Positions 1-64,000 of a DNA stretch of 64,000 bases are shown here, piece by piece. The notes under the pieces are model-generated. The model saw only the letters and a program-made list of their open reading frames with translations. It ran no database searches and was not told the DNA's origin. A program made the position numbers and the translations under genes. The stretch comes from Haliotis rubra (Eukaryota). The stretch spans positions 1 to 64,000 of the forward strand of contig NW_025766114.1 of the NCBI RefSeq assembly GCF_003918875.1. The letters are read 5' to 3'. Within the stretch, counting starts at the first letter, position 1. Every line of letters starts with the position of its first letter.

Positions 1-35
1 TTGTTGTAGCGCTGGTGCTGGTTGCGTATTGCTCT

Positions 36-1305
36 CAGCATATACAAAAGTACTAGAATCTGTGCTTTACTGATAAAGTGTAATGTCAAACATAACATAT
101 GTTGCATGTGATCACTTTCTAGAAGGAATTGTTCATATCTACGCCAAAACGTCGCACTCGTTGTAATAAAGAAGCCGCCATATAGCTGGAATATTGCTGA
201 GGAGCGGCGTAAAACTAAACTCGCTCACTGTAATAAAGAAGCTGCATCAATGAGTACTGTGTCTTTGTTCATCGTACCAAATTTCAAGTCAATTTTGAAA
301 ATCATAAACAGGAGACAAAGTACACTGATGTGTGTCCGTAATCTCTCTCCCAAAAGAAACGCATCATGAAAATAGCAATTTCATGTAGCAATATGAATTA
401 AAACGTGATTCATTTTAAAAGGTTTTGCTCTGTTTATGAGTCCTATGGTGTTTATGTTTTGAAACATCACAAAAAAACACCATCCATAAAATACCCGTAT
501 TTATAACAGCATGATTTTCAATTTCGGCGTGTCGTGTCACAAAATACACAATTCACGTGCAATGTACGTGAAGATAGTGGGGATCAGATAGTCTCAATGA
601 TGGGTGATCGCTGTCTGTCGATTATTCACTGTATTTGGAATATTGTTGACGAACGCAAAATACAACGTCTAAGTGAAACCAACCGTCATATCGCCATTGG
701 TTTGCTTGAAGCTGGCCAGTCTCAACGTGCAGTTGCCCGACGCATGGATGTTCACTAAACACCATTTCACGGCTCTGGGAGAAGATATCGCCGGCAGAAT
801 GCGGTAGCAGATACCCCTCGTAGTCAGGGCGACCTCGAGCGACCACTGCGGCGCAGGATCGCTACATCCGGGTACATCACCTGCGTCATCGAAGACAGCT
901 GGCGACTAGTACCGCTCGACAAATGCAGATTGATTGAGGCTGAACAGACCGTCAGGAACAGGTTGAGAGAGGCTGGTTTACGTGCCAGCAGACCTTATTT
1001 TGGCCTGTGCTTCGACAACAACATCGTCGACATCGAGTTCAATGGTGCACCAACGTTCCAGGCCTTGAACCTACCGAATTGGCGTAAGATCTGGTTCAGT
1101 GATGAATCACGATTTCTGTGGAACGACGCGATGGAAGAGATGCGGGTGTACAGACGTCGACGTGAACGTTTCGCCGACGCTTGCGTTCCCCAGGTAAACA
1201 GATTCGGCCGGGAGGTGTTATGATGTAGGGGAGCGATCACCTGCCGTATGGGAAGTGATTTGGTGATGATCCAGGGCAGCCCGACAGCTCAATGGTACTG
1301 TGACG
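36..1305 (+). repeat. Direct-repeat copy 1 of the segment at 62717..64000 (SINE relics plus 5' part of a Tc1 element)
   Basis: Colinear match over ~1.27 kb, including ~300 bp of non-Tc1 flank with the same nested SINE fragment. This copy carries many small indels. Confidence 0.9.
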
Positions 1306-1863
1306 AAATCCTGCGCCCACACCTCCTTCCAATCATTGATCGCCAGAGGAGTTGTTTCAACAGGACAATGCCGAACAACACAGCACGTCACACTCGAGAG
1401 ACTTCCTCAGAACCACAACATCAATGTGCTCCCCTGGCCCTCAAGATCACCGGACTTCAACCCGATCGAACATCATAATCCGGATGCCCTGGACAGACAG
1501 GTGCGACGCCGTAACCCTCAGCCCCAGACACTTCAGCAACTCGCACAGGCACCGCAGGCAGAGAGGGCTGCTGCGATTGGGCAACACGAGATTCTGAGAC
1601 TTATTCGTTCGATGCCGAGGCGATGCCGTGCAGTTCTGGATGCCACGGTGGTCACACGAGAATTATTGACTTCAGCGCCATCACGTCTCCATGTGACACT
1701 CAAACTCCTTACCTCGAGTTGGTGCCAAAAGACGGATAGTCTGCATTCCCAGTGTGCAATTTCGCTATATTTCATTGATTCATAAAGCCCTACAAGATGT
1801 TTCAAAATAAACATAAAAATACAGTTTGAAATTCCTATATGCGTTTCTATTTTTGGAGAAGTA
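342..1863 (+). mobile_element. Tc1/mariner DNA transposon, frameshifted transposase
   Basis: TIR-like ends ctctcccaaaagaaacgcat ... atgcgtttctatttttggagaagta followed by TA. Transposase motifs are split across frames: HTH region (IAIGLLEAGQSQRAVARR), WFSDESRF, FQQDNA, SPDFNPIEH. Confidence 0.9.
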
Positions 1864-4059
1864 TATGATGTCAGCGTAAAAGCGAGCAGATACAATGTAG
1901 TACGGCTCAGGGTTACAATTACACATTTGGATTAGATTACTTACCTGACGCGACCTTCTACTAGGTTTTGTTAGACTCAGTATAGAAGTGTAACGAATAA
2001 TACTGAGCCTAAGTTTACTTAGACTGACAGGGTTTTATAAATTATATGTTTTATCATGAACTTAGAACCAGTTTTATGGCTGCAATATTGCCGATGTGAC
2101 TTAAAGTTTTAACTCACTCTTCAATACCAAATTTCAGTAATGTAATACTTTCATCGGTACAATATTTTCAAGATATACAATGAAACATAACACAGAACAA
2201 GGAAAACTATCACTGTATATTGATATCATCCTGTTGTCAACGTGTGATGAAACTGTCCTGTTGTAACATCTCATGTAATGTCAGTCTCAAAGAGTTTTTC
2301 AAAACGAGGTGGAAATACATTAAAGCATATACAAAGACTTATATCCACTTTCTGTGACATGGCCTTATTTTGTTTAGTCATATGTATCATTCAAGGACAA
2401 CTCCTCGTCCATGGCCATAGGAATGTTATGTTCTTGCACTGACAATATTGCCAACAGTTCCAAGTTTCCATCTGCCATCGGTCTATGCAATGAGTGTCTA
2501 TCATTCACCCTTCCTGGCCTCACTAGGCCCTTTGGTGGAGAGTCAGTCGGGTCCCATTCAGAGTATTTGAAGTCACGAATTGGACATGGTTCGTTAGAGC
2601 AGAACTCCTCTGTTGCTCTATCTGCGACCTCATAGCTTTCCTCAGAGCGATCTGAGAGTCCAGTCGGGAAGGAATGCAACAGTTCTTCTTCCTGGAACTC
2701 GACAAAGAAGGACATTTGAAGGGGACGTTGGTGACACCAAATACTTCGTCATCGTTGACAGAATCTCTGGCAGTGTTGGGCACGGAATGGCGAAGACCAT
2801 TACGAGGAGTCGACGCAACAGTTTCACGATGTGATGGTTGTGTACGTCTTGGTGTGGCTTCTGGGTGAGCTCCTTTAGAGTCAGTCTGAAGGGTATGGGT
2901 CTTCTTCGTCTGACGTGGGGAGGTTCTTGGAAGAGCTACCCATCTCCGGATCGCCACGCCATGGTTTGTGTCAGAAGGAGAGCTGATCATTTCTCTGAAA
3001 AGAAAATTGGAATAATCTATTTTGTTCAACATTACTCAATAACTGAACATATATATATTTGTACAGAAATGAACTGAAATTATTTCTCCGTCATATTGTG
3101 GATAGTACGAAGCACGTGAATCGAAACATTTTATGTTGAAGTGAAGGATTAAGGAGATTATTTCATTCATTCTGACAGTTTCCATACCCAAGTGAACTAG
3201 TTCAGTATAACAAACAAGCTTTTCACCTTGAGTATGTAATTTGTCATTATCGTGTCGAGTGAACCTAATAATATGGCATACAATTATGGTGTATTTATGT
3301 AAATGTATTTAACAAGGGCCTATCACATGTTTGTGTAGGAAATATTATAACATATATTACCTTTACGCGGGTCTTTACGTTAGGCACGGCTCCGATAACA
3401 ATCGGATTAGGATTACTGTAATCGCACATTCAGACTGGGAATAATACATGGTATTACATAGGCGATATTACTGGCCAGGTGGGGATAAACAAGCAATGGA
3501 GAAGTACCATCTCGTTGTATTTAATCAGAAACAAACATGTTTTATTAGGGGTGACTATTGAGGGGAAACAACTTTTGCGATAGTGATAGTCTATTACAAC
3601 GTACTGCATTACTATTGCAATACTTTTTTTCTCCTTGAATTGTCTCATTTGAAGTCATTTCCCAAATGAATGTATAGTTTATATGAAATAAAAACAATTT
3701 GAAGTAGTTTCAGTCACTTTCTAATGAGTGACAAGAAACTTGAAACCCAGATCAAGTAAACAGTTAAAACATAAACTCAATGAGGCTGCAAGTCTGCACC
3801 CAAACATCCTGTATTTTGCGCTGCGCATTTACCAACAAAGTCTATTACTAAACTATATATAGCCACACATACTATCGATGCATCGATAGTTTTCGTTTCT
3901 ATCATCAATTAATTGCTATAGGAGACTCAACAATTACAATGCATCCCATCGTTTATATGTTTTATAGTTTAATATAGACAGGATATATGTGAGTGTTTTA
4001 TCTGTACCGATGTTATATCGTCAAGAATGTTTTTTTCGGACACTGGGATGCTCGGCGTA

Positions 4060-4990
4060 CCAGGCGACTAACAGGACCGTGTGGTCAGGCTCTCTGACGT
4101 GGTTGACACATGACATCGTATCCTAAATGTGTAGATTGATGCTCAAGATGTAAATCACTGCATCGTATGGCCCAGACTCGATTTACAGACCGCCGTCATG
4201 TTACTGAAAAATTGCTGAGTGGGTTTGACGTTAGACAACAAACAGTGTAAACCATCGGTATGGTATTTCAGTGCTTAGAACTTTAAAGCCAACATTAGTA
4301 CATAAAGCAATCTATACGATACGACCATTGTAAACACACACTGTATTTCACTCAAGAAGACCAACAACGGGAAAGTGTAATCCCAACAGAAGACCATTAG
4401 TGCAATACTTGCTATGAGAAAAATCACGTTCATTTAACGGGGCTTCACATTATATTCATAATCGAAGTGAGGTTTGAGAGAACCTGCGAGAAATATGGAT
4501 GCGGGAAGACGTGTGGAAGACAACAGCCATGTGAGCCTATGTTAAAAGAAGGGATTTTCGACCACTTTCAAGCTTCGGTCGCTTTGTGCAACAGCAACAT
4601 CACGGCGGGGGACACCAGGAATGGGCTTTACACATAATACCCATGTGGGGAATCGAACCTGGGTCTTCGTGACGAGCGAACGCTGTTGTTGAACGTCGCT
4701 GTCAGTAATATTCCAGCTATATGGGGACGCTCTGAACATAATCGGACCAGTCAAGGTCTGGGTTAGAATGAACCTTCAGTAACCCATGCTTGTCGTAAGA
4801 GGCGACTAACGGGATCGGGTGGTCAGCCTCGCTGACTTTGGTTGACACATGTCATCGGTTCCAAATTGCGCAGATCGATGCTTATGCTGTTGATTACTGG
4901 ATTGTCTGGTCCAGACTCGATCTGGAACACACTGACCAGTAATCAACAGCATAGGCACCGATCTAGGTAATTTGGATACGATGACATAGA
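4060..4990. mobile_element. Cluster of SINE copies and fragments
   Basis: Matches the family gtcgtaagaggcgactaacgggatcgggtggtcag seen at 59581 and 61601, plus a minus-strand tRNA-head SINE piece at ~4590-4685. Confidence 0.7.
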
Positions 4991-5714
4991 AGAGCAATGA
5001 ACATTATATGAATGGAGCGCTGAAAATCAGTGATGACACCAGGTCACTGAGTGAGTGAGTATGGGCTTACGCCGCTTTCATCAATATTCCAGCAATATCA
5101 GCGGGTGCACTAGAGTGAGTGAGTGAATTTGGTTTACGTCGATTTTACCACTAGGCTACCCCGCCGCCCCAACTGTCTTGGAAATAGAGGCGGATCAACG
5201 CGATTTGAATAAGTGTGGCTTTCATGGTTTCTACGATCCTCTGACGTTCAACGGCTTATATGCAAATATCAGTCAGATGTCCATGTCACATTGTTAAACT
5301 GTGTATCACATTAAGTATATAACATATCAATAGTTCTGATACCCTTTTGTTGAATATCCTCCACTGTTGGCATGTTTATTATGCACATGACTGCAACAAA
5401 TTCCTGTCGGTCTGCACTCACGTCAAGTATACGTGAGGCGAAATTATTTGCCATTTTACTGTTGAGTTTAGTGTTGAGTTTGGCTTTAGGTCACAACGGC
5501 ATTATTCCAGCCATACAGTGACGAGAACAAGTCTGTACTCATGGATATTTCACGTACACAGACCAAATGAGGTTTAGTTTATAAACAAATATATTCAATG
5601 CATTAGTATTTACGAACAGAAACCGCCACAGTACCAAATTAAAAAAATGCAATCCGTCATTCACATTACATGGTTGCAATCTATGGTACAGGTCAACTTC
5701 CCTCAGGTAGCTAG

Positions 5715-7150
5715 TAGGGCTCTCACGAGTCCAAAAATTGGGACTCGAGTACCCGACAATTTGGATGCTTATCTAAAACCAACATCCAGGCATACACGTG
5801 GCTGTTCCAACTTCCAATCTACGAATAATGCAACATGTATATGTGAATCTAAACGTTCTTGAATAGAGCAATTGATATTCAATGTCAATGGAAGTATATA
5901 TTACCTTTTTATTATTGCACGTGAAGGCAGCGTAAGTGTCACTGTGACCAAGTTGTATGCGATCAATAATGTGATCAAAAGAAACCAATCAATGTACTTC
6001 TTTTTTCTCTTGGTTATAGGTTTGACTGCGCTTTCAAGATGATTTAATATTAATGTGTCGTTGCAGTTACGACATATTAGCTACTTTTAAACATTCACCT
6101 TGACGATAAGTCACATAATCAATTAACCTTAATCATGGTTAAATTGCGGCAAAACACGTGCGCAAACTGATATTTAGGCAAAGCATTCATTGATTGGTGC
6201 TGCATTGGATATCTTGTAAAAATGGATCGACTATGAGACTTAAAGAAATAGAATATGTAAAACAGGATTGATGTTTATTTGAGACTTCTTATAGTGAAAA
6301 CGTTTTGGTTTCAAACTAAAGACTAAGCATTTATTGAGTAACACTACACTGAATTTCTTCTTCCTAAACTCTGCTGAACGGAGATCGCGTCAGTGGTATT
6401 TATTGTGAATAAAACTTTAACTATTTCAGGATTTAGGTCTCCAAGTGTGAATGTTATTTTAGATGGGTATGTATGTGTTGATTATTGAATATGTAACACT
6501 GAAATACGCTGAATAAGAACGACTGAATATCTATGTAGAAATGAAGTTGAACAACAAGAGTGAAGACTAATTGTATCAAATTGTTTGTTTAATGAACTTA
6601 ATGCAAGAAGGCAAGAACACAAGGCCAAGTTTTAAAGAACATAGCTTATTATTGAAACCCGACATATATCTTTCATTTTTGCTTTAGAATTTGCCGTTAA
6701 AAGTGACATAACATTATCACGAAACAACAAGTCAATAACACAACTTCATGAAATACAAATATGAATACACACCCGTATGCTTTCACATATAGCCTAACAA
6801 TATGGCTAACATATTTACTTTAAAACAAACAAATTTAAAGTCTGAAACAGCATGAACTTATACTGATACTGAAAATGAAACATTAACTTTAACGTTTTTG
6901 TCGCCACTATTCTTGTACATGTATACAGTCCATCAGTTTGTAATGTCGGGGAAAGCGGGTAAGGCAGGCAAAGGACCTTGGTGAGGGGTCTCTGTGGGAG
7001 CGGCAAGGGGGATCTCTGTTCTAGTGTCGTCAGGAGTTTCTTTCTTAATAACAGGGTTCAAGCTTGAGACTGAAGGGGGTTCTTCCTCTTTTAATGCGTC
7101 TCGTAGATTCTTGTTTAGGAATATGATTGCGTCTGCAGTCTCCGGAGTTT
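5715..7150 (-). mobile_element. 3' remnant of a hAT-type DNA transposon
   Basis: The minus ORF 6933..7208 contains TPETADAIIFLNKN, resembling the end of the hAT C-terminal dimerisation domain (L.P..vd.lifL..N). A TAGGGCT terminus-like sequence starts at 5715. The 5' side is cut by the breakpoint at ~7148. Confidence 0.5.
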
Positions 7151-7555
7151 CTTTACATTGTCCCAGTAGAAAACTTATGATTTGTAATATTTGACGAATG
7201 TCATACATGTTGACGTATGTGACAGATGTTACATATTTTTTATCTTGACCATGCTATTACAGTGATATTACATGTGGACTTTCTGATGTATGTATGGTAC
7301 AAGGGATCTTCCACTTATATAAGTGTTAGAAATACTGCCGCTATTGGTCTGTTGTTGGTATATAGCTAATAGAACTACCGGCTTGGGAAAGCCCACATTG
7401 TCAGGAGAGTTATATCATTATCATCGTCAAAGTTAATACTGAATTCAAAACTGAAATGAACGCAAGAGTCAGGGGAAAATGTAATCTCAATTATTTCAAT
7501 ATGTTCATGATTATTTTTTTTAGAGATATCTACATTGGCATTTCTATTTGGCTAT

Positions 7556-8250
7556 GTCAAGCATGTCCTGCTTGACTGTATTGATTTTTCCATCACAAGG
7601 GACAAGTATTTCTTAGTAAAAACGATGAAGGATCTCTTTAATAATGTACATGTTCATTTAAGCATTGAGTTTTTAAAAGAAATAGAATTACTTGATATAT
7701 TTTTATCGTTATTAGCATATGAATTTTAATTTGAGAGAATGAATACATAACTTTGATTGTTAGTGGCTATACTTTCAAAGGGGGTTGAAGTAGCGTAAAA
7801 TTATTGTCCCCCGGAGAGGGTATGCAAGTCCCATTTCATTCAAAGTATTTTGCATTGTCCGTGATTTTAATCGTAGTATATATGTATTTTTATATGCATG
7901 GTTAAATTGTGCAAAAAACATGTGAAGGAACGATGTAAATCCAGGTCGGGTCCATGTAGGCAGCAAAGGTACTGTAAGTTCCCAATGGTCCCTAGTATGG
8001 TGATCTACCTACAGTTGTTGGTGATCTATAGCCCGGTTTTTAGATTGTATTGTCGTGTATTGTAATACATGTTTTTTATGCTTACATGCTAGTTTTAACT
8101 TTCTATCTGTGATAGCCTAGTTGTTTTACTGTTCTTCGTTGACGGATTTTACAAAATATCTTCTCTTTATTAATACCATATATATTGTTATAGTCACGAT
8201 GTGGCTGCAATATTGCCGATGTGACTCTAAATCGTAACTCACACACTAAC
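7556..8250 (+). mobile_element. 5'-truncated LINE 3' end (same family as 49766..53457)
   Basis: VKHVLLDCIDFSITRDKYF C-terminal motif, conserved 3' UTR (ggtccctagtatggtgatctacc) and aactcac tail. Confidence 0.8.
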
Positions 8251-9401
8251 TATTTGGCTATGTGTGTTTGAATAACTGAACACCTGACAACTACAGCATG
8301 CTGCTCTTCAGCATCTGAACATCGTGTGAAAAAAGTAACCCGTGTTGCAACTCCAGATGCGCTTTTCTAAAGGAATGGAACGCATTTGAATTGCCTGCGG
8401 GGAACTCTAATGCAAGAAGTCAACTTCTGGTGTCAGCACATGTTCCCGTGCGTTTCCGGGTAAACAATTGATTTTCCTTTGGGTTTTACTCAATAATAGA
8501 AAGGGATTTGTTATTTCCATACATCCACCCGAAACTCACTTTGTTGAGTAACTGTTGTATACATATATTTGTGAACTATGTTTTTAAAAAAGCAATACCT
8601 TGTTCCGAAATTTCATTTGTAACATCTGACGTATATGACAGATGTAACATCATATGTTAACTTGATCGGGCGATTACGATAAGGGATACTACATTCGGAT
8701 AAGGATAACTGTCATCCTACATTCATCTGGGAATAACTCACTGTAATACATTTTTCAATATGACTGATCAGGCTGGAGCCAACATGCATTTACGAAATTT
8801 TACTTGATTATTGTTCAGTCTGTTCATAATTTTGTTTAACCAATCAGTCGTTTTGGGGTTTCATGTGCGTGTTTGTTACTCAGTTCTTAATAAGACTAAT
8901 TTAGTTCGGCTAACTCGGCTAATCCGTGATCATGTTGTGTGTTCACATTACTTGGGTTGAAGTTGGGAAAGACCGACATCCTGCAAACAGACAAAAGAGA
9001 GTTAAACATCAACTGTAATACCCATAAGTATGCATTTAATCGCGTAATATATATGTAATAAGTAATTTTACAACAGTTTAATAGTGCTGAATATCCGTAT
9101 TTAGAGGAATCTGCTAACACTTCTAATCCACTTGTCTGTCTGTGTGGACACTGCCTCACACTATCTGTGTTACATGCTCTTGTAGTGAGCCTTTGGTTGC
9201 CATGAGGACATCATTTTATTTCTCCCGAATAATATTACAGATATACCACATTAAACCAAATATAAACAGATCAAGCTAACTTTACAACCAAGTAAAATAT
9301 TAACTGAAATATAGTATTGAAAACTTTCAGCATGTAAAGACAATCTAATTGCATACTTCAAGGCACATTTAGATAACACGCAGTAGGAGTTCATGGGTTA
9401 G

Positions 9402-9683
9402 AGTGAGTGAGTGAGTTAAAATTTATAGTCACATCGGCAATATTTCAGCTCATGAGTAAGATGAACAGGACATGACAACATGATAACCATAATAAAATAC
9501 CAAGGAAACACACATATGGCAATTGAGAAAAATATATCTCATGTTATATGGGGTTAAACTTTGCCAGGAAACTACAAATTCTATTACTTCTTTTGGTTTG
9601 AGTTCCTTCCGGGATTCGAACCGACACTCTCGGAGCAAGGCACGTCGATAGCAGTCTAACCCACTAAGCCACGGAGGGTTCCA
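9402..9683 (-). mobile_element. tRNA-derived SINE with (ACTC)n tail; duplicate at ~33790..34076
   Basis: On the minus strand, A-box (tggcttagtggg) and B-box (ggttcgaatccc) motifs and a LINE-like tail ending in ctcactcactc. Confidence 0.65.
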
Positions 9684-10599
9684 TCAAATGGAAGTCAGAC
9701 AACTGGTAACCGTCTTCTTTTGTGTCCTTCTGACAAGTGTAAATTATCACAGCTCCCAAGGCGGAAGTTTTGAAGACAGTTTTTAGAAAGTAATCAAATG
9801 GAACACGTGTTATATTTGTGGTAACACTTTCTTAGTAAAGTACAGATTGTAGTACCTTTGTGGATGAACAGAATTGTTGTTTGGCATAATGAAAATATGA
9901 ATCAATTCTTGACTTTTCGTAAAACAAATCCGAAGAGCACGCCAGTCTAACAGAAGAAACCATGTTAGGAATAATGACGAAAATCTAATTTAGGTTCTCT
10001 TAAATGGATTGCATTAAGACCGATCAGTATTCTGCTGGGAAGTATCTGCCGACATAACAACCCCAGAGAAATAGTCAACCTTATCGGGCAGAGCTCATCA
10101 TCATCATCATCCAAAGGAGCGGTCATTGCACCTTTGTGATTCCTGAACCAATTCATTTCAGCCATTTTACCTCTTGACTTGTGCTCATTTTTTATATTTT
10201 GAGGTCGAGGTACCGCTGATTGAGTACCTGTGCTCTTCTTATCATATGTGTCGAGTCCTCTTCAACGGCAGTCAGGTCCAAACACACCATGTGCTGTGGA
10301 GACGGAAAAAGACATCAAAATAACATACAACGCACAAAATGGGTGTTACAAAATGTTACAAAAGAATGCTTACTATCTTGAAAAATAGAATCCAGGTCTT
10401 CAGCGTGACGAGGGAACGCTTCAACCACTGGGTTACCCCCTGCCGTCTAATGCATTTGGAGGAAATGATGGTGTACCTTTTGGTGACAATACATTTATAT
10501 CTAACTGGTGAATTGTATTCGTAGACACAAGTTGCAAAGCTTAATCAGTAACATTAGTTAACTATGAAAACTTTAATTATACTAAACCTTTCACAAGGA

Positions 10600-11573
10600 A
10601 AACTGTAAAACACTACCAACAAAACAACACCTTGTAATATATTGTTTTCAACATATTATAATTTTCATATATTTCTTACAAAACAATGTAGTGAGCAAGT
10701 TTTAGCATTTATCGCCACTTTTAACAGAATTCCAATTATACCACCGCGTTTCAGCTGAATATGGGAGGGAAAACAATAGATTCATGTCTCAGACCTTTAC
10801 TCTTTCCGTTAAACCAAGCATCGATGTTCCACCTATGAAATATCTAGAAAACATACATGCAACGAGTCAACAATCACAGATTTCTGATGTACCTAATGAT
10901 CGCAGCTATGCAAAGCGAAACTTGGTGCAGAAGACGTCGGGGCAGCCCAAGCTGTAACATGAAACAATTTATCACCCTATGACCAAGTGACAACAATAAG
11001 CACTTTTTCTGCCAGTACAATTAAACCTTGATGGTATTTGCCGAATAACTCTGCTACACAATCAGTGATTAAAACACTGATGGCAGCTGATCATGTTAAT
11101 ATCATTTAGGGTGTGTTCTCATATGTTCTGCATTTCCCATTAGTCATGATTCCTGGAAATGGTTTTGTACAGGTTAAATTGACATGAGTACCCAACGCCA
11201 TTGCCAGCTTTCATCAATGCTACTGTAAATGACAATGGTGACGTAACATACCCTCAAATCAATATTCAAAGCATTGGGAGATGGGATTCATAATGACAGG
11301 AACACTTAGCGGTATGTTTTTATTCAAGTGTAACATAAACAAGGACAAAAGATCGATACAGGCGTAATGTAGGAGCGCGACATCAAATTGACCAAGCTTT
11401 TCAGTTGTTGATTGTGTAAGCACTACCGATAATGTCTAAAAGGTTTCTCCTGGCCACGAACATTTTTACCAATCCATGAATCATTTCGAAAATCCAGTCT
11501 CCGCGTGTGGCTGAATTCACTGGGGTTGTGCTGTTTATCCTTCATCATTAGTGACGCTGACACACGTTTGAAA
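10600..11573 (+). promoter_or_regulatory. Conserved upstream/5' UTR block of A- and C-type receptor genes
   Basis: Homologous blocks precede R3, R5, R7 and R8 (ctacacaatcagtga; aagct(t/g)ttcagttg; aaaggtttctcc; tgaatcatttc; gtctcc(a/g)cgtgtg). Function is inferred only from position and conservation. Confidence 0.45.
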
Positions 11574-12761
11574 ATGTTTGACCTCTGCAGATGCGTCCTT
11601 ATAGTTTACCTCTGTCCCTTAGCTTTGGGCTCTGTTTCCTACAAGGAGAAAGATTTCCTGGCCAACCTCACCTCGGACTACGACCCCAAGATCCGCCCGG
11701 TGTTAGATGGTTCCAACACGACAGTGAGTATTAGTATGGGGTTGTACTCAATATATTCTCTGGATGAAAAACAGGAAGTGCTCATCTTTAAAGCATGGGT
11801 CTATATGACGTGGAAGGACCAGCTTCTGGTGTGGAACACGACAGATGGCATTCCCGTTGTTGTAACTATGTCACTGGCGGATGTATGGACACCAACCGTA
11901 CTGAATGTTGATTCTGTGACGAATATGAGGTACCTAAAAGATGAAACAGATACAGTGGTTGTCTTTCAGGATGGTACAGTTATATATTCCTACATAGGTA
12001 GGTTTGATACAGGATGCAAGGTCAATATCCAACAGTTTCCTTTCGATCGCCAGACATGTTATTTTCACTTGGAAACATTTTATCCTCCTGCAAGTAAGGA
12101 ACATCTCAAGGTAGTCAACTCGTATGTAAATCTGGAAACATACAAAGAAAACGGAGAATTTCACCTTCTCAGTGCATCAATGACACAGGAGAAATTCACT
12201 CTTCTCAATGTAACTCTTGAATGGATAGAAGTGACCCTTGTCCTGCAAAGACGAACCACCTTCTACATCCTCAACAACATCCTACCCATCGTGTTCCTTT
12301 CCTTTCTTAACATCTTTGTCTTCCTGTTGCCCGAGGAGAGTGGTGAGAAGGTGTCCCTGTGTGTCTCCATCCTATTGTCATATGCCATGTTTCTCAATCT
12401 CATCAACTCCTACCTACCAGCGAACTCCGACCACCTGTGTTTCTTCAGTGTCTACGTCACCCTGCTTGTGTTGATCAGCACACTCACATGTCTCGTCACG
12501 ATCTTCATGCAGTTACTTCACACAAATCTCCAAAGGGAAAATGTCAGTCCAAGATGGCTGCCAATCGCATGGAGATCAGCCAGCAAAGTTGGAATAACCA
12601 AACTACAAGTTAAGACTGATGATGTCTCTCCAAACAAATCGAACGTGAAAGACAATAAGAAAGATGCACTACTCGCCAAGTGCAACAGAGTGGCATTTGG
12701 AACGTTCTTCATCATCACAGCTCTCACTAACCTTATGTTTTTCATTAGCGTATCCCTATGA
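11574..12761 (+). CDS. R1: intronless divergent Cys-loop ligand-gated ion channel subunit (nAChR-like, non-alpha), subtype A, ~395 aa
   Basis: ATG at 11574 begins a signal peptide. Contains YDPKIRPV, LDEK, WKD..L.W, Cys-loop CKVNIQQFPFDRQTC (C-x13-C), pre-M1 RR, four TM helices, and M2 GEKVSLCVSILLSYAMFL. No loop C vicinal cysteines. Confidence 0.95.
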   Translation: MFDLCRCVLIVYLCPLALGSVSYKEKDFLANLTSDYDPKIRPVLDGSNTTVSISMGLYSIYSLDEKQEVLIFKAWVYMTWKDQLLVWNTTDGIPVVVTMSLADVWTPTVLNVDSVTNMRYLKDETDTVVVFQDGTVIYSYIGRFDTGCKVNIQQFPFDRQTCYFHLETFYPPASKEHLKVVNSYVNLETYKENGEFHLLSASMTQEKFTLLNVTLEWIEVTLVLQRRTTFYILNNILPIVFLSFLNIFVFLLPEESGEKVSLCVSILLSYAMFLNLINSYLPANSDHLCFFSVYVTLLVLISTLTCLVTIFMQLLHTNLQRENVSPRWLPIAWRSASKVGITKLQVKTDDVSPNKSNVKDNKKDALLAKCNRVAFGTFFIITALTNLMFFISVSL

Positions 12762-13213
12762 CGGTATTACGCATTACTGCCACTGCTTGTTTCACCTGGA
12801 ATACATGTTTTTGGTCAGTAGATTTGTTTAGTGACATTTTCTATGTGTTTTCACGCACCATTGACAATTATGATGTGTGATGCAATTCTCTACCTGTCAC
12901 TCACAGCACGTTCCCATGCTTTGTTGGATGAACAATTAACTTCAGAATTGAAAGGGATTTGTTATTATCTTTCCTTGCCTCACTTTAGTGAAATTTCATA
13001 TATTTTTTGTGAACTACTTTTTGTTATCGCCAGTGCATTGTCCCATTTTATGACCTATCATTTGTAACATTTAACGTATGTATCTTGACCTGACGACTGC
13101 AGTGATATCGTTTGTAACACCTGATTAGCAATTAGCAGTCCACTGTTTATCAACCTTGTCAATTGTATTTACTCACTATGCAACTATGTATATATTTCCT
13201 TGTTACAACTCTT

Positions 13214-13567
13214 GGACCGCCTCCGTGGTGTAGTGGTTAGAGCGTCCGCCCGGAGAGCGGAAGGTTGCGGGTTCTATCCCCGACCGCGTCATACCAAAGA
13301 CGTTAAAATACGGTACTTGTTGGTCCCTGCCTGGCGCTCGGCATTAATGGGTACAACAAGGACTGGTCGGCTCGGAGTCAGTATAATGTGTCTGAGTGGG
13401 GTATTCATTCTTCACTGCGGCGTGGTATCCCAGTTGGCTAGCACTTTAAAACCAGCTTAAGTCTGAGCTAGTACAAGCAGCCGCAGACACACATACACAC
13501 GCATGCACGTCGTCATATGAGCGAAATATTCTCAAGCACGACGTTAAACCTAATTTCACCTCACCTC
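13214..13567 (+). mobile_element. Full-length tRNA-derived SINE with a core resembling the MetaSINE/MESC domain
   Basis: A/B boxes (tggtgtagtggtta; gggttctatccc), core ataccaaagacgttaaaa...cctgcctggcgctcggcattaa, a cacct-repeat tail, and imperfect TSD tgttac(a/t)actctt. The superfamily call is from memory. Confidence 0.75.
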
Positions 13568-13731
13568 TTCTGTTACTACTCTTAGTATCACTTGCTGTAT
13601 AACGGTGATAGTACCTACACCGAAACGTCGCACTCGCTGCAATAAAGAAGTTGACTATCCATAGAACTTGGTTTTCCTTCACCTATACAACTTCTAAAAA
13701 TGCCTCTCAAAGAAGTTCACCATCTCTCTAG

Positions 13732-13732
<1 letters not shown>

Positions 13733-13796
<64 letters not shown>
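13733..13796. repeat. (CT)n microsatellite
   Basis: About 30 CT units. Confidence 0.98.
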
Positions 13797-13798
<2 letters not shown>

Positions 13799-16470
13799 AC
13801 ATGATTGCTGCTGCTGATAACGCGGCACTCAACCAATCTGCGACACCACTTCTCATCCCCGACACAGACTATAAATCAGTCATGAGAAGTTACATCCATG
13901 ATCTAAAGAAATGGGACACCCAAGTGGTGTAAATAAGTAAATTAAAATTAAACCAACTGTTGATTACACCTAATTGGACTGTCAATCCAGATTTGAAGAG
14001 TTCATTATACGACGATGTCACTGACAACTATAGCATAGTATGGTTCAGTTATACAGCATCTGATCTGAATGGTGTATTCACACCAGATGCCTGTTCTCAA
14101 CGGAAGCATTGTGTCATTAGTTTCACCTGCAGCCAACTCTTATGCAAGAGAAGTCCATATTTGGTGCCAGCTGGTAAGGTTTAGGCTGAAAATTAGTGTT
14201 AAATCTAATCAACTCACTTACTATGTATGATGCCTCTTAATATAGTTATTGTCTAAATGGTATAACCAATGATCACAATACAGCGATAGGATACTACCAT
14301 CAGTTTATCAAACAGATAACATTATGAAATGAAAGAAAGGAAAGGATTTGAACAAATAATTATTTATTTGTATCACAGTATATTCCAACTCAAGTTACGT
14401 CCGTAATGTTTACAATCGCCATACTGGATTTTCTGTGGCAATTTTCTTTTAACAAACAGCGTCGGGTTCCAGGGTTTACTCACAGTTGAATTCTATTTTT
14501 CGAATTTCGAGAGATGTTTGTGGTAATACTATCTCTGCTGTCTAAGTACCTAAGTAAGTAATTGTTAGAAAAACTATGTTGCCATAAGGATGACTTGTAA
14601 CTGTCGTTTATTCATGTGTGATTCATTCCGACTGAGTATTCCAAGATCGAAATGATTTCAATTCAGTTACAGTTATAACACGCCCCTTGTTTGGCCGTAA
14701 AATACGATAGTTCACAGTCGGGGGTGACAGTGGAGGTGAGGTTGGGGAGTTTTTGGCGGAGGCATATGAGGGGTTTCCTACCTGTTATGTGTACATTCTA
14801 ATGTGGTCCTCAGAGTTACCGTTTCTGAGAATCACCAAGAACAGACACATTTGAAGAATGACGACCTACACATATTGCAAACTTACAAATAAAGTATGAA
14901 ATCACCTTGTGTATTCAAATCTAGAATGTCCTAAAATGTTCACAAATACAGATTCAATCGTTATATCAAATATTTTAAACAGAAGTGATCGCTGAATATT
15001 CTGAAACTTGTACACCAACTGTTCAACATGAACAAACGCTTTTAAGCTTATATAACATTTAATACTTTACCATGGAAGCCTTTCTTCAATATGGCAGAAT
15101 AAAAACAGTGTTTTAGTCTGTTGGGTTTTCCGTTATCTAAATATAACCGATAATACTTATAGTATAAACAGTGTTGTATACATAATTTATCAACCGTTCT
15201 TCTCATACAACTTGAGCCTTATACTTCATCAAAATCACTTGACTACGAAACCAGTGAATACAACTCATGATATTGGTATAGAATCATGCAAATAACAATA
15301 TAACATGCCGTCTCTTTCTCTCCTTCGGAATATCATGTTTGTCATTGTCCGATTACACATCGTTAGTAGAAGTAATTTCAATGTAGACAATGCCAAAATT
15401 CATTACTTCTTTAGGAGAAGTAGTTTCGTAAGCGTTAAATGTCCAGTAATTCTCAACAACAATGCCAACCTTCAAGAATTCAGTGATGGTGTGACATAGC
15501 ACACTAAGGTCAATATTCAAAGCTTCTTCAAATATTTTCCAAACATCAATTAGGACCAGCCGGGAAGGGTCTTCTTAGTCAGGTTTTACACAGTCTGTTC
15601 GAAACATCAACATTGTCATGGCAATTAGTGTTAACGATGCAACATCAAATTGAGAGAGCTACTCAGATGACCATGGATCACAGAAATACAACTAATGATC
15701 AAACGGGCATTGCTTTGCTCGTTGCTGTTGGAGACTAATAATATATTTAAAACGCTTTGAATCATTCCTAAGACTGAATCTCCTTTGCGCTGAGACTGTG
15801 CTACGTTATTTCCTGTGCTCTGCACTGAGACTGTGCTACGTTGTTTCGTGTGCTCTGCACTGAGGCTGTGCTTGTTTGGATATGTATGCCATGCATAGAA
15901 GTATCTTCATCCTTCCTTTATAGCTTCATCAAATATTTTCCAAACATCAATTAGAACCAGCCGGGAAGGTTCTTCTTTGTCATGTTTTACACAGTCTGTT
16001 CTAAAACATCTCTTTCTCTCCTTCAGGATATCATATGTTTTTCATATCTCCGATTATAATTCATTAGTGGAAGTAGTTTCAATGTAGACAGTGCCAAAAT
16101 TCATTACTTCTTTAGGAAATCTCAATAAGGTATGATACTCATGTCAATATTCATAGTTTGTTCCATACACCAATTAGGACAAGCCTGGAAGCTTCTTATC
16201 ATTTGTGTCTTACCCATGCAATCTCCAAACATCGGCATTGTAATGTCAATTAACGCTAATGACGCAACATCATATTGATAGAGCTATTCAGTTGTTCATA
16301 TTGTACAGAAATTCAGATAATGACCAAACGGGTCTTGCTTTGCCCCGTTGCTCCTGGATACCAATATAATACCTATATAATGCCTTGAATCATTTCTAAA
16401 ACTGAATCTCCTTAGCACTGAGGCCGCTGTGTGTTTTCTCCAACATTAATCACGTGAATATTGTTTGGAC

Positions 16471-17673
16471 ATGTTTGCCATACACAGATGTGTCTCCATG
16501 TTACTTCTCTGTCACGTCACTCTGGGCTCTGTTTCCTACAAGGAGAAAGATTTCCTTGCGAACCTAACCTGGAACTATGACCCCAAGATCCGCCCGGTGT
16601 TAGATGGCTCCAACACCACAGTGAGTATCGGTATGATATTGCACTCAATTATATCTCTGGATGAAAAACAAGAAGTGCTCAGCTTTAAAGCATGTGTTGT
16701 AATGACATGGAAGGACCAGCTTTTGGTGTGGAACTCGACAAGTGACATTCCCACTGCAGTTACTATGCCCCTATCGGACATGTGGTCGCCAACCATACTG
16801 AATGTTGATTCTGTGACAAACTTGAAGTACCTAAAAGATGACAGGGATACCGTGCTCGTCCATCAGGATGGCACAGTTGTGTATACTTTCACAAGTAGGT
16901 TTGACACAGAATGCAAAGTAAATATCCACCAATTTCCTTTCGATCGCCAGACATGTAATTTTCACTTGGAAACATTTTATGCCCGTGTTAGTAAGGAATT
17001 TCTTAAGGTAATCGACTCGTATGTAAATCTGGAAACATATCAGGAAAACGGAGAATTTATCCTTCTCAGTGCATTAATGGCATTGACAAAATTCCAGATA
17101 AATGACTTCAATGGCAACTGGATAGAAGTGACCCTTGTCCTGCAAAGACGAACCACCATCTACATCCTCAACAACATCCTGCCCGTCGTGTTCCTGTCCT
17201 TTCTGAACGTCTTCGTTTTCTTAATGCCCGAGGAGAGCGATGAGAAGGTGTCTCTGTGTGTCTCCATCCTGTTGTCATATGCCATGTTCCTGACCCTCAT
17301 CAACTCCTACCTACCAGCGAACTCCGACCACCTGTGTTTCTTCAGTGTATACGTCACCCTGCTTGTGTTGATCAGCACATTCATATGTCTCGTCACAATC
17401 TTCATGTTGGTACTTCACACAAACCTTCAAAGGGGTAAAGTTAGTCCAAGATGGGTGCTTGTTGCTTGGGGAGAAGACAGCAAAGTTAGAACACCTGAAC
17501 CACGGGTTAGAACTGATGACGTCTCTTCCAACCAATCCGATGTAAAAGACACAGCAAACAAATCTGACATGAAGGATGCAATAGTCACCAAGTGCAACAG
17601 AGTGGCATTTGGAACGTTCTTCACACTCACAGTACTCATTAATCTTATATTTTTCATTTCCGTATGCCAATGA
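16471..17673 (+). CDS. R2: intronless divergent Cys-loop receptor subunit, subtype B, ~400 aa
   Basis: Signal peptide MFAIHRCVSMLLLCHVTLG, Cys-loop CKVNIHQFPFDRQTC, four TM helices. Loop D Trp is replaced by Cys; the M1-M2 linker reads PEESDEK. Confidence 0.95.
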   Translation: MFAIHRCVSMLLLCHVTLGSVSYKEKDFLANLTWNYDPKIRPVLDGSNTTVSIGMILHSIISLDEKQEVLSFKACVVMTWKDQLLVWNSTSDIPTAVTMPLSDMWSPTILNVDSVTNLKYLKDDRDTVLVHQDGTVVYTFTSRFDTECKVNIHQFPFDRQTCNFHLETFYARVSKEFLKVIDSYVNLETYQENGEFILLSALMALTKFQINDFNGNWIEVTLVLQRRTTIYILNNILPVVFLSFLNVFVFLMPEESDEKVSLCVSILLSYAMFLTLINSYLPANSDHLCFFSVYVTLLVLISTFICLVTIFMLVLHTNLQRGKVSPRWVLVAWGEDSKVRTPEPRVRTDDVSSNQSDVKDTANKSDMKDAIVTKCNRVAFGTFFTLTVLINLIFFISVCQ

Positions 17674-18088
17674 AGGACGACTGTCAGTGACGGACTGCCA
17701 TTGCTTATTTCACATACAGACAGAGCCAAACGAAGATGAATGCTTGATACATCAGTAGATATGCTTTTGATAAACATCATTCACTTACACGAATGAATAT
17801 GACGTGTGGGCCAAGAGTACTATCTTTTTACATCCATTACTTATGTGACTTATTGACAATCGAAGAAGAATACATTGGATTAGCCAGTAGGTATATATGT
17901 GTCATGTCTTGTGTGTGCTTTGAAACTTTGCTGTCATTGGGGAGTTTGTGAATTGTGTGTGTCAAACTTATGTTATGAGGATGTCTTTTTGTTAATTGTA
18001 AGTTCACATTAATTAACTTTTAACTATTATGGGTCACAAAAGTTTAAAGCGCTGAAGTGTGAATTTGAACTCACACCTTCTATTGAAC

Positions 18089-18122
18089 CAGAGACCATAT
18101 AATAGATAGTATATGGTCTCTG
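18089..18122. mobile_element. 34-bp hairpin micro-insertion with 7-bp TSD (copy at 25043..25076)
   Basis: attgaac-cagagaccatata atagatag tatatggtctctg-attgaac: a 13-bp perfect inverted repeat flanked by a direct repeat. Confidence 0.7.
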
Positions 18123-19297
18123 ATTGAACTTAGGCTATGTGTTTTCACTTACTCTATGTGTTAAGAGTAGGTACCTCCCTTTGATTTTTGCTTCCGGTGT
18201 CTTCGGTGGGATTCAGGAAATTCTGAGAAGATGGTGGTGTGGCATAGCTTTGGTCAGAACACTCTATAACTGTGTAATAGGTATCTAAGGGGTGGTTGCT
18301 GAGGTGTATGGAGGACGCCTTTGGATTTACACTCATCTGTCTAACGTTTCAAGACCGACTCCTCAAGAGGCCTCGTCAACAGTGAACTTTCAACAGCTGT
18401 CAACAAACTTCAATCAGTATCTCTACAAGGATCAAGACTTTGGTGACTATAGATTTTTAGTTAATATTTTAGATTTGTGACCCAATCGTATTGTATTAGA
18501 AATCTGTACTGCCATTCATTGTAACCTTGTTTATTTTTTATTCAATATATAGTTGAATATTATATGATGTGTGTTTTATTTTGCTGCTTTAAAGGGGACT
18601 CACAAGCCTTTAATCACAGTAATTACCAAAGAATCATACATTTAATTAGTCATTGGGGTGTGTGTGAATGTTGTGTGTCCATATGATGGAATAAATTTAG
18701 TGTTAACGATTGCTATTGCATGCTATTGCAGTACAATTTCCTATTGTACTGTACAATAATCTCCTCACACATCTGTCTCTCTATCCTTCTTAACAGTGTA
18801 AGAACCTAAAGTGAAACGTCGCTCTCACTGCAATAAAGAATTTGTTCATCCATATATTGTTATCCTTCCTTACTGCTCCCACTTCTAAATGCTTCTCAAA
18901 ATCGTTATGTTTTTGCCACCGTTAGTAATATTTCAGCAATGGGCTTCACACATTGTACCCATGTGGGGAATCGAACCCGGGCCTTCGACGTGACGAGCGA
19001 ACGCTTTAACCAGAAGGCTACCCTCACCGCCCCCTATAATTTTGAGATATATGATCTGAGACTTTGGACTGACAGGCGGACGGGCAGGCATACATTACTC
19101 TAACCACTAATATTATATACCTGTGAAATGGGGAGAAAGGGGTATCCCGACAGTAAGCCAGAAGCGCGAAAAGGCAAAAACAAAAGATAAAAAATACCCT
19201 ACATCTGACATATATCATGTTATACAGTAAACAGGAAGTTGCCATCCATATGTTCATCTGATATATTCACCAACTTCTAAATGCCTCTCAAGAATTA

Positions 19298-20841
19298 CAC
19301 TGGCCCAAAAAAGAAACGCATAGGTGAAATCCAGTGTTATCAGTGATGCTTTAGTAACTTAAATTACACAAAAAGTAATAATCATAGAGCAATAAAAATC
19401 CACACAGGTATTGGGACATGTGTATCCAAAAACATACAGTCATTCACAGTGGTATTGAGAGTCTCTGTTTTTGATGGCACGGTCACAAAGTCAGTATCTG
19501 GTGTGACCACCACGAGCCTCAATCACTGCTCTGCATCGCTTGGGCATAGACTGTATAAGACGTCGGATCCGCCGTTGTGGGAGTCTTCTCCACTCATCCT
19601 GCAACGCATCGACAAGCTGTTGATGTGTCTGTGGTTGCGGCTGTCGGCGTCGTACACGTTGATCCAATTGGTCCCACAAATGTTCAATTGGGTTAAGATC
19701 CGGAGATTTTGAAGGCCATGGAAGAACTGTTATGTTGTTGATGGCAAGGAAATCTGTTGTAATGCGTGCTGTATGCGGTCTTGCGTTGTCATGCTGAAAA
19801 ATTTCTCTTCTAGCGTCAATTACGGGAATAACATGACGTACCAGGATTTCATCACGATAGCGCACAGCATTCAAATTCCCTTGGACATGCACCAGCTCTG
19901 TTCTGTCATTCACAGATATGCCTGCCCACATCATTACACCTTCGGCGCCGTGTCTGTCGACCTGACGAACACACTGTCGAGCATATCTTTCATTTCGACG
20001 TCTGTAAATCCGCATCCTGCCATCGTGTCAATACAGCATAAACCGCGACTCGTCGCTGAACCTGATCCTCCTCCAGTTCAAGAGGGTCCATGGCCGAGCG
20101 TTCCTGCTCCATTGAAGACGTGCACGACGATGGTGGTGTCGCAGAACAGGTCCTGTATGTGGTCGCATTGGTCGGATTCCATGCTCTCTTAGGCGATTCC
20201 TGATGGTTTGTGCAGAGACTCGACGCAGCCCAGGAACATTGTCGGCGGTGTACGCTGCAGTGACGATCCGATTTCGCAGATGAAACACCAGGATGAAGCG
20301 GTCTTGCGCTGGGGGTGGCACCCTTGGTCTCCCACTCCTAGGACGATCTCTGGTCGAGTTGTGCTGCGTGTAACGCTGCCAGAGACGGGAAATCGTACTC
20401 TACCTCACGTTTAGATGTCTGGCAACTGATGACTGGCTTTCTCCAGCTTCCAAGTGTCCAATGGCTCTGTTTCTGCTTTCTTCGTTTAGTCGTGGCATCT
20501 TGAGGGTCGCATATACAGAATTTCGAAGAATGAATCGCAACAGGACTGCTGGCTTTTTATACCCATCAGTATCAAGATTCAGATCCCGTATTTGCACGTG
20601 CATCATGCTTTCAGATTTTACGGGGATTTTTTCATCATACTTTGCAGAGTATACGGGGATTTTTTCAAGGTGCTGTGTTTTGGCGAATAATCACCAAAGG
20701 TTGTTTTTGCGTGTGTTGGATAATTGTATGGGCTATATTCACACTTAATATAAACATTGACAGTCATTCCATGCCATATTTTTCGAAACAATCTACTTTG
20801 AAGATCAGAATTCAGCTATGCGTTTCTTTTTTGGGCCAGTG
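19298..20841 (-). mobile_element. Tc1/mariner transposon, full length (1544 bp), transposase disrupted
   Basis: Perfect 26-bp TIRs cactggcccaaaaaagaaacgcatag with TA on both sides. Transposase starts at ATG 20498 (MPRLNEESRNRAIG) and includes FSDESRF, FQHDNA, SPDLNPIEHLW and GGHTRY, with internal stops. Confidence 0.96.
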
Positions 20842-22662
20842 TACATCTGACATGTGTTGATAAAACACGCCCATAAGCAACTTTTTTACCAAATACTCCA
20901 GTATGTGTCGACATGTGGCTGAACCATAGGACAGGTGCAGAAAAACGAATTCACTAAATGGTATAGTTTTACGTCACTTTCAGCAATACTCAAGCGTATG
21001 ATACCAGAAATGGGATTCACACTGTTATCTTTTTAGAAATTTGATGCGGGTCTTCAGCGTGACGAGGGAAGCTTCAACCCTCGGCTATCCCCGAGTGCTG
21101 CTGCCTAGTGCAATCGTGATGTATCTTAAGCAGATTCACACTCTCTCACCAGCTGGGGTACATAACATTTATATCTAACTGTGAAATAAATATGATTATT
21201 TACTGTTATATGTCCACCTGTGGGGGTTTGTAAGTCCCAAAATATTCAAAGTAAATTAAGCTTACCGAATATGTTAAAGCGCAGCATTTTTTGTGATTTT
21301 AAGTTATGGCTAAATTTACCTAAAATCACCAGTGGCTGAAAGGATGGAGTAAATCCGGCTATGGTCCATGCAGGTAGCAAAAGTACTGTAAGTCCCCATG
21401 GTCCCTAGCATGGTGATCTACCTTTAGTTGTTGGAGATCTCGAGTCCGTTTTTGTATTGCATTGTCTGTACTATTTGTATAATTTTAAGAGTTACTTGCT
21501 TGTTTTAATTCTGTGATGATCTACTTATTTTACTCTTATTTCTTTTATAATTTAATTGCGCTTTGTGAATTTTTAAGTCTCAATATGCTTGAAATTACGC
21601 CAATGTGACTATACATTATAACTTATTCACTCGTTTATTGTTATGTAATACAATGTAGCTCCTGAAATTTAGTTTTTATAAACCTGAACACTTTTCACTA
21701 AAATAATTGTAAAACACTACCACTAACACATCACCTTTATATATTGTTTTAAACATTTGATACTTATATGTTTTACAAAACAATGTAATAAGCATGTTGT
21801 ACTTAACGCCACTTTTAGCAGTATTCCAGTTACACCACGGTGTATCAGCTGAAAATAGAGGGAAAAAATCAGGTCTCAGATGTGTCCTTTTTCCGTCAAA
21901 CCAACAAGCACCAGTGTGCTACGTATCACATACCAAGAAGCATACACGCGACGAAGCGAGATTCTAACCCCAATCACAGATTAATGGTTTGCCCAAGGAT
22001 CGCAACTCTACAAAGGGAATAGTAATTAACAAGTAATTGTCATCGGCACTTGTGTTAACAAAGCTAAATAAATATATAATCCCATCATCCACTGACAACA
22101 AAAAGCAATGCTTTACTGTCAGTGCATTTAAACCTTTGTACCTGATGCCGAATCATCGTGCTACACAATCAGTGATTAAAACTCTGTGATACTGATACTG
22201 ATCCACTTGAGGTACGTCATCATTTTTGGATACGGCCCATTAGACATGGTTACTGGAAATTGATTTGTGAAGCCTAAAATCTCATGAGTACCCATCGCCA
22301 TTGCTAACATTCATCAGCACTATAGTGAATGGCAAACATACCCGCAAGTTATTATTCATTGTGAGATATGATTCACACAACCCCAGGGACATTTCACGGT
22401 ATGCTCCTATTCATTTCTAACATATACATTGTACAAGAACAAAACATCGATTTCCAACCATTAGGCCTAATGTAGAGTGCGACATCGAATTGACAAAGCT
22501 GTTCAGTTGCCGATAGCGATAGCACCTCCGATGTTTAAATGGTTTCTCTTAGACAGGAGCAGTTTTACCATGCCATGAATCATTTCAAATATTAAGTCTC
22601 CACGTGTGGCTGGTTCACTGTGATTGTGTTATATATCCTTCACTCTGACAACGTTTTTGGAA

Positions 22663-23868
22663 ATGTTACGAAATTGTGACCTTTTCATTTCACTCTGTCT
22701 CTGTCGCTTGACCATGGGCTCTGTTTCCTACAAAGAGAAAGATTTCCTGGCCAACCTCACTTGGAACTACGACCCCAAGATCCGCCCGGTGTTAGATGGT
22801 TCCAACACGACAGTGAGTATCAGTATGGGGTTGTACTCACTTTTATCTCTGGATGAGAAACAGGAAGTGCTCAGCTTTAAAGCATGGGTTTCAATGTTGT
22901 GGAAGGACCAGCTATTGGTGTGGAATACGACAGATGACATTCCCTTTGCAGTCACTATGCCCTTGCCGGATGTATGGACTCCAACCGTACTGAATGTTGA
23001 TTCTGTGACGAGTTTGAAGTATCTGAAAGATGAAACAGATACCGTGTTTGTCTATCAGGATGGTACAGTTGCGTATTCCTACGTAGGTAGGTTTGACACA
23101 GGATGTAAGGTGAATATTCAACAGTTTCCTTTCGATCATCAAACATGTACATTTCATTTACAAATATTGTATACCCAAGTAACCAAGGAATATCTTGAGG
23201 TAACATCCACGAATGTCGTTCTGGATGTATACAGGGAAAACGGAGAATTTAACCTTCTCAGTGCATCCATGGTGTTACAGGAGTTCACTACTCTCGGTGT
23301 TACTCAACCCTGGATTGAAGTTACATTCGTCCTAAAGAGACGAACCACCTTCTACATCCTCAACAACATCCTTCCTGTCGTGTTCCTGTCCTTTCTCAAC
23401 TGCTTCGTATTCTGTTTGCCCGGGGAGAGTGGTGAGAAGATGTCATTGTGTGTCTCCATCCTGTTGTCCTATGCCATGTTCCTGACCCTCATCAACTCCT
23501 ACCTACCAGCGAACTCCGATCACCTGTGTTTCTTCAGTGTCTACGTCACCCTGCTTGTGTTGATCAGCACACTCACATGTCTCGTCACAATCTTCATGCT
23601 GGCACTTCACACTTATTTACAAACGGGCAAAGCTTGTCCAAGATGGCTGCCGGTCGCTTGGAGGTCTGATAGCAAAGTTGGAACAAGTGAACCATGGGTT
23701 AAGAAGGAAGACATAGCTCCAAACCAATCTGATGTAAACGGTAAAGCAAACAATAAGTCGGAAATGAAGGACTTGATTATCGCCAAGTGTCACAGAGTGG
23801 CATTTGGAACGTTCTTCACACTGACACTCCTCATTAATCTTATATTTTTCATTTCCGTATCCCCGTGA
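22663..23868 (+). CDS. R3: intronless divergent Cys-loop receptor subunit, subtype C, ~401 aa
   Basis: Signal peptide from ATG 22663, Cys-loop CKVNIQQFPFDHQTC, M2 GEKMSLCVSILLSYAMFL, four TM helices, no vicinal cysteines. Confidence 0.95.
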   Translation: MLRNCDLFISLCLCRLTMGSVSYKEKDFLANLTWNYDPKIRPVLDGSNTTVSISMGLYSLLSLDEKQEVLSFKAWVSMLWKDQLLVWNTTDDIPFAVTMPLPDVWTPTVLNVDSVTSLKYLKDETDTVFVYQDGTVAYSYVGRFDTGCKVNIQQFPFDHQTCTFHLQILYTQVTKEYLEVTSTNVVLDVYRENGEFNLLSASMVLQEFTTLGVTQPWIEVTFVLKRRTTFYILNNILPVVFLSFLNCFVFCLPGESGEKMSLCVSILLSYAMFLTLINSYLPANSDHLCFFSVYVTLLVLISTLTCLVTIFMLALHTYLQTGKACPRWLPVAWRSDSKVGTSEPWVKKEDIAPNQSDVNGKANNKSEMKDLIIAKCHRVAFGTFFTLTLLINLIFFISVSP

Positions 23869-23996
23869 TGGACGGCTGTCAGTGAGTGATTGCCATTGCC
23901 TATTTCACATACAGACAGAGAATCGAGGAGGAATGCTTGATACATCAGAAGATGTGCTTTTGTTCAACATCATTCACTGACATGGCTGAATATGAA

Positions 23997-24355
23997 CTTT
24001 TTCAGCAGCTCTATCCCACTGAAAACTCTACTGCAAGCGAGTGGCAGAAACACCCCTAAACAACAAAACCCAAAAGGTTTTGTCTGCAAGATCAACTGTG
24101 ACTGTGGTGAAGCCTATGTAGGTGAATCGTCCCGCCTCATAAACCTCAGATCATAAATCAGACCGAAAATCAGCTATCTCAGAACACATAATCAACAATC
24201 ACAACATCAAGCGGGACAATGTTGAAATATTATCTAAAAACCTCCAGGAGACCAAGAATGCCTCATTCCATCCGCCTACAATGAACTGATAAAACCAACA
24301 GAACAGAGCACTCAAGCTATCATTGCTAATTAATCCCATCTGATATGTATATCTT
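23997..24355 (+). mobile_element. Penelope-like retroelement fragment (GIY-YIG endonuclease relic)
   Basis: Translates in part to VCKINCDCGEAYVGESSR ... SAISEHII, the Penelope GIY-YIG pattern. Confidence 0.7.
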
Positions 24356-24356
24356 G

Positions 24357-24649
24357 TTCACATGTCTCGTCACAATCTTCATGTTGGTACTTCACACAAA
24401 CCTTCAAAGGGGTAAGGTTAGTCCAAGATGGGTGCTTGTTGCTTGGGGAGAACACAGCAAAGTTAGAACACCTGAACCACGTGTTAGAACTGATGACGTC
24501 TCTTCCAACCAATCCGATGTAAAAGACTCAGCAAACAAGTCTGACATGAAGGATGCAATAATCACCAAGTCAACAGAGTGGCATTTGGAACGTTCTTCAC
24601 ACTCACAGTACTCATTAATCTTACATTTTTCATTTCCGTATGCCAATGA
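24357..24649 (+). pseudogene. 3' fragment (end of M3 to M4) of a B-type receptor, copied from R2 with its downstream flank
   Basis: Near-identical to 17380..17673, with a 1-bp deletion before M4. The flank continues to match 17674..18787 up to 25552. Confidence 0.9.
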
Positions 24650-25555
24650 AGGTCGACTGTCAGTGACGGACTGTCATTGCTTATTTCACATACAGACAGA
24701 GCCAAACGAAGATGAATGCTTGATACATCAGTAGATATGCTTTTGATAAACATCATTTACTTACACGAATGAATATGACGTGTGTGGGCCAAAAGTATGT
24801 GACTTATTGCCAATCGAAGAAGAATACATTGGATTAGCCAGTAGGTATATATGTGTCATGTGTTGTGTGTGCTTTGAAACTTTGCTTTCATTGGGGAGTT
24901 TGTGAATTGTGTGTGTCAAACTTATGTTATGAGGATGTGTTCTTGTTAATTGTGAGTTCACATTAATTAACTTTTAGCTATTATGGGTCACAAAAGTTTA
25001 AAGCGCTGAAGTGTGAATTTGAACTCACACCTTCTATTGAACCAGAGACCATATAATAGATAGTATATGGTCTCTGATTGAACTTAGGCTATGTGTTTTC
25101 ACTTACTCTATGTGTTAAGAGTAGGTACCTCCCTTTGATTTTTGTTTCCGGTGTCTTCGGTGGGGTCAACAAACTTCAATCAGTATATCTACAAGGATCA
25201 AGACTTTGGTGACTATAGATTTTTAGTTAATATTTTAGATTTGTGACCCAATCATATTGTATTAGCAATCTGTACTGCCATTCATTGTAACCGTGTTTAG
25301 TTTTTATTCAATATATAGTTGAATATTATATGATGTGTGTTTTATTTTGCTGCTTTTAAGGGGACTCACAAGCCTTTAATCACAGTAATTACCAAAGAAT
25401 CATACATTTGTTTAGACATTGGGGTGTGTGTGAATGTTGTATGTCAAACGGATGGAATAAATTTAGTGTTAACGATTGCTATTGCATGCTATTGCAGTCC
25501 CATTTCCTATTGTACTGTACAATAATCTCCTCACACATCTGTCTCTCTATCCGTA

Positions 25556-26518
25556 TGGAAGGACCAGCTTTTGGTGTGGAACACAACGAATGACATTCCC
25601 GTTGTTGTAACTATGCCCTTGGCGGATGTATGGTCTCTAACCGTAATAACTGTTGATTCTGTGACGAATATGAGGTACCTAAAAGATGAAACGGACATGG
25701 TGCTTATCTATCAGGATGGTACAGTTACATATACCTACATAGGTAGGTTTGACACAGGATGCAAGGTCAATATCCAACAGTTTCCTTTCGATCGTCAGAC
25801 ATGTAATCTTCACTTTGACACATTTTATGCTCCTGCAAGTAAGGAATATCTGAACGTAGTCGACTCGTATGTAAATCTGGAAACATATCAGGAAAACGGA
25901 GAATTTCACCTTCTCGGTGCATCAATCACACGGCAGAAATACACCCTTCTCAATGAATCTCATAACTGGATAGAAGTGACCCTTGTCCTGCAGAGACGAA
26001 CCACCTTCTACATCCTCAACAACATCCTTCCTGTCGTGTTCCTGTCCTTTCTTAACATCTTCGTTTTTCTGTTGCCCGAGGAGAGTGGTGAGAAGGTGTC
26101 TCTGTGTGTCTCCATCCTGTTGTCATATGCCATGTTCCTGACCCTCATCAACTCCTACCTACCAGCTAACTCCGATCACCTGTGTTTCTTCAGTGTCTAC
26201 GTCACCCTGCTTGTGTTGATCAGCACACTCACATGTCTCGTCACAATCTTCATGCAAATTCTTCACACAAATATTCAAAGGGTCAAGGCCAGACCAAGAT
26301 GGCTTCCAAACGCATGGAGATCAGAAAACAAAGTTGGAACAACCAAACTACAGACTGATGATGTCTCTCCAAACAAATCGGACGTGAAAGACAAAGCAAA
26401 TAAGAAGTCAGAAATGAAGGATGCTATAATCACCAAGTACAACAGAGTGGCATTTGGAACGTTCTTCACACTCACAGCTCTCATTAACCTTATTTATTTC
26501 ATTAGCGTATCTCAATGA
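25556..26518 (+). pseudogene. R4: 5'-truncated Cys-loop receptor, subtype A-like, otherwise open frame
   Basis: Starts abruptly at WKDQLLVWN, fused to the duplicated R2 flank. It lacks the signal peptide and ~60 residues of the extracellular domain; the Cys-loop and four TM helices are intact. Confidence 0.88.
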
Positions 26519-27125
26519 TGGACAACTTATTGCTGACATTGGATGTTTTTTTCATCTTTGCCGTTGACTTTGATTGGTCAGTATTACATGTTTTTCTTGC
26601 ATCTACTATGTGTTTTGACGCATCAGTGACAATTGCAATGTGTGAAGAAATCTTCACTCACAGCTCATATCTGTATTTCTGAACTATATTTTTACATAAG
26701 CAATACCTTGTTCCGAAAACATCATTTGTAACATCTGACGTATGTCGCTAGTATGGTGATCTACCTTCAGTTGTTGGCAATCTATAGCCTGTTTTTATAT
26801 TGTAATATGGCTGAAATATTGCCGAGGTGACGTTCAATTTTAACTCACTCACTCACTCATTTCATATTGTATTGTTCTCTTTAAAAAAATACTCGTTTTA
26901 TGACAACATGCTAATTTTACTTTAATATCTATGATACACTGGTTTTACTGTTCTTCGTCAACAGGCTTATAATTTCTAATTTTCTTGTTCTATAATACAA
27001 TAATTAATTCTTCTCGTCATGATATGTCTGAAATGTTGCCGATGTGACGATAAATATTAACTCACTCACTCACTCTGACGTATGTTACATCATCTGCTAA
27101 CTTGACAGGGCCTTATGTATTTCAT

Positions 27126-27566
27126 TAGCGCCTGGCTAGTGATCCAGCGAGCATGGAGGTGCCGGGATCGAGCCCACTCTTTCAGTGTTGTCACAACCCC
27201 TAGTGTACAGTACACAACCCTGTGCACCTAAAAGAACCCACGAATCCGTTGGTAAATGACGAGATGGTGGCTACATGAATACGTGCAAACACCTAGTTGT
27301 GGGTACAGCAACATGCTGTAAAACTTATACTATGTGTCCAAGTCCACCCAGCTGTGAATGGATACCTCGTAAGGATGGGAAAGCCACATTAACTTGGTGC
27401 GCTTTGAGGCTTCACGAGTTGTATGATCCCCAGGGAGTTGAGATTGAAATACGATGTGCCGTTGAGATTGACATCCAATGATCGAGGGATAAAACAAAGT
27501 GCTTTGAGCATACATGTAGATGGGATGGACTATAGCGCTATATAAATACCCATATAGTAATAATAG
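27126..27566 (+). mobile_element. SINE-like element with L2/CR1-type tail
   Basis: B-box-like cgggatcgagccc and 3' end gcgctatataaata followed by a short tag/taa repeat tail. Confidence 0.5.
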
Positions 27567-28487
27567 TGTATCCCTATGACGACTTTACAGATTTCTGTCA
27601 CTGCTTAATTTACATGGAATGCATTTGATTGGTCAGTTGATTTGTTTAGCGACATGTTGAATGTTTTGACGCATCAGTGACAGTTATGATGTTTGATGCA
27701 AATCCACATCTTCACTCACAGCACATGTTCCAGTGCTTTTTCAGATGAACATTTGACTTGCCTTTGTTGTTTTACTTGATAATGAAAAGGCATTTGTCAT
27801 TTGTATTCATGTTTCCTTACCTCACTTTGTTAGGTGACAACTTTATCTCTTCTTGTGAACTACTAGTATTTTTGACATGCTTTCTTTACATTGTCCCAGA
27901 AGAAAACTTATGATTTGTAATATTTGACGAATGTCATACATGTTGACGTATGTGACAGATGTTACCTATTTTTTATCTTGACCGTGCGATTACAGTGATA
28001 CTACATGTGGACTTTCTGATGTATGTATGGTACAAGGGATCTACCACTTATATAAGTGTTAGAAATACTGCCGCTATTGGTCTGTTGTTGGTATATAGTT
28101 AATAGAACTACCGGCTTGGGAAAGCCCACATTGTCAGGAGAGTTATATCATTATCATCGTCAAAGTTAATACTGAATTCAAAACTGAAATGAACGCAAGA
28201 GTCAGGGGAAAATGCAATCTCAACTATTTCAATATGTTCATGATTATTATTTTTTTAGAGATATCTACATTGGCATTTCTATTTGGCTATCTCAAGCATG
28301 TCCTGCTTGACTGTATTGATTTTTCCATCACAAGGGACAAGTATTTCAAAGTAAAAACGATGAAGGATCTCTTTAATAATAATGTACATGTTCATTTAAG
28401 TATTGAGTTTTTAAAAGAAATAGAATTACTTGATAAATTTTTATCGTTATTAGCATATGAATTTTAATTTGTGAGAATGGATAAATA

Positions 28488-30033
28488 AACTAGTGTCCAA
28501 AAGAAACGATACCACGTGTTGCAAAGATCACTAAATTAAAACAAAACAACATAGACATTTCAAATTGATATCTTTCATTAGATAAATGATTTTATGGCAT
28601 GTGTACAAAAAGTCATGGCAATCAAAGATTTACAATCATTAACACAGGGCTTTAAACGACGTGTGGTGCCAAAAATTGAAATTTCATTTTAGCACAGTGG
28701 AGGAGGCGAGTGAGGGTAGTCTCTGAAAACAGTCTTACTGCCACTTTTGTACCGGGTATGTCCACCAGCAGCTGCGATACATGCCATGACACGCCACCGA
28801 GCTGATGACGTCAAACGTCGGATGACGTTAGGGGTGATTCGCTGCCACTCATCCTGGAGACAATGTTCCAATTGTTGCAGGTTGGCTGGGGGCGCAGGGC
28901 GTTTTCTGATTTTCCGATTGAGGTGATCCCATATGTGCTCAATGGGATTCACATTCGGTGAACTCGCTGGCCATAGCAAAACCTGTAAGTTGGCGTTGGC
29001 AAGGAAGTTCTGGGTCAATCTTGCCGTATGAGGCCTAACGTTATCGTGCTGGAACACGATTCCTCCTGGATGCTGTTGGGCGAATGGCTGCACGACTGGT
29101 CGTAAAACCTCATCATGGTAACGCTGTGCATTCAAGTTCCCCCGAATAATGACGAGCCTCCTTTTCACATCACCGCAGATATCTCCCCACACCATTACAC
29201 CTCCGCCTTCAAATGCATGGACTTGCTGGATGCAGTTCGGCGCCAAACGTTCACGAACTCTTCGGTATACTCGCTGCCGACCATCGTTCTTGTAAAGGCA
29301 AAACCGGCTTCCGTCCGAAAACAAGACACGTGCCCAGTTTCGACGTTGCCACAGCCGAACGCGCCTGGCCCATATTAATCGGTTGACTCTGTTTTGACGT
29401 GTCAGGTAGACTACGCGGTAGGGGCGACGTGCACGGATACCATATGCCTGCAGTCTCCTGTAGACGGTTTGTCGACTGATCCGGTGTCCCAGTCCCGTCG
29501 CCGCCGTTAACGTCGCAGGAACGAAGCGGTTACGTAGGTGAAGTAACCGGATGTGGTTGTCTTGAATAGGCGTGGTCACCCGGGGTCTCCCGCTTCTCGG
29601 CCTGTCTGTTGTTTGGCCTGTTTGACGCAACCGTCGCATTAACCTGGTAACGGTTATGCGCGCGCATCCAAACGTTCTTGCTACAGCGCCGTGTGATGCT
29701 CCTCCCTGTCGGACCATTCCAACGGCTCTTTCTCTCTCGATCGCTGTCAACGTGCCATTTCTTTTGTGTGCTTTTTACTGCTGTGGGCACAACGCGTCGG
29801 ACCAGCAGTTTTATACAGTTCATCTGCTCGTGCATTTTGTGCTACACGACTTAACGTCATTTTGAGTATTCGTGCGATTGCTTCTTAAGTGAATACATGT
29901 TACCGGTTTTTTCGATCGAATACGTTTGGTTAGGAACGTGGGATACACAGAAATATTTTTTTTCTCCAAAAAGTATCATTAATTTAAAAATATTGAAAAA
30001 AATATTTGGTATCGTTTCTTTTGGACATGAGTT
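28488..30033 (-). mobile_element. Tc1/mariner transposon with nearly intact transposase
   Basis: TIRs aact(ag/ca)tgtccaaaagaaacgatacca. A 353-aa ORF carries HTH, FSDGSRF, FQHDNV, SPNVNPIEHIW and GGHTRY. The ATG at 29758 is out of frame by 1 nt. The element is absent at the paralogous site (~7750). Confidence 0.95.
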
Positions 30034-30275
30034 TGATTTGGATTGTTAGTGGCTGTACCTTCAAAGGGGGTTGAAGTAGCATAAAATTATTGTCCCCCGG
30101 AGAGGGTATGTAAGTCCATTCACAGTATTTTTCATTGTCCGTGATTTTAATCGAAGTATATATGTATTTTTTAATGCATGGTTAAATTGTGCAAACAACA
30201 TATGAAGGAATGATGTAAATCCAGCTCGGGTCCATGTAGGTAGCAAAGGTACTTAAGTTCCCAATCGTCCCTAGT

Positions 30276-30710
30276 TAATGGTGGTCCGATTAATTGAAAT
30301 AATCGAAGATTGGTCGCAATGACAAAACGACCAAGCAATCGATCATGTTTTCTCATAATCGAACACAAACAATTTTGGACCACTTGTTTGCAATAATAAT
30401 ATTTTTCAAAAAAATGATTTTGTCTCGACATTGCATAAGCACTACAAGCTCGTAGTTTATCTTAACAACTCCAGGAAATGTATGTTCCTAACACACTAGT
30501 CATCCTTTAAAGATGTGAAATTTGCAAATGCATTTTGTGCAATTTGCGAAAAAAACACGAGAGAACTGCATGTTTTTTCTTTATTTTTTGTGCATTAACA
30601 AACATAACCAGGAAAATTTGATATATGACGCTAAGCAATTATTTTCGATGATTGATCGGTTGTAATGAACCAATCATCAATTATGAGATTAACACCAATT
30701 CCCAACACTA
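30276..30710. mobile_element. Non-autonomous hAT-like element with 8-bp TSD
   Basis: TSD tccctagt on both sides; imperfect termini taatggtgg.../...ccaacacta. Absent at the paralogous site (~7990). Confidence 0.8.
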
Positions 30711-31263
30711 TCCCTAGTATGGTGATCTACCTTCAGTTGTTGGTGATCTATAGCCCGGTTTTTATATTGTATTGTCCTGTATTGTAATACATGTTTTTAT
30801 GCTTACATACTAGTTTTTACTTTCTATCTGTGATAGCCTAGTTGTTTTACTGTCCTTTATTGACAAATTTTACAAAATAACTTCTCTTTATTAATACAAT
30901 ATATATTGTTATAGTCACGATGTGGCTGCAATATTGTCAATGTGACTCAAAATCGTAACTCACTCACTCACTATTTGGCTATGTGTGTTTGAATAACTGA
31001 ACAACTGACAACTACAGCATGCTGCTCTTCAGCATCTGAACATCGTGTGAAAATAGTAAGCACTGTTGCAACTCCAGATACGCTTTTCTAAAGGAATGGA
31101 ACGCATTTGAATTGCCTGCGTGGAACTCTAACGCAAGAAGTCAACTTCTGGTGTCCGCCAGTAGTGTTCAGCCTGTAAATTACCCAAATCATCAGTGTGA
31201 AATTCAATCTTCTCACTTACAATGCATGATACTGGTAATAAACGTGACAAATGGAGGACATGT

Positions 31264-32560
31264 TGGTTATTGTTTACGTGTTATAATTAAGTAATATAAT
31301 ACAGTGATAGTTAGCAAGTTAGGCATATATTCTAGCCTGCAGTCTGTGAAATATGGAAAAAAACAGTGTGAAAAGGTACACACCATCATTTTAACAGCAT
31401 ACACAATTGACAGAGTTGATTACAGTATGCAACACCATATCGTCTTTAAGCATCTAGCATTAACGGTAGTTCCCCAACTCCTTATAGACAAGTTGTCCAG
31501 ATTCACGACCATGAATGTACATACATCATGCTCAGCTGTTAGACTGACTGACTGAGTTTGGTTTTACGCCGCTTTTAGCAATATTCCAGCAACATCACGG
31601 CGGGGACACTAGAAATGGGCTTTACACATTGTACCCATGTGGGTATTCGAACCTGGGTCTTCGGCGTGACGAGCCAACGCTTTAACCACTGGGCTACCCC
31701 ACCGCCCCGTTTATACTATAAGTATTATCGGTTATATTTAGATAACGGAAAACCCACCAGACTAAAACACTGTTTTTATTCTGCCATATTGAAGAAAGGC
31801 TTAATGTTAAGTAGTTTCGTAAGGTTTAAATGTTAAGTAGTTTCGTAAGGTTTAAATGTTAAGTAGTTTCGTAAGGTTTAAATGTTTAGTAGTTTCGTAA
31901 GGTTTTTTGTTTACGTGGTTATTGTTTACGTGTTATAATTAAGTAATATAATACAGTGATAGTTAGCAAGTTAGGCATATATTCTAGCCTGCAGTCTGTG
32001 AAATATGGAAAAAAACAGTGTGAAAAGGTACACACCATCATTTTAACAGCATACACAATTGACAGAGTTGATTACAGTATGCAACACCATATCGTCTTTA
32101 AGCATCTAGCATTAACGGTAGTTCCCCAACTCCTTATAGACAAGTTGTCCAGATTCACGACCATGAATGTACATACATCATGCTCAGCTGTTAGACTGAC
32201 TGACTGAGTTTGGTTTTACGCCGCTTTTAGCAATATTCCAGCAACATCACGGCGGGGACACTAGAAATGGGCTTCACACATTGTACCCATGTGGGTATTC
32301 GAACCTGGGTCTTCGGCGTGACGAGCCAACGCTTTAACCACTGGGCTACCCCACCGCCCCGTTTATACTATAAGTATTATCGGTTATATTTAGATAACGG
32401 AAAACCCACCAGACTAAAACACTGTTTTTATTCTGCCATATTGAAGAAAGGTTAATGTTAAGTAGTTTCGTAAGGTTTAAATGTTAAGTAGTTTCGTAAG
32501 GTTTAAATGTTAAGTAGTTTCGTAAGGTTTAAATGTTTAGTAGTTTCGTAAGGTTTAAAT
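31264..32560 (+). repeat. Near-perfect 652-bp tandem duplication, each unit containing a minus-strand tRNA SINE and a 26-bp minisatellite
   Basis: Identical ORFs at 31304 and 31956 (offset 652). The 26-bp unit aatgttaagtagtttcgtaaggttta occurs ~4 times at 31803 and ~5 times at 32454. Confidence 0.93.
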
Positions 32561-35500
32561 GTTTAGTAGTTTCGTAAGGTTTAAATGTTAAGTAGTTCTC
32601 AACAACAATGCCAACCTTCATTATTTTAATGATGGTGTTACACAGCACACAAAAGTCAATATTCAAAGCTTCATCAAATATTTTCCAAATATCAATTAGG
32701 ACCAGCCGGGAAGGTTCCTCTTATTCATAGACGTGTTACAACTGTCAGATTCCACATTATGAGTGCCAGTAGTTTCATAACATTCGTGACGCGTCAGTGA
32801 CAACTGTAATGCGTGAAGAAATCTTTACTCACAGCACATGTTCCCGTGCGTTTCCGGTAAACAATTGATTTTCCTTTGGGTTTTACTCAATAAAAGAAAG
32901 GGATTTGTTATTTCCATACATCCACCCGAAACTCACTTTGTTGAGTAACTGTTGTATACATATTTTTGTGAACTATGTTTTAAAAAAAGCAATACCTTGT
33001 TCCGAAATTTCATTTGTAACATCTGACGTATATGACAGATGTAACATCATATGTTAACTTGATCGGGCGATTACGGTAAAGAATACTACATTCGGATAAG
33101 GATTACTGTCATCCTACATTCATCTGGGAATAACTCACTGTAATACATTTTTCAATATGACTGATCAGGATGGAGCCAACATGCATTTACGAAATTCCAT
33201 TTGAATATTGTTCAGTCTGTTCATAATTTTGTTTAACCAATCAGTCGTTTTGGGTTTTCATGTGCGTGTTTGTTACTCAGTTCTTAATATGACTAATTTA
33301 GTTAACTCGGCTAATCCGTGATCATGTTGTGTGTTCACATTACTTGGGTTGAAGTTGGGAAAGACCGACATCCTGCAAACAGACAAAAGAGAGTTAAACA
33401 TCAACTGTAATACCCATAAGTATGCATTTAATCGTGTAATATATATGTAATAAGTAATTTTACAACAGTCTAATAGTGCTGAATATCCGCATTTAGAGGA
33501 ATCTGCTAACACTTCTAATCCACTTATCTGTCTGTGTGGACACTGCCTCACACTATCTGTGTTACATGCTCTTGTAGTGAGCCTTTGGTTGCCATAAGGA
33601 CATCATTTATTTCTCCCAAATAATATTACAGATATATCACATTAAACTAAATAGAAACAGATCAAGCTAACTTTACAACCAGGTAAAGTATTAACTGAAA
33701 TATAATATTGAAATCTTTGAGCATGTAAAGACAATCTAATTGCATACTTCAAGGCACATTTAGATAACATGCAGTGGGAGTTCATGAGTTAGAGTGAGTG
33801 AGTGAGTTAAAATTTATAGTCACATCGGCAATATTTCAGCTCATGAGTTAGATGAACAGGACATATGACAACATGATAAGCACAATAAAATACCAAGGAA
33901 ACACATATATGGCAATTGAGAAATATATATCTCATGTTATATGGGGTTACACTTTACCAGGAAACTACAGATTCTATTACTTCTTTTGGTTTGAGTTCCT
34001 TCCGGGATTCGAGCCCACACGCTCGGAGCAAGGCACGTCGATAGCAGTCTAACCCACTAAGCCACGGCGGTTTCCATCAAATGGAAGTCAGACAACTGGT
34101 ATTCGTCTTCTTTTGTGTCCTTCTGACAAGTGTAAATTATCACAGCTCCCAAGGCGGAAGTGTTGAAGACACAATGTCTTTTAGAAAGTAGTCAAATGGA
34201 ACACGTGTTATATTTGTGGTAACACTTTCTTAGTAAAGTACAGATTGTTGTACCTTTGTGGATGAACAGAATTGTTGTTTGGCATAATGAAAATATGAAT
34301 CAATTCTTGACTTTTCGTAAAACAAATCCGAAGAGCACGCCAGTCTAACAGAAGAAACAATGTTAGGAATAATGACGAAAATCTAATTTAGGTTCTTAAA
34401 TGGATTGCATTGAGACTGATCAGTATTCTGCTGGGAAGTATCTGCAGACATAACAACCCCAGAGAAACAGTCAACCTTATCGGGCAGAGCTCATCATCAT
34501 TATCATCCAAAGGAGCGGTCATTACACCTTTGTTATTCCTGAACCAATTCATTTTAGCCATTTTACCTCTTGACTTGTGCTCATTATTTATATTTTGAGG
34601 TCGAGGTACCGCTGATTGAGTACCTGTACTCTTCTTATCATATGTGTCGAGTCCTCTTCAACAACAGTCAGGTCCAAACGCACCACGTGCTGTGGAGACG
34701 GAAAAAGACATCAAAATAACATACAACGCACAAAATGGGTGTTACAAAATGTTATAAAAGAATGCTTACTATCTTCAAAAATAGAATCTAGGTCTTCAGC
34801 GTGACGAGGGAACGCTTCAACCACTGGGTTACCCCCTGCCGCCTAATGCATTTGGAGGAAATGATGGTGTACCTTTTGGTGACAATACATTTATATCTAA
34901 CTGGTGAATTGCATTCGTAGACACAAGTTGCAAAGCTTAATCAGTAACATTAGTTAACTATGAAAACTTTAATTATACTAAACCTTTCACAAGGAAAACT
35001 GTAAAACACTACCAACAAAACAACACCTTGTAATATATTGTTTTCAGCATTTTATCCTTTTCATATATTTCTTACAAAACAATATAGTGAGCAAGTTTAA
35101 GCATTTATCGCCACTTTTAACAGTATTCCAATTATACCACCGCGTTTCAGCTGAATATGGGAGGGGAAAACAATAGATTCATGTCTCAGACCTTTACTCT
35201 TTCCGTTAAACCAAGCATCGATGTTCCACCTATGAAATATCTAGAAAACATACATGCAACGAGTCAACAATCACAGATTTCTGATGTACCTAATGATCGC
35301 AGCTATGCAAAGAGAAAATTGGTGCGGAAGACGTCTGGGCAGCCCAAGCTGTAACATGAAACAACATATCACCCTATGACCAAGTGACAACAATAAGCAC
35401 TTTTTCTGCCAGTACAATTAAACTTTGATGGTATTTGCCGAATAACTCTGCTACACAATCAGTGATTAAAACACTGATGGCAGCTGATCGTGTTAATAAC

Positions 35501-35967
35501 ATTTAGGGTGTGTTCTAATTTCTGCATTTCCCATTAGTCATGATTCCTGGAAATGGTTTTGTACAGGTTAAATTAACATGAGTACCCAACGCCATTGCCA
35601 GCTTTCATCAATGCTACTGTAAATGACAATGGTGACGTAACATACCCTCAAATCAATATTCAAAGCATTGGGAGATGGGATTCATAATGACAGGAACACT
35701 TAGCAGTATGTTTTTATTCAAGTGTAACATAAACAAGGACAAAAGATCGATACAGGCGTAATGTAAGAGCGCGACATCAAATTGACCAAGCTTTTCAGTT
35801 GCTGATTGCGTAAGCACTACCGATAATGTCTAAAAGGTTTCTCCTGGCCACGAACATTTTTACCAATCCATGAATCATTTCGAAAATCCAGTCTCCGCGT
35901 GTGGCTGAATTCACTGGGGTTGTGCTGTTTATCCTTCATCATTAGTAACGCTGACACACGTTTGAAA

Positions 35968-37155
35968 ATGTTTGACCTCTGCAGATGCGTCCTTATAGTT
36001 TACCTCTGTCCCTTAGCTTTGGGCTCTGTTTCCTACAAGGAGAAAGATTTCCTGGCCAACCTCACCTCGGACTACGACCCCAAGATCCGCCCGGTGTTAG
36101 ATGGTTCCAATACGACAGTGAGTATAAGTATGGGGTTGTACTCAATATATTCTCTGGATGAAAAACAGGAAGTGCTCATCTTTCACGCATGGGTCTATAT
36201 GACGTGGAAGGACCAGCTTCTGGTGTGGAACACGACAGTTGGCATTCCCGTTGTTGTAACTATGTCCGTGGCGGATGTATGGACACCAACCGTACTGAAT
36301 GTTGATTCTGTGACGAATATGAGGTACCTAAAAGATGAAACAGATACAGTGGTTGTCTTTCAGGATGGTACAGTTATATATAGCTACATAGGTAGGTTTG
36401 ATACAGGATGCAAGGTCAATATCCAGCAGTTTCCTTTCGATCGCCAGACATGTTATTTTCACTAGGAAACATTTTATCCTCCTGCAAGTAAGGAACATCT
36501 CAAGGTAGTCAACTCGTTTGTAAATCTGGAAACATACAAAGAAAACGGAGAATTTCACCTTCTCAGTGCATCAATGACACAGGAGAAATTCACTCTTCTC
36601 AATGTAACTCATGACTGGATAGAAGTGACCCTTGTCCTGCAAAGACGAACCACCTTCTACATCCTCAACAGCATCCTACCCATCGTGTTCCTTTCCTTTC
36701 TGAACATCTTTGCCTTCCTGTTGCCCGAGGAGAGTGGTGAGAAGGTGTCCCTGTGTGTCTCCATCCTATTGTCATATGCCATGTTTCTCAATCTCATCAA
36801 CTCCTACCTACCAGCGAACTCCGACCACCTGTGTTTCTTCAGTGTCTACCTCACCCTGCTTGTGTTGATCAGCACACTCACATGTCTCGTCGCGATCTTC
36901 ATGCAGTTACTTCACACAAATCTTCAAAGGGAAAATGTCAGTCCAAGATGGCTTCCAATCGCATGGAGATCAGCCAGCAAAGTTGGAATAACCAAACTAC
37001 AAGTTAAGACTGATGATGTCTCTCCAAACAAATCGAACGTGAAAGACAATAAGAAAGATGCACTACTCGCCAAGTGCAACAGAGTGGCATTTGGAACGTT
37101 CTTCATCATCACAGCTCTCACTAACCTTATGTTTTTCATTAGCGTATCCCTATGA
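35968..37155 (+). pseudogene. R5: copy of R1 (subtype A) with one in-frame nonsense codon
   Basis: TTG>TAG at 36463..36465, just after the Cys-loop. The frame continues unbroken to the normal stop at 37155. Confidence 0.92.
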
Positions 37156-38212
37156 CGGCATTACGCATTACTGCCACTGCTTGTTTCACCTGGAATACAT
37201 GATTTTGGTCAGTAGATTCGTTTAGTGACATTTTCTATGTGTTTTCACGCACCATTGACAATTATTATGTGTGATGCAATTCTCTACCTGTCACTCACCC
37301 ATGCTTTGTTGGATGAACAATTAACTTCAGAATTGAAAGGTATTTGTTATTATCTTTCCTTACCTCACTTTAGTGAAATTTCATATAGTTTTTGTGAACT
37401 ACTTTTTGTTATCGCCTGTGCATTGTCCCAATTTATGACCTGTCATTTGTAACATTTAACGTATGTATCTTGACCTGACGACTGGATTTTCTGTGGCAAT
37501 TTTCTTTTAACAAACAGCGTCGGGTTCCAGGGTTTACCCACAGTTGAATTCTATTTTTCGAATTTCGAGAGATGTTTGTGGTAATACTATCTCTGCTGTC
37601 TAAGTACCTCAGTAAGTAATTGTTAGAAAAACTATGTTGCAATAAGGATGACTTGTAACTGTCGTTTATTCATGTGTGATTCATTCCGACTGAGTATTCC
37701 AAGATCGAAATGATTTCAATTCAGTTACAGTTATAACACGCCCCTTTTTTGGCCGTAAAATACGATAGTTCACAGTCAGGGGTGACAGTGGAGGTGAGGT
37801 TGGGGAGTTTTTGGCGGAGGCATATGAGGGGTTTCCTACCTGTTATGTGTACATTCTAATGTGGTCCTCAGAGTTACCGTTTCTGAGAATCACCAAGAAC
37901 AGACACATTTGAAGAATGACGACCTACACATATTGCAAACTTACAAATAATGAAATCACCCTGTGTATTCAAATCTAGAATGTCCTAAAATGTTCACAAA
38001 TACAGATTCAATCGTTATATCAAATATTTTAAACAGAAGTGATCGCTGAATATTCTGAAACTTGTACACCAACTGTTCAACATGAATAAACGCTTTTAAG
38101 CTAATATAATATAACATTTAATACTTTACCATGGAAGCCTTTCTTCAATATGGCAGAATAAAAACAGTGTTTTAGTCTGTTGGGTTTTCCGTTATCTAAA
38201 TATAACCTTTAA

Positions 38213-38321
38213 CATGGGCGGATCCAGGAATTTTGCAATTTTTTTTTTTCAATATGGTCTTAAGTCATTTTCAAAGAGGGGGGGGGGCGAACCCCCTGAA
38301 CCCCCCTTGGATCCGCCACTG
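38213..38321. mobile_element. Short MITE (GGCGGATCC-type termini)
   Basis: catgggcggatcca ... tggatccgccactg; absent at the paralogous site (~15149). Confidence 0.75.
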
Positions 38322-39247
38322 GATAATACCTATAATATAAACAGTGTTGTATACATAATTTATCAACCGTTCTTTTCATACAACTTGAGCCTTATACTTC
38401 ATCAAAATCACTTGACAACGAAACCAGTGAATACAACTCATGATATTGGTATAGAATCATGCAAATAACAATATAACATGCCGTCTCCTTCTCTCCTTCG
38501 GAAAATCATGTTTGTCATTGTCCGATTACACATCGTTAGTAGAAGTAATTTCAATATAGACAATGCCAAAATTCATTACTTCTTTAGGAGAAGTAGTTTC
38601 GTAAGAGATAAATGTCCAGTAATTCTCAACGACAATGCCAACCTTCAAGAATTCAATGATGGTGTGACAGCACACTAAGGCCAATATTCAAAGCTTCATC
38701 AAATATTTTCCAAACATCAATTAGGACCAGCCGGGAAGGGTCTTCTTTATCATGTTTTACACAGTCTGTTCCAAAACATCTCTTTCTCTCCTTCAGGATA
38801 TCATATGTTTTTCATATCTCCGATTATAATTCATTAGTGGAAGTAGTTTCAATGTAGGCAATGCCAAAATTCATTGCTTCTTTAGGAAATCTCAATAAGG
38901 TATGACATAATACACACATGTCAATATTCATAGTTTGTTCTATACACCAATTAGGACAAGCCTGGAAGCTTCTTATCATTTGTGTCTTACCTATGCAATC
39001 TCCAAACATCGATATTGTAATGTCAATTAACGCTAATGACGCAACATCATATTGATAGAGCTATTCAGTTGTTCATATTGTACAGAAATTCAGATAATGA
39101 CCAAACGGGTCTTGCTTTGCCCCGTTGCTCCTGGATACCAATATAATACCTATATAATGCCTTGAATCATTTCTAAAACTGAATCTCCTTAGCACTGAGG
39201 CCGCTGTGTGTTTTCTCCAACATTAATCACGTGAATATTGTTTGGAA

Positions 39248-40987
39248 ATGTTTGCCATACACATATGTGTCTCCATGTTACTTCTCTGTCACGTCACTCT
39301 GGGCTCTGTTTCCTACAAGGAGAAAGATTTCCTGGCGAACCTAACCTGGAACTATGACCCCAAGATCCGCCCGGTGTTTGATGGCTCCAACACCACAGTG
39401 AGTATCGGTATGAGATTGAACACAATTATATCTCTGGATGAAAAACATGAAGTGCTCAGATTTAAAGCATGTGTTGTAATGACATGGAAGGACCAGCTTT
39501 TGGTGTGGAACTCGACAAGTGACATTCCCACTGCAGTCACTATGCCCCTATCGGACATGTGGTCGCCAACCATACTAAATGTTGATTCTGTGACAAACTT
39601 GAAGTACCTAAAAGATGACAGGGATACCGTGCTCGTCCATCAGGATGGCACAGTTGTGTATTTTTTCACAGGTAGGTTTGACACAGAATGCAAAGTAAAT
39701 ATCCACCAATTTCCTTTCGATCGCCAGACATGTAATTTTCATTTGGAAACATTTGATGCCCGTGTTAGTAAGGAATTTCTTAAGGTAGTCGACTCGTATG
39801 TAAATCTGGAAACATATCAGGAAAACGGAGAATTTAACCTTCTCAGTGCATTAATGGCATTGACAAAATTCCAGATAAATGACACCAATGGTAACTGGAT
39901 AGAAGTGACCCTTGTCCTGCAAAGACGAACCACCTTCTACATCCTCAACAACATCCTACCCATCGTGTTCCTTTCCTTTCTGAACGTCTTCGTTTTCTTA
40001 ATGCTCGAGGAGAGTGGTGAGAAGATGTCACTGTGTGTCTCCATCCTGTTGTCCTATGCCATGTTTCTCAATCTCATTAATTCCTACCTACCAGCGAACT
40101 CCGACCACCTGTGTTTCTTCAGTGTCTACCTCACCCTGCTTGTGTTGATCAGCACACTCTCATGTCTTGTCACAATCTTCATGCTGGTACTTCACACTTA
40201 CAGTCAAATTCCGATGAGTCGAATGCCGGTGTCTCGAATATTATGTATAACACGAAGTACCTGTCGGTCCTGACCATTCCCTGTTATAGTTGTCATTATT
40301 TGAATACCGGTTACACGAATTCGTCTCATAAATACACACGATAACTCGAGAAGGAAATTTGGTCCCATGAGATTCAAACAACAGCAATCTTGTAGACATA
40401 AGCCGAAGTCAGTCAAAGAGAAGTTGATTGGTGTAGCAAACTGATCCAATTAACAAACCAGCGCGGCTCACACCTTTCTGCCATTGACGGGTTAGTTCAA
40501 AAGGCAGATTAGTGATTTTACGGAAATCACTGTCTGTGCTAATCAGACTGGAACTGTTAAGGTGCCCCTATTTGTGATACGGAAATCATTAGATAAACAA
40601 ATGCTTAGGCGGAGGAATTAGAACTGGATCATCTTTTTTTCTACCCTCATAGACATACCTATGTCTCGAATACATCGATAAGTCGAATTTATTACTTGGT
40701 CCCCAGCGATTCGACTCATCGGGATTTGACTGTATTTTCAAACGGGCAAAGCTTGTCCAACATGGCTGCCGGTCGCTTGGAGGTCAGATAGCAAAGTTGG
40801 AACAAGTGAACCATGGGTTAAGAATGAAGACATAGCTCCAAACCAATCTGATGTAAACGGTAAAGCAAACAATAAGTCGGAAATGAAGGACTTGATTATC
40901 GCCAAGTGTAACAGAGTGGCATTTGGAACGTTCTTCACACTGACACTCCTCATTAACGTTATGTTTTTCATTTCGGTATCCCCGTGA
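39248..40987 (+). pseudogene. R6: chimeric receptor (B-type extracellular domain, C-type M3-M4 loop and M4) interrupted by a MITE
   Basis: The 5' part matches R2. After the insertion, 40733..40987 encodes FQTGKACPTWLPVAWRSDSKVGTSEPW..., as in R7/R8. Removing the MITE and one TA restores cacacttattttcaaacg. Confidence 0.92.
40201..40732. mobile_element. 532-bp Tc1/pogo-type MITE inserted in R6
   Basis: 24-bp TIR cagtcaaat(t/c)ccgatgagtcgaat; TA duplication at 40199-40200 and 40733-40734. Confidence 0.95.
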
Positions 40988-41357
40988 TGGACGGCTGTCA
41001 CTGGCTATTTCACATACAGACAGAGAATCGAGGAGGAAAGCTTGAGACATCAGAAGATATGTTTCTGTTGAACATCATTCACTGACATGGCTGAGTATGA
41101 ACTGTGTGGATTAAAAGAACCATCCTTTTACATTCATTACTTATGTGACTTAGAGACAGTCAAAGAAGAATACATTTAATTAGCCAGTAGGTATGTTTGT
41201 GTCATGTGTTGTATGAGGCTTTACTGTCATTGGGGTGTCTGTGAACTGTGTGTGTCAAACTGATCTAATGAATTTAGTGTTAAAGATTTCTATTTCAGTC
41301 CGAATCTCCATTGTACTGTGCAAACGCCACCTCACACTTGTATATAGGTCTCTATAT

Positions 41358-42545
41358 CCTTATTGGGTACCCTTGCCTCATCTAGACGGGTGATAGAATG
41401 GGCCCGGTTCTATCAATCGGCTGGTCATGCCAAGCCCTCAGCATTATTTTGTTGCTGAAAATGTTAAACTACCTCAATATTTTGTCAAAAATCTTAGCCG
41501 AGAAATATTGTACTTGAAATTTGAAATGTACACTTTATATCCTGTAATTTGCCTAGAGTCCTAGGCTCAGAAGGCGGTGGATCATGGGCCAATCTGGTAG
41601 CATAATTAATTTTTTATTTTTCTGCTGGAGTATATCACCCGGGTATCCCTGGTGCTGCAAGTCGAAGATCCACTTGTTATTAGGACTGTCCTTATGATAC
41701 TCCGTGGCGGGTGGGGAGCTCGGATGATGAACCATTAAATACTAACTATGGATTACCAAACCCTGTCGAAAAAACGAAACGTTCTCTTGACATTGGTTGT
41801 GATGATAGTGAACACAGAACCGCCAAATCAATTGACTACTGGCAAAGCTTTATGGCGACCGTGACACTGGATCAGACGCCATTGAACCTTTTGCGGTGTC
41901 TAAGGGAATACAAGGAATTGCAGGCGAAGATAAAAACATTAAACGCTTGCATTCAGGCGCTCTACTTGTTGAGTTTAGTAAAAGGCAGCAATTGAATCGT
42001 TTGTTAACATTCCTGTGTCCGTCTGAGCACACAGAACATTAAACTCAAGTAAAGGAATAATGCGAGACCATGATCACTTGTTAGCTGACATGGCAGAAGT
42101 CGATATTGTGTCAGAGATGAAGGATCAAGGTATCACTTATGTTAAACAATTCACAACTCGTAGAAATAATGAAACCCTTTAAACTCATACGTATCTGCAA
42201 CATATGTTAAATTTGGGTTTACACTTTCTTAGTAAAGTACCAAGTCTAGTACTTTTGGGGTTGAGTCAAAAAACAGAGTCAGGCGCCAAATCGCCATCAC
42301 ACAAAGTCAGCCGCCTAACCCGCTCAGCCACCGCGCGGTGGACTCAACACAAAAAGTACTTGAATATGTACTTTACTAAGAAAGTGTAATCCCAAATATA
42401 ACATATGTTGCATTTGACCACTTTCTAAAATGGCATTGTGTAATCACATACGTATCTGTTTTCATTTTCATGTCCTACAGCTCCAAAATCAATAAAGGCT
42501 GGCTACTGTAACATCAATGTGGACACTTAAATTTCAAATCCCTAA
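41358..42545 (+). mobile_element. LINE 5' UTR and degraded ORF1, paralogous to the insertion at 49766
   Basis: Same 5' sequence (ccttgcctca(t/c)ctagacgggtgatagaatgggcccgg) at the same position downstream of a C-type 3' end. ORF1-like peptides include HRTLNSSKGIMR. Confidence 0.7.
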
Positions 42546-42991
42546 AGTTATCCACTTGGTTCTATAGACATTTCCTTCTTCTAAACTGAAGTAAAAAGTC
42601 ATGTACTTAAGTCTATTTGTGGACGAGTTATACATGTTTGAAAATACAACATTTTCGCAACAGATTTCTGGGTTATGCGTTTCCTTTCTTGAATAGTATA
42701 TAATAAAGAAGCAGTTATCCTTAAAGCATCATACTCTTCCTTATTATTCATTAACTTCTAAAATGCCAATCAAACAAGCCATGAACAGTGTGGGCTATAA
42801 AACATAGTTTTACATTCATCACTTACGTGACTTATAGACAATTAAAGAAGGATACTTCTGATTAGTCAGTAGGTTTGTTTTAGTCACGCCTGGTATGTGC
42901 CGTGAGGCTTTGCCGTGATTGGGGTGTGTGTGAATGTTGTGTGTCAAACTGATCTAATGAATTTAGTGTTTAACACTGCTATCGCATGCTA

Positions 42992-43186
42992 NNNNNNNNN
43001 NNNNNNNNNNNNNNNNNNNNNNNNNNNNNNNNNNNNNNNNNNNNNNNNNNNNNNNNNNNNNNNNNNNNNNNNNNNNNNNNNNNNNNNNNNNNNNNNNNNN
43101 NNNNNNNNNNNNNNNNNNNNNNNNNNNNNNNNNNNNNNNNNNNNNNNNNNNNNNNNNNNNNNNNNNNNNNNNNNNNNNNNNNNNNN
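42992..43186. other. Assembly gap (195 N)
   Basis: Run of N. Confidence 1.
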
Positions 43187-44774
43187 AGTTTACATATGTG
43201 GAACCTAAGTGTTATGAACGCTGAATATGTTGTGCTGTGGAACTTAAAAAAGGATTCTAATCGCAAGAATCGTTTGGAAATCGATGACTTTGTACACAGA
43301 TGGGTAACAGTGAAAAATCGCAAAAACGCAACTGCTGTAGTTTTGAGCCACTTACGTAAAGGCATTGCATGCACGTGCAAAAGGCACAACAAGCATTATA
43401 AAAGTGCAGGATTTTTGATTTTGCTTCACTTCGGTTAAAACTCTCAGCACAAATTTCACAATACCAAGACTGAACGATGCTCAGAGGAACAATAACACCG
43501 GACGATTGCAAGCAGGCGAGTCCGGGTCAGAGGTAACGAGGTCTCCACTAGCACCATATCGATGCCATGGAACCGCTACCAACAGCAGGGATCAACACGT
43601 GACCTTCCCAGATCCGCTAGACCACATGTCATCACTCCTACCCAAGACAGCTACATCCGGTTGGGCCACCTACGCCAAAGGACGACAATTGCTGCCTCCA
43701 CTGCATCCTCAGTACCGGGACTGCGCAGGATCTCGGACCAGACTGTCTGGAACCGTCTACGAGAAGCAGGGTTGCGACCAAGACGTCCTGCTAGAGGCCT
43801 GATTTTGTCCAGGCAGCATCGCCAGCTACGACTGCAATAGTGTCGAGCGCACAGGGTATGACCTCAAGGATGACGGAGACACGTATGGTTCAGCGATGAA
43901 TCCCGATTCATGCTCTGCAGACAGGATGGAAGGACCCGTGTCTACTGCGGAATAGGTGAACGCTTCGCAGCATATTGCATACAGAAAGTGGACAGATTTG
44001 GTGAAGACGTGTCATGATGTGGGCAGCTATCTCTCACAACGCCAGGACAGACTTGTGCAGACCAGGGGGAACATGACAGCAAAGCGCTATGTTGATGAGA
44101 TCTTGCGTCCGCGCGTCGTCCCCACCATGGCCAACGTGAACGCTGTTTTCCAGCAGGACAATGCTCGTCCTCATACAGTACTCATCACCACAGCCTTCCG
44201 AGCAAACAACAACATCAACGTTCTGCCATGGCCTCTAGATCTCCGGTTAGACATCACCTGTGATAGTCTAGTTATTTTACAGTCCTTCGATGTCTGATTA
44301 TTCAACAATCAAAATGTATTGTGTATGTAAAACATTTCTCGTCGCTATATGGCTGAAATTTTGCCGAGGTGACGTTAAATTTTAACTCACTCCAGATCCC
44401 CGGATTTAAACCCAATTGAGCATCTTTTGGATGAATTGGATAGACGTGTGCGACGGCGACAACCACGACCTCAGACACTACAACAACTGGCTGCCGCTTT
44501 GACGGCTGAGTGGGCTACAATTCCACAGGCTGACATCCACAATCTGATTGCTTCTATGGGCAGGACGTGCCAGGCAGTAATTGACTCTCAAGGGGTAACA
44601 CACGTTACTAACTGTACGTGACGTCAAATGTGACGTTGGACATTCGATGGCTGTTACTAAAGCCTCGGTGGCTGTTGTTTATCTGTACAAAATTTTAAAG
44701 TTCTCACACTTTTAGTTCATGTAGTAAATGTCTTTGAAACATCCAATGAAAATCTGGCTTAGCGTTACTTTACG

Positions 44775-44775
<1 letters not shown>
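43187..44775 (+). mobile_element. Degraded Tc1/mariner transposon with an internal LINE-tail insertion
   Basis: Peptides ISDQTVWNRLREAGL, WFSDESRF, FQQDNARPHT and PDLNPIEHLLDEL. A ~155-bp LINE 3' fragment sits at ~44237..44392. The 5' end is lost in the gap. Confidence 0.88.

Positions 44776-44820
<45 letters not shown>
44773..44820. repeat. (CA)n microsatellite
   Basis: About 22 CA units. Confidence 0.97.
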
Positions 44821-44821
<1 letters not shown>

Positions 44822-47800
44822 CTGTATATTTTCATCAATTGCTTGATAACTGTGTAAGAACCTACAGAGAAACGTCGTTCTCACTGTAATAAAGAGCTTG
44901 TTCACCAATATATTGTTATCCTTCCTTACTGTTCAACTTCTAAATGCCTCTTCAAATGTTCAATTGTATGCCGCTTTTAGCAATATTTCAGCAATGTCCA
45001 GAAATGGGCTTCACACAGTGTACCCATGTGGGGAATCAAACCCGGGCCTTCGACGTGATGAGCGAACGCCTTAACCACAAGGCTATCCCCACAAGGCTGT
45101 CTTCTATTATCTTGAGTGATATGATCCGGGATTCTGGACAGATAGGCGGACGGGCGGATATACAAGCTGATTACTATAATCCACGTGTAAACACGCCCAT
45201 TAAGCAAAAATATTACCAAATGGCCTTGTTTGTGTCGACATGTGGCTGAACCACATGACAGGTGCAGAGCAATTGAATCACTAAACATAAATGAGTATAG
45301 TTTAACGTTACTCCCAGCAATATCCCAGCGTGTGATACCAGAAATGGGATTCAAACGTTTATCCATATGGGAAATCGAATGCGGGTATTCAGCGTGACGA
45401 AGGAAGAATCAACCATCCCCTGCTGCCTAACGCAATCGTGATGTACCTTAGCAGATTCACACCCTGTCCCCAGCAGGGGTACAAAACACTTACATCTAAC
45501 TGTTAAATCTATATCACTATTTATTTTTATGTAATACAATGTAACACCTGAAATTAAGTTTTTATAAACCTGAAAATGTTTCACCGGGGTAAATGTAAAA
45601 CACTACCACCAACACAACATCTATTTATATATTTTTTTAAACATTTCATACTGATATCTTTTTCCACCAAAAGGGATAAATATTTTAATGTCAAAACAAT
45701 TTAGGATCTTTCTTAATTGTGTTAATCATCATCAAATAAAGGATTTTTTAACGGAAATAGAATTATTAGAAAAATTTTGAATAATATGTTTTGTAAATAG
45801 ATAAATGACATTTTAAATATGGTAGAATAAATTAGCAACTGAGATTGTTAGAGGCTGTATCCTCAAAGGGGGTTGAAGTATCGTAAAATTATTGTTCTCC
45901 TGAGAGGATACGTAAGTCCAAAAACTTTCAATGTTAAATTCAAACTTACCAGCTTTTTAAACGCAGTAGTTTTGTTATTTTTTAAACTGTTGGCTAGACT
46001 TGTCCTACAATCGCCAGCGGCTGAAGGGATGGTGTAAATCCAACTAGGGTCTATGCAGGTAGCAAAGGTACTGTAAGTCCCCATGGTCCCTGGTATGGTG
46101 ATCTACCTTCAGTTGTTGGCGGTCTATAGCCTGTTTTTATATTGTATTGTCAAAATAGTGCTATCAGTTTTAACTTTCCACACTGGTTTTAGTTGTAATT
46201 GTGATATTCTAGTTGTTTTACTGTCCTTCCTCGACAGGTTTTTATAATATACATATATTCAATTTCAGTGTCAAATATGTTCTCGTCACGATATAGCTGA
46301 AATATTGCCGATGTGACGTTAAGGGTTAACTCACTCACTCACTCACTGATATGTTTTACAAAACAATGTAGTAAGCAGGTTGTATTTAACGCCACTTCGA
46401 ACATTATTCTAATTATACAACGGCTTATCAACGGAATATGGGAGGTAAACATCAGGTCTCAGATGTGTTCATTTTCCGTCAGACCAACAAGCACCCGTGT
46501 ACTACTTATCACATACCAAGAACCATACAAGCGACGAAGCGGGATTCTAACCCCAGTCGCAGATTACTGGTTTGCCCAAGGATCGCTACTTCACAGAGGG
46601 AATAGAGGTGCCAGCGACAACAGTGCTACTCAAGCTAACACAAAGCCACCATGGCCAACGTGAACGCTGTTTTCCAGCAGGACAATGCTCGTCCTCATAC
46701 AGTACTCATCACCACAGCCTTCCGAGAAAACAACAACATCAACGTTCTGCCATGACCTTCCAGATCTCCGGTTAGACACCATCTGTGATAGTCTAGTTAT
46801 TTTACAGTCCTTCGATGTCTGATTATTTAACAATTAAAATGTATTGTGTATGTAAAACATTTTAAATATGGTAGAATAAATTAGCAACTGAGATTGTTAG
46901 TGGCTGTATCCTCAAAGGGGGTTGAAGTATCGTAAAATTATTGTTCTCCCCAGAGGATTACGTATCCAAAAACTTTCAATGTTAAATTTAAACTTACCAG
47001 CTTTTTATGTTAAACTGTTGGCTAAACTTGTCCTACAATCGCCAGCGGCTGAAGGGATGGTGTAAATCCAACTGGGGTCCATGCAGGTAGCAAAATGTTA
47101 TGTAAGTCCCCATGGTCCCTGGTATGGTGATCTACCTTCAGTTGTTGGCGATCTATAGCCTGTTTTTATATTGTATTGTCCAAATAGTGCTATCAGGTTT
47201 TTATATTACCGATGTGACGTCAAGTATTAACTCACTCACTCACTCACTCACTGATATGTTTTACAAAACAATGTAGTAAGCAGGTTATATTTAACGCCAC
47301 TTTGAACAGTATTCTAATTATACAACGGCTTATCAACGGAATATGGGAGGAAAACATCAGGTCTCAGATATGTCCATTTTCCGTCAGACCAACAAGCACC
47401 CGTGTACTACTTATCACATACCAAGAACCATACAAGCGACGAAGCGGGATTCTAAACCCCAGTCGCAGATTACTGGTTTGCTCAAAGATCGCAACTTCAC
47501 AGAAGGAATAGAGGTGCCATCGACAACTTGCTACTCAAGCTAACAAGAAGAAATATATAAACTCATCGGCCACTGAACGCCGAAGACCCGGGTTCCAATC
47601 CCCACATGGGTACAATGTGTGAAGCCCATTTCTGGTGTTCCCCGCCGTGATGTTTGCTGGAATATTGCTAAAAGCGGCGTAAAACCAAATTCAGTCAGTC
47701 AGTCAGCGATACTGTTCCACTTGAGGTACGTCATCATTTTTCATACCACCCATTAGACATGATTACCGGAAATTGCTATCTTAAGCTTAAATTCTCAGGG

Positions 47801-48185
47801 GTACACAACGCCATTGCTAACTTTCATTACCACTATAGTAAATGGCAAACATACCCTCAAGTCATCATTCAAAGCGTTGAAAGATGGGATTCATACAATT
47901 CCAGGGACATTTCACGGTTCGTTCTTATTCATGTCTAACATATAAAGGACAAAACATCGATATCCGGCAATTAGCAATAGAGTAGGGTAAGACATTAAAT
48001 AGACAAAGCTGTTCAGTTGCCGATGGCGAGTGCCCTTCCGATAATGTCTAAAAGGTTTCTCCTGGACACGAACATTTTTGCCATGCTATGAATCATTTCA
48101 AATACTATGTCTCCACGTGTGGCTGGTTTCACTGGAGCTGTGTTGTTTGTCCTTGAGAAGGAGCCACGCTGAAAACGTTTACGAA

Positions 48186-49389
48186 ATGTTTGAATTACTC
48201 CGTTGTTGCCTTCTCCTTTTGCTCTGTCACCTCACCCTGGGCTCTAATTCCTTCAAAGAGAAAGATTTCCTGGCCAACCTCACCTTAAACTACGACCCCA
48301 AGATCCGCCCAGTGTTGGATGGTTCCAACACGACAGTGAGTATTAGTACGGGGTTGTACTCACTTTTATCTCTGGATGAGAAACAGGAAGTGCTCAGCTT
48401 TAAAGCATGGATTGTAATGGTGTGGAAGGACCATCGTTTGGTGTGGAACATGACAGATGGTATTCCTTTTGCAGTCACTATGCCCTTGCCGGATGTATGG
48501 TCTCCAACCGTACTGAATATTGATTCTGTGACGAACTTGAAGTATCTGAAAGATGAAAGGGATACTGTGTTTGTCTCTGCGGATGGTACAGTTGTGTATT
48601 CGTACACAGGCAGGTTTGACACAGGATGTAAGGTGAATATTCAACGGTTTCCTTTCGATCATCAAGCATGTACATTTCATTTACAAATGTTGTATACCCA
48701 AGTAACCAAGGAATATCTTGAGGTAGCATCCACGAATGTCATTCTGGATGTATACAGGCAAAACGGAGAATTTAACCTTCTCAGTGCATCCATGGTGTTA
48801 CAGGAATTCATGACTCTCGGTGTTACTCAACCCTGGATTGAAGTTACCTTCGTCCTGAAGAGACGAACCACTTTCTACATCCTCAACAACATTCTGCCTG
48901 TCGTGTTCCTGTCCTTTCTCAACACCTTCGTATTCTGTTTGCCCGAGGAGAGTGGTGAGAAGATGTCATTGTGTGTCTCCATCCTGTTGTCCTATGCCAT
49001 GTTCCTGACCCTCATCAACTCCTACCTACCAGCGAACTCCGACCACCTGTGTTTCTTCAGTGTCTACCTCACCCTGCTTGTGTTGATCAGCACACTCACA
49101 TGTCTCGTCACAATCTTCATGCTGGCACTTCACACTTATTTTCAAACGGGCAAAGCTTGTCCAAGATGGCTGCCAGTCGCTTGGAGGTCAGATAGCAAAG
49201 TTGGAACAAGTGAACCATGGGTTAAAAAGGAAGACATAGTTCCAAACCAATCTGATGTAAACGGTAAGGCAAACAATAAGTCGGAAATGAAGGACTTGAT
49301 TATCGCCAAGTGTAACAGAGTGGCATTTGGAACGTTCTTCACTGACAATCCTCATTAACGTTATATTTTTCATTTCCGTATCCCCATGA
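48186..49389 (+). pseudogene. R7: Cys-loop receptor subtype C with a 2-bp deletion inside M4 (possible pseudogene or sequence error)
   Basis: Intact from ATG 48186 to FGTFF. ttcttcactgaca here versus ttcttcacactgaca in R3/R8 gives a stop at 49358; the ancestral stop is at 49387..49389. Confidence 0.8.
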
Positions 49390-49765
49390 TGGACGGCTGT
49401 CAGTGAGTGATTGCCATTGCCTATTTCACATACAGATAGAGACTCGAAGAGGAAAGCTTGAGACATCAGAAGATATGTTTTTGTTGAACATCATTCACTG
49501 ACATGGCTGAGTATGAACTGTGGATAAAAAGAACCATCCTTTTACATTCATTACTTATGTGACTTATAGACAGTCACGGAAGAATACATTTGATTAGCCA
49601 GTATGTGTCATGTGTTGTATGAGGCTTTGCTGTCATTGGGGTGTCTGTAGACTGTGCATGTCAAACTGATCTAATGAATTTAGTGTTAAAGATTTCTATT
49701 GCAATCCGAATTCCGATTGTACTGTGCAAACGCCACCTCACACTTGTATCTAGGCCTCTATATCC

Positions 49766-52700
49766 TTATTCTGTACCCTTGCCTCACCTAGACGGGTGAT
49801 AGAATGGGCCCGGTTCTATCAATCGGCTGGTCATGCCAAGCCCTCAGCATTATTTTGTTGCTGAAATTGTTAAACTACCTCAATATTTTGTCAAAAATCT
49901 TAGCCGAGAAATATTGTACTTGAAATTTGAAATGTACACTTTATATCCTGTAATTTGCCTAGAGTCCTAGGCTCAGAAGGCAGTGGCTCATGGGCCAATC
50001 TGGTAGCATAATTAATCATGCCGAGCCCTCAGCATTATTTTGTTGCTGAAATTGTTAAACTACCTAAATATTTTGTCAAAAATCTTGGCCGAGAAATATT
50101 GTACTTGAAATTTGAAATGTACACTTTATATCCTGTAATTTGCCTAGAGTCCTAGGCTCAGAAGGCAGTGGCTCGTGGGCCAATCTGGTAGCATAATTAA
50201 TCGTGCCGAGCCCTCAGCATTATTTTGTTGCTGAAATTGTTAAACTACCTAAAGATTTTGTCAAAAATCTTGGCCGAGAAATATTGTACTTGAAATTTGA
50301 AATGTACACTTTATATCCTGTAATTTGCCTAGAGTCCTAGGCTCAGAAGGCGGTGGATCACGGGCCAATCTGGTAGCATAACTATTTTTTTATTTTTTTG
50401 CTGGAGTATATCATACGGGTATCCCTGGTGCTGCAAGTCGAAGATCCACTTGTTATTAGCACTGTCCTTATGATACTCCGTGGCGGGTGGGGAGCTCGGA
50501 TGATGAACCATTAATACTAACTATGGATTACCAAACCGTGTAGAAAAAACGAAACGGATGACTGTAACAACAATGTAAAAATATGCCCCAGCTGCGAAGG
50601 AAGTCACTCGTCTTTCTCAAAAGAATGTCCCATTTGGAAACAGCCAGTGGAAATCGACAAAATAAAATTTAAGCTAAACATTAGTTTTGCGGAGGGAAAA
50701 AAACTAGTCCAAAATCTGAACTAACGGAAACATGCTTCCGTATCTAAAACACCGTCTGATACAACCACAGTAGCTAAAACACCTTCAAGCTGTCAAACCA
50801 ACTTGAGATGGATCAAACCTGATTCCCCTCAGATTTTGTCACCTGAAACATCCACTCAGACTGCAGAAGTACTTCCAGAGCTTTATCGTAGGCGAAATCT
50901 CAGTCAATATCAAAATCTGATTCTCAAACTATGTGAAAGAAATCGCAAAACACAAGATGAAATCAAGAAGTGAGTCTTCAAACAAAACGTCAAAGTGGCA
51001 GATCCGCAAAAGGTTCTACAAACAAAATCCAGCTTTTTAATAAATGTCGATCGTTAGAGGACATGGATGTGACCAAAAAACTCCAAAACAGGGCAAATAG
51101 CTTGTCGCCCGCTAGAAAGGCAAGGGGTGCGACCACAAACGCCAAAAAAAGAGAAGAATTTTACTGTCCTTCGTTGACAGGGTTTTATATATTATATGTA
51201 TGTATTTTGAATTTAGAACTAGTTTTAGTCACGATATGGCTGAAATATTGCCAATGTGACTTTAAATTTTAACTCACTCACCATAAACGCAAAAGGTAAA
51301 ATTCTGGAGGATTTTATTTTGATTTCAAATAACAATGTATAAATAATGATCGTACAAATACATATTTACATCTTGGCACAGGAACATATTCAGCTCTTGA
51401 TTTGTCAAATGAATGAATTTAAATGGACCTCTGTGGAAGTGAAGTACTAAAACCTGCCACTCACTCTGATGTTCCTCCATCAACCACGATGGAAATTTTA
51501 GAAAGGAAGCCTTTTCAAAGAATCTAACAAGCCCTTTATATGAAACAGTGTGTGCGGCCGAACGTAAACCTGAACTTTTGATTGATGTTCCTGATGCTAT
51601 CAAATGGTTTTTTTCTGATGAACTGAATACCATAGCTGACGAGTGTATACCAAAGTTCTCTACAATTCCACATTCGAAAACCATGGTTCAACGATGAGTG
51701 CAAACAAGCTAGGAAGGCAAGGAAAAAGGCAGAAAATTATTTCCGTCGCAATCCTATGGTGCATAACTTAAACAAATTCAAAATCGTAAATGCTAAAGCG
51801 GGCGTACCAAGGAATGGAACAAGGCACAGAGAATTAACGGTAAAGATCTTAAACATGGAGATCAATTACTTAACGATTACTAACGAGTCAAATCCTGCAT
51901 TTAACTGTGTTTTTAATCCACTTTATGAGGTACTGTACAACAACAGAAAACATATATTTCTGCTGTCGCTATTGAGCTGGAAAATATATCTCCTTCCCGT
52001 TTTCTTCGCCTCCTTGGCAATTGGTTAGGCCTCAAGTCGACCTAACATTAAGCACATTTAAAAAATCAGAAACTAATGAATTACAATATAAACGAGAATT
52101 TAATCAATTAAAGAATAAATATAACACATACAAATCCTTATTTGCAGATGGATCCAAGGATGGTGGCGCTGTTGCTTGTGCCACTGTCATTGAATCCAGA
52201 ACAATATCTTCTAGAATACTGGATAACAGCTCTATTTTTACAGCAGAAGCCAATGGCATATTAACGGCTTTTAAATATATTCAAAGACACACTATACATA
52301 AACAATATATAATGTATTTTTACCCTCTTTTTTGCCTTCTGGCTATTAAAAACTTATCTTGTAAACATCCACTTTTAATAGAAATTATTGAATTATATAA
52401 TGATCTTGCAACTGGCCAATACGACATCGTCTTGTGTTGGTTACCCAGCCACAAGGGAATACAAGGCAGCACTCAACAAATCTGTGACACCACTTCATTT
52501 TCCATACTCTGATTATAAAGCTATCATCAGATCTTATATCCGTTATCTAATGCAGAAGAAGTGGGACACCCAAGTAGGTATAAATAAATGACATGAAATA
52601 GAACCTTATATTGGTTACACTTACTTGGGTTGTCAGTCCAGATTTGAAGAGGTCATCATGCGACGATGTCGTATTGGCCACACAAGATATACTCATGTAT

Positions 52701-53457
52701 ATCTATTGAAAGGCGAGGATCCTCCGTTTTGTATCCCTTGTGATGAGAGAGTCACTGTCAAGCATATCCTGACTGACTGTGTTGAATTCTCCATCATAAG
52801 GGATAAATATTTCAATATCAAAACAGTAAAGGACCTTTTTTAATACAGTTAATTATCATTTAATCAATGATTTTTTAAAAGAGATTTGTTAAATAAATTT
52901 TGATATATGTTTTGTAAATAGCTGAAGTTTTATAATTGGTAGTTCAGATGATCAACTTAGATTGTTAGTGGCTGTAACCTCACAGGGTGTTGAAGTAGCG
53001 TAAAATTATTGTCCTCCTGAGAGGGTACGTAAGACCCAAAACTTTCAAAGTAAAATTTAAACATACCAAATTTTTTAAACGTAGTGTTTTATTATTTCAA
53101 TCTTCGGCTAAATTTTCCTACGGTCGCCGGTGGCTGAGGGGATGGTGTAAATCCAGCTAGGGTCCATGCAAGTAGCAAAGGCACTGTAAGTCTCTATGGT
53201 CCCTAGTATGGTGATCTACCTTCAGTTGTTGGCGATCTATAGCCCGTCTTTTATACTGTATTGTCTTCTTTAATTGGAATGTTTTAGCTTTGCTCGCTAG
53301 TTTTATATTCATAGCTGTGATTCTCTAGTATTTTTACTGTCCATCGTCGACAGGTTTTAATCTTCAAAGTATTTTCACTTTTTATTGTATAAATTGTTTT
53401 CGTCACGATATGGCTGAGATATTGCCGATGTGACGTTAATTATTAACTCACTCACTC
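49766..53457 (+). mobile_element. Internally deleted non-LTR retrotransposon (I group, Nimb/I-like) with RNase H
   Basis: 5' UTR; ORF1 zinc knuckle CPSCEGSHSSFSKECPIWK; RNase H motifs (FADGSK, SIFTAEA, CWLPSH.GI); C-terminal RIGHTRYTH..CIPC..VTVKHIL.DC; 3' UTR with (ACTC)n tail. Confidence 0.9.
49831..50383 (+). repeat. 185-bp unit triplicated in the LINE 5' UTR
   Basis: Units start at 49831, 50016 and 50201. The paralogue at ~41425 has a single unit. Confidence 0.92.
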
Positions 53458-53458
53458 A

Positions 53459-55256
53459 TTGGGTTGTCAGTCCAGATTTGAGGAGGTCATTATGCGACGA
53501 TGTCGCATTGGCCATACTAGATATACTCACGAATATTTATTGAAAGGCGAGAATCCTCCGTTTTGTACACCTTGTGATGAGAGAACCACGGTCAAGCATG
53601 TCCTGCTTGACTGTATTGATTTTACCATCATAAGGGATAAATATTCCAATGTCAAAACAATTAAGGATTTTTTATAATGTAAATTATCATTTAATATTAT
53701 TTATAGGAAATTATTAGATAAATTTAGAACAATGTGTTTTGTTAATTCATAAATGGCAGTATACATTCGCAACTGCGATTGTTAGTGGCTGTATCCTCAA
53801 AAGGGGTTAAAGTATTTTAAAATTACGAACCACAGCATTCAATGTAGATCTATAATACACTTATTAATTGTTCTCGTCACGATATGGCTGAAATATTGCC
53901 GAGGTGACGATAAATATTAACTCACTCACTCACTCACTCACTCAAAAGGGGTTAAAGTATCGTAAAATTACGAACCACAACCTTCAATGTATCATACCAG
54001 AGTTTTAATCGTAGAATTTGTGTTATTTTAATTTATGGCTACACTGTCTAAACTTGCAAACAGCTGAAAGACTGGTATAAATCCATCTTGGGCCCATGAA
54101 GGAAGGAAATGTACTGTAAGTCCCCATGGTGCCTAGTAACGTGATCTACCTTCAACTGTTTTCATATTGTATCGTCTTCTGTAGGTAAACTATTTTAGAT
54201 TTACACACTAGTTTATATTCATAACTGTGATACTCTAGTTGTTTTACTGTCCTTTGTTGACAGGCTTTTCATAATTTACATGTATATATGGTGAATTTAA
54301 AACTTGTTTTAGTCACGGTATGGCTGACATACTGCTTAACTCACTCACTCGCTGTATCCCTTGTGATGAAAGATTCACGGTCAAACATGCCCTGCTAGAC
54401 TGTATTGGCTTTTCCATTACAAGAGATATTTCACAGTTTCATCCCTAAAGGATCTTTTAATGCATGTCCTGATTTAATCATTGAGTTTTTAAAAGAAATT
54501 GAATTAAATGATGAATTTTGAAATGTATTGTAATTAGTCAGTGATTTTAAATTAGTAGAATGATTGAACTATGATTGTTAGTGGTTGTAGTGAGTGAGTT
54601 AAGATTTAAAGTCACATCGGCAATATTTCAGCCATATCCTGACTAAAACAAATTCTATATTTGTAAGTGGCTGTACCTTCAAAGGGTCATCGGTTCCCAA
54701 TTGCGCAGATCGATGCTCATGCTGTTGATCACTGGATTCTCTGGTCCAGACTTGATTATTTGCAGACCGCCGCCATATAGCTGGAATATTGCTGAGTGCG
54801 GCGTAAAACTAAACTCACTCACTCACTCACTCACTCGCAAAGGGGATGAAGTAACGTAAAATAATTGTCCCCAGAGAGGGTACATTAGTCCCACTCCATT
54901 CAAAGAATTCTTCATTCTCTGAATTTTAATAGCAGCATATTTGTTCTTTTAATGTATGGCGAGTTTACTAAACGATCGCCAACACACGAAGGTATGATGT
55001 AACTCCAGCTAGGGTGCATGCAGGTAGTAATGGACCCTAGTATGGTGATCTACCTTCAGTTGCTGCCGATCTATAGCGCGGTGTTATGTTGTATTGTTCT
55101 CTTCAATAATATTGTTTTATAATTACATGCTAGTTTTACATTATCTGTGATACGCTAGTATTTGTACTGTTTATCGTCAACAGGTTTTTAAAGTTTTTAT
55201 TATTCTCGTCACGATATGGCTGAAATATTGCCCATGTGACAATAAATAGTAATTCA
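53459..55256 (+). mobile_element. Stack of 5'-truncated LINE 3' ends and SINE fragments
   Basis: Repeated GCQSRFEEVIMRRCRIGH / VKH.LLDC segments, 3' UTR pieces and aactcactcactc tails at ~53943, ~54350 and ~54836. Confidence 0.8.
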
Positions 55257-55814
55257 TGAACATTATTCTGTTCATTTCTTGCTTGATAAGTGTGTAAGAA
55301 CCTCCAGAGAAACGTCGCTCTCACTGTAATAAAGAATTTGTTCACCAATATATTGTTATCCTTCCTTACTGCTCAACTTCTAATTGCCTCTCCAAAAAGT
55401 TATGTTTTATGTCGCTTTTAGCAACATTTAGCAGTGTCCAGAAACGGGCTTCACACATTGTACCCATGTGGGGAATCAAACCCGTGCCTTCGACGTGACG
55501 GGCGAACGCTTTAACCACAAGGCTAGCCCCACAGCCTCCTATTATCTTGAGTGATATGATCGGGGAGTCTGGACAGACAGGCGGACGGACGGACATACAA
55601 GCGGACGGTGCTACCTGCCGCCTGATAACTCGTCTAGACAGGCGGACGGACGGACGGACATACAAGCTGGTTACTATAATCCCTAGTATGATATAACAGG
55701 GGAAGGGGGAGATCCTACTATCCCAACAGTGAGCCAGAAGCCCAAAAGGCTTGGAGATAACAAAAAAACTAAATCTGACACGTGTAGACGAAACACGCCC
55801 ATAGAGCAAATATA

Positions 55815-55943
55815 TACTGGACAAAATAAGTTAGGGATATTGGTATTTTTATGATTGATGTTTCATCAATGTGTCAATGAATAAATAGATCATTATTCAT
55901 AATTTCAAAATTTACATATATCCCGAACTATTTGTGTCCAGTA
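55815..55943. mobile_element. ~130-bp Tc1/mariner-type MITE
   Basis: TA-tactggacaaaataagttagggatat ... atatcccgaactatttgtgtccagta-TA. Absent from the paralogous upstream regions of R3 and R7. Confidence 0.8.
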
Positions 55944-56763
55944 TATTACCAAATACCCATGTATGTGTCGACATGTGGCTGAACCACATTTAGTGAATCA
56001 CTAAACATAAATGAGTATAGTTTTACGTCACTTCCACCAATATCCCAGCGTGTGATACCAGAAATTGGGATTCAAACATTTACCCATAATGGGAAATCGA
56101 ATGCGGGTCTTCAGCGTTATGAGGGAAGCTTCAACCCTAGGCTGCCCCCTGTTGTCTAATGCAATGATGGTGTACCTTTAGTAGATTAATAGCCTGTCCC
56201 CAGCTAGGATACAAAACATTTACGTCTAACTGTTGAATGGTTATCACTATTTAATGTTATGTAATACTATGTAACACCTGAAAATTAGTTTCAATAAACC
56301 TCAAAACGTTTCACCGGGGTAAATGTAAAACACTACCACCAACACAACATCTATTTATATATTGTTTTAAACATTTTATGCTAATAGGTTTTACGACACA
56401 ATATGAAGTGAGTGCGTTGTATTTAACGCCACTTTTAACAGTATTCTAATTATACCAACTGAATATGGCAGGAAAAAATTATTCAAGTCTCAGATGTGTC
56501 CATTTTCCGTCAAATCAACAAGCAGCACTTACCTAGAAACATTCACGCGACGAAGCAGGAATCGAATCCCCAATCACAGATTACTGGTTTGCCCAAGGAT
56601 CGCAACTTCACAGAGGGAATAGTGGTCCCATCGACAACTGTGCTACTCAAGCTAACACGAAGCTATATATAGCCCCATCTCCCACTGACAACAACAAGCA
56701 ATGATTTTCTGCCAGTGCATTTAAACCTTTATACCTGATGCCAGATCACCATTCTACACAATC

Positions 56764-57011
56764 AGTGAGTGAGTGAGTTTAGTTTTACGCCTCACTCAGA
56801 AATATTCCAGCTATATGGTGGCGGTCTGTAAATAATCGAGTCTGGACCAGACAATCCAGTGATCAACAGCATGAACATCGATCTGCGCAATTGGGAACCG
56901 ATGACATGTGTCAACCAAGTCAGTGAGCCTGACCACCCGACCCCGTTAGTCGCCTATTACGACAAGCATGGGTTACTGAAGATCAATATTCTAACCCGGA
57001 CCTTCACGGGT
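56764..57011 (-). mobile_element. SINE-like element (gtcgtaagaggcgactaa family)
   Basis: Reverse complement of the copies at 59581..59822 and 61601..61870; (ACTC)n tail. Confidence 0.8.
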
Positions 57012-57739
57012 ATACAATTTGTGATAAAAACTCTGTGATACTGATACTGAAGACAATGTACAAATGTATTGTGTTTGCCATCGCATTCCCACTCGGGGAA
57101 CTGCATATCTTTTTTCATGCATTCCATGAGGCATGTTTACTGCTTTGTAAAGCTTAAAATCACATGAGTACTCAAAACTTTGTGATACTGTTTCTGTTCC
57201 CCTTGAGGTACGTCATCATTGTTCATACAACCCGTTAGACATGATTACTGGAAACTGCTTTGTGAAGCTTGAATTCTCGGGATTACCCAACTCCACTGCT
57301 AACTTTCATACTTTTTGCATACGCCCCATTAGACATGCTTGCTGGAAATTGCTTTGTAAAGCTTAAATTACCCAACGACATTGCTAACTTCCATTAACAC
57401 TATTGTAAATGACAAACATACCCTCAAGTCAATATTCAAAACTTTACGAGATCGATTTCATACAATTTCAGGGACATTTCACGGTATGTTCTCATTCATT
57501 TCTACCATATACAAAAACGAAACATCGATTTACAACTATTAGGCGTAACATCACAATGACAAAGCTGTTCAGTTGCCAATGGCGACAGCACTTCTCATAA
57601 GGTAAAAGGTTTCTCCAGGATACGAACATTTTTGCCATGCTATGAATCATTTCAAATTTTAAGTCTCCGCGTGTGACTGGTTTCACTGGGGTTGTGTTGT
57701 TTATCCTTCAACATTGGCCACTCTGACAAGGTTTTGGAA

Positions 57740-58945
57740 ATGTTACGAAGTTGTTCCCTTTTCCTTTTCCTCTCTCTCTGTTGCCTGACTCTGGGCTCTG
57801 TTACCAACAAAGAAAACGATTTCCTGGCCAACCTCACCTTAAACTACGACCCCAAGATCCGCCCAGTGTTGGATGGTTCCAACACGACAGTGAGTGTAGG
57901 TATGGGGCTGTACTCAATTTTATCTCTGGATGAGAAGCAGGAAGTTGTCAGCTTTAAAGCATGGGTTGTAATGGAATGGAAGGACCAGCGTTTGGTGTGG
58001 AACACAACAGATGGTATTCCTTTTGCAGTCACTATGCCCTTGCCGGATGTATGGTCTCCAACCGTACTGAACATCGATTCTGTGACGAACTTGAAGTATC
58101 TGAAAGATAAAACGGATACCGTGCTTGTCCAACAGGATGGTACAGTTGCGTATACCTACTTAGGTAGGTTTGACACAGGATGTAAGGTGAATATTCAACG
58201 ATTTCCTTTCGATCATCAGACATGTACATTTAATTTACAAATATTGTATGCCCAAGTAACCAAAGAATATCTTGAGGTAGTATCCACGAATGTCGTTCTG
58301 GATGCATATAGGGAAAACGGAGGATTTAACCTCCTCAGTGCATCCATGGTGTTACAGAAATTCACGACTCTCGGTTTTACTCAACCCTGGATTGAAGTTA
58401 CATTCGTCCTGAAGAGACGAACCACCTTCTACATCCTTAACAACATCCTGCCTGTCGTGTTCCTGTCCTTTCTCAACACCTTCGTATTCTGTTTGCCCGA
58501 GGAGAGTGGTGAAAAGATGTCATTGTGTGTCTCCATCCTGTTGTCCTATGCCATGTACCTGACCCTCATCAACTCCTACCTACCAGCGAACTCCGACCAC
58601 CTGTGTTTCTTCAGTGTCTACCTCACCCTGCTTGTGTTGATCAGCACACTCACATGTCTCGTCACAATCTTCATGCTGGCACTTCACACTTATTTTCAAA
58701 CGGGCAAAGCTTGTCCAAGATGGCTGCCAGTCGCTTGGAGGTCAGATAGCAAAGTTGGAACAAGTGAACCATGGGTTAAGAATGAAGACATAGCTCCAAA
58801 CCAATCTGATGTGAAAGGTAAAGCAAACAATAAGTCGGAAATGAAGGACTTGATTATCGCCAAGTGTAACAGAGTGGCATTTGGAACGTTCTTCACACTG
58901 ACACTCCTCATTAACGTTATGTTTTTCATTTCCGTAACTCCGTGA
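57740..58945 (+). CDS. R8: intronless divergent Cys-loop receptor subunit, subtype C, ~401 aa
   Basis: Signal peptide from ATG 57740, Cys-loop CKVNIQRFPFDHQTC, M2 GEKMSLCVSILLSYAMYL, four TM helices, no vicinal cysteines. Confidence 0.95.
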   Translation: MLRSCSLFLFLSLCCLTLGSVTNKENDFLANLTLNYDPKIRPVLDGSNTTVSVGMGLYSILSLDEKQEVVSFKAWVVMEWKDQRLVWNTTDGIPFAVTMPLPDVWSPTVLNIDSVTNLKYLKDKTDTVLVQQDGTVAYTYLGRFDTGCKVNIQRFPFDHQTCTFNLQILYAQVTKEYLEVVSTNVVLDAYRENGGFNLLSASMVLQKFTTLGFTQPWIEVTFVLKRRTTFYILNNILPVVFLSFLNTFVFCLPEESGEKMSLCVSILLSYAMYLTLINSYLPANSDHLCFFSVYLTLLVLISTLTCLVTIFMLALHTYFQTGKACPRWLPVAWRSDSKVGTSEPWVKNEDIAPNQSDVKGKANNKSEMKDLIIAKCNRVAFGTFFTLTLLINVMFFISVTP

Positions 58946-59580
58946 TGGACGGCTGCCATTGAGTGATTGTCATTGCCTATTTCACATACAGACAGAGAAT
59001 CCAAGAGGAATGCTTGATACATCAGAAGATATGTTTCTGTTGAACATCATTCACGGACATGGCTGAACATCAACTCTGTGGGCTAAAAGAACCATCTTCT
59101 TACATTCATTACTTATGTGACTTATAAACAATCAAACAGAAGAAGAATTAGTCAGTAGGTATATTGTTGCCGTGTGTTGTATGTGTTTTGAGGCATCAGT
59201 GGCAAATGCATTCTAATATCGTAACTATTGGGGGGAAGAAGGCAATAGTGAAATCCCATCTCAATTAAACGCAGTCAGTTAATAAATTACTTCCATCATA
59301 CAGTAGTATTTCTGTAAAACACATTTATCGAGAAACTGGATTTTCTAGTCCGCCAATCGTTTTAGTGTCAGATGTATTTACAAGCAATACAAGAATACTG
59401 ATGTGTCACTCCACAAATACTGTATTACAAATTGTATTGTCGTGTGCAATAGGAAGGGCAAAATCTGCTTGTCCTTTCTGATTGAACACCTGGTGTCTTC
59501 ACTGTTTTCAGTATTTTATTGATATGCTTTGCCATCTACGCCAAATGGAATCTGTTAGAAGGGTATTCTTTTGCATTGTA

Positions 59581-59822
59581 CCCGTGAAGATCCGGGTTAG
59601 AATATTGATCTTCAGTAACCCATGCTTGTCGTAAGAGGCGACGAACGGGATCGGGTGGTCAGGCTCGCTGGTTGACACATGTCATCCGTTCCCATTTGCG
59701 CAGATCAATGCTCACGCTGTTGATAACTGGATTGTCTAGTCCAGACTCGATTATTTAGACCGCCGCCATATAGCTGGAATATTGCTGAGTGCGGCGTAAA
59801 ACTAAACTCACTCACTCACTCT
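59581..59822 (+). mobile_element. SINE-like element (gtcgtaagaggcgactaa family)
   Basis: cccgtgaagatccggg ... gctggaatattgctgagtgcggcgtaaaactaaactcactcact. Confidence 0.8.
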
Positions 59823-61177
59823 TTAACATTGACGTTTTACTTGTACCTCCTGGTACTCTTGTTGATCATCACAACTGGCACTTGTGATGTGCCTGCTCTA
59901 TGATTGTTTTAAAAACGTGTGGCAAACATTTTTTTCTGAAGCTGATGTTTTTTCAAGAATTATCTTTGAGAATTTACTCTTTGGGGCTGTGTTATGATCA
60001 CGTGTTAATTAATCACTATTTAACAGTGATTATACCTGATATTCGCGATAACGTGAACGTATCATAATACATGAAGAATCAAGAAAATTGATCAATAGAC
60101 AAAAATACATTCGAATTCGGTCACCATGGGTATGTTTACTTCTTGCCAAAATGTCCCAACCCCAAATTAACCAGAGGCATTTCTAGAAAGAAAGATTAAG
60201 AAGATATACAGTATGTGGACTTATATTTGGAAGTTTTGAATCTGTCTAAAAACAATTACGACAAAGAAATGGGTAACCTTGATGACCCTACATTCAGTTG
60301 CAAATTGTGATCACCTTAATGTGGATACAATATATTACAAAGTTATGAGAGAACACATGACTGAAAAGACACTAGACAGGGGGTCAATATCAATATTACT
60401 TTAGCAATATGTACAGATACATGTTGTTCGGAACTATTCCTTTCAATACATTAGCCAATCACGATGCCTGTTATTGTTATTCAGTTCTTGTTATTGTTGT
60501 ATTTGAATGCCAAAAGCCCCCTTAACATAAATGTATGTGTCCTTTTAGAAAACATGGCCACTTGTTTTAAGATGTTTTTAAGCTGCAGGAAAACTAATGC
60601 AAGGAGACCATTTTCCAGGAAACGACAGGAATCGGCAATAAGATATCTATGATGTATATAATGTTGGATAATGCCATGTTGTTCAATAAGCTAACCATTA
60701 CATCTCAGTGTTGTGCCACTGACGCCAAACGTACAAACATTTAAATATGCCATATTATTTCCGACGTCAGAACATTAGGTAGTTTTGAATTTTTTAACAA
60801 CCCAGTAGCCTACTGCCAATGATGCATTAGGAAACTATCATGCTTTTATAACATACACTCAAAGCTTTACTAAATGTGTTCACATTAATGTTGATATCAC
60901 GTGAAAGTTTTTTATTGACGTATAACCAATTCACACTTCCAACATAGCCTATGCAATGGCTGTTGGCTATAATGTGGGTACGCACCTATAGATTCACAAT
61001 GATATTTTAGTTATTGACTGGGTACACAAAATCAGAAAAATAATAAATGATCCTCGTTAGCGCTCTTCCCTCCATCATACAAACAATACCTGTACAATAT
61101 CATGAATAATGACAGATATAGCGGCTCTAACCTCTCCCATCGCAGTGTGTTGTACCTTGTCCAGCACTTATCATACT

Positions 61178-61325
61178 GGGGCGGTGGGGTAGCCTAGTGG
61201 TTAAAGCGTTCGCTCGTCACGCCTAAGACCCGGGTTCGATTCCAATGTGTGAAGCCCATTTCTGGTGTCCCCTACTGTGATATTGCTGGAATATTGCTAA
61301 AAGCGGAGAAAAACTAAACTCACTC
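61178..61325 (+). mobile_element. Short tRNA-derived SINE; other copies at ~18915, 31547, 32199, 44965, 47575 and 55405
   Basis: ggggtagcctagtggttaaagcg (A box), gggttcgattcc (B box), and tail gctggaatattgctaaaagcgg..aaactcactc. Confidence 0.85.
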
Positions 61326-61600
61326 CCTGTCTGTGTGACGGATGTGTATATATATTTTTATTTCTTTATATCTTTTTCATTTTATTCCACTCACTAGTTA
61401 CATGGTTACAGTAGCAACACCACAACAGTGAAGGGGTGGGTACAGGAGACATTGCACGGGGTATCTGTCCGGCACAAATACAGTCAACAGTAGGACAAGC
61501 GACAACGACTATTGACTATCCAACGAAGAAATTTAATTTAAGAACAGAAGTGTCAAGTACAGGGACAACTTCAACACGATCGAATATTTCTCCGAGATTC

Positions 61601-61870
61601 GACCCGTGAAGATCCGGGGTAGAATAGGTTTTCAGCAACCCATGCTTGCCACAAAAGGCGACTATGCTTGTCGTAAGAGGCGACTAACGGGATCGGGTGG
61701 TCAGGCTCGCTGACTTGGTTGACACATGTCATCGGTTCCCAATTGCGCAGATCGATGCTCATGCTGTTGATCACTGGATTGTCTGATCCAGACTCGATTA
61801 TTTACAGACCGCCGCCATATAGCTGGAGTATTTCTGGGTGCGGCGTAAAACTAAACTCACTCACTCACTC
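61601..61870 (+). mobile_element. SINE-like element (gtcgtaagaggcgactaa family) with TSD
   Basis: Flanked by the direct repeat tctccgagattc. Confidence 0.85.
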
Positions 61871-63022
61871 TCCGAGATTCATGTGTTTGCAATCCCTATC
61901 TGCGTTCGTGGATTTCTTTTGTAACATTTAGTTATTGTAATTAGCAACATTATCTGTTGTGTAAAGGTAGCAAATCACTGCAAGTCCCCTCGGTTCCTTG
62001 TGTGGTGATCTACCATCAGTTGGTCGCGAACTATAGCCTGTTGTATATTGTATTGTCTTCTTAAGTAAAATAGTTTTAGATTTACATGCTAGTTTTAAAC
62101 GTCATCTGTGATACTCTAGTTATTTTACAGTCCTTTGATGACTGGTCTATTATCAACTTGTATTTATTATGTATGCAAAACCTTTCTCGTTACTATATGA
62201 CTGCATGTCATCGTATCGATGCTCATGCTGTTGATCCCTGGATTGTCTGGTCCAAACTCGACTATGTAGTGACCGCCGCCATATAGCTGGAATATTGCTG
62301 AGTGCGGCGTAAAACTAAACTTACTCACTCACTACTATATGGCTGAACTATTGCCGAGGTGACGTTAAACTGTAACTCACTTACTGTTGTGTAAACGTCA
62401 ATCTGCCAACATTTAACCTTGTATAAACCGTCAACTCTCCACATGTATATAGCCTTTCTACTTCACAATTCTGTACTTCACATGCTTGATAAAATGATGA
62501 CAGTATCTCTAACATATGTTATATTTGGGATTACACTTTCTCAGTAAAGTACATGTTACAGTTCATTCATTTATACCAATCTTCGGCCTTGGAAGCACTG
62601 TCAGTTTACACTATTAGACGTCCGATTTCCATTTTTTTGGAAGCTGCGGGGGCTGAGTGGGTTAGATGGCTGACTTTGTGGTCTGTCGATTAGGTGCCTC
62701 ACTATGATGGGACTCAGCATAACAAAAGTACTAGAATCTGTACTTTACTGATAAAGTGTAATGTCCAAACATAACATATGTTGCATGTGATCACTTTCTA
62801 GAAGGAATTGTTCATATCTACACCAAAACGTCGCACTCGTTGTAATAAAGAAGCCGCCATATAGCTGGAATATTGCTGAGTGCGGCGTAAAACTAAACTC
62901 GCTCACTGTAATAAAGAAGCTGCACATCAATAGTACTGTGTCCTTTGTTCATCGTACCAAATTTCAAATGATTTTGAAAATCATAAACAGGGAGACAAGT
63001 ACACTGATGTGTGTCCGTAATA

Positions 63023-64000
63023 TACTCTCCCAAAAAAAAGAAACGCATCATGAAAATAGCAATTTCATGTAGCAATGAATTAAAACGTGATTCATTTTAA
63101 AAAAAGGTTTTGCTCTGTTTATGAGTCCTATGGTGTTTATGTTTTGAAACATCACAACAAAACGCACCATCCGCAAAATACCCGTATTTAACAGCATGAT
63201 TTTCAATTTCGGCGTGTAGTGTCACAAAATACACAATTCACATGCAATGTACGTGAAAGTTGGGGATCAGATAGTCTCATTGATGGGTATAAAAGGTGAT
63301 CGCTGTCTGTCCATTATTCACTGTATTTGGAATATTGTTGACGAACGCAAAATGCAACGTCTAAGTGAAGCCAACCGTCATATCGCCATTGGTTTGCTTG
63401 AAGCTGGCCAGTCTCAACGTGCAGTTGCCCGACGCATGAATGTTCACTAAAGCACCATTTCACGGCTCTGGGAGAGATATCGCCGGCAGAATGCGGTAGC
63501 AGATGCCCCTCGTAGTGGGCGACCTCGAGCGACCACTGCGGCGCAGGATCGCTACATCCGGGTACATCACCTGCGTCATCGAACAGCTACGGCGACCAGT
63601 ACCGCTCGACAAATACCCGGATTGAGGAGGCTTTCTGAACGGACCGTCAGGAACAGGTTGAGAGAGGCTGGTTTACGTGCCAGCAGACCTTATTTTGGAC
63701 CTGTGCTTCGACAACAACATCGTCGACATCGAGTTCAATGGTGCACCAACGTTCAGGCCTGGAATCTACCGAATTGGCGTAGAATCTGGTTCAGTGATGA
63801 ATCACGATTTCTATTGGAACGACGCGATGGAAGAATGCGGGTGTACAGACGTCGACGTGAACGTTTCGCCGACGCTTGCGTTCCCCAGGTAAACAGATTC
63901 GGCCGGGGCAGTGTTATGATGTGGGGAGCGATCACCTGCCGTAGGAGAAGTGATTTGGTGATGATCCAGGGCAACCCGACAGCTCAATGGTACTGTGACG
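63023..64000 (+). mobile_element. Tc1/mariner transposon (same insertion as 342..1863), cut by the window end
   Basis: TA-tactctcccaaaaaaaagaaacgcat TIR. ATG 63352 gives MQRLSEANRHIAIG; an in-frame TAA at 63448..63450 is followed by an open frame through FSDESRF. Confidence 0.93.

Follow-up and report, generated by a model that had tools for sequence, protein, structure and literature searches.

The chemotactile receptors (CRs) of cephalopods are defined functionally, by sensory expression and hydrophobic agonists. They are derived from nicotinic acetylcholine receptors (nAChRs), and their genes are intronless and arranged in tandem, with the ACh site lost and the cation pore kept (PMC11526382; bioRxiv 10.1101/2025.03.03.641191). 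In a study covering bivalves, Lottia, Aplysia and Octopus, not Haliotis, Jiao et al. (2019, BMC Genomics, PMC6896357) describe intronless tandem nAChR arrays as general in molluscs. For bivalve relatives with the same set of features, developmental, immune and stress-responsive roles are reported, and more intron-poor nAChRs are silent (PMC6896357). A 2026 preprint has proposed that divergent molluscan nAChR clades serve in chemosensation as ionotropic receptors and reports a 'CR-like' clade that includes gastropods (PMC13174522). A further comparison is provided by Alpo4 of Alvinella pompejana, an orphan channel that has a cation-type pore, lacks the loop-C Cys pair and responds to neither ACh nor serotonin (PMC10338036).

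We analysed the first 64 kb of Haliotis rubra scaffold QXJH01000021.1 (the window), where eight single-exon Cys-loop (nAChR-type) copies, all on the + strand, occupy positions 11574-58945 together with a ninth fragment at 24357-25164. The array is best explained (probability about 0.6) as a birth-and-death tandem cluster of intronless, divergent Cys-loop subunit genes that forms a Haliotis-specific branch of the retrogene-derived molluscan expansion. An earlier sequence-only reading had suspected a gastropod host, correctly, but the novelty that it implied was overstated, because such arrays are general in molluscs (PMC6896357) and a chemosensory role has already been proposed (PMC13174522). 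The features of the array are as follows.

11574..12761 (+), R1, intact single-exon nAChR-like subunit gene of 395 aa, subtype A (ORF; Pfam PF02931 and PF02932; AF2; called gene in GCA_003918875.1)
16471..17673 (+), R2, intact single-exon subunit gene of 400 aa from the first ATG, subtype B (ORF, Pfam, homology)
22663..23868 (+), R3, intact single-exon subunit gene of 401 aa, subtype C (ORF, Pfam; identical to called protein P0003)
24357..25164 (+), orphan, frameshifted copy of the 3' part (M3 to M4) of an R2-type gene, including the flank downstream of it (94.7% identity to 17380-18210; two pieces in different frames by tblastn)
25556..26518 (+), R4, 5'-truncated subtype A copy (homology begins at WKDQLL; annotated as a 282-aa product)
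28689..29750 (-), Tc1/mariner-type transposase ORF of 353 aa inside the array (Pfam DDE_3, HTH_Tnp_Tc3_2)
35968..37155 (+), R5, almost the same as R1 but with a single premature stop (alignment; segmental duplication)
39248..40987 (+), R6, disrupted chimera (R2-like to 'LHTY', up to 40200; R7/R8-like ICD and M4 from 40733)
40201..40732 (no strand), MITE of 532 bp within R6 (boundaries read against R8 and R2)
42992..43186 (no strand), assembly gap (N), intergenic between R6 and R7 (no receptor homology in 40981-48240)
48186..49358 (+), R7, copy of subtype C carrying a 2-bp deletion (aligned against R8 and R3; the sole annotation is a spliced model of 234 aa)
57740..58945 (+), R8, intact single-exon subunit gene of 401 aa, subtype C (ORF, Pfam; identical to called protein P0004)

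All eight copies match the Pfam family Neur_chan_LBD (E 1e-33 to 1e-35 for the full copies), and the matches to Neur_chan_memb, the TMD, have E values of 1e-11 to 1e-17. Half of the copies (R1, R2, R3 and R8) are intact, each with one unbroken ORF from the signal peptide to M4 with which the existing gene calls are colinear; the model for R2 begins at an internal Met and gives 391 aa. The other four (R4, R5, R6 and R7) are damaged. The number of copies, their common strand and the three subtypes (A with R1/R5/R4, B with R2/R6 and C with R3/R7/R8 in the tree) had been read correctly from the letters, but the eight full receptors that had been claimed come down to the four intact ones.

R4 is without the signal peptide and approximately the first 79 residues, and the sequence upstream is unrelated in all frames. 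The stop in R5 is a TTG>TAG change in codon 166 (36463-36465), and in R7 a CACA slip after ~49339, which is the 2-bp deletion, shifts the frame inside M4 and leads to a stop five codons on and a truncated M4; these two lesions could be assembly errors. A gained intron was considered for the ~530-bp interruption of R6 and rejected, as it has 24-nt terminal inverted repeats (1 mismatch) and a TA target-site duplication and starts with CA as opposed to GT. The MITE introduces an in-frame stop after 22 codons. R1 and R5 are contained in a segmental duplication (8434-13099 to 32832-37484, 96.8% identical). The identity of R1/R5 and R2/R6 (96-97%) may in part stem from a haplotype that was assembled in tandem, and for R1/R5 this may be the case, whereas real paralogy is favoured for R2/R6 because R6 is chimeric and its homology ends exactly at the MITE. 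Tandem and segmental duplications in successive steps, together with unequal recombination and transposon insertion, produced the nine copies. We also considered the N gap as a break in a gene and dismissed it, as it is intergenic, ~2 kb past the R6 stop and 5 kb ahead of the R7 ATG; the ORFs running 'through' it consist of X only, and no receptor ORF is interrupted. Across the gap the R6-R7 spacing is nominal, and a copy could be missing there. Downstream of R8, no further receptor copy was found up to record position 68945.

Among 13 copies from three Haliotis species, the loop-2 DEK, the FPFD of the Cys-loop, the pre-M1 Arg, -1' Glu/0' Lys, 9' Leu and the M2-M3 Pro are all invariant, which bears out the claim that the gating machinery and an EK-type M2 are retained. 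The Cys-loop has 15 residues (13 between the cysteines), with C148 and C162 invariant as well, and ESGEK...L9' is constant in 13/13 copies, a cation-type filter with no -2' Pro insertion; the anion-type PAR motif is absent from R1, R2, R3 and R8. R2 has Asp in place of Gly at -2'. Human alpha7 shares with the abalone proteins the fold, the DEK and FPFD motifs, the pre-M1 Arg, -1' Glu, 9' Leu, the M2-M3 Pro and the loop-D Trp. In contrast to alpha7, the vicinal Cys pair of loop C is absent in all copies (its positions are L/I/T and L/N/F/Y, and the loop is shorter), Tyr93 of loop A is V/I/L, Trp149 of loop B is F/L in all copies, Tyr188 aligns to a gap and Tyr195 to a variable residue, with residue assignments in loops B and C that may be off by one or two. 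Further differences from alpha7 are Ser for Glu at 20', Met for Val at 13', an intracellular loop of ~37 residues compared to >100, and the lack of introns. Thus, neither the Cys-Cys pair nor the Y93/W149/Y188/Y195 box of alpha-type agonist-binding subunits is present. The sequence-only reading had the ACh aromatic box missing altogether, which is true of Tyr93, Trp149 and the loop-C pair; however, Trp55 of loop D is present in every copy with that region except R2, where it is Cys, and R6, an aromatic F/Y is retained at or beside the position of the loop-B Trp, and the base of loop C carries an invariant Trp. Judged from the aligned residues, the canonical ACh-binding principal face has been lost, and with single ORFs and intact gating and cation-pore features the genes can be regarded, as was proposed, as intronless tandem non-alpha-like nAChR derivatives. 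Alpo4 is likewise a lophotrochozoan nAChR-like channel that combines a cation-type pore with the loss of the loop-C Cys pair, and it shows that orphans of this type can be folded pentamers. Alpo4 also keeps its aromatic cage (F103, W159, Y199, Y205, W65), which the abalone proteins have mostly lost.

The AF2 model of R1 (pLDDT 90.2) has the full pLGIC fold with a beta-sandwich ectodomain and a four-helix TMD; it is a monomer, and the pocket between subunits lies outside it. Compared with the muscle, alpha4beta2 and alpha7 receptors, 350-365 residues align with Z of 31-33, and the closest solved relative by sequence is human alpha7 (phmmer, E 8e-39). The intracellular loop is very short in this model. 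Pairwise dN/dS among intact paralogues and orthologues is 0.27-0.37, with 0.16-0.32 in TM1-3; the overall values of 0.3-0.4 are relaxed for an ion channel. In sliding windows dN/dS is 0.10 in M2 and 0.55-1.02 in loops B, F and C, and clearly exceeds 1 in none of them. Purifying selection on the intact genes is strongest at the M2 pore, the M2-M3 linker and the Cys-loop, and loops E and F of the complementary face belong to the most variable regions. This pattern fits constrained channels with diversifying binding loops. With -1' Glu, 9' Leu and no PAR, R1, R2, R3 and R8 would supply subunits to pentameric channels selective for cations, which a ligand other than ACh may open by way of a remodelled, mostly aliphatic/hydrophobic pocket between the subunits. 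Differences between the subtypes lie mainly in loops B, F and C and would tune ligand specificity or heteromer composition.

In a quick ML tree of 103 proteins, the Haliotis clade (SH-aLRT 100) has Patella and Lottia genes (limpets) as its sisters and lies inside a 91-row mollusc-specific radiation, apart from the alpha9/10-type subunits. One-to-one orthology with conserved neuronal subunits, which had been named as an outcome that would count against the earlier interpretation, was not seen in this tree. Identity is at least 48% within Haliotis and at most 38% to the best relative outside it, and tandem single-exon copies are present at related loci of H. cracherodii and H. asinina. The same genome has a canonical alpha10-like gene (P0224) with at least seven coding blocks over 5 kb, YGCC, the loop-B Trp and the full ACh site, in agreement with the statement that canonical nAChR genes are multi-intron. 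Set against this gene, the array has no introns and consists of same-strand, lineage-specific duplicates, and by these features it is of a known kind, an intronless tandem molluscan nAChR expansion in a Haliotis-specific branch. It has in common with the arrays of Jiao et al. the single exons, the array size of 2-12 genes, the lineage paralogue clusters, the divergent ligand-binding residues and the fragments and pseudogenes inside arrays, but the abalone clade is without a close relative outside abalones. With an octopus alpha10-like protein as its seed, a search led to conserved alpha9/10-type subunits only, and an ESM Atlas look-up to generic nAChR clusters only.

The cephalopod CRs (octopus CRT1, squid CRB1) resemble the abalone genes in the nAChR-derived pentameric fold, the absence of introns, the lost ACh signature, the cation-type pore and the variable binding loops. 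They show no special sequence affinity to them, however, and the nearest kin of the abalone genes are limpet and other gastropod genes. The structure-based identity of R1 is 25% to CRT1, 20% to CRB1, 25% to human alpha7 and 21% to Alpo4, and CR chains are absent among the 60 best PDB sequence matches to R1. Taken as a proxy for the CR clade, identities to CRT1 and CRB1 that do not exceed the one to alpha7, together with the gastropod kin, point against membership of the array, and by these values the abalone expansion looks independent of the CRs. The "independent or related expansion" of the sequence-only reading would hold in the first sense as far as the CRs are concerned, and the related kind was already known (Jiao et al. 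2019, PMC6896357).

An environment-facing role, either chemosensory or stress-related, immune or developmental as has been reported for the bivalve relatives, would be the most natural fit to how these genes have evolved. A more specific possibility, and to us a doubtful one, is that the array encodes peripheral ionotropic chemoreceptors that are functional analogues of the CRs and respond to environmental chemicals in tentacles, epipodium, osphradium or larvae. Chemoreceptor families typically evolve by birth and death with pseudogenes; this is observed here, together with a CR-like syndrome common to the abalone genes and a variability that sits in the binding loops. The 'CR-like' clade with gastropods (PMC13174522) is consistent with such a role, whereas the functions reported for the bivalve relatives (PMC6896357), the lack of special affinity of R1 to CRT1 and CRB1 and the absence of windows with dN/dS clearly above 1 argue against it. 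Somewhat more doubtful still is the bolder version, that in abalones, and perhaps in vetigastropods and limpets, retrogenes independently became contact chemoreceptors convergent with the CRs, with the R1, R2, R3 and R8 subtypes detecting surface-bound algal or biofilm cues for feeding or settlement. If this were true, with sensory or larval expression and environmental gating, it would be a second independent conversion of a neurotransmitter receptor into a chemoreceptor in Mollusca, and the genes would be candidates for the receptors by which abalones sense feeding and settlement cues, with bearing on aquaculture and ecology.

We consider it unlikely that the proteins are non-agonist-binding 'beta-like' accessory subunits, which would join alpha-type subunits in cholinergic receptors and provide only the complementary face or a structural position. 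The kept Trp55, the intact gating and pore residues and a principal face and loop-C Cys lost as in non-alpha subunits would be expected of such proteins, but the genes are lineage-specific, fast-evolving and pseudogene-rich, have no 1:1 orthologues beyond Haliotis and no relative closer than 38% outside it, R2 lacks the loop-D Trp, loops E and F vary strongly and the intracellular loop is as short as ~37 residues.

Transcript data bear on whether the cluster is in use. Three sequencing runs contain the locus and are treated as DNA of another individual, because intergenic sequence is also covered and they are 2-3% off the reference. One putative RNA run has a single 175-nt contig (depth 2.5) at the 3' end of R1. 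Exact-protein look-ups of R1 and R3 returned the genome assembly only, and a metagenome/metatranscriptome scan returned nothing outside the assembly; two short contigs that carry distant paralogues (L005, L006) lack a poly(A) tail, which is uninformative on transcription. A retrogene cluster in decay that has no function today, its ORFs persisting only because the duplications are young, is very improbable even though four of eight copies plus the fragment are disabled, the look-ups give no evidence of transcripts and silent intron-poor nAChRs are noted by Jiao et al., as the subtypes have kept full ORFs at a dS of 0.4-0.6 with dN/dS of 0.3 down to 0.1 in M2, intact single-exon copies are retained in three Haliotis species and every gating residue examined is invariant.

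As it stands, the birth-and-death cluster is mainly a well-resolved vetigastropod example of a published phenomenon, complete with pseudogenes, a MITE and a chimera, and R1, R2, R3 and R8 are four concrete orphan channels for de-orphanisation. An Rfam scan of the 64-kb window found no RNA families. In addition to the transposase ORF inside the array, fragments related to the Tc1/mariner-type transposase are located at 19491-20015 (-) and 1300-1785.

The tandem array is well supported as an independent, lineage-specific and non-cholinergic nAChR-like expansion. ORF listing and tblastn with R1 recovered eight + strand copies (R1-R8, numbered along the window) and one fragment within the 64-kb window, and all seven of the ORF translations scanned matched Pfam Neur_chan_LBD and Neur_chan_memb far above threshold. 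The sequence-only reading had counted eight intronless receptors: eight same-strand copies are there, but only R1, R2, R3 and R8 are intact. The array and its one assembly gap are as follows.

11574-12761, + strand: R1, intact; one ORF, hydrophobic signal peptide through M4
16471-17673, + strand: R2, intact; one ORF, hydrophobic signal peptide through M4
22663-23868, + strand: R3, intact; one ORF, hydrophobic signal peptide through M4
24357-25164, + strand: fragment, duplicating the 3' end of an R2-type gene
25556-26518, + strand: R4, homology only from family-alignment residue 80, upstream sequence unrelated
35968-37155, + strand: R5, located by tblastn (97% identity to R1 across the whole length), TTG>TAG at codon 166
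+ strand, interrupted at 40201-40732: R6, R2-like as far as 'LHTY', then a 532-bp element, then R7/R8-type ICD and M4
42992-43186: N gap, after the R6 stop and before the R7 start, the R6-R7 spacing not being fixed by the assembly
48186-49358, + strand: R7, 2-bp deletion in a CACA run within M4
57740-58945, + strand: R8, intact; one ORF, hydrophobic signal peptide through M4

The N gap overlaps no receptor ORF. The array begins 11.5 kb from the end of the 4.06-Mb scaffold QXJH01000021.1, of which the window is the first 64 kb, and its left limit is therefore uncertain. To the right of R8, the sequence as far as position 68945 contained no additional copy; the gene called next is unrelated and lies on the opposite strand. 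The host had been guessed to be a gastropod, and it is Haliotis rubra, with the exact R1 protein encoded at 11574-12761 of this scaffold in assembly GCA_003918875.1. In the public gene calls, R2 begins at an internal Met (391 aa), R4 is a 282-aa product and R7 a 234-aa spliced product, and R5 and R6 are absent.

Two very large protein searches gave named matches of at least 48% identity among abalone proteins only. A contig from a JGI sample (P0011) was approximately 50% identical to the family, and the best matches after these had at most 38% identity. The named neighbours were Patella, Lottia, Littorina and other Haliotis paralogues, followed by bivalves; H. rubra paralogues were located on three other scaffolds. 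In a maximum likelihood tree of 103 proteins, the window family, the 48% H. rufescens paralogue and P0011 formed a fully supported clade with a Patella/Lottia group as its sister, both within a 91-sequence radiation of short divergent subunits separate from the alpha9/10-type subunits, the octopus one included. Conserved neuronal subunits thus have no 1:1 orthologue in this family. The H. rubra genome also has a canonical alpha10-like gene, and this is spread across 5 kb in seven or more coding blocks, in contrast to the one ORF of each intact copy, which agrees with the intronless state that had been proposed.

Among solved structures, human alpha7 gave the best sequence match (E 8e-39). In the AlphaFold model (pLDDT 90.2) the pLGIC architecture is complete; Z is 31-33 against muscle, alpha4beta2 and alpha7 receptors, and the M3-M4 loop has only about 37 poorly ordered residues. 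Across 13 copies from three Haliotis species, the loop-2 Glu, both Cys-loop cysteines with FPFD, the pre-M1 Arg, the -1' Glu/0' Lys, 9' Leu, 13' Met and the M2-M3 Pro are invariant, bearing out the claim of a retained gating machinery and an EK-type M2. The claimed loss of the ACh aromatic box stands for most of its residues (alpha7 numbering). The position of Tyr93 is occupied by V/I/L, that of Trp149 by F or L, and those of the loop-C Cys pair by L/I/T plus L/N/F/Y in a shortened loop C, and Tyr188 and Tyr195 have no conserved counterpart. However, the loop-D Trp55 is present in all copies having the region except R2 and R6. A Tyr follows the loop-B position in every copy but R6, and all copies share a Trp at the base of loop C. 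In the canonical alpha10-like gene, the loop-A Tyr, the loop-B Trp and YGCC are all present.

Between intact paralogues and orthologues, dN/dS was 0.27-0.37 (Nei-Gojobori), with 0.16-0.32 in TM1-3 and 0.27-0.40 in the ectodomain. In windows of 15 codons it was 0.10 in M2 and the N-terminal helix region, 0.19-0.24 in the Cys-loop, M2-M3 and M3, and 0.55-1.02 over loops B, F and C, with the maximum at R1 residues 180-194. Such a pattern is the signature of working channels with diversifying binding loops, and does not amount to proof of positive selection.

According to Jiao et al. 2019 (PMC6896357), nAChR genes have undergone massive expansion in molluscs, by retroposition and then tandem duplication; they are often intronless, stand in tandem arrays of up to 12, and vary in their expression in development, immunity and stress. 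That analysis did not take in Haliotis. A 2026 preprint (PMC13174522) describes a clade of cephalopod chemotactile receptors (CRs) and a wider 'CR-like' clade that takes in gastropods, bivalves and chitons, and explicitly proposes that chemosensation in gastropods may include an ionotropic contribution from divergent nAChR clades. Our literature search found no description of the abalone cluster itself. In a structure-based comparison with one chain per PDB cluster, identity was 25% to octopus CRT1 and 20% to squid CRB1, against 25% to human alpha7, 24% to 5-HT3A and 21% to Alpo4 (an Alvinella pompejana orphan receptor), and no CR chain was among the 60 best PDB sequence matches. On these pairwise identities, and as far as tested, the likeness between the abalone receptors and the CRs appears to be one of syndrome and not of descent. 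A candidate chemosensory role of the array is plausible, and has already been raised in general terms by others. The array is chiefly of value for its four defined orphan channels, which can serve expression mapping and de-orphanisation.

Three sequencing runs matching R1 and R8 also span intergenic stretches, in short contigs 2-3% off the reference, and so behave as DNA. From one small putative RNA run came just one 175-nt contig of depth 2.5, which spans the R1 stop codon and has variants identical to those of the DNA-like runs. At 12735-12773, the DNA-like runs of the same species (X1-X3; compared over 11001-17000) agree with neither R1 nor R5, which together with their 2-3% divergence suggests high heterozygosity or an extra near-identical copy missing from the assembly.

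Self-comparison indicated a recent segmental duplication of 8434-17420 to 32832-40197 (96-98% identity), yielding R5 from R1 and R6 from R2. R3, R7 and R8 are tied by older relations of 88-89%, and R4 is 88% identical to R1. The three subtypes proposed earlier were recovered with good support in a codon tree: A (R1, R5 and R4), B (R2 and R6) and C (R3, R7 and R8). Three H. asinina copies clustered with subtype A and two H. cracherodii copies, weakly, with subtype C; therefore the subtypes are older than these species. Between R2 and R6 (16471-17420 and 39248-40197), dS was 0.04 in the ectodomain versus 0.26 in the TMD, and between R7 and R8 0.15 versus 0.04. This unevenness points to mosaic copies or gene conversion in the array, as read from the sequences. 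About 0.3-1 kb 5' of the start codons (10586-11573 for R1; also R3, R7 and R8), identity between subtypes is 76-79%, approximately the level of the coding sequence, and the blocks include a common motif less than 60 nt from the ATG; they may be a co-duplicated promoter or 5' UTR. Two adjacent 642-bp copies (31264-31905 and 31916-32556) are 99.7% identical; they reflect a tandem duplication of very recent date or else an artefact of the assembly.

Scattered through the array are a repeat of very high copy number and Tc1/mariner transposase ORFs, of which the following lie among and beside the receptor genes.

1300-1785, + strand: transposase fragment
19491-20015, - strand: transposase fragment
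28689-29750, - strand: Tc1/mariner transposase ORF, 353 aa, apparently full-length, with DDE_3 and HTH domains

The insert in R6 is a non-autonomous element of Tc1/mariner type with a TA target-site duplication and terminal inverted repeats of 24 nt (CAGTCAAAT[T/C]CCGATGAGTCGAAT), and the reading frame would be continuous without the element and one TA copy. Tc1/mariner elements may have promoted rearrangements of the array. At 13200-13800 the summed contig depth reached hundreds of thousands to millions in every run, versus tens to hundreds nearby, and this stretch is missing from the paralogous R5 block, where homology resumes at 14423 after breaking off at 13099; a SINE/MITE-type repeat of very high copy number has probably inserted here, 3' of R1. 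A 1.3-kb repeat at both ends of the window (34-1305 and 62713-64000, 93% identical) flanks the whole array and adjoins a transposase fragment.

Follow-up and report, generated by a model that had tools for sequence, protein, structure and literature searches.

Nicotinic-receptor-like gene arrays of abalone with an apparently dismantled acetylcholine site and a probably diversifying ligand pocket

Known relatives of the abalone genes

Receptors of this kind are not new as such. They are already known from the expansions of nicotinic acetylcholine receptors (nAChRs) in molluscs and from the chemotactile receptors (CRs) of cephalopods. The latter include CRT1 and CRB1 (van Giesen 2020, Allard 2023, Kang 2023), which are cited here as portrayed in PMC11526382, PMC10338036 and bioRxiv 10.1101/2025.10.28.685082. 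In octopus, the CR pocket is hydrophobic and subject to diversifying selection (PMC11526382; bioRxiv 10.1101/2025.10.28.685082). As far as these accounts describe them, CRs resemble the abalone family in many respects: both are nAChR-derived, intronless and arranged in tandem arrays, keep a cation-channel scaffold, have lost acetylcholine-coordinating residues, and have a hydrophobic pocket that is partly conserved and partly, in abalone probably, under diversifying selection. The abalone genes, however, belong to another molluscan class (vetigastropods), and form a Haliotis-specific clade. Neither the 60 best PDB sequence matches of copy 1, the abalone gene studied most closely here, nor its top 50 structural ones include CRT1 chains; vertebrate alpha7, alpha4beta2 and muscle receptors are among them.

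The mollusc expansions described by Jiao et al. 2019 (PMC6896357) are likewise intronless tandem genes of high diversity that form species- or genus-specific clades, and by analogy retroposition plus tandem duplication is a plausible origin of the abalone array. That study focuses on bivalves, and the terms 'aromatic', 'vicinal', 'loop C', 'ligand-binding' and 'positive selection' do not occur in its main text; the pocket-focused selection signal in abalone is additional. The parts of the MolluscaGenes nAChR survey (bioRxiv 2026, PMC13174522) used here report 'CR-like' sequences from gastropods, bivalves and chitons and divergent clades substituted at agonist-coordinating positions, for which a possible ionotropic chemosensory role is proposed. 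The survey is transcriptome-based, and its authors call the assessment of ligand sites preliminary; Haliotis does not appear in its main text, and genomic arrays or a site-level selection analysis are not among the topics of the parts used here.

Alpo4 of Alvinella (eLife 2023, PMC10338036) is an orphan lophotrochozoan, homopentameric nAChR-like channel that does not respond to acetylcholine. A sterol-derived detergent occupies its orthosteric site and an adjoining hydrophobic crevice. Like the abalone proteins it lacks the Cys pair of loop C, but it retains an aromatic box (F103, W159, Y199, Y205, W65), most of which the abalone family has lost. It is also phylogenetically isolated (closest homologue 37% identical) rather than a member of a tandem family, and no selection analysis is reported for it (PMC10338036).

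The loop C Cys pair is equally absent from the vertebrate non-alpha subunits (beta2, beta4, gamma, delta, epsilon). The share of these subunits in the binding site consists of loops D, E and F, and variation of this complementary face sets the pharmacology. Their genes are conserved, intron-rich and single-copy, whereas those of abalone are intronless and tandem. We know of no vertebrate non-alpha subunit that has lost the Trp of loop D, or that is under diversifying selection.

The gene array and its state

The window, a 64,000-nt stretch of DNA of the blacklip abalone Haliotis rubra, contains eight tandem, intronless nicotinic-receptor-like genes in head-to-tail order, which fall into the subtypes A, B and C. 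All gene copies and loops discussed here lie on its forward strand. Copies 1, 2, 3 and 8 are intact. Copy 1 (subtype A; 11574-12761) is a single-exon CDS of 395 aa. Copy 2 (subtype B; 16471-17673; 400 aa) has CVVMT in loop D and QINDFNGN at the tip of loop C; copy 3 (subtype C; 22663-23868; 401 aa) has LQILY in loop B and the tip TTLGVTQP, and copy 8 (subtype C; 57740-58945; 401 aa) the tip TTLGFTQP.

The remaining copies are broken in different ways. The A-like copy 4 (25556-26518) is truncated at its 5' end; its homology starts at residue 80, signal peptide and loop D both being missing, and it is presumed to be a pseudogene. Copy 5 (subtype A; 35968-37155) is 97% identical to copy 1 and has an in-frame stop at 36463-36465, where the Leu166 codon TTG has become TAG. 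Copy 6 (39248-40981) has a subtype B extracellular domain (ECD), loses its frame past TM3 at about 40207 and resumes C-terminal homology at 40736-40981, beyond some 530 bp of foreign sequence; its TM block is not B-like, and the copy is broken or chimeric. Copy 7 (subtype C; 48186-49358) has a frameshift near 49340, at the start of TM4, which yields the ending ...FFTDNPH*. A stray, frameshifted C-terminal fragment of another copy, from the end of TM3 to TM4, lies at 24360-24640. The loop C tips of eight paralogues had been listed beforehand; all eight copies are indeed there, but truncation, stop, interruption and frameshift have broken four, so that the functional repertoire of the window comes down to four genes of three subtypes. 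The array has evolved by birth and death plus gene conversion.

The nearest relatives of the family are exclusively Haliotis proteins (70-81% identity), followed by Lottia (36%) and Lymnaea (33%). Thirteen further intact single-exon copies were found in H. cracherodii, H. asinina and H. rufescens; head-to-tail arrays are present in four Haliotis genomes, and many TM blocks of this Haliotis-specific expansion are near-identical. The selection tests described below comprise 17 full-length copies from the four species, 4 from H. rubra and 13 from the others.

The run searches returned no run recorded as RNA that contained the abalone array genes. Three small runs that are possibly RNA gave no CDS coverage except for a single contig of 175 nt (12666-12840), which overlaps copy 1 at its 3' end; this does not imply that the genes are silent. 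The same three runs also cover a high-copy repeat at 13174-13773. One further run contained 6% of the words of 16471-23868.

The channel scaffold

Copy 1 is composed of a signal peptide, the ECD, TM1 to TM3, a short intracellular loop and TM4. Pfam recognises the ligand-binding domain PF02931 (E = 8.7e-35) and the TM domain PF02932 (E = 5.7e-15) in it, and in each of the seven long ORFs both exceed their cut-offs. Human alpha7 ranks first (E = 8e-39) among the 60 best PDB sequence matches (HMMER); the top group is made up of alpha7, alpha3, alpha6, alpha4 and beta2 nAChRs, and beta4 is also a good match. The AF2 model of copy 1 (pLDDT 81.9) has a beta-rich ECD and four TM helices and matches nAChR chains structurally with Z ~32.

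The Cys-loop (C148-x13-C162 with FPFD; 12015-12059) is intact and conserved; C-x13-C and FPFD are invariant in all abalone copies. The TM1-TM3 block (residues 229-322; 12258-12539) retains the GEK motif (-1') and the 9' Leu, and the M2 alignment has ESGEK and the 9' Leu in all copies. Glu at -1' in the GEK motif is a mark of cation selectivity, and the 9' Leu is the gate. By these features the abalone genes are predicted to encode Cys-loop, nicotinic-receptor-like subunits of cation channels. Their scaffold (Cys-loop, FPFD, four TM helices, -1' Glu and 9' Leu) is held by purifying selection.

TM1-3 in particular is under strong purifying selection, which explains most of its conservation. There, the tree length is 2.8 substitutions per codon and dS between subtypes is 0.25-0.37, about one third below that of the ECD. 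Homogenisation at the DNA level was considered as the main cause of the conserved TM block and rejected, since it fits neither these values nor an omega of 0.16.

The acetylcholine site

The interval under study (11790-12255) corresponds to residues 73-227 of copy 1; it starts at loop D, takes in the rest of the ECD and forms the ligand-binding core. In the HMMER alignment with alpha7, W55 corresponds to W75 of copy 1, Q57 to Y77, Y93 to V112, L109 to V129, Q117 to I137, L119 to S139, W149 to F169, C190/C191 to L210/L211 and Y195 to L215; Y188 stands opposite a gap. The same mapping came out of an independent MAFFT alignment that included alpha9/alpha10 proteins, in which WxPDIxLY, GSWTY and YGCC are found.

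Loop D on strand beta2 (W75-T79; 11796-11810) reads WVYMT, CVVMT, WVSML, WIVMV or WVVME. Subtypes A and C retain its Trp, TrpD of the aromatic box; in subtype B it is Cys, also in the H. asinina orthologue of subtype B (L005:10001-11206). Loop A (W105-D113; 11886-11912) reads W(T/S)PT(V/I)LN(V/I), in the truncated copy 4 instead WSLTVITV, and is rather conserved inside the family; V112 of copy 1 replaces Y93 (TyrA) and T108 replaces D89. In loop E, the beta5'-beta6 region (T127-G142; 11952-11999), we find VIYSYIG, VVYTFTS, VAYSYVG, VTYTYIG and VAYTYLG. Loop B (L166-P172; 12069-12089) is LETFY in subtypes A and B and LQ(I/M)LY in subtype C, which puts Phe (F169 in copy 1) or Leu in place of W149 (TrpB). 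The loop F region extends from V181 to E195 (12114-12158).

Loop C (M203-W217; 12180-12224) has no YxCC. Since it lacks two residues relative to alpha7/alpha10, its homology at the level of residues is uncertain by 1-2 positions, yet no alignment register restores YxCC. There is no Cys in loop C of any copy, hence no vicinal pair, and the positions of TyrC1 (Y188) and TyrC2 (Y195) are non-aromatic. The eight tips are TLLNVTLE, QINDFNGN, TTLGVTQP, TLLNESHN, TLLNVTHD, QINDTNGN, MTLGVTQP and TTLGFTQP. An N-x-S/T sequon starting at N212 occurs in 10 of 21 copies and is missing from subtypes B and C.

The aromatic box is thus dismantled. What is left of it is the Trp of loop D, except in subtype B, and a Phe in loop B, and a loop C disulfide is lacking. 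The abalone copies have neither the Cys pair nor the full aromatic box that characterise an acetylcholine-binding subunit of the alpha type. Over 19 pocket positions, their hydropathy ranges from +0.3 to +1.6 with 0-2 charged residues, versus -0.2 to -1.2 and 3-5 charged residues at the same positions of alpha9/alpha10.

The original prediction had been made by eye. Every loop string that it quoted, from A to E, is present in the sequence, and its alpha7 numbering agrees with both alignments, as do the exchanges of Trp55 for Cys in subtype B and of Trp149 for Phe (A, B) or Leu (C). Beside the Val and Ile that it gave for Tyr93, Leu is found there as well. The comparison of hydropathy and charge bears out that the pocket is richer in aliphatic and poorer in charged residues than that of the acetylcholine-binding alpha9/alpha10 subunits.

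Variability and selection in the pocket

With the 13 copies of the other species included, variable sites are not spread evenly over the ECD. Mean entropy is 1.55 at a-priori pocket positions versus 0.64 in the remaining ECD (Mann-Whitney p = 1.7e-6), and loops A-G account for 18 of the 21 ECD sites in the top decile of variability (Fisher p = 5e-7), a strong enrichment in the binding loops of the interface. The most variable stretch is the tip of loop C (209-216). Pooled dN/dS is 0.72 in the loops versus 0.21 in the non-loop ECD; the loops as a whole therefore do not exceed 1. The orthologues of H. rubra and H. asinina have signatures of their subtypes in common, e.g., Cys75 in B and TTLG in C, which indicates that the pockets are maintained and not merely drifting. 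Assembly or frameshift noise is an unlikely source of the differences among the tested copies; the ingroup ECD alignment is free of gaps, and the subtypes recur in the assemblies of three other species.

Site models place about 6-9% of the ECD codons in a class with omega ~3. The LRT was 32.6 for M1a/M2a and 41.4 for M7/M8 with a single tree, 32.3 and 41.3, respectively, with three segment-specific trees, and 44.4 with five segment trees. A mixture of omega and synonymous rates gave 2dlnL = 10.6, a value exceeded in none of 108 null simulations (parametric bootstrap). Two independent species subsets, H. rubra with H. asinina (LRT 8.8) and H. cracherodii with H. rufescens (LRT 18.5), flag overlapping pocket sites. 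TM1-3, taken as control, had no selected class (omega 0.16, M2a LRT 0). The predicted class of sites with dN/dS above 1 thus exists and survives recombination-aware trees, variation of the synonymous rate and the bootstrap. The code for the site models was home-made; it reproduced the lnL of iqtree, kept relative branch lengths fixed and used naive instead of Bayes empirical Bayes posteriors. The long-branch copies Hruf_L6b and Hcra_L4d account for about two thirds of the LRT, which drops to 11.1 (p = 0.004) when both are removed. FEL-like tests per site, with the synonymous rate left free, are weak because only 17 sequences are available: site 141 is clearly significant, 61 and 95 are marginal, and sites 79 and 213 have high synonymous rates too.

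Recombination within the ECD is evident (PHI p ≤ 0.001). It can inflate the LRTs of site models; here, the segment-specific trees gave no drop.

The flagged sites comprise, in alpha7 numbering, Q57, S59, N111, Q117, L119 and P121, further the start of loop F and the tip of loop C. Six of 13 belong to the a-priori core set (p = 1.4e-4) and 11 of 13 to the loops (p = 1.9e-4). In copy 1, the latter are residues 52, 77, 79, 131, 137, 139, 141, 181, 211, 213 and 215. Y77 (Q57) and T79 (S59) in loop D are hypervariable; in loop E the variable residues 131, 137, 139 and 141 (N111, Q117, L119 and P121) follow an i/i+2 periodicity. In the AF2 model, 77/79, 131 and 137/139/141 fall into predicted beta-strands, where they alternate with other residues. 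The complementary face carries eight of the 11 loop-located sites (52, 77, 79, 131, 137, 139, 141, 181). Loops A and B are comparatively conserved. With pocket membership assigned through homology to alpha7, the replacements appear to cluster at pocket-lining alternate residues of beta2 (loop D) and beta5'/beta6 (loop E), at the start of loop F and at the tip of loop C.

Possible functions

We consider it fairly probable that the pocket of the abalone family is under diversifying selection and that the family forms a repertoire of ligand-gated channels without an acetylcholine site, in the manner of cephalopod CRs. Judged by its residues, the principal face of these subunits would have lost the ability to bind acetylcholine. 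Selection would diversify what the pocket recognises, and the resulting channels may differ in ligand preference between subtypes and species. Their ligands would probably be less polar, uncharged molecules. The suggestions of the original prediction that each paralogue has different ligands, and that these are hydrophobic, may be right, but they are read from the pocket residues. By analogy, the evolutionary logic would be that of the cephalopod CRs.

Heteromers with non-alpha-type subunits would be just as compatible with the position of the selected sites, which is mainly on the complementary face. The abalone proteins could be complementary partners in heteromeric acetylcholine receptors, their (-) face with loops D, E and F being paired with a canonical alpha subunit encoded elsewhere; its variation would then tune agonist or toxin pharmacology and create no new classes of ligands. 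The missing Cys pair, as in vertebrate beta, gamma, delta and epsilon subunits, the loop D Trp of subtypes A and C, the eight complementary-face sites out of 11, and beta2 and beta4 among the good PDB matches all speak for it. Yet subtype B does without this Trp in two species, the most variable stretch, the tip of loop C with the flagged sites 211, 213 and 215, belongs to the principal face, the best sequence match is the homomeric alpha7, and a family expanded specifically in Haliotis, many of its TM blocks being near-identical, is unlike conserved structural subunits. We regard this arrangement as unlikely. Somewhat more doubtful still is relaxed constraint, i.e., a ligand role that is lost or a pseudogenisation under way, with loops that drift near-neutrally and an omega above 1 that arises artefactually from gene conversion, variable synonymous rates and a few decaying copies. 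Four broken copies out of eight in H. rubra would be expected from decay; a loop dN/dS of 0.72, recombination by the PHI test, the fall of the LRT from 32 to 11 upon removal of the two long-branch copies, mostly non-significant FEL-like tests and the lack of RNA reads over the CDS in the three small possible-RNA runs (the 175-nt contig excepted) point the same way. However, the omega > 1 class persists with three and five segment trees, with synonymous-rate variation (0/108 in the bootstrap) and in both species subsets. Full-length ORFs in 17 copies of four species, with omega 0.21 in the non-loop ECD and 0.16 in TM1-3, do not look like decay; the flagged sites lie in ordered beta-strands on one face rather than in floppy loops, and the pocket motifs of the subtypes are conserved across species.

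A role in stress or immune signalling, or in the avoidance of toxins, of the sort put forward for the nAChR expansions of bivalves, would make the pocket variation the outcome of an arms race with toxins, e.g., predator peptides or algal metabolites directed at nicotinic sites, a glycan on loop C acting as a shield. Glycosylation of loop C blocks the binding of alpha-neurotoxins in some vertebrate muscle receptors, which counts in favour of this role. So does the sequon at the loop C tip of 10 of 21 copies, as does the expression of expanded mollusc nAChRs, which is reported to respond to stress and immune challenge (Jiao et al. 2019, PMC6896357). But a receptor that no longer binds acetylcholine is not an obvious target of toxins, and subtypes B and C lack the sequon. 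This role appears very improbable.

Returning to the chemoreceptor-like repertoire, it may be carried one step further, with much less confidence. Abalone, perhaps vetigastropods in general, might have evolved their own nAChR-derived ionotropic chemoreceptors in parallel to the cephalopods. The conserved inner pocket of loops A and B would then provide a common core for hydrophobic ligands, and the diversifying complementary face and loop C tip would tune it differently in each subtype and species, for example, to algal metabolites or to cues for settlement, feeding or mating.

Meaning for abalone and molluscs

Abalone rely on chemical cues for settlement, feeding and spawning, and the receptors for these cues are largely unknown. 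They would matter in animals that are of concern to both aquaculture and conservation. The array offers three natural subtypes (A, B and C) to express and candidate positions that may determine specificity (77, 79, 131, 137, 139, 141, 181, 211, 213 and 215 of copy 1). Should the family turn out to be merely accessory or decaying, it would still be a clean example of birth and death plus gene conversion in a receptor array. If, however, the channels are ligand-gated and their pockets diversify, the conversion of a neurotransmitter receptor into an environmental chemoreceptor would not be peculiar to cephalopods but a recurrent molluscan solution.

Fold and ligand pocket

An uninterrupted ORF of 395 codons (11574-12761, + strand), copy 1 of a tandem array of intronless nicotinic receptor-like genes, contains the interval 11790-12255. 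It matches both Cys-loop receptor domains of Pfam (PF02931, E = 8.7e-35; PF02932, E = 5.7e-15), and among solved structures the sequence comes closest to human alpha7 (E = 8e-39), followed by the alpha3, alpha6, alpha4 and beta2 nicotinic subunits. The AlphaFold2 model (mean pLDDT 81.9) displays the expected beta-sandwich and four transmembrane (TM) helices; the muscle, alpha4beta2 and alpha7 receptors superimpose on it at Z of about 30-32. The Cys-loop is present (C148-x13-C162 with FPFD), as are, in M2, ESGEK at its cytoplasmic end and the 9' Leu. Taken together, these features of sequence and model predict the scaffold of a cation-selective nicotinic-type channel subunit.

The ligand pocket is a different matter. 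The original prediction held that it had been systematically rewritten, and the loop motifs quoted for this view are all found in the window. In a HMMER alignment, the alpha7 numbering of which was verified on W55, Y93, C128/C142 and W149, the residues W55, Q57, S59, D89 and Y93 of alpha7 correspond to W75, Y77, T79, T108 and V112 of copy 1; L109, N111, Q117, L119 and P121 to V129, F131, I137, S139 and I141; W149 and Y151 to F169 and P171. Y188 meets a gap, while C190/C191 pair with L210/L211 and Y195 with L215, a loop C pairing that is uncertain by 1-2 positions. An independent MAFFT alignment, which includes alpha9/alpha10 proteins with WRPDIxLY, FGSWTY and YGCCxxPY, agrees in loops A, B and D. 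Here loop C of the abalone copies is two residues shorter and contains neither Cys nor Tyr, whatever the register. Of the five positions of the aromatic box, subtypes A and C thus keep one and subtype B none, its loop D Trp having become Cys in H. rubra and in the H. asinina orthologue alike. By either alignment, the aromatic box is dismantled. A nicotinic site that lacks TyrA, TrpB and the two tyrosines of loop C can no longer form the cation-pi box that holds a quaternary amine; judging from sequence, it is thus a safe inference that acetylcholine (ACh) no longer binds at the principal face.

The pocket had also been called more aliphatic, and the composition of 19 pocket positions bears this out, although the index is crude: mean Kyte-Doolittle hydropathy is +0.3 to +1.6 in the abalone copies versus -0.2 to -1.2 in alpha9/alpha10, and the abalone copies have 0-2 charged residues there versus 3-5 in the ACh-binding alpha9/alpha10. 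An N-x-S/T sequon (N212-V-T in copy 1, 12207-12215) marks the loop C tip in 10 of the 21 Haliotis copies, namely A-type copies, copies of the Californian clade and the broken B-type copy 6; among the 21 it is found in no intact subtype B and in no subtype C copy. A glycan at this site would cover the pocket entrance.

Variability and selection

Variability was scored over 209 positions of the mature extracellular domain (ECD), 17 of which had been assigned to the pocket a priori. Mean entropy is 1.55 bits at these 17 positions and 0.64 elsewhere in the ECD (p = 1.7e-6). Variable sites are not spread evenly over the domain: the ligand-binding loops A-G hold 18 of the 21 most variable ones (p = 5e-7), and NG86 dN/dS is 0.72 for the loops against 0.21 for the ECD outside them. 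Taken as whole segments, loops C, B and F vary most. Within loops D and E it is mainly alternate residues that vary (77, 79; 131; 137, 139, 141). The strands concerned are beta by DSSP in the AlphaFold2 model, and such a pattern would be expected of one sheet face. Loop A matches the rest of the ECD in conservation (p = 0.43). The loop B segment is more variable (p = 0.011), yet an HLxTFY-like motif is recognisable in most copies.

Site models were run on 17 intact copies with self-written GY94-F3x4 likelihood code (lnL -4535.30 vs -4535.27 by iqtree). The likelihood ratio test (LRT) yields 32.6 for M1a/M2a and 41.4 for M7/M8, with 6-8% of codons at omega 2.7-3.2. Recombination is detected in the ECD (PHI p <= 0.001) and the trees of three ECD segments disagree; the models were therefore refitted with segment-specific trees. 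Three segments give LRTs of 32.3 (M1a/M2a) and 41.3 (M7/M8), five segments 44.4 (M1a/M2a). The class of sites with dN/dS above 1, which had been proposed as a check, is thus found in M2a and M8, also with segment-specific trees. Removal of two long-branch copies (Hruf_L6b and Hcra_L4d) lowers the LRT to 11.1 (p = 0.004). It is 8.8 (p = 0.012) for H. rubra plus H. asinina (sites 77, 79, 137, 181) and 18.5 (p = 1e-4) for H. cracherodii plus H. rufescens (sites 79, 131, 141, 211, 213). TM1-TM3, the negative control, are clean (omega 0.16, LRT 0).

Thirteen sites have a posterior > 0.8: 34, 52, 77, 79, 95, 131, 137, 139, 141, 181, 211, 213 and 215. The a-priori core set contains six of them (p = 1.4e-4), the loops 11 (p = 1.9e-4). 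A per-site test with free synonymous rate, which has little power, leaves only 141 significant (p = 0.002) and 61 and 95 marginal; sites 79 and 213 are fast at the synonymous level too. A non-parametric mixture of omega and synonymous rate puts 8.9% of the weight at omega > 1 (mean 3.3) and raises 2lnL by 10.6 relative to a mixture in which omega may not exceed 1. None of 108 data sets simulated under the latter reaches 10.6 (95th percentile 6.2).

We regard the case for diversifying selection, focused on residues that line the pocket, as good but not overwhelming; the signal lies chiefly on the complementary face and at the loop C tip. There are three main rival readings. The abalone copies could be complementary subunits of heteromeric ACh receptors, the pocket could be under relaxed constraint, or the family could have a toxin- or stress-related role.

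The TM1-TM3 protein (12258-12539 in copy 1; also the other copies, the public Haliotis proteins P0010 and P0011 and the outgroup at locus L004) is near-invariant, even in Haliotis paralogues of only ~48% overall identity. Between subtypes its dS is 0.25-0.37, about one third below the 0.41-0.67 of the ECD. Strong purifying selection explains most of this uniformity; some gene conversion perhaps contributes.

The array and its relatives

A tblastn search of the window with copy 1 finds eight copies, all on the + strand, and one stray C-terminal fragment. Copies 1 (subtype A), 2 (B, 16471-17673), 3 (C, 22663-23868) and 8 (C, 57740-58945) are intact. Copy 4 (A-like, 25556-26518) is without its first ~80 codons, copy 5 (A, 35968-37155) has a TTG>TAG stop at 36463-36465, and copy 7 (C, 48186-49358) a frameshift where TM4 begins. 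Copy 6 (39248-40981, B by its ECD) loses the frame past TM3. In the ECD it shares 97% identity with copy 2, but in the TM1-3 block only about 90% with every other copy (dS 0.26 vs copy 2), and C-terminal homology restarts, shifted, about 530 bp downstream; the gene appears to be chimeric and broken.

Copies 5 and 6 are products of a recent segmental duplication of one A and one B gene (8434-17420 vs 32832-40197, 96-98% identity, intergenic DNA included). Both genes of the second block are broken, as is the neighbouring copy 7, and ~1.3 kb (13100-14422) occur in the first block only. Because of an N gap at 42992-43186, a haplotig mis-join may be involved. Between the array halves lies an uninterrupted Tc1/mariner-type transposase ORF of 353 aa (28689-29750, - strand; DDE_3, HTH_Tnp_Tc3_2). 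A very high-copy repeat at 13174-13773 reaches a summed contig depth of millions in DNA runs and thousands in small possible-RNA runs; the tRNA-like GGTTCGATCCC-type motif in its loose ends suggests a SINE. A (GA)n-type microsatellite (13694-13865) shows as ERERER... in ORF lists. Two identical 83-aa ORFs (31304-31555 and 31956-32207), 652 bp apart, indicate a tandem duplicated segment. As to expression, the array genes appear in no run recorded as RNA among those searched; in possible-RNA contig sets, coverage is limited to one repeat and a 175-nt piece of the copy 1 3' end.

The nearest database proteins are all from Haliotis, followed by Lottia (36% identity) and Lymnaea (33%). Six loci of H. 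cracherodii, H. asinina and H. rufescens added 13 intact ingroup copies, each a single exon, and, as an outgroup, two copies of about 50% identity; the ingroup ECD alignment is gap-free. In the codon tree the H. rubra subtypes A, B and C each cluster with H. asinina genes (bootstrap 100 for B and C), and both species share the A-B-C gene order; the subtypes are thus older than the split of the two. Copies of Californian species form a clade of their own. The public gene models P0006, P0007, P0013 and P0009 of H. cracherodii, H. asinina and H. rufescens comprise the TM domain only or span several genes. The DNA beneath (L003:10001-17903, L004:10001-23679, L005:10001-11206, L006:10001-11206) contains intact single-exon ORFs of 401-419 aa, and automatic annotation therefore under-reports the family.

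Comparison with known receptors

Intronless, tandem, lineage-specific expansions of nicotinic receptors in molluscs have been described (Jiao et al. 2019, PMC6896357); the main text contains none of the pocket-residue and positive-selection terms looked for. Cephalopod chemotactile receptors, likewise derived from nicotinic receptors, have a hydrophobic pocket with sites under diversifying selection and a conserved inner region (PMC11526382; bioRxiv 10.1101/2025.10.28.685082). As a functional analogue they come closest. CRT1, one of these receptors, is absent among the PDB sequence and fold matches listed for copy 1. In Alpo4, an orphan lophotrochozoan receptor, a sterol-like molecule can sit in the orthosteric site (PMC10338036). 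The main text of a 2026 preprint presents gastropod "CR-like" sequences and clades with substituted ligand-site residues; Haliotis is not mentioned there (PMC13174522). The abalone family is thus of a kind already known. What is new here is the evidence for selection at the level of sites and the list of positions.

Follow-up and report, generated by a model that had tools for sequence, protein, structure and literature searches.

Region-restricted concerted evolution of the pore block in a tandem family of predicted nicotinic-like receptor genes of the abalone Haliotis rubra

Gene conversion restricted to one region of a set of related genes has been described for clustered protocadherins, for example in fugu (PMC1852091) and anole (PMC2764143), and for TLR1/TLR6 (PMC2077338). 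As far as the passages of those reports used here portray them, the receptor family of the blacklip abalone Haliotis rubra resembles these systems in that tandem paralogues have one coding part that is homogenised, silent sites included, and another that is diverse, and in that the converted part is closer between paralogues of the same species than between orthologues; it differs from them, on the same passages, in that it is a family of single-exon genes for a pentameric ligand-gated channel and in that the converted part is an internal patch of 150-260 nt that comprises the pore and the gating helices. Intronless tandem expansions of nAChR genes are known in molluscs (Jiao et al. 2019, PMC6896357), and the abalone genes are like them in forming single-exon nicotinic-like tandem arrays with pseudogenes, fragments and lineage-specific expansion. 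That study interprets the species-wise grouping of paralogues as post-speciation expansion, and the terms "gene conversion" and "recombination" are absent from it. Cephalopod chemotactile receptors are described, in the passages drawn on here (PMC11526382; preprint PMC13174522), as cation-channel subunits of nicotinic descent, encoded without introns, which assemble as homo- and heteropentamers and in which the ligand pocket diversifies while the channel scaffold is conserved; those passages make no mention of conversion of the pore block, and the likeness of the abalone family to what they describe is one of functional analogy. No report of gene conversion or concerted evolution in Cys-loop or pentameric channels was found in the limited literature that was searched, an absence that is not proof.

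In H. rubra, the block that encodes M1-M3 of the receptors is probably kept alike (with a probability of about 0.8) by non-allelic homologous recombination between tandem copies, mainly in the form of short-patch gene conversion. The homogenisation has two tiers, a recent and family-wide one that covers late M2, the M2-M3 linker and M3 (~150 nt, referred to below as the core) and an older one that covers the whole of M1-M3 and extends to paralogues in which the silent sites of the extracellular domain are saturated.

The receptor copies and their identity

The window, that is, the whole stretch of DNA that was analysed (positions 1 to 64,000 of contig NW_025766114.1, assembly GCF_003918875.1), contains eight single-exon copies of a Cys-loop receptor gene, W1 to W8, all on the + strand (Table 1); an assembly gap at 42992-43186 was left as is. 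Genome-wide there are about 24 copies of the receptor block, eight in the window, 14 on contig C2772 and two on contig C1760.

Table 1. Receptor copies, their parts and related segments in the window (position 1 is the first nucleotide of the window)
Feature	Position	Strand	Description
W1	11574-12761	+	subtype A, intact, 395 aa; open frame and Pfam domains
W1 pre-M1, M1, M1-M2 loop and early M2	12249-12365	+	older homogenised tier
W1 core: late M2, M2-M3 linker and M3	12358-12509	+	recently homogenised; helices from alpha7 alignment
W2	16471-17673	+	subtype B, intact; block 17146-17406, core 17263-17406
W3	22663-23868	+	subtype C, intact; block 23338-23598
W4	25526-26518	+	subtype A relative, N-terminus truncated; block 25995-26255
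W5	35968-37155	+	W1 copy, in-frame stop at 36463-36465; block 36644-36904
W6	39248-41610	+	broken chimera; block 39924-40184
W7	48186-49358	+	subtype C copy, M4 lost; block 48861-49121
W8	57740-58945	+	subtype C, intact; block 58415-58675
Orphan 3' gene fragment, W2-like	24357-25164	+	5' end inside M3 (core)
Segment with W1 and W2	8434-17420	+	duplicated as 32832-40197 (self-comparison)

From their sequence, the copies are predicted to be Cys-loop pentameric ligand-gated channels of the nicotinic-like cation type. W1 matches the Pfam families Neur_chan_LBD (PF02931, 8.7e-35) and Neur_chan_memb (PF02932, 5.7e-15), both above the curated cut-offs, and the closest solved structure is the human alpha7 nAChR (E 8e-39, residues 30-331), with which the Cys-loop, the pre-M2 GEK ring and M1-M3 align without gaps. 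The two cysteines of the Cys-loop, 13 residues apart, are present in all intact copies and align with those of the alpha7 Cys-loop, and the SGEK motif before M2, which aligns with alpha7 as well, carries the glutamate ring typical of cation-selective members. The abalone receptors differ from human alpha7 in having a very short M3-M4 loop (~60 residues, for a total length of 395 aa) and in lacking the vicinal cysteines of loop C that mark alpha-type nicotinic subunits, there being no CC in the loop C stretch aligned to alpha7 or in any copy; by this feature they fall outside the alpha type.

Four of the window genes correspond exactly to database proteins (P0003 to W3, P0004 to W8, P0005 to W2, in which the identity begins at 16498, and P0008 to W4), and P0014, a protein named Haliotis rubra, is the C-terminal part of W7; P0012 and P0014, both named H. 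rubra, are 100% identical to translations of this assembly. W1 is intact, and a large protein collection that holds an identical protein for each of W2, W3, W4, W7 and W8 holds none for W1, which may be unannotated in the public record. W5 is 98.2% identical to W1, with its open frame split in two. The receptor gene was found in no public RNA run in a search of contig-level data.

Several other features were noted in the window. A 353-aa open frame with Tc1/mariner-type DDE_3 and HTH domains (28689-29750, - strand) and a 174-aa DDE_3 fragment (19491-20015, - strand) lie between receptor genes. A tRNA-like stretch downstream of W1 (13218-13300) is probably a tRNA-derived short repeat; it was rejected as a tRNA, ARAGORN calling none anywhere in the window. 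There is a direct tandem duplication of 99.7% identity (31264-31905 and 31916-32556), and a 1.3-kb repeat of 93% identity is present at both ends of the window (34-1305 and 62713-64000).

Silent-site divergence along the genes and between species

A preliminary description of this DNA had claimed that subtypes A, B and C are almost identical, third codon positions included, over the 261 nt of the M1-M3 block (12250-12510 in W1). The strings that it cited were located in W1 at 12358-12373, 12408-12455 and 12460-12499, and their span, 12358-12499, corresponds to late M2, the M2-M3 linker and M3 in the alignment with alpha7. The 48-nt string among them is found eight times on the + strand when one mismatch is allowed, where none is expected by chance, once in each receptor copy (W1 to W8: 12408, 17305, 23497, 26153, 36802, 40082, 49020 and 58574). 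Across the subtypes of the window copies, identity is 89-95% over the 261-nt block, 91-99% over the core (12358-12509), 83-93% from M1 to early M2, and 74-89% over the extracellular part common to all eight copies; at third positions, identity amounts to 0.896 for the core, 0.790 for M1 to early M2, and 0.717 for the extracellular domain. The claim thus holds for late M2 to M3, from which the strings were quoted, and fails for the M1 half: among subtypes A, B and C, clear homogenisation is limited to ~150 nt of late M2-M3, narrower than the 261 nt proposed, and from M1 to early M2 homogenisation becomes apparent only in comparison with the deeply diverged paralogues that lie outside the window. 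The divergence of the other parts of the protein was described correctly, with replacement differences (pN) of 0.31-0.54 in the signal peptide, 0.13-0.16 in the extracellular domain and 0.20-0.26 in the M3-M4 loop compared with 0.04-0.06 in M1-M3, and the phrase "constant pore joined to variable sensor" is a fair description of the genes; that such a build could favour combinatorial heteropentamers, as the preliminary description also proposed, is a conjecture.

Silent divergence was measured as the number of silent differences per silent site (pS) by Nei-Gojobori counts on a protein-guided codon alignment, with a bootstrap over codons, for the window subtypes A (W1), B (W2) and C (W3, W7, W8); pS of the core was computed on codons 12366-12509. 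Among these subtypes, pS was 0.40 [0.33-0.47] in the extracellular domain, 0.32 [0.19-0.47] from M1 to early M2 (indistinguishable from the extracellular domain), 0.13 [0.05-0.22] in the core, 0.34 after M3 and 0.62 in the M3-M4 loop, so that the core has diverged at silent sites roughly a third as much as the extracellular domain, and less than either of its flanks. In a sliding window, the lowest pS, 0.07-0.12, was found from late M2 through M3. For W1 and W2 taken alone the reduction is modest (6/34.7 silent differences in the core versus 43.7/134 in the extracellular domain). The first ~30 codons of the mature extracellular domain (11640-11730 in W1 and the same stretch elsewhere), with GC3 of 0.61-0.71, show pN of 0.02-0.04 and a somewhat reduced pS of 0.25-0.31 among the window subtypes, and pS that is not lowered versus deep paralogues; they may be a second, weaker conversion tract.

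The older tier is seen in three intact deep paralogues (L005, L007 and L018) on the sister contig C2772 of H. rubra, for which pS in the extracellular domain is saturated at 0.65-0.85 and pS in the whole of M1-M3 is 0.12-0.35 (0.14-0.46 from M1 to early M2). A blastn match between W1 and L007 or L018 is confined to the block, and M4, a membrane helix too, has pS of 0.55-0.99 in the deep pairs.

The between-species control used loci of H. cracherodii (L030, L033), H. asinina (L031) and H. rufescens (L032), the last of which carries orthologues of L007 and L018. The L018-type and L007-type genes are back-to-back in both H. rubra (C2772, 98741 on the - strand and 105483 on the + strand) and H. 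rufescens (L032, 7031-7347 on the - strand and 10001-11200 on the + strand), and a glycoside hydrolase 31 gene adjoins the pair in L032. Across species, four orthologue pairs (one of them, L003 with asi_L031b, left unresolved by the tree) gave pS of 0.34 [0.26-0.44] in the core and 0.31 [0.28-0.35] in the extracellular domain; the core distances between orthologues may be inflated by conversion from diverged donors, and they bound the neutral rate rather than measure it. The main family of H. rubra compared with H. cracherodii gave 0.35 in the core and 0.36 in the extracellular domain. Between L007 and W8, 111/138 silent sites of the extracellular domain and 1/35.7 of the core differ; between L007 and its own H. 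rufescens orthologue, the core figure is 12/35.7. W2 and W8, which are in one genome, have 2/35 silent core differences, and W2 and cra_L033a, which are in different species, have 11.5/35, the two pairs being equal in extracellular divergence. For L007, core pS is 0.03-0.11 to six paralogues (including W2, W3, W7, W8 and L005), up to 0.14-0.23 to L011, L008, W1 and L003, and 0.34 to the orthologue, compared with extracellular pS of 0.8 to paralogues and 0.42 to the orthologue, and M4 pS of 0.55-0.89 to paralogues and 0.35 to the orthologue. L018 is an exception, its core pS of 0.26-0.37 to paralogues being about that to its orthologue (0.34).

Since silent sites of the core differ normally across species, they are free to change and are homogenised inside the genome; the same normal divergence is taken to exclude both a low mutation rate and nucleotide-level constraint. 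The preference of the preliminary description for gene conversion over protein constraint alone is thereby borne out, the same silent sites differing at a normal rate across species. A locally low mutation rate in a stretch of 150 nt, for which nothing speaks beyond the low divergence within the genome, is barely credible given the cross-species divergence and the many core changes accumulated by the decayed copies L022-L024, old dead copies in which private changes make up 15-20% of the core. Selection acting directly on the nucleotides, whether through codon bias, RNA structure or an overlapping frame, could fix silent sites without exchange, and would fit the high GC3 of the M1-M3 block (0.71-0.77 in the four species sampled, with 0.73 from M1 to early M2 of W1, compared with 0.44-0.52 in the extracellular domain, 0.24-0.44 in the loop and 0.30-0.49 in M4) as well as a +2 frame that is open over M2-M3 for 58-103 codons in every copy and species. 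It is nevertheless very improbable: the same silent sites reach pS of 0.34-0.35 across species, the level of the extracellular domain, neither M4 nor the conserved Cys-loop shows the effect, and the private core changes of the dead copies tell against it too. Codon bias as the sole cause was rejected, because redrawing synonymous codons from the usage of the block itself gave an expected pS of 0.66 [0.52-0.80], well above that observed. An overlapping gene in the +2 frame was likewise rejected; its openness can be put down to a purine-poor composition, and its codons lack conservation across species, the variable silent sites being first positions of that frame.

Trees, breakpoints and mechanism

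Equal silent divergence in M1-M3 and the extracellular domain together with congruent trees of the two, the outcome that the preliminary description had named as evidence against conversion, was not what was found. In the tree of the extracellular domain, L007 and L018 each join their H. rufescens orthologues with support of 100/100, whereas the tree of M1-M3 places L007 with L005 and W3/W7/W8 with support of 85/87 (moderate, because the alignment of 261 nt is short) and with path lengths about 20 times shorter. By the AU test, the grouping of L007 with its orthologue is rejected by the M1-M3 data (p=0.031, log-likelihood difference 23.5) and the M1-M3 grouping is rejected by the extracellular data (p=1.6e-52); two further incongruence tests, on H. 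asinina copies, were marginal (p=0.07 and 0.06). The species label changes five times on the extracellular tree and twice on the M1-M3 tree. The PHI test by permutation gave p=0.001 for 11 genome copies, for eight copies of the main family and for five window copies, and p=0.004 on third positions only. A longest-run test of the GENECONV type (silent polymorphic sites, 2000 permutations) found no significant fragment in the core, as it is powerless once the whole family has been homogenised and the core is left nearly without polymorphic sites.

Individual events can be recognised in the window. Duplication of the segment with W1 and W2 gave W5 and W6 in pieces that are 95.7-97.8% identical, and its right edge lies 14 nt beyond the core of W2. 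In W6, the extracellular domain is of B type, the transmembrane block is a mosaic, a repeat follows, and the 3' end is of C type. Its block is a succession of alternating patches, each some tens of nucleotides long, of A, B and C type (in W1 coordinates, A-type at 12284-12299 and 12392-12398, C-type at 12351-12380), and W2 and W6 differ at 23/272 positions of the block versus 19/649 of the extracellular domain (Fisher p=7e-4). The repeat inserted in W6 (40198-40728, 531 bp), which breaks the frame, is a young dispersed one, for which at least 895 candidates of 96-98% identity were counted genome-wide; the C-type 3' end and flank that follow it (40729-41610) are 92.9% identical to W7. W4 and its upstream neighbour W3 are 98.7% identical in the core and only 76.9% in the extracellular part; compared with its close relative L003, W4 has 14/438 differences in the extracellular part and 9/152 in the core, and it carries the W3 state at eight of these nine core sites. 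Very recent duplicates already differ by patches with the states of other subtypes. The orphan fragment, just downstream of the intact W3, is 94.7% identical to 17380-18210 of W2 and is the remnant of a copy that lost its 5' part at the conserved core. The breakpoints of W6, of the duplication edge and of the orphan fragment all lie in or beside the core.

These same events make it conceivable that domains were shuffled by single unequal crossovers and that purifying selection did the rest, with no short conversion tracts: W6 is a chimera, the W1-W2 duplication ends at the core, and the orphan 3' fragment begins within M3. That the homogenisation as a whole arose in this way is quite improbable, however, because L007, L005 and the window subtypes all have the homogenised tract in an internal position, because the sequence after M3, the loop and M4 are diverged again and group with the orthologue, and because of the alternation of patches in W6. 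An internal tract between diverged flanks that follow the orthologue fits gene conversion and does not fit a single crossover.

Pairs of genes in H. cracherodii behave in the same manner. L033a and L033b have 3/144 differences in the core and 82/621 in the extracellular domain; L030a and L030b have 8/144 in the core, seven of them within 25 nt, versus 6/621 in the extracellular domain. The two L030 genes (1375-2586 and 10001-11203) have 21 differences in ~1300 nt, with seven packed into 25 nt of M3, and the states of this M3 patch match no sampled copy, which suggests an unsampled donor. The likeness in pattern of the H. cracherodii pairs implies that the process is not peculiar to the assembly of H. 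rubra. An error of assembly or polishing, in which reads of paralogues are piled on each copy and the consensus is homogenised, might be expected of a multi-copy block, and the independent public contigs come in pieces of ~100 nt across the gene that are unable to bridge a copy and neither confirm nor contradict single-copy cores. Such an artefact is nonetheless a shade less probable still than selection on the nucleotides, for the pattern recurs in the assemblies of H. cracherodii, H. asinina and H. rufescens, copy-specific variants survive inside the core, the ends of the tracts match domain boundaries and not read lengths, and the deep tier is a sharp blastn match in the block only, in two species.

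The case for concerted evolution restricted to one region is solid, and its mechanism is ordinary. The longest perfect run falls in M1-M3 in 51/51 pairs of copies of different subtypes, these longest runs having a median length of 50 nt and a maximum of 130 nt, a length that is attained in the core, in M1-M3, compared with 21 nt in the extracellular domain and 15 nt in the 3' part. Under short-patch gene conversion between tandem copies, constraint on the pore protein would leave long perfect matches in this stretch, the repair of DNA breaks would find a paralogous template only there, and each conversion would renew the perfect matches on which the next one depends, so that the process would feed itself. 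Conversions reaching the ligand-binding domain would either not be started or be removed by selection. The high GC3 of the block, judged from composition only, could be a footprint of long-term GC-biased conversion. The outcome is a shared pore and gating module beneath many different extracellular domains. That the M2-M3 module is in addition kept uniform by selection, so that any subunits of the array could co-assemble into pentamers with one pore, one gating linker and mixed ligand-sensing faces, is rather unlikely.

Consequences for molluscan receptor families

The abalone receptors are a clean and quantified example of a ligand-gated channel whose sensor half diversifies and whose pore and gating half evolves in concert, in a gene family whose large expansions in molluscs are under active study. 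Trees of full-length molluscan nicotinic-like proteins are weighted by the conserved membrane block and can cluster paralogues by species through conversion. Concerted evolution of the membrane block is therefore a second reason for species-wise clustering of paralogues, beside post-speciation expansion, and clustering that is driven by conversion would inflate the number of post-speciation expansions that is inferred. The core is also a birthplace of new chimeric receptors; in the window, the chimera W6, a duplication edge and an orphan fragment are all located at this stretch. Should the subunits prove to co-assemble, the module they share would account for the use of one channel by many sensor variants. 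If the shared module is indeed selected, the array would amount to a gastropod chemoreceptor system that is ionotropic and modular, in which conversion would take the role that a shared constant exon has in the clustered protocadherins.
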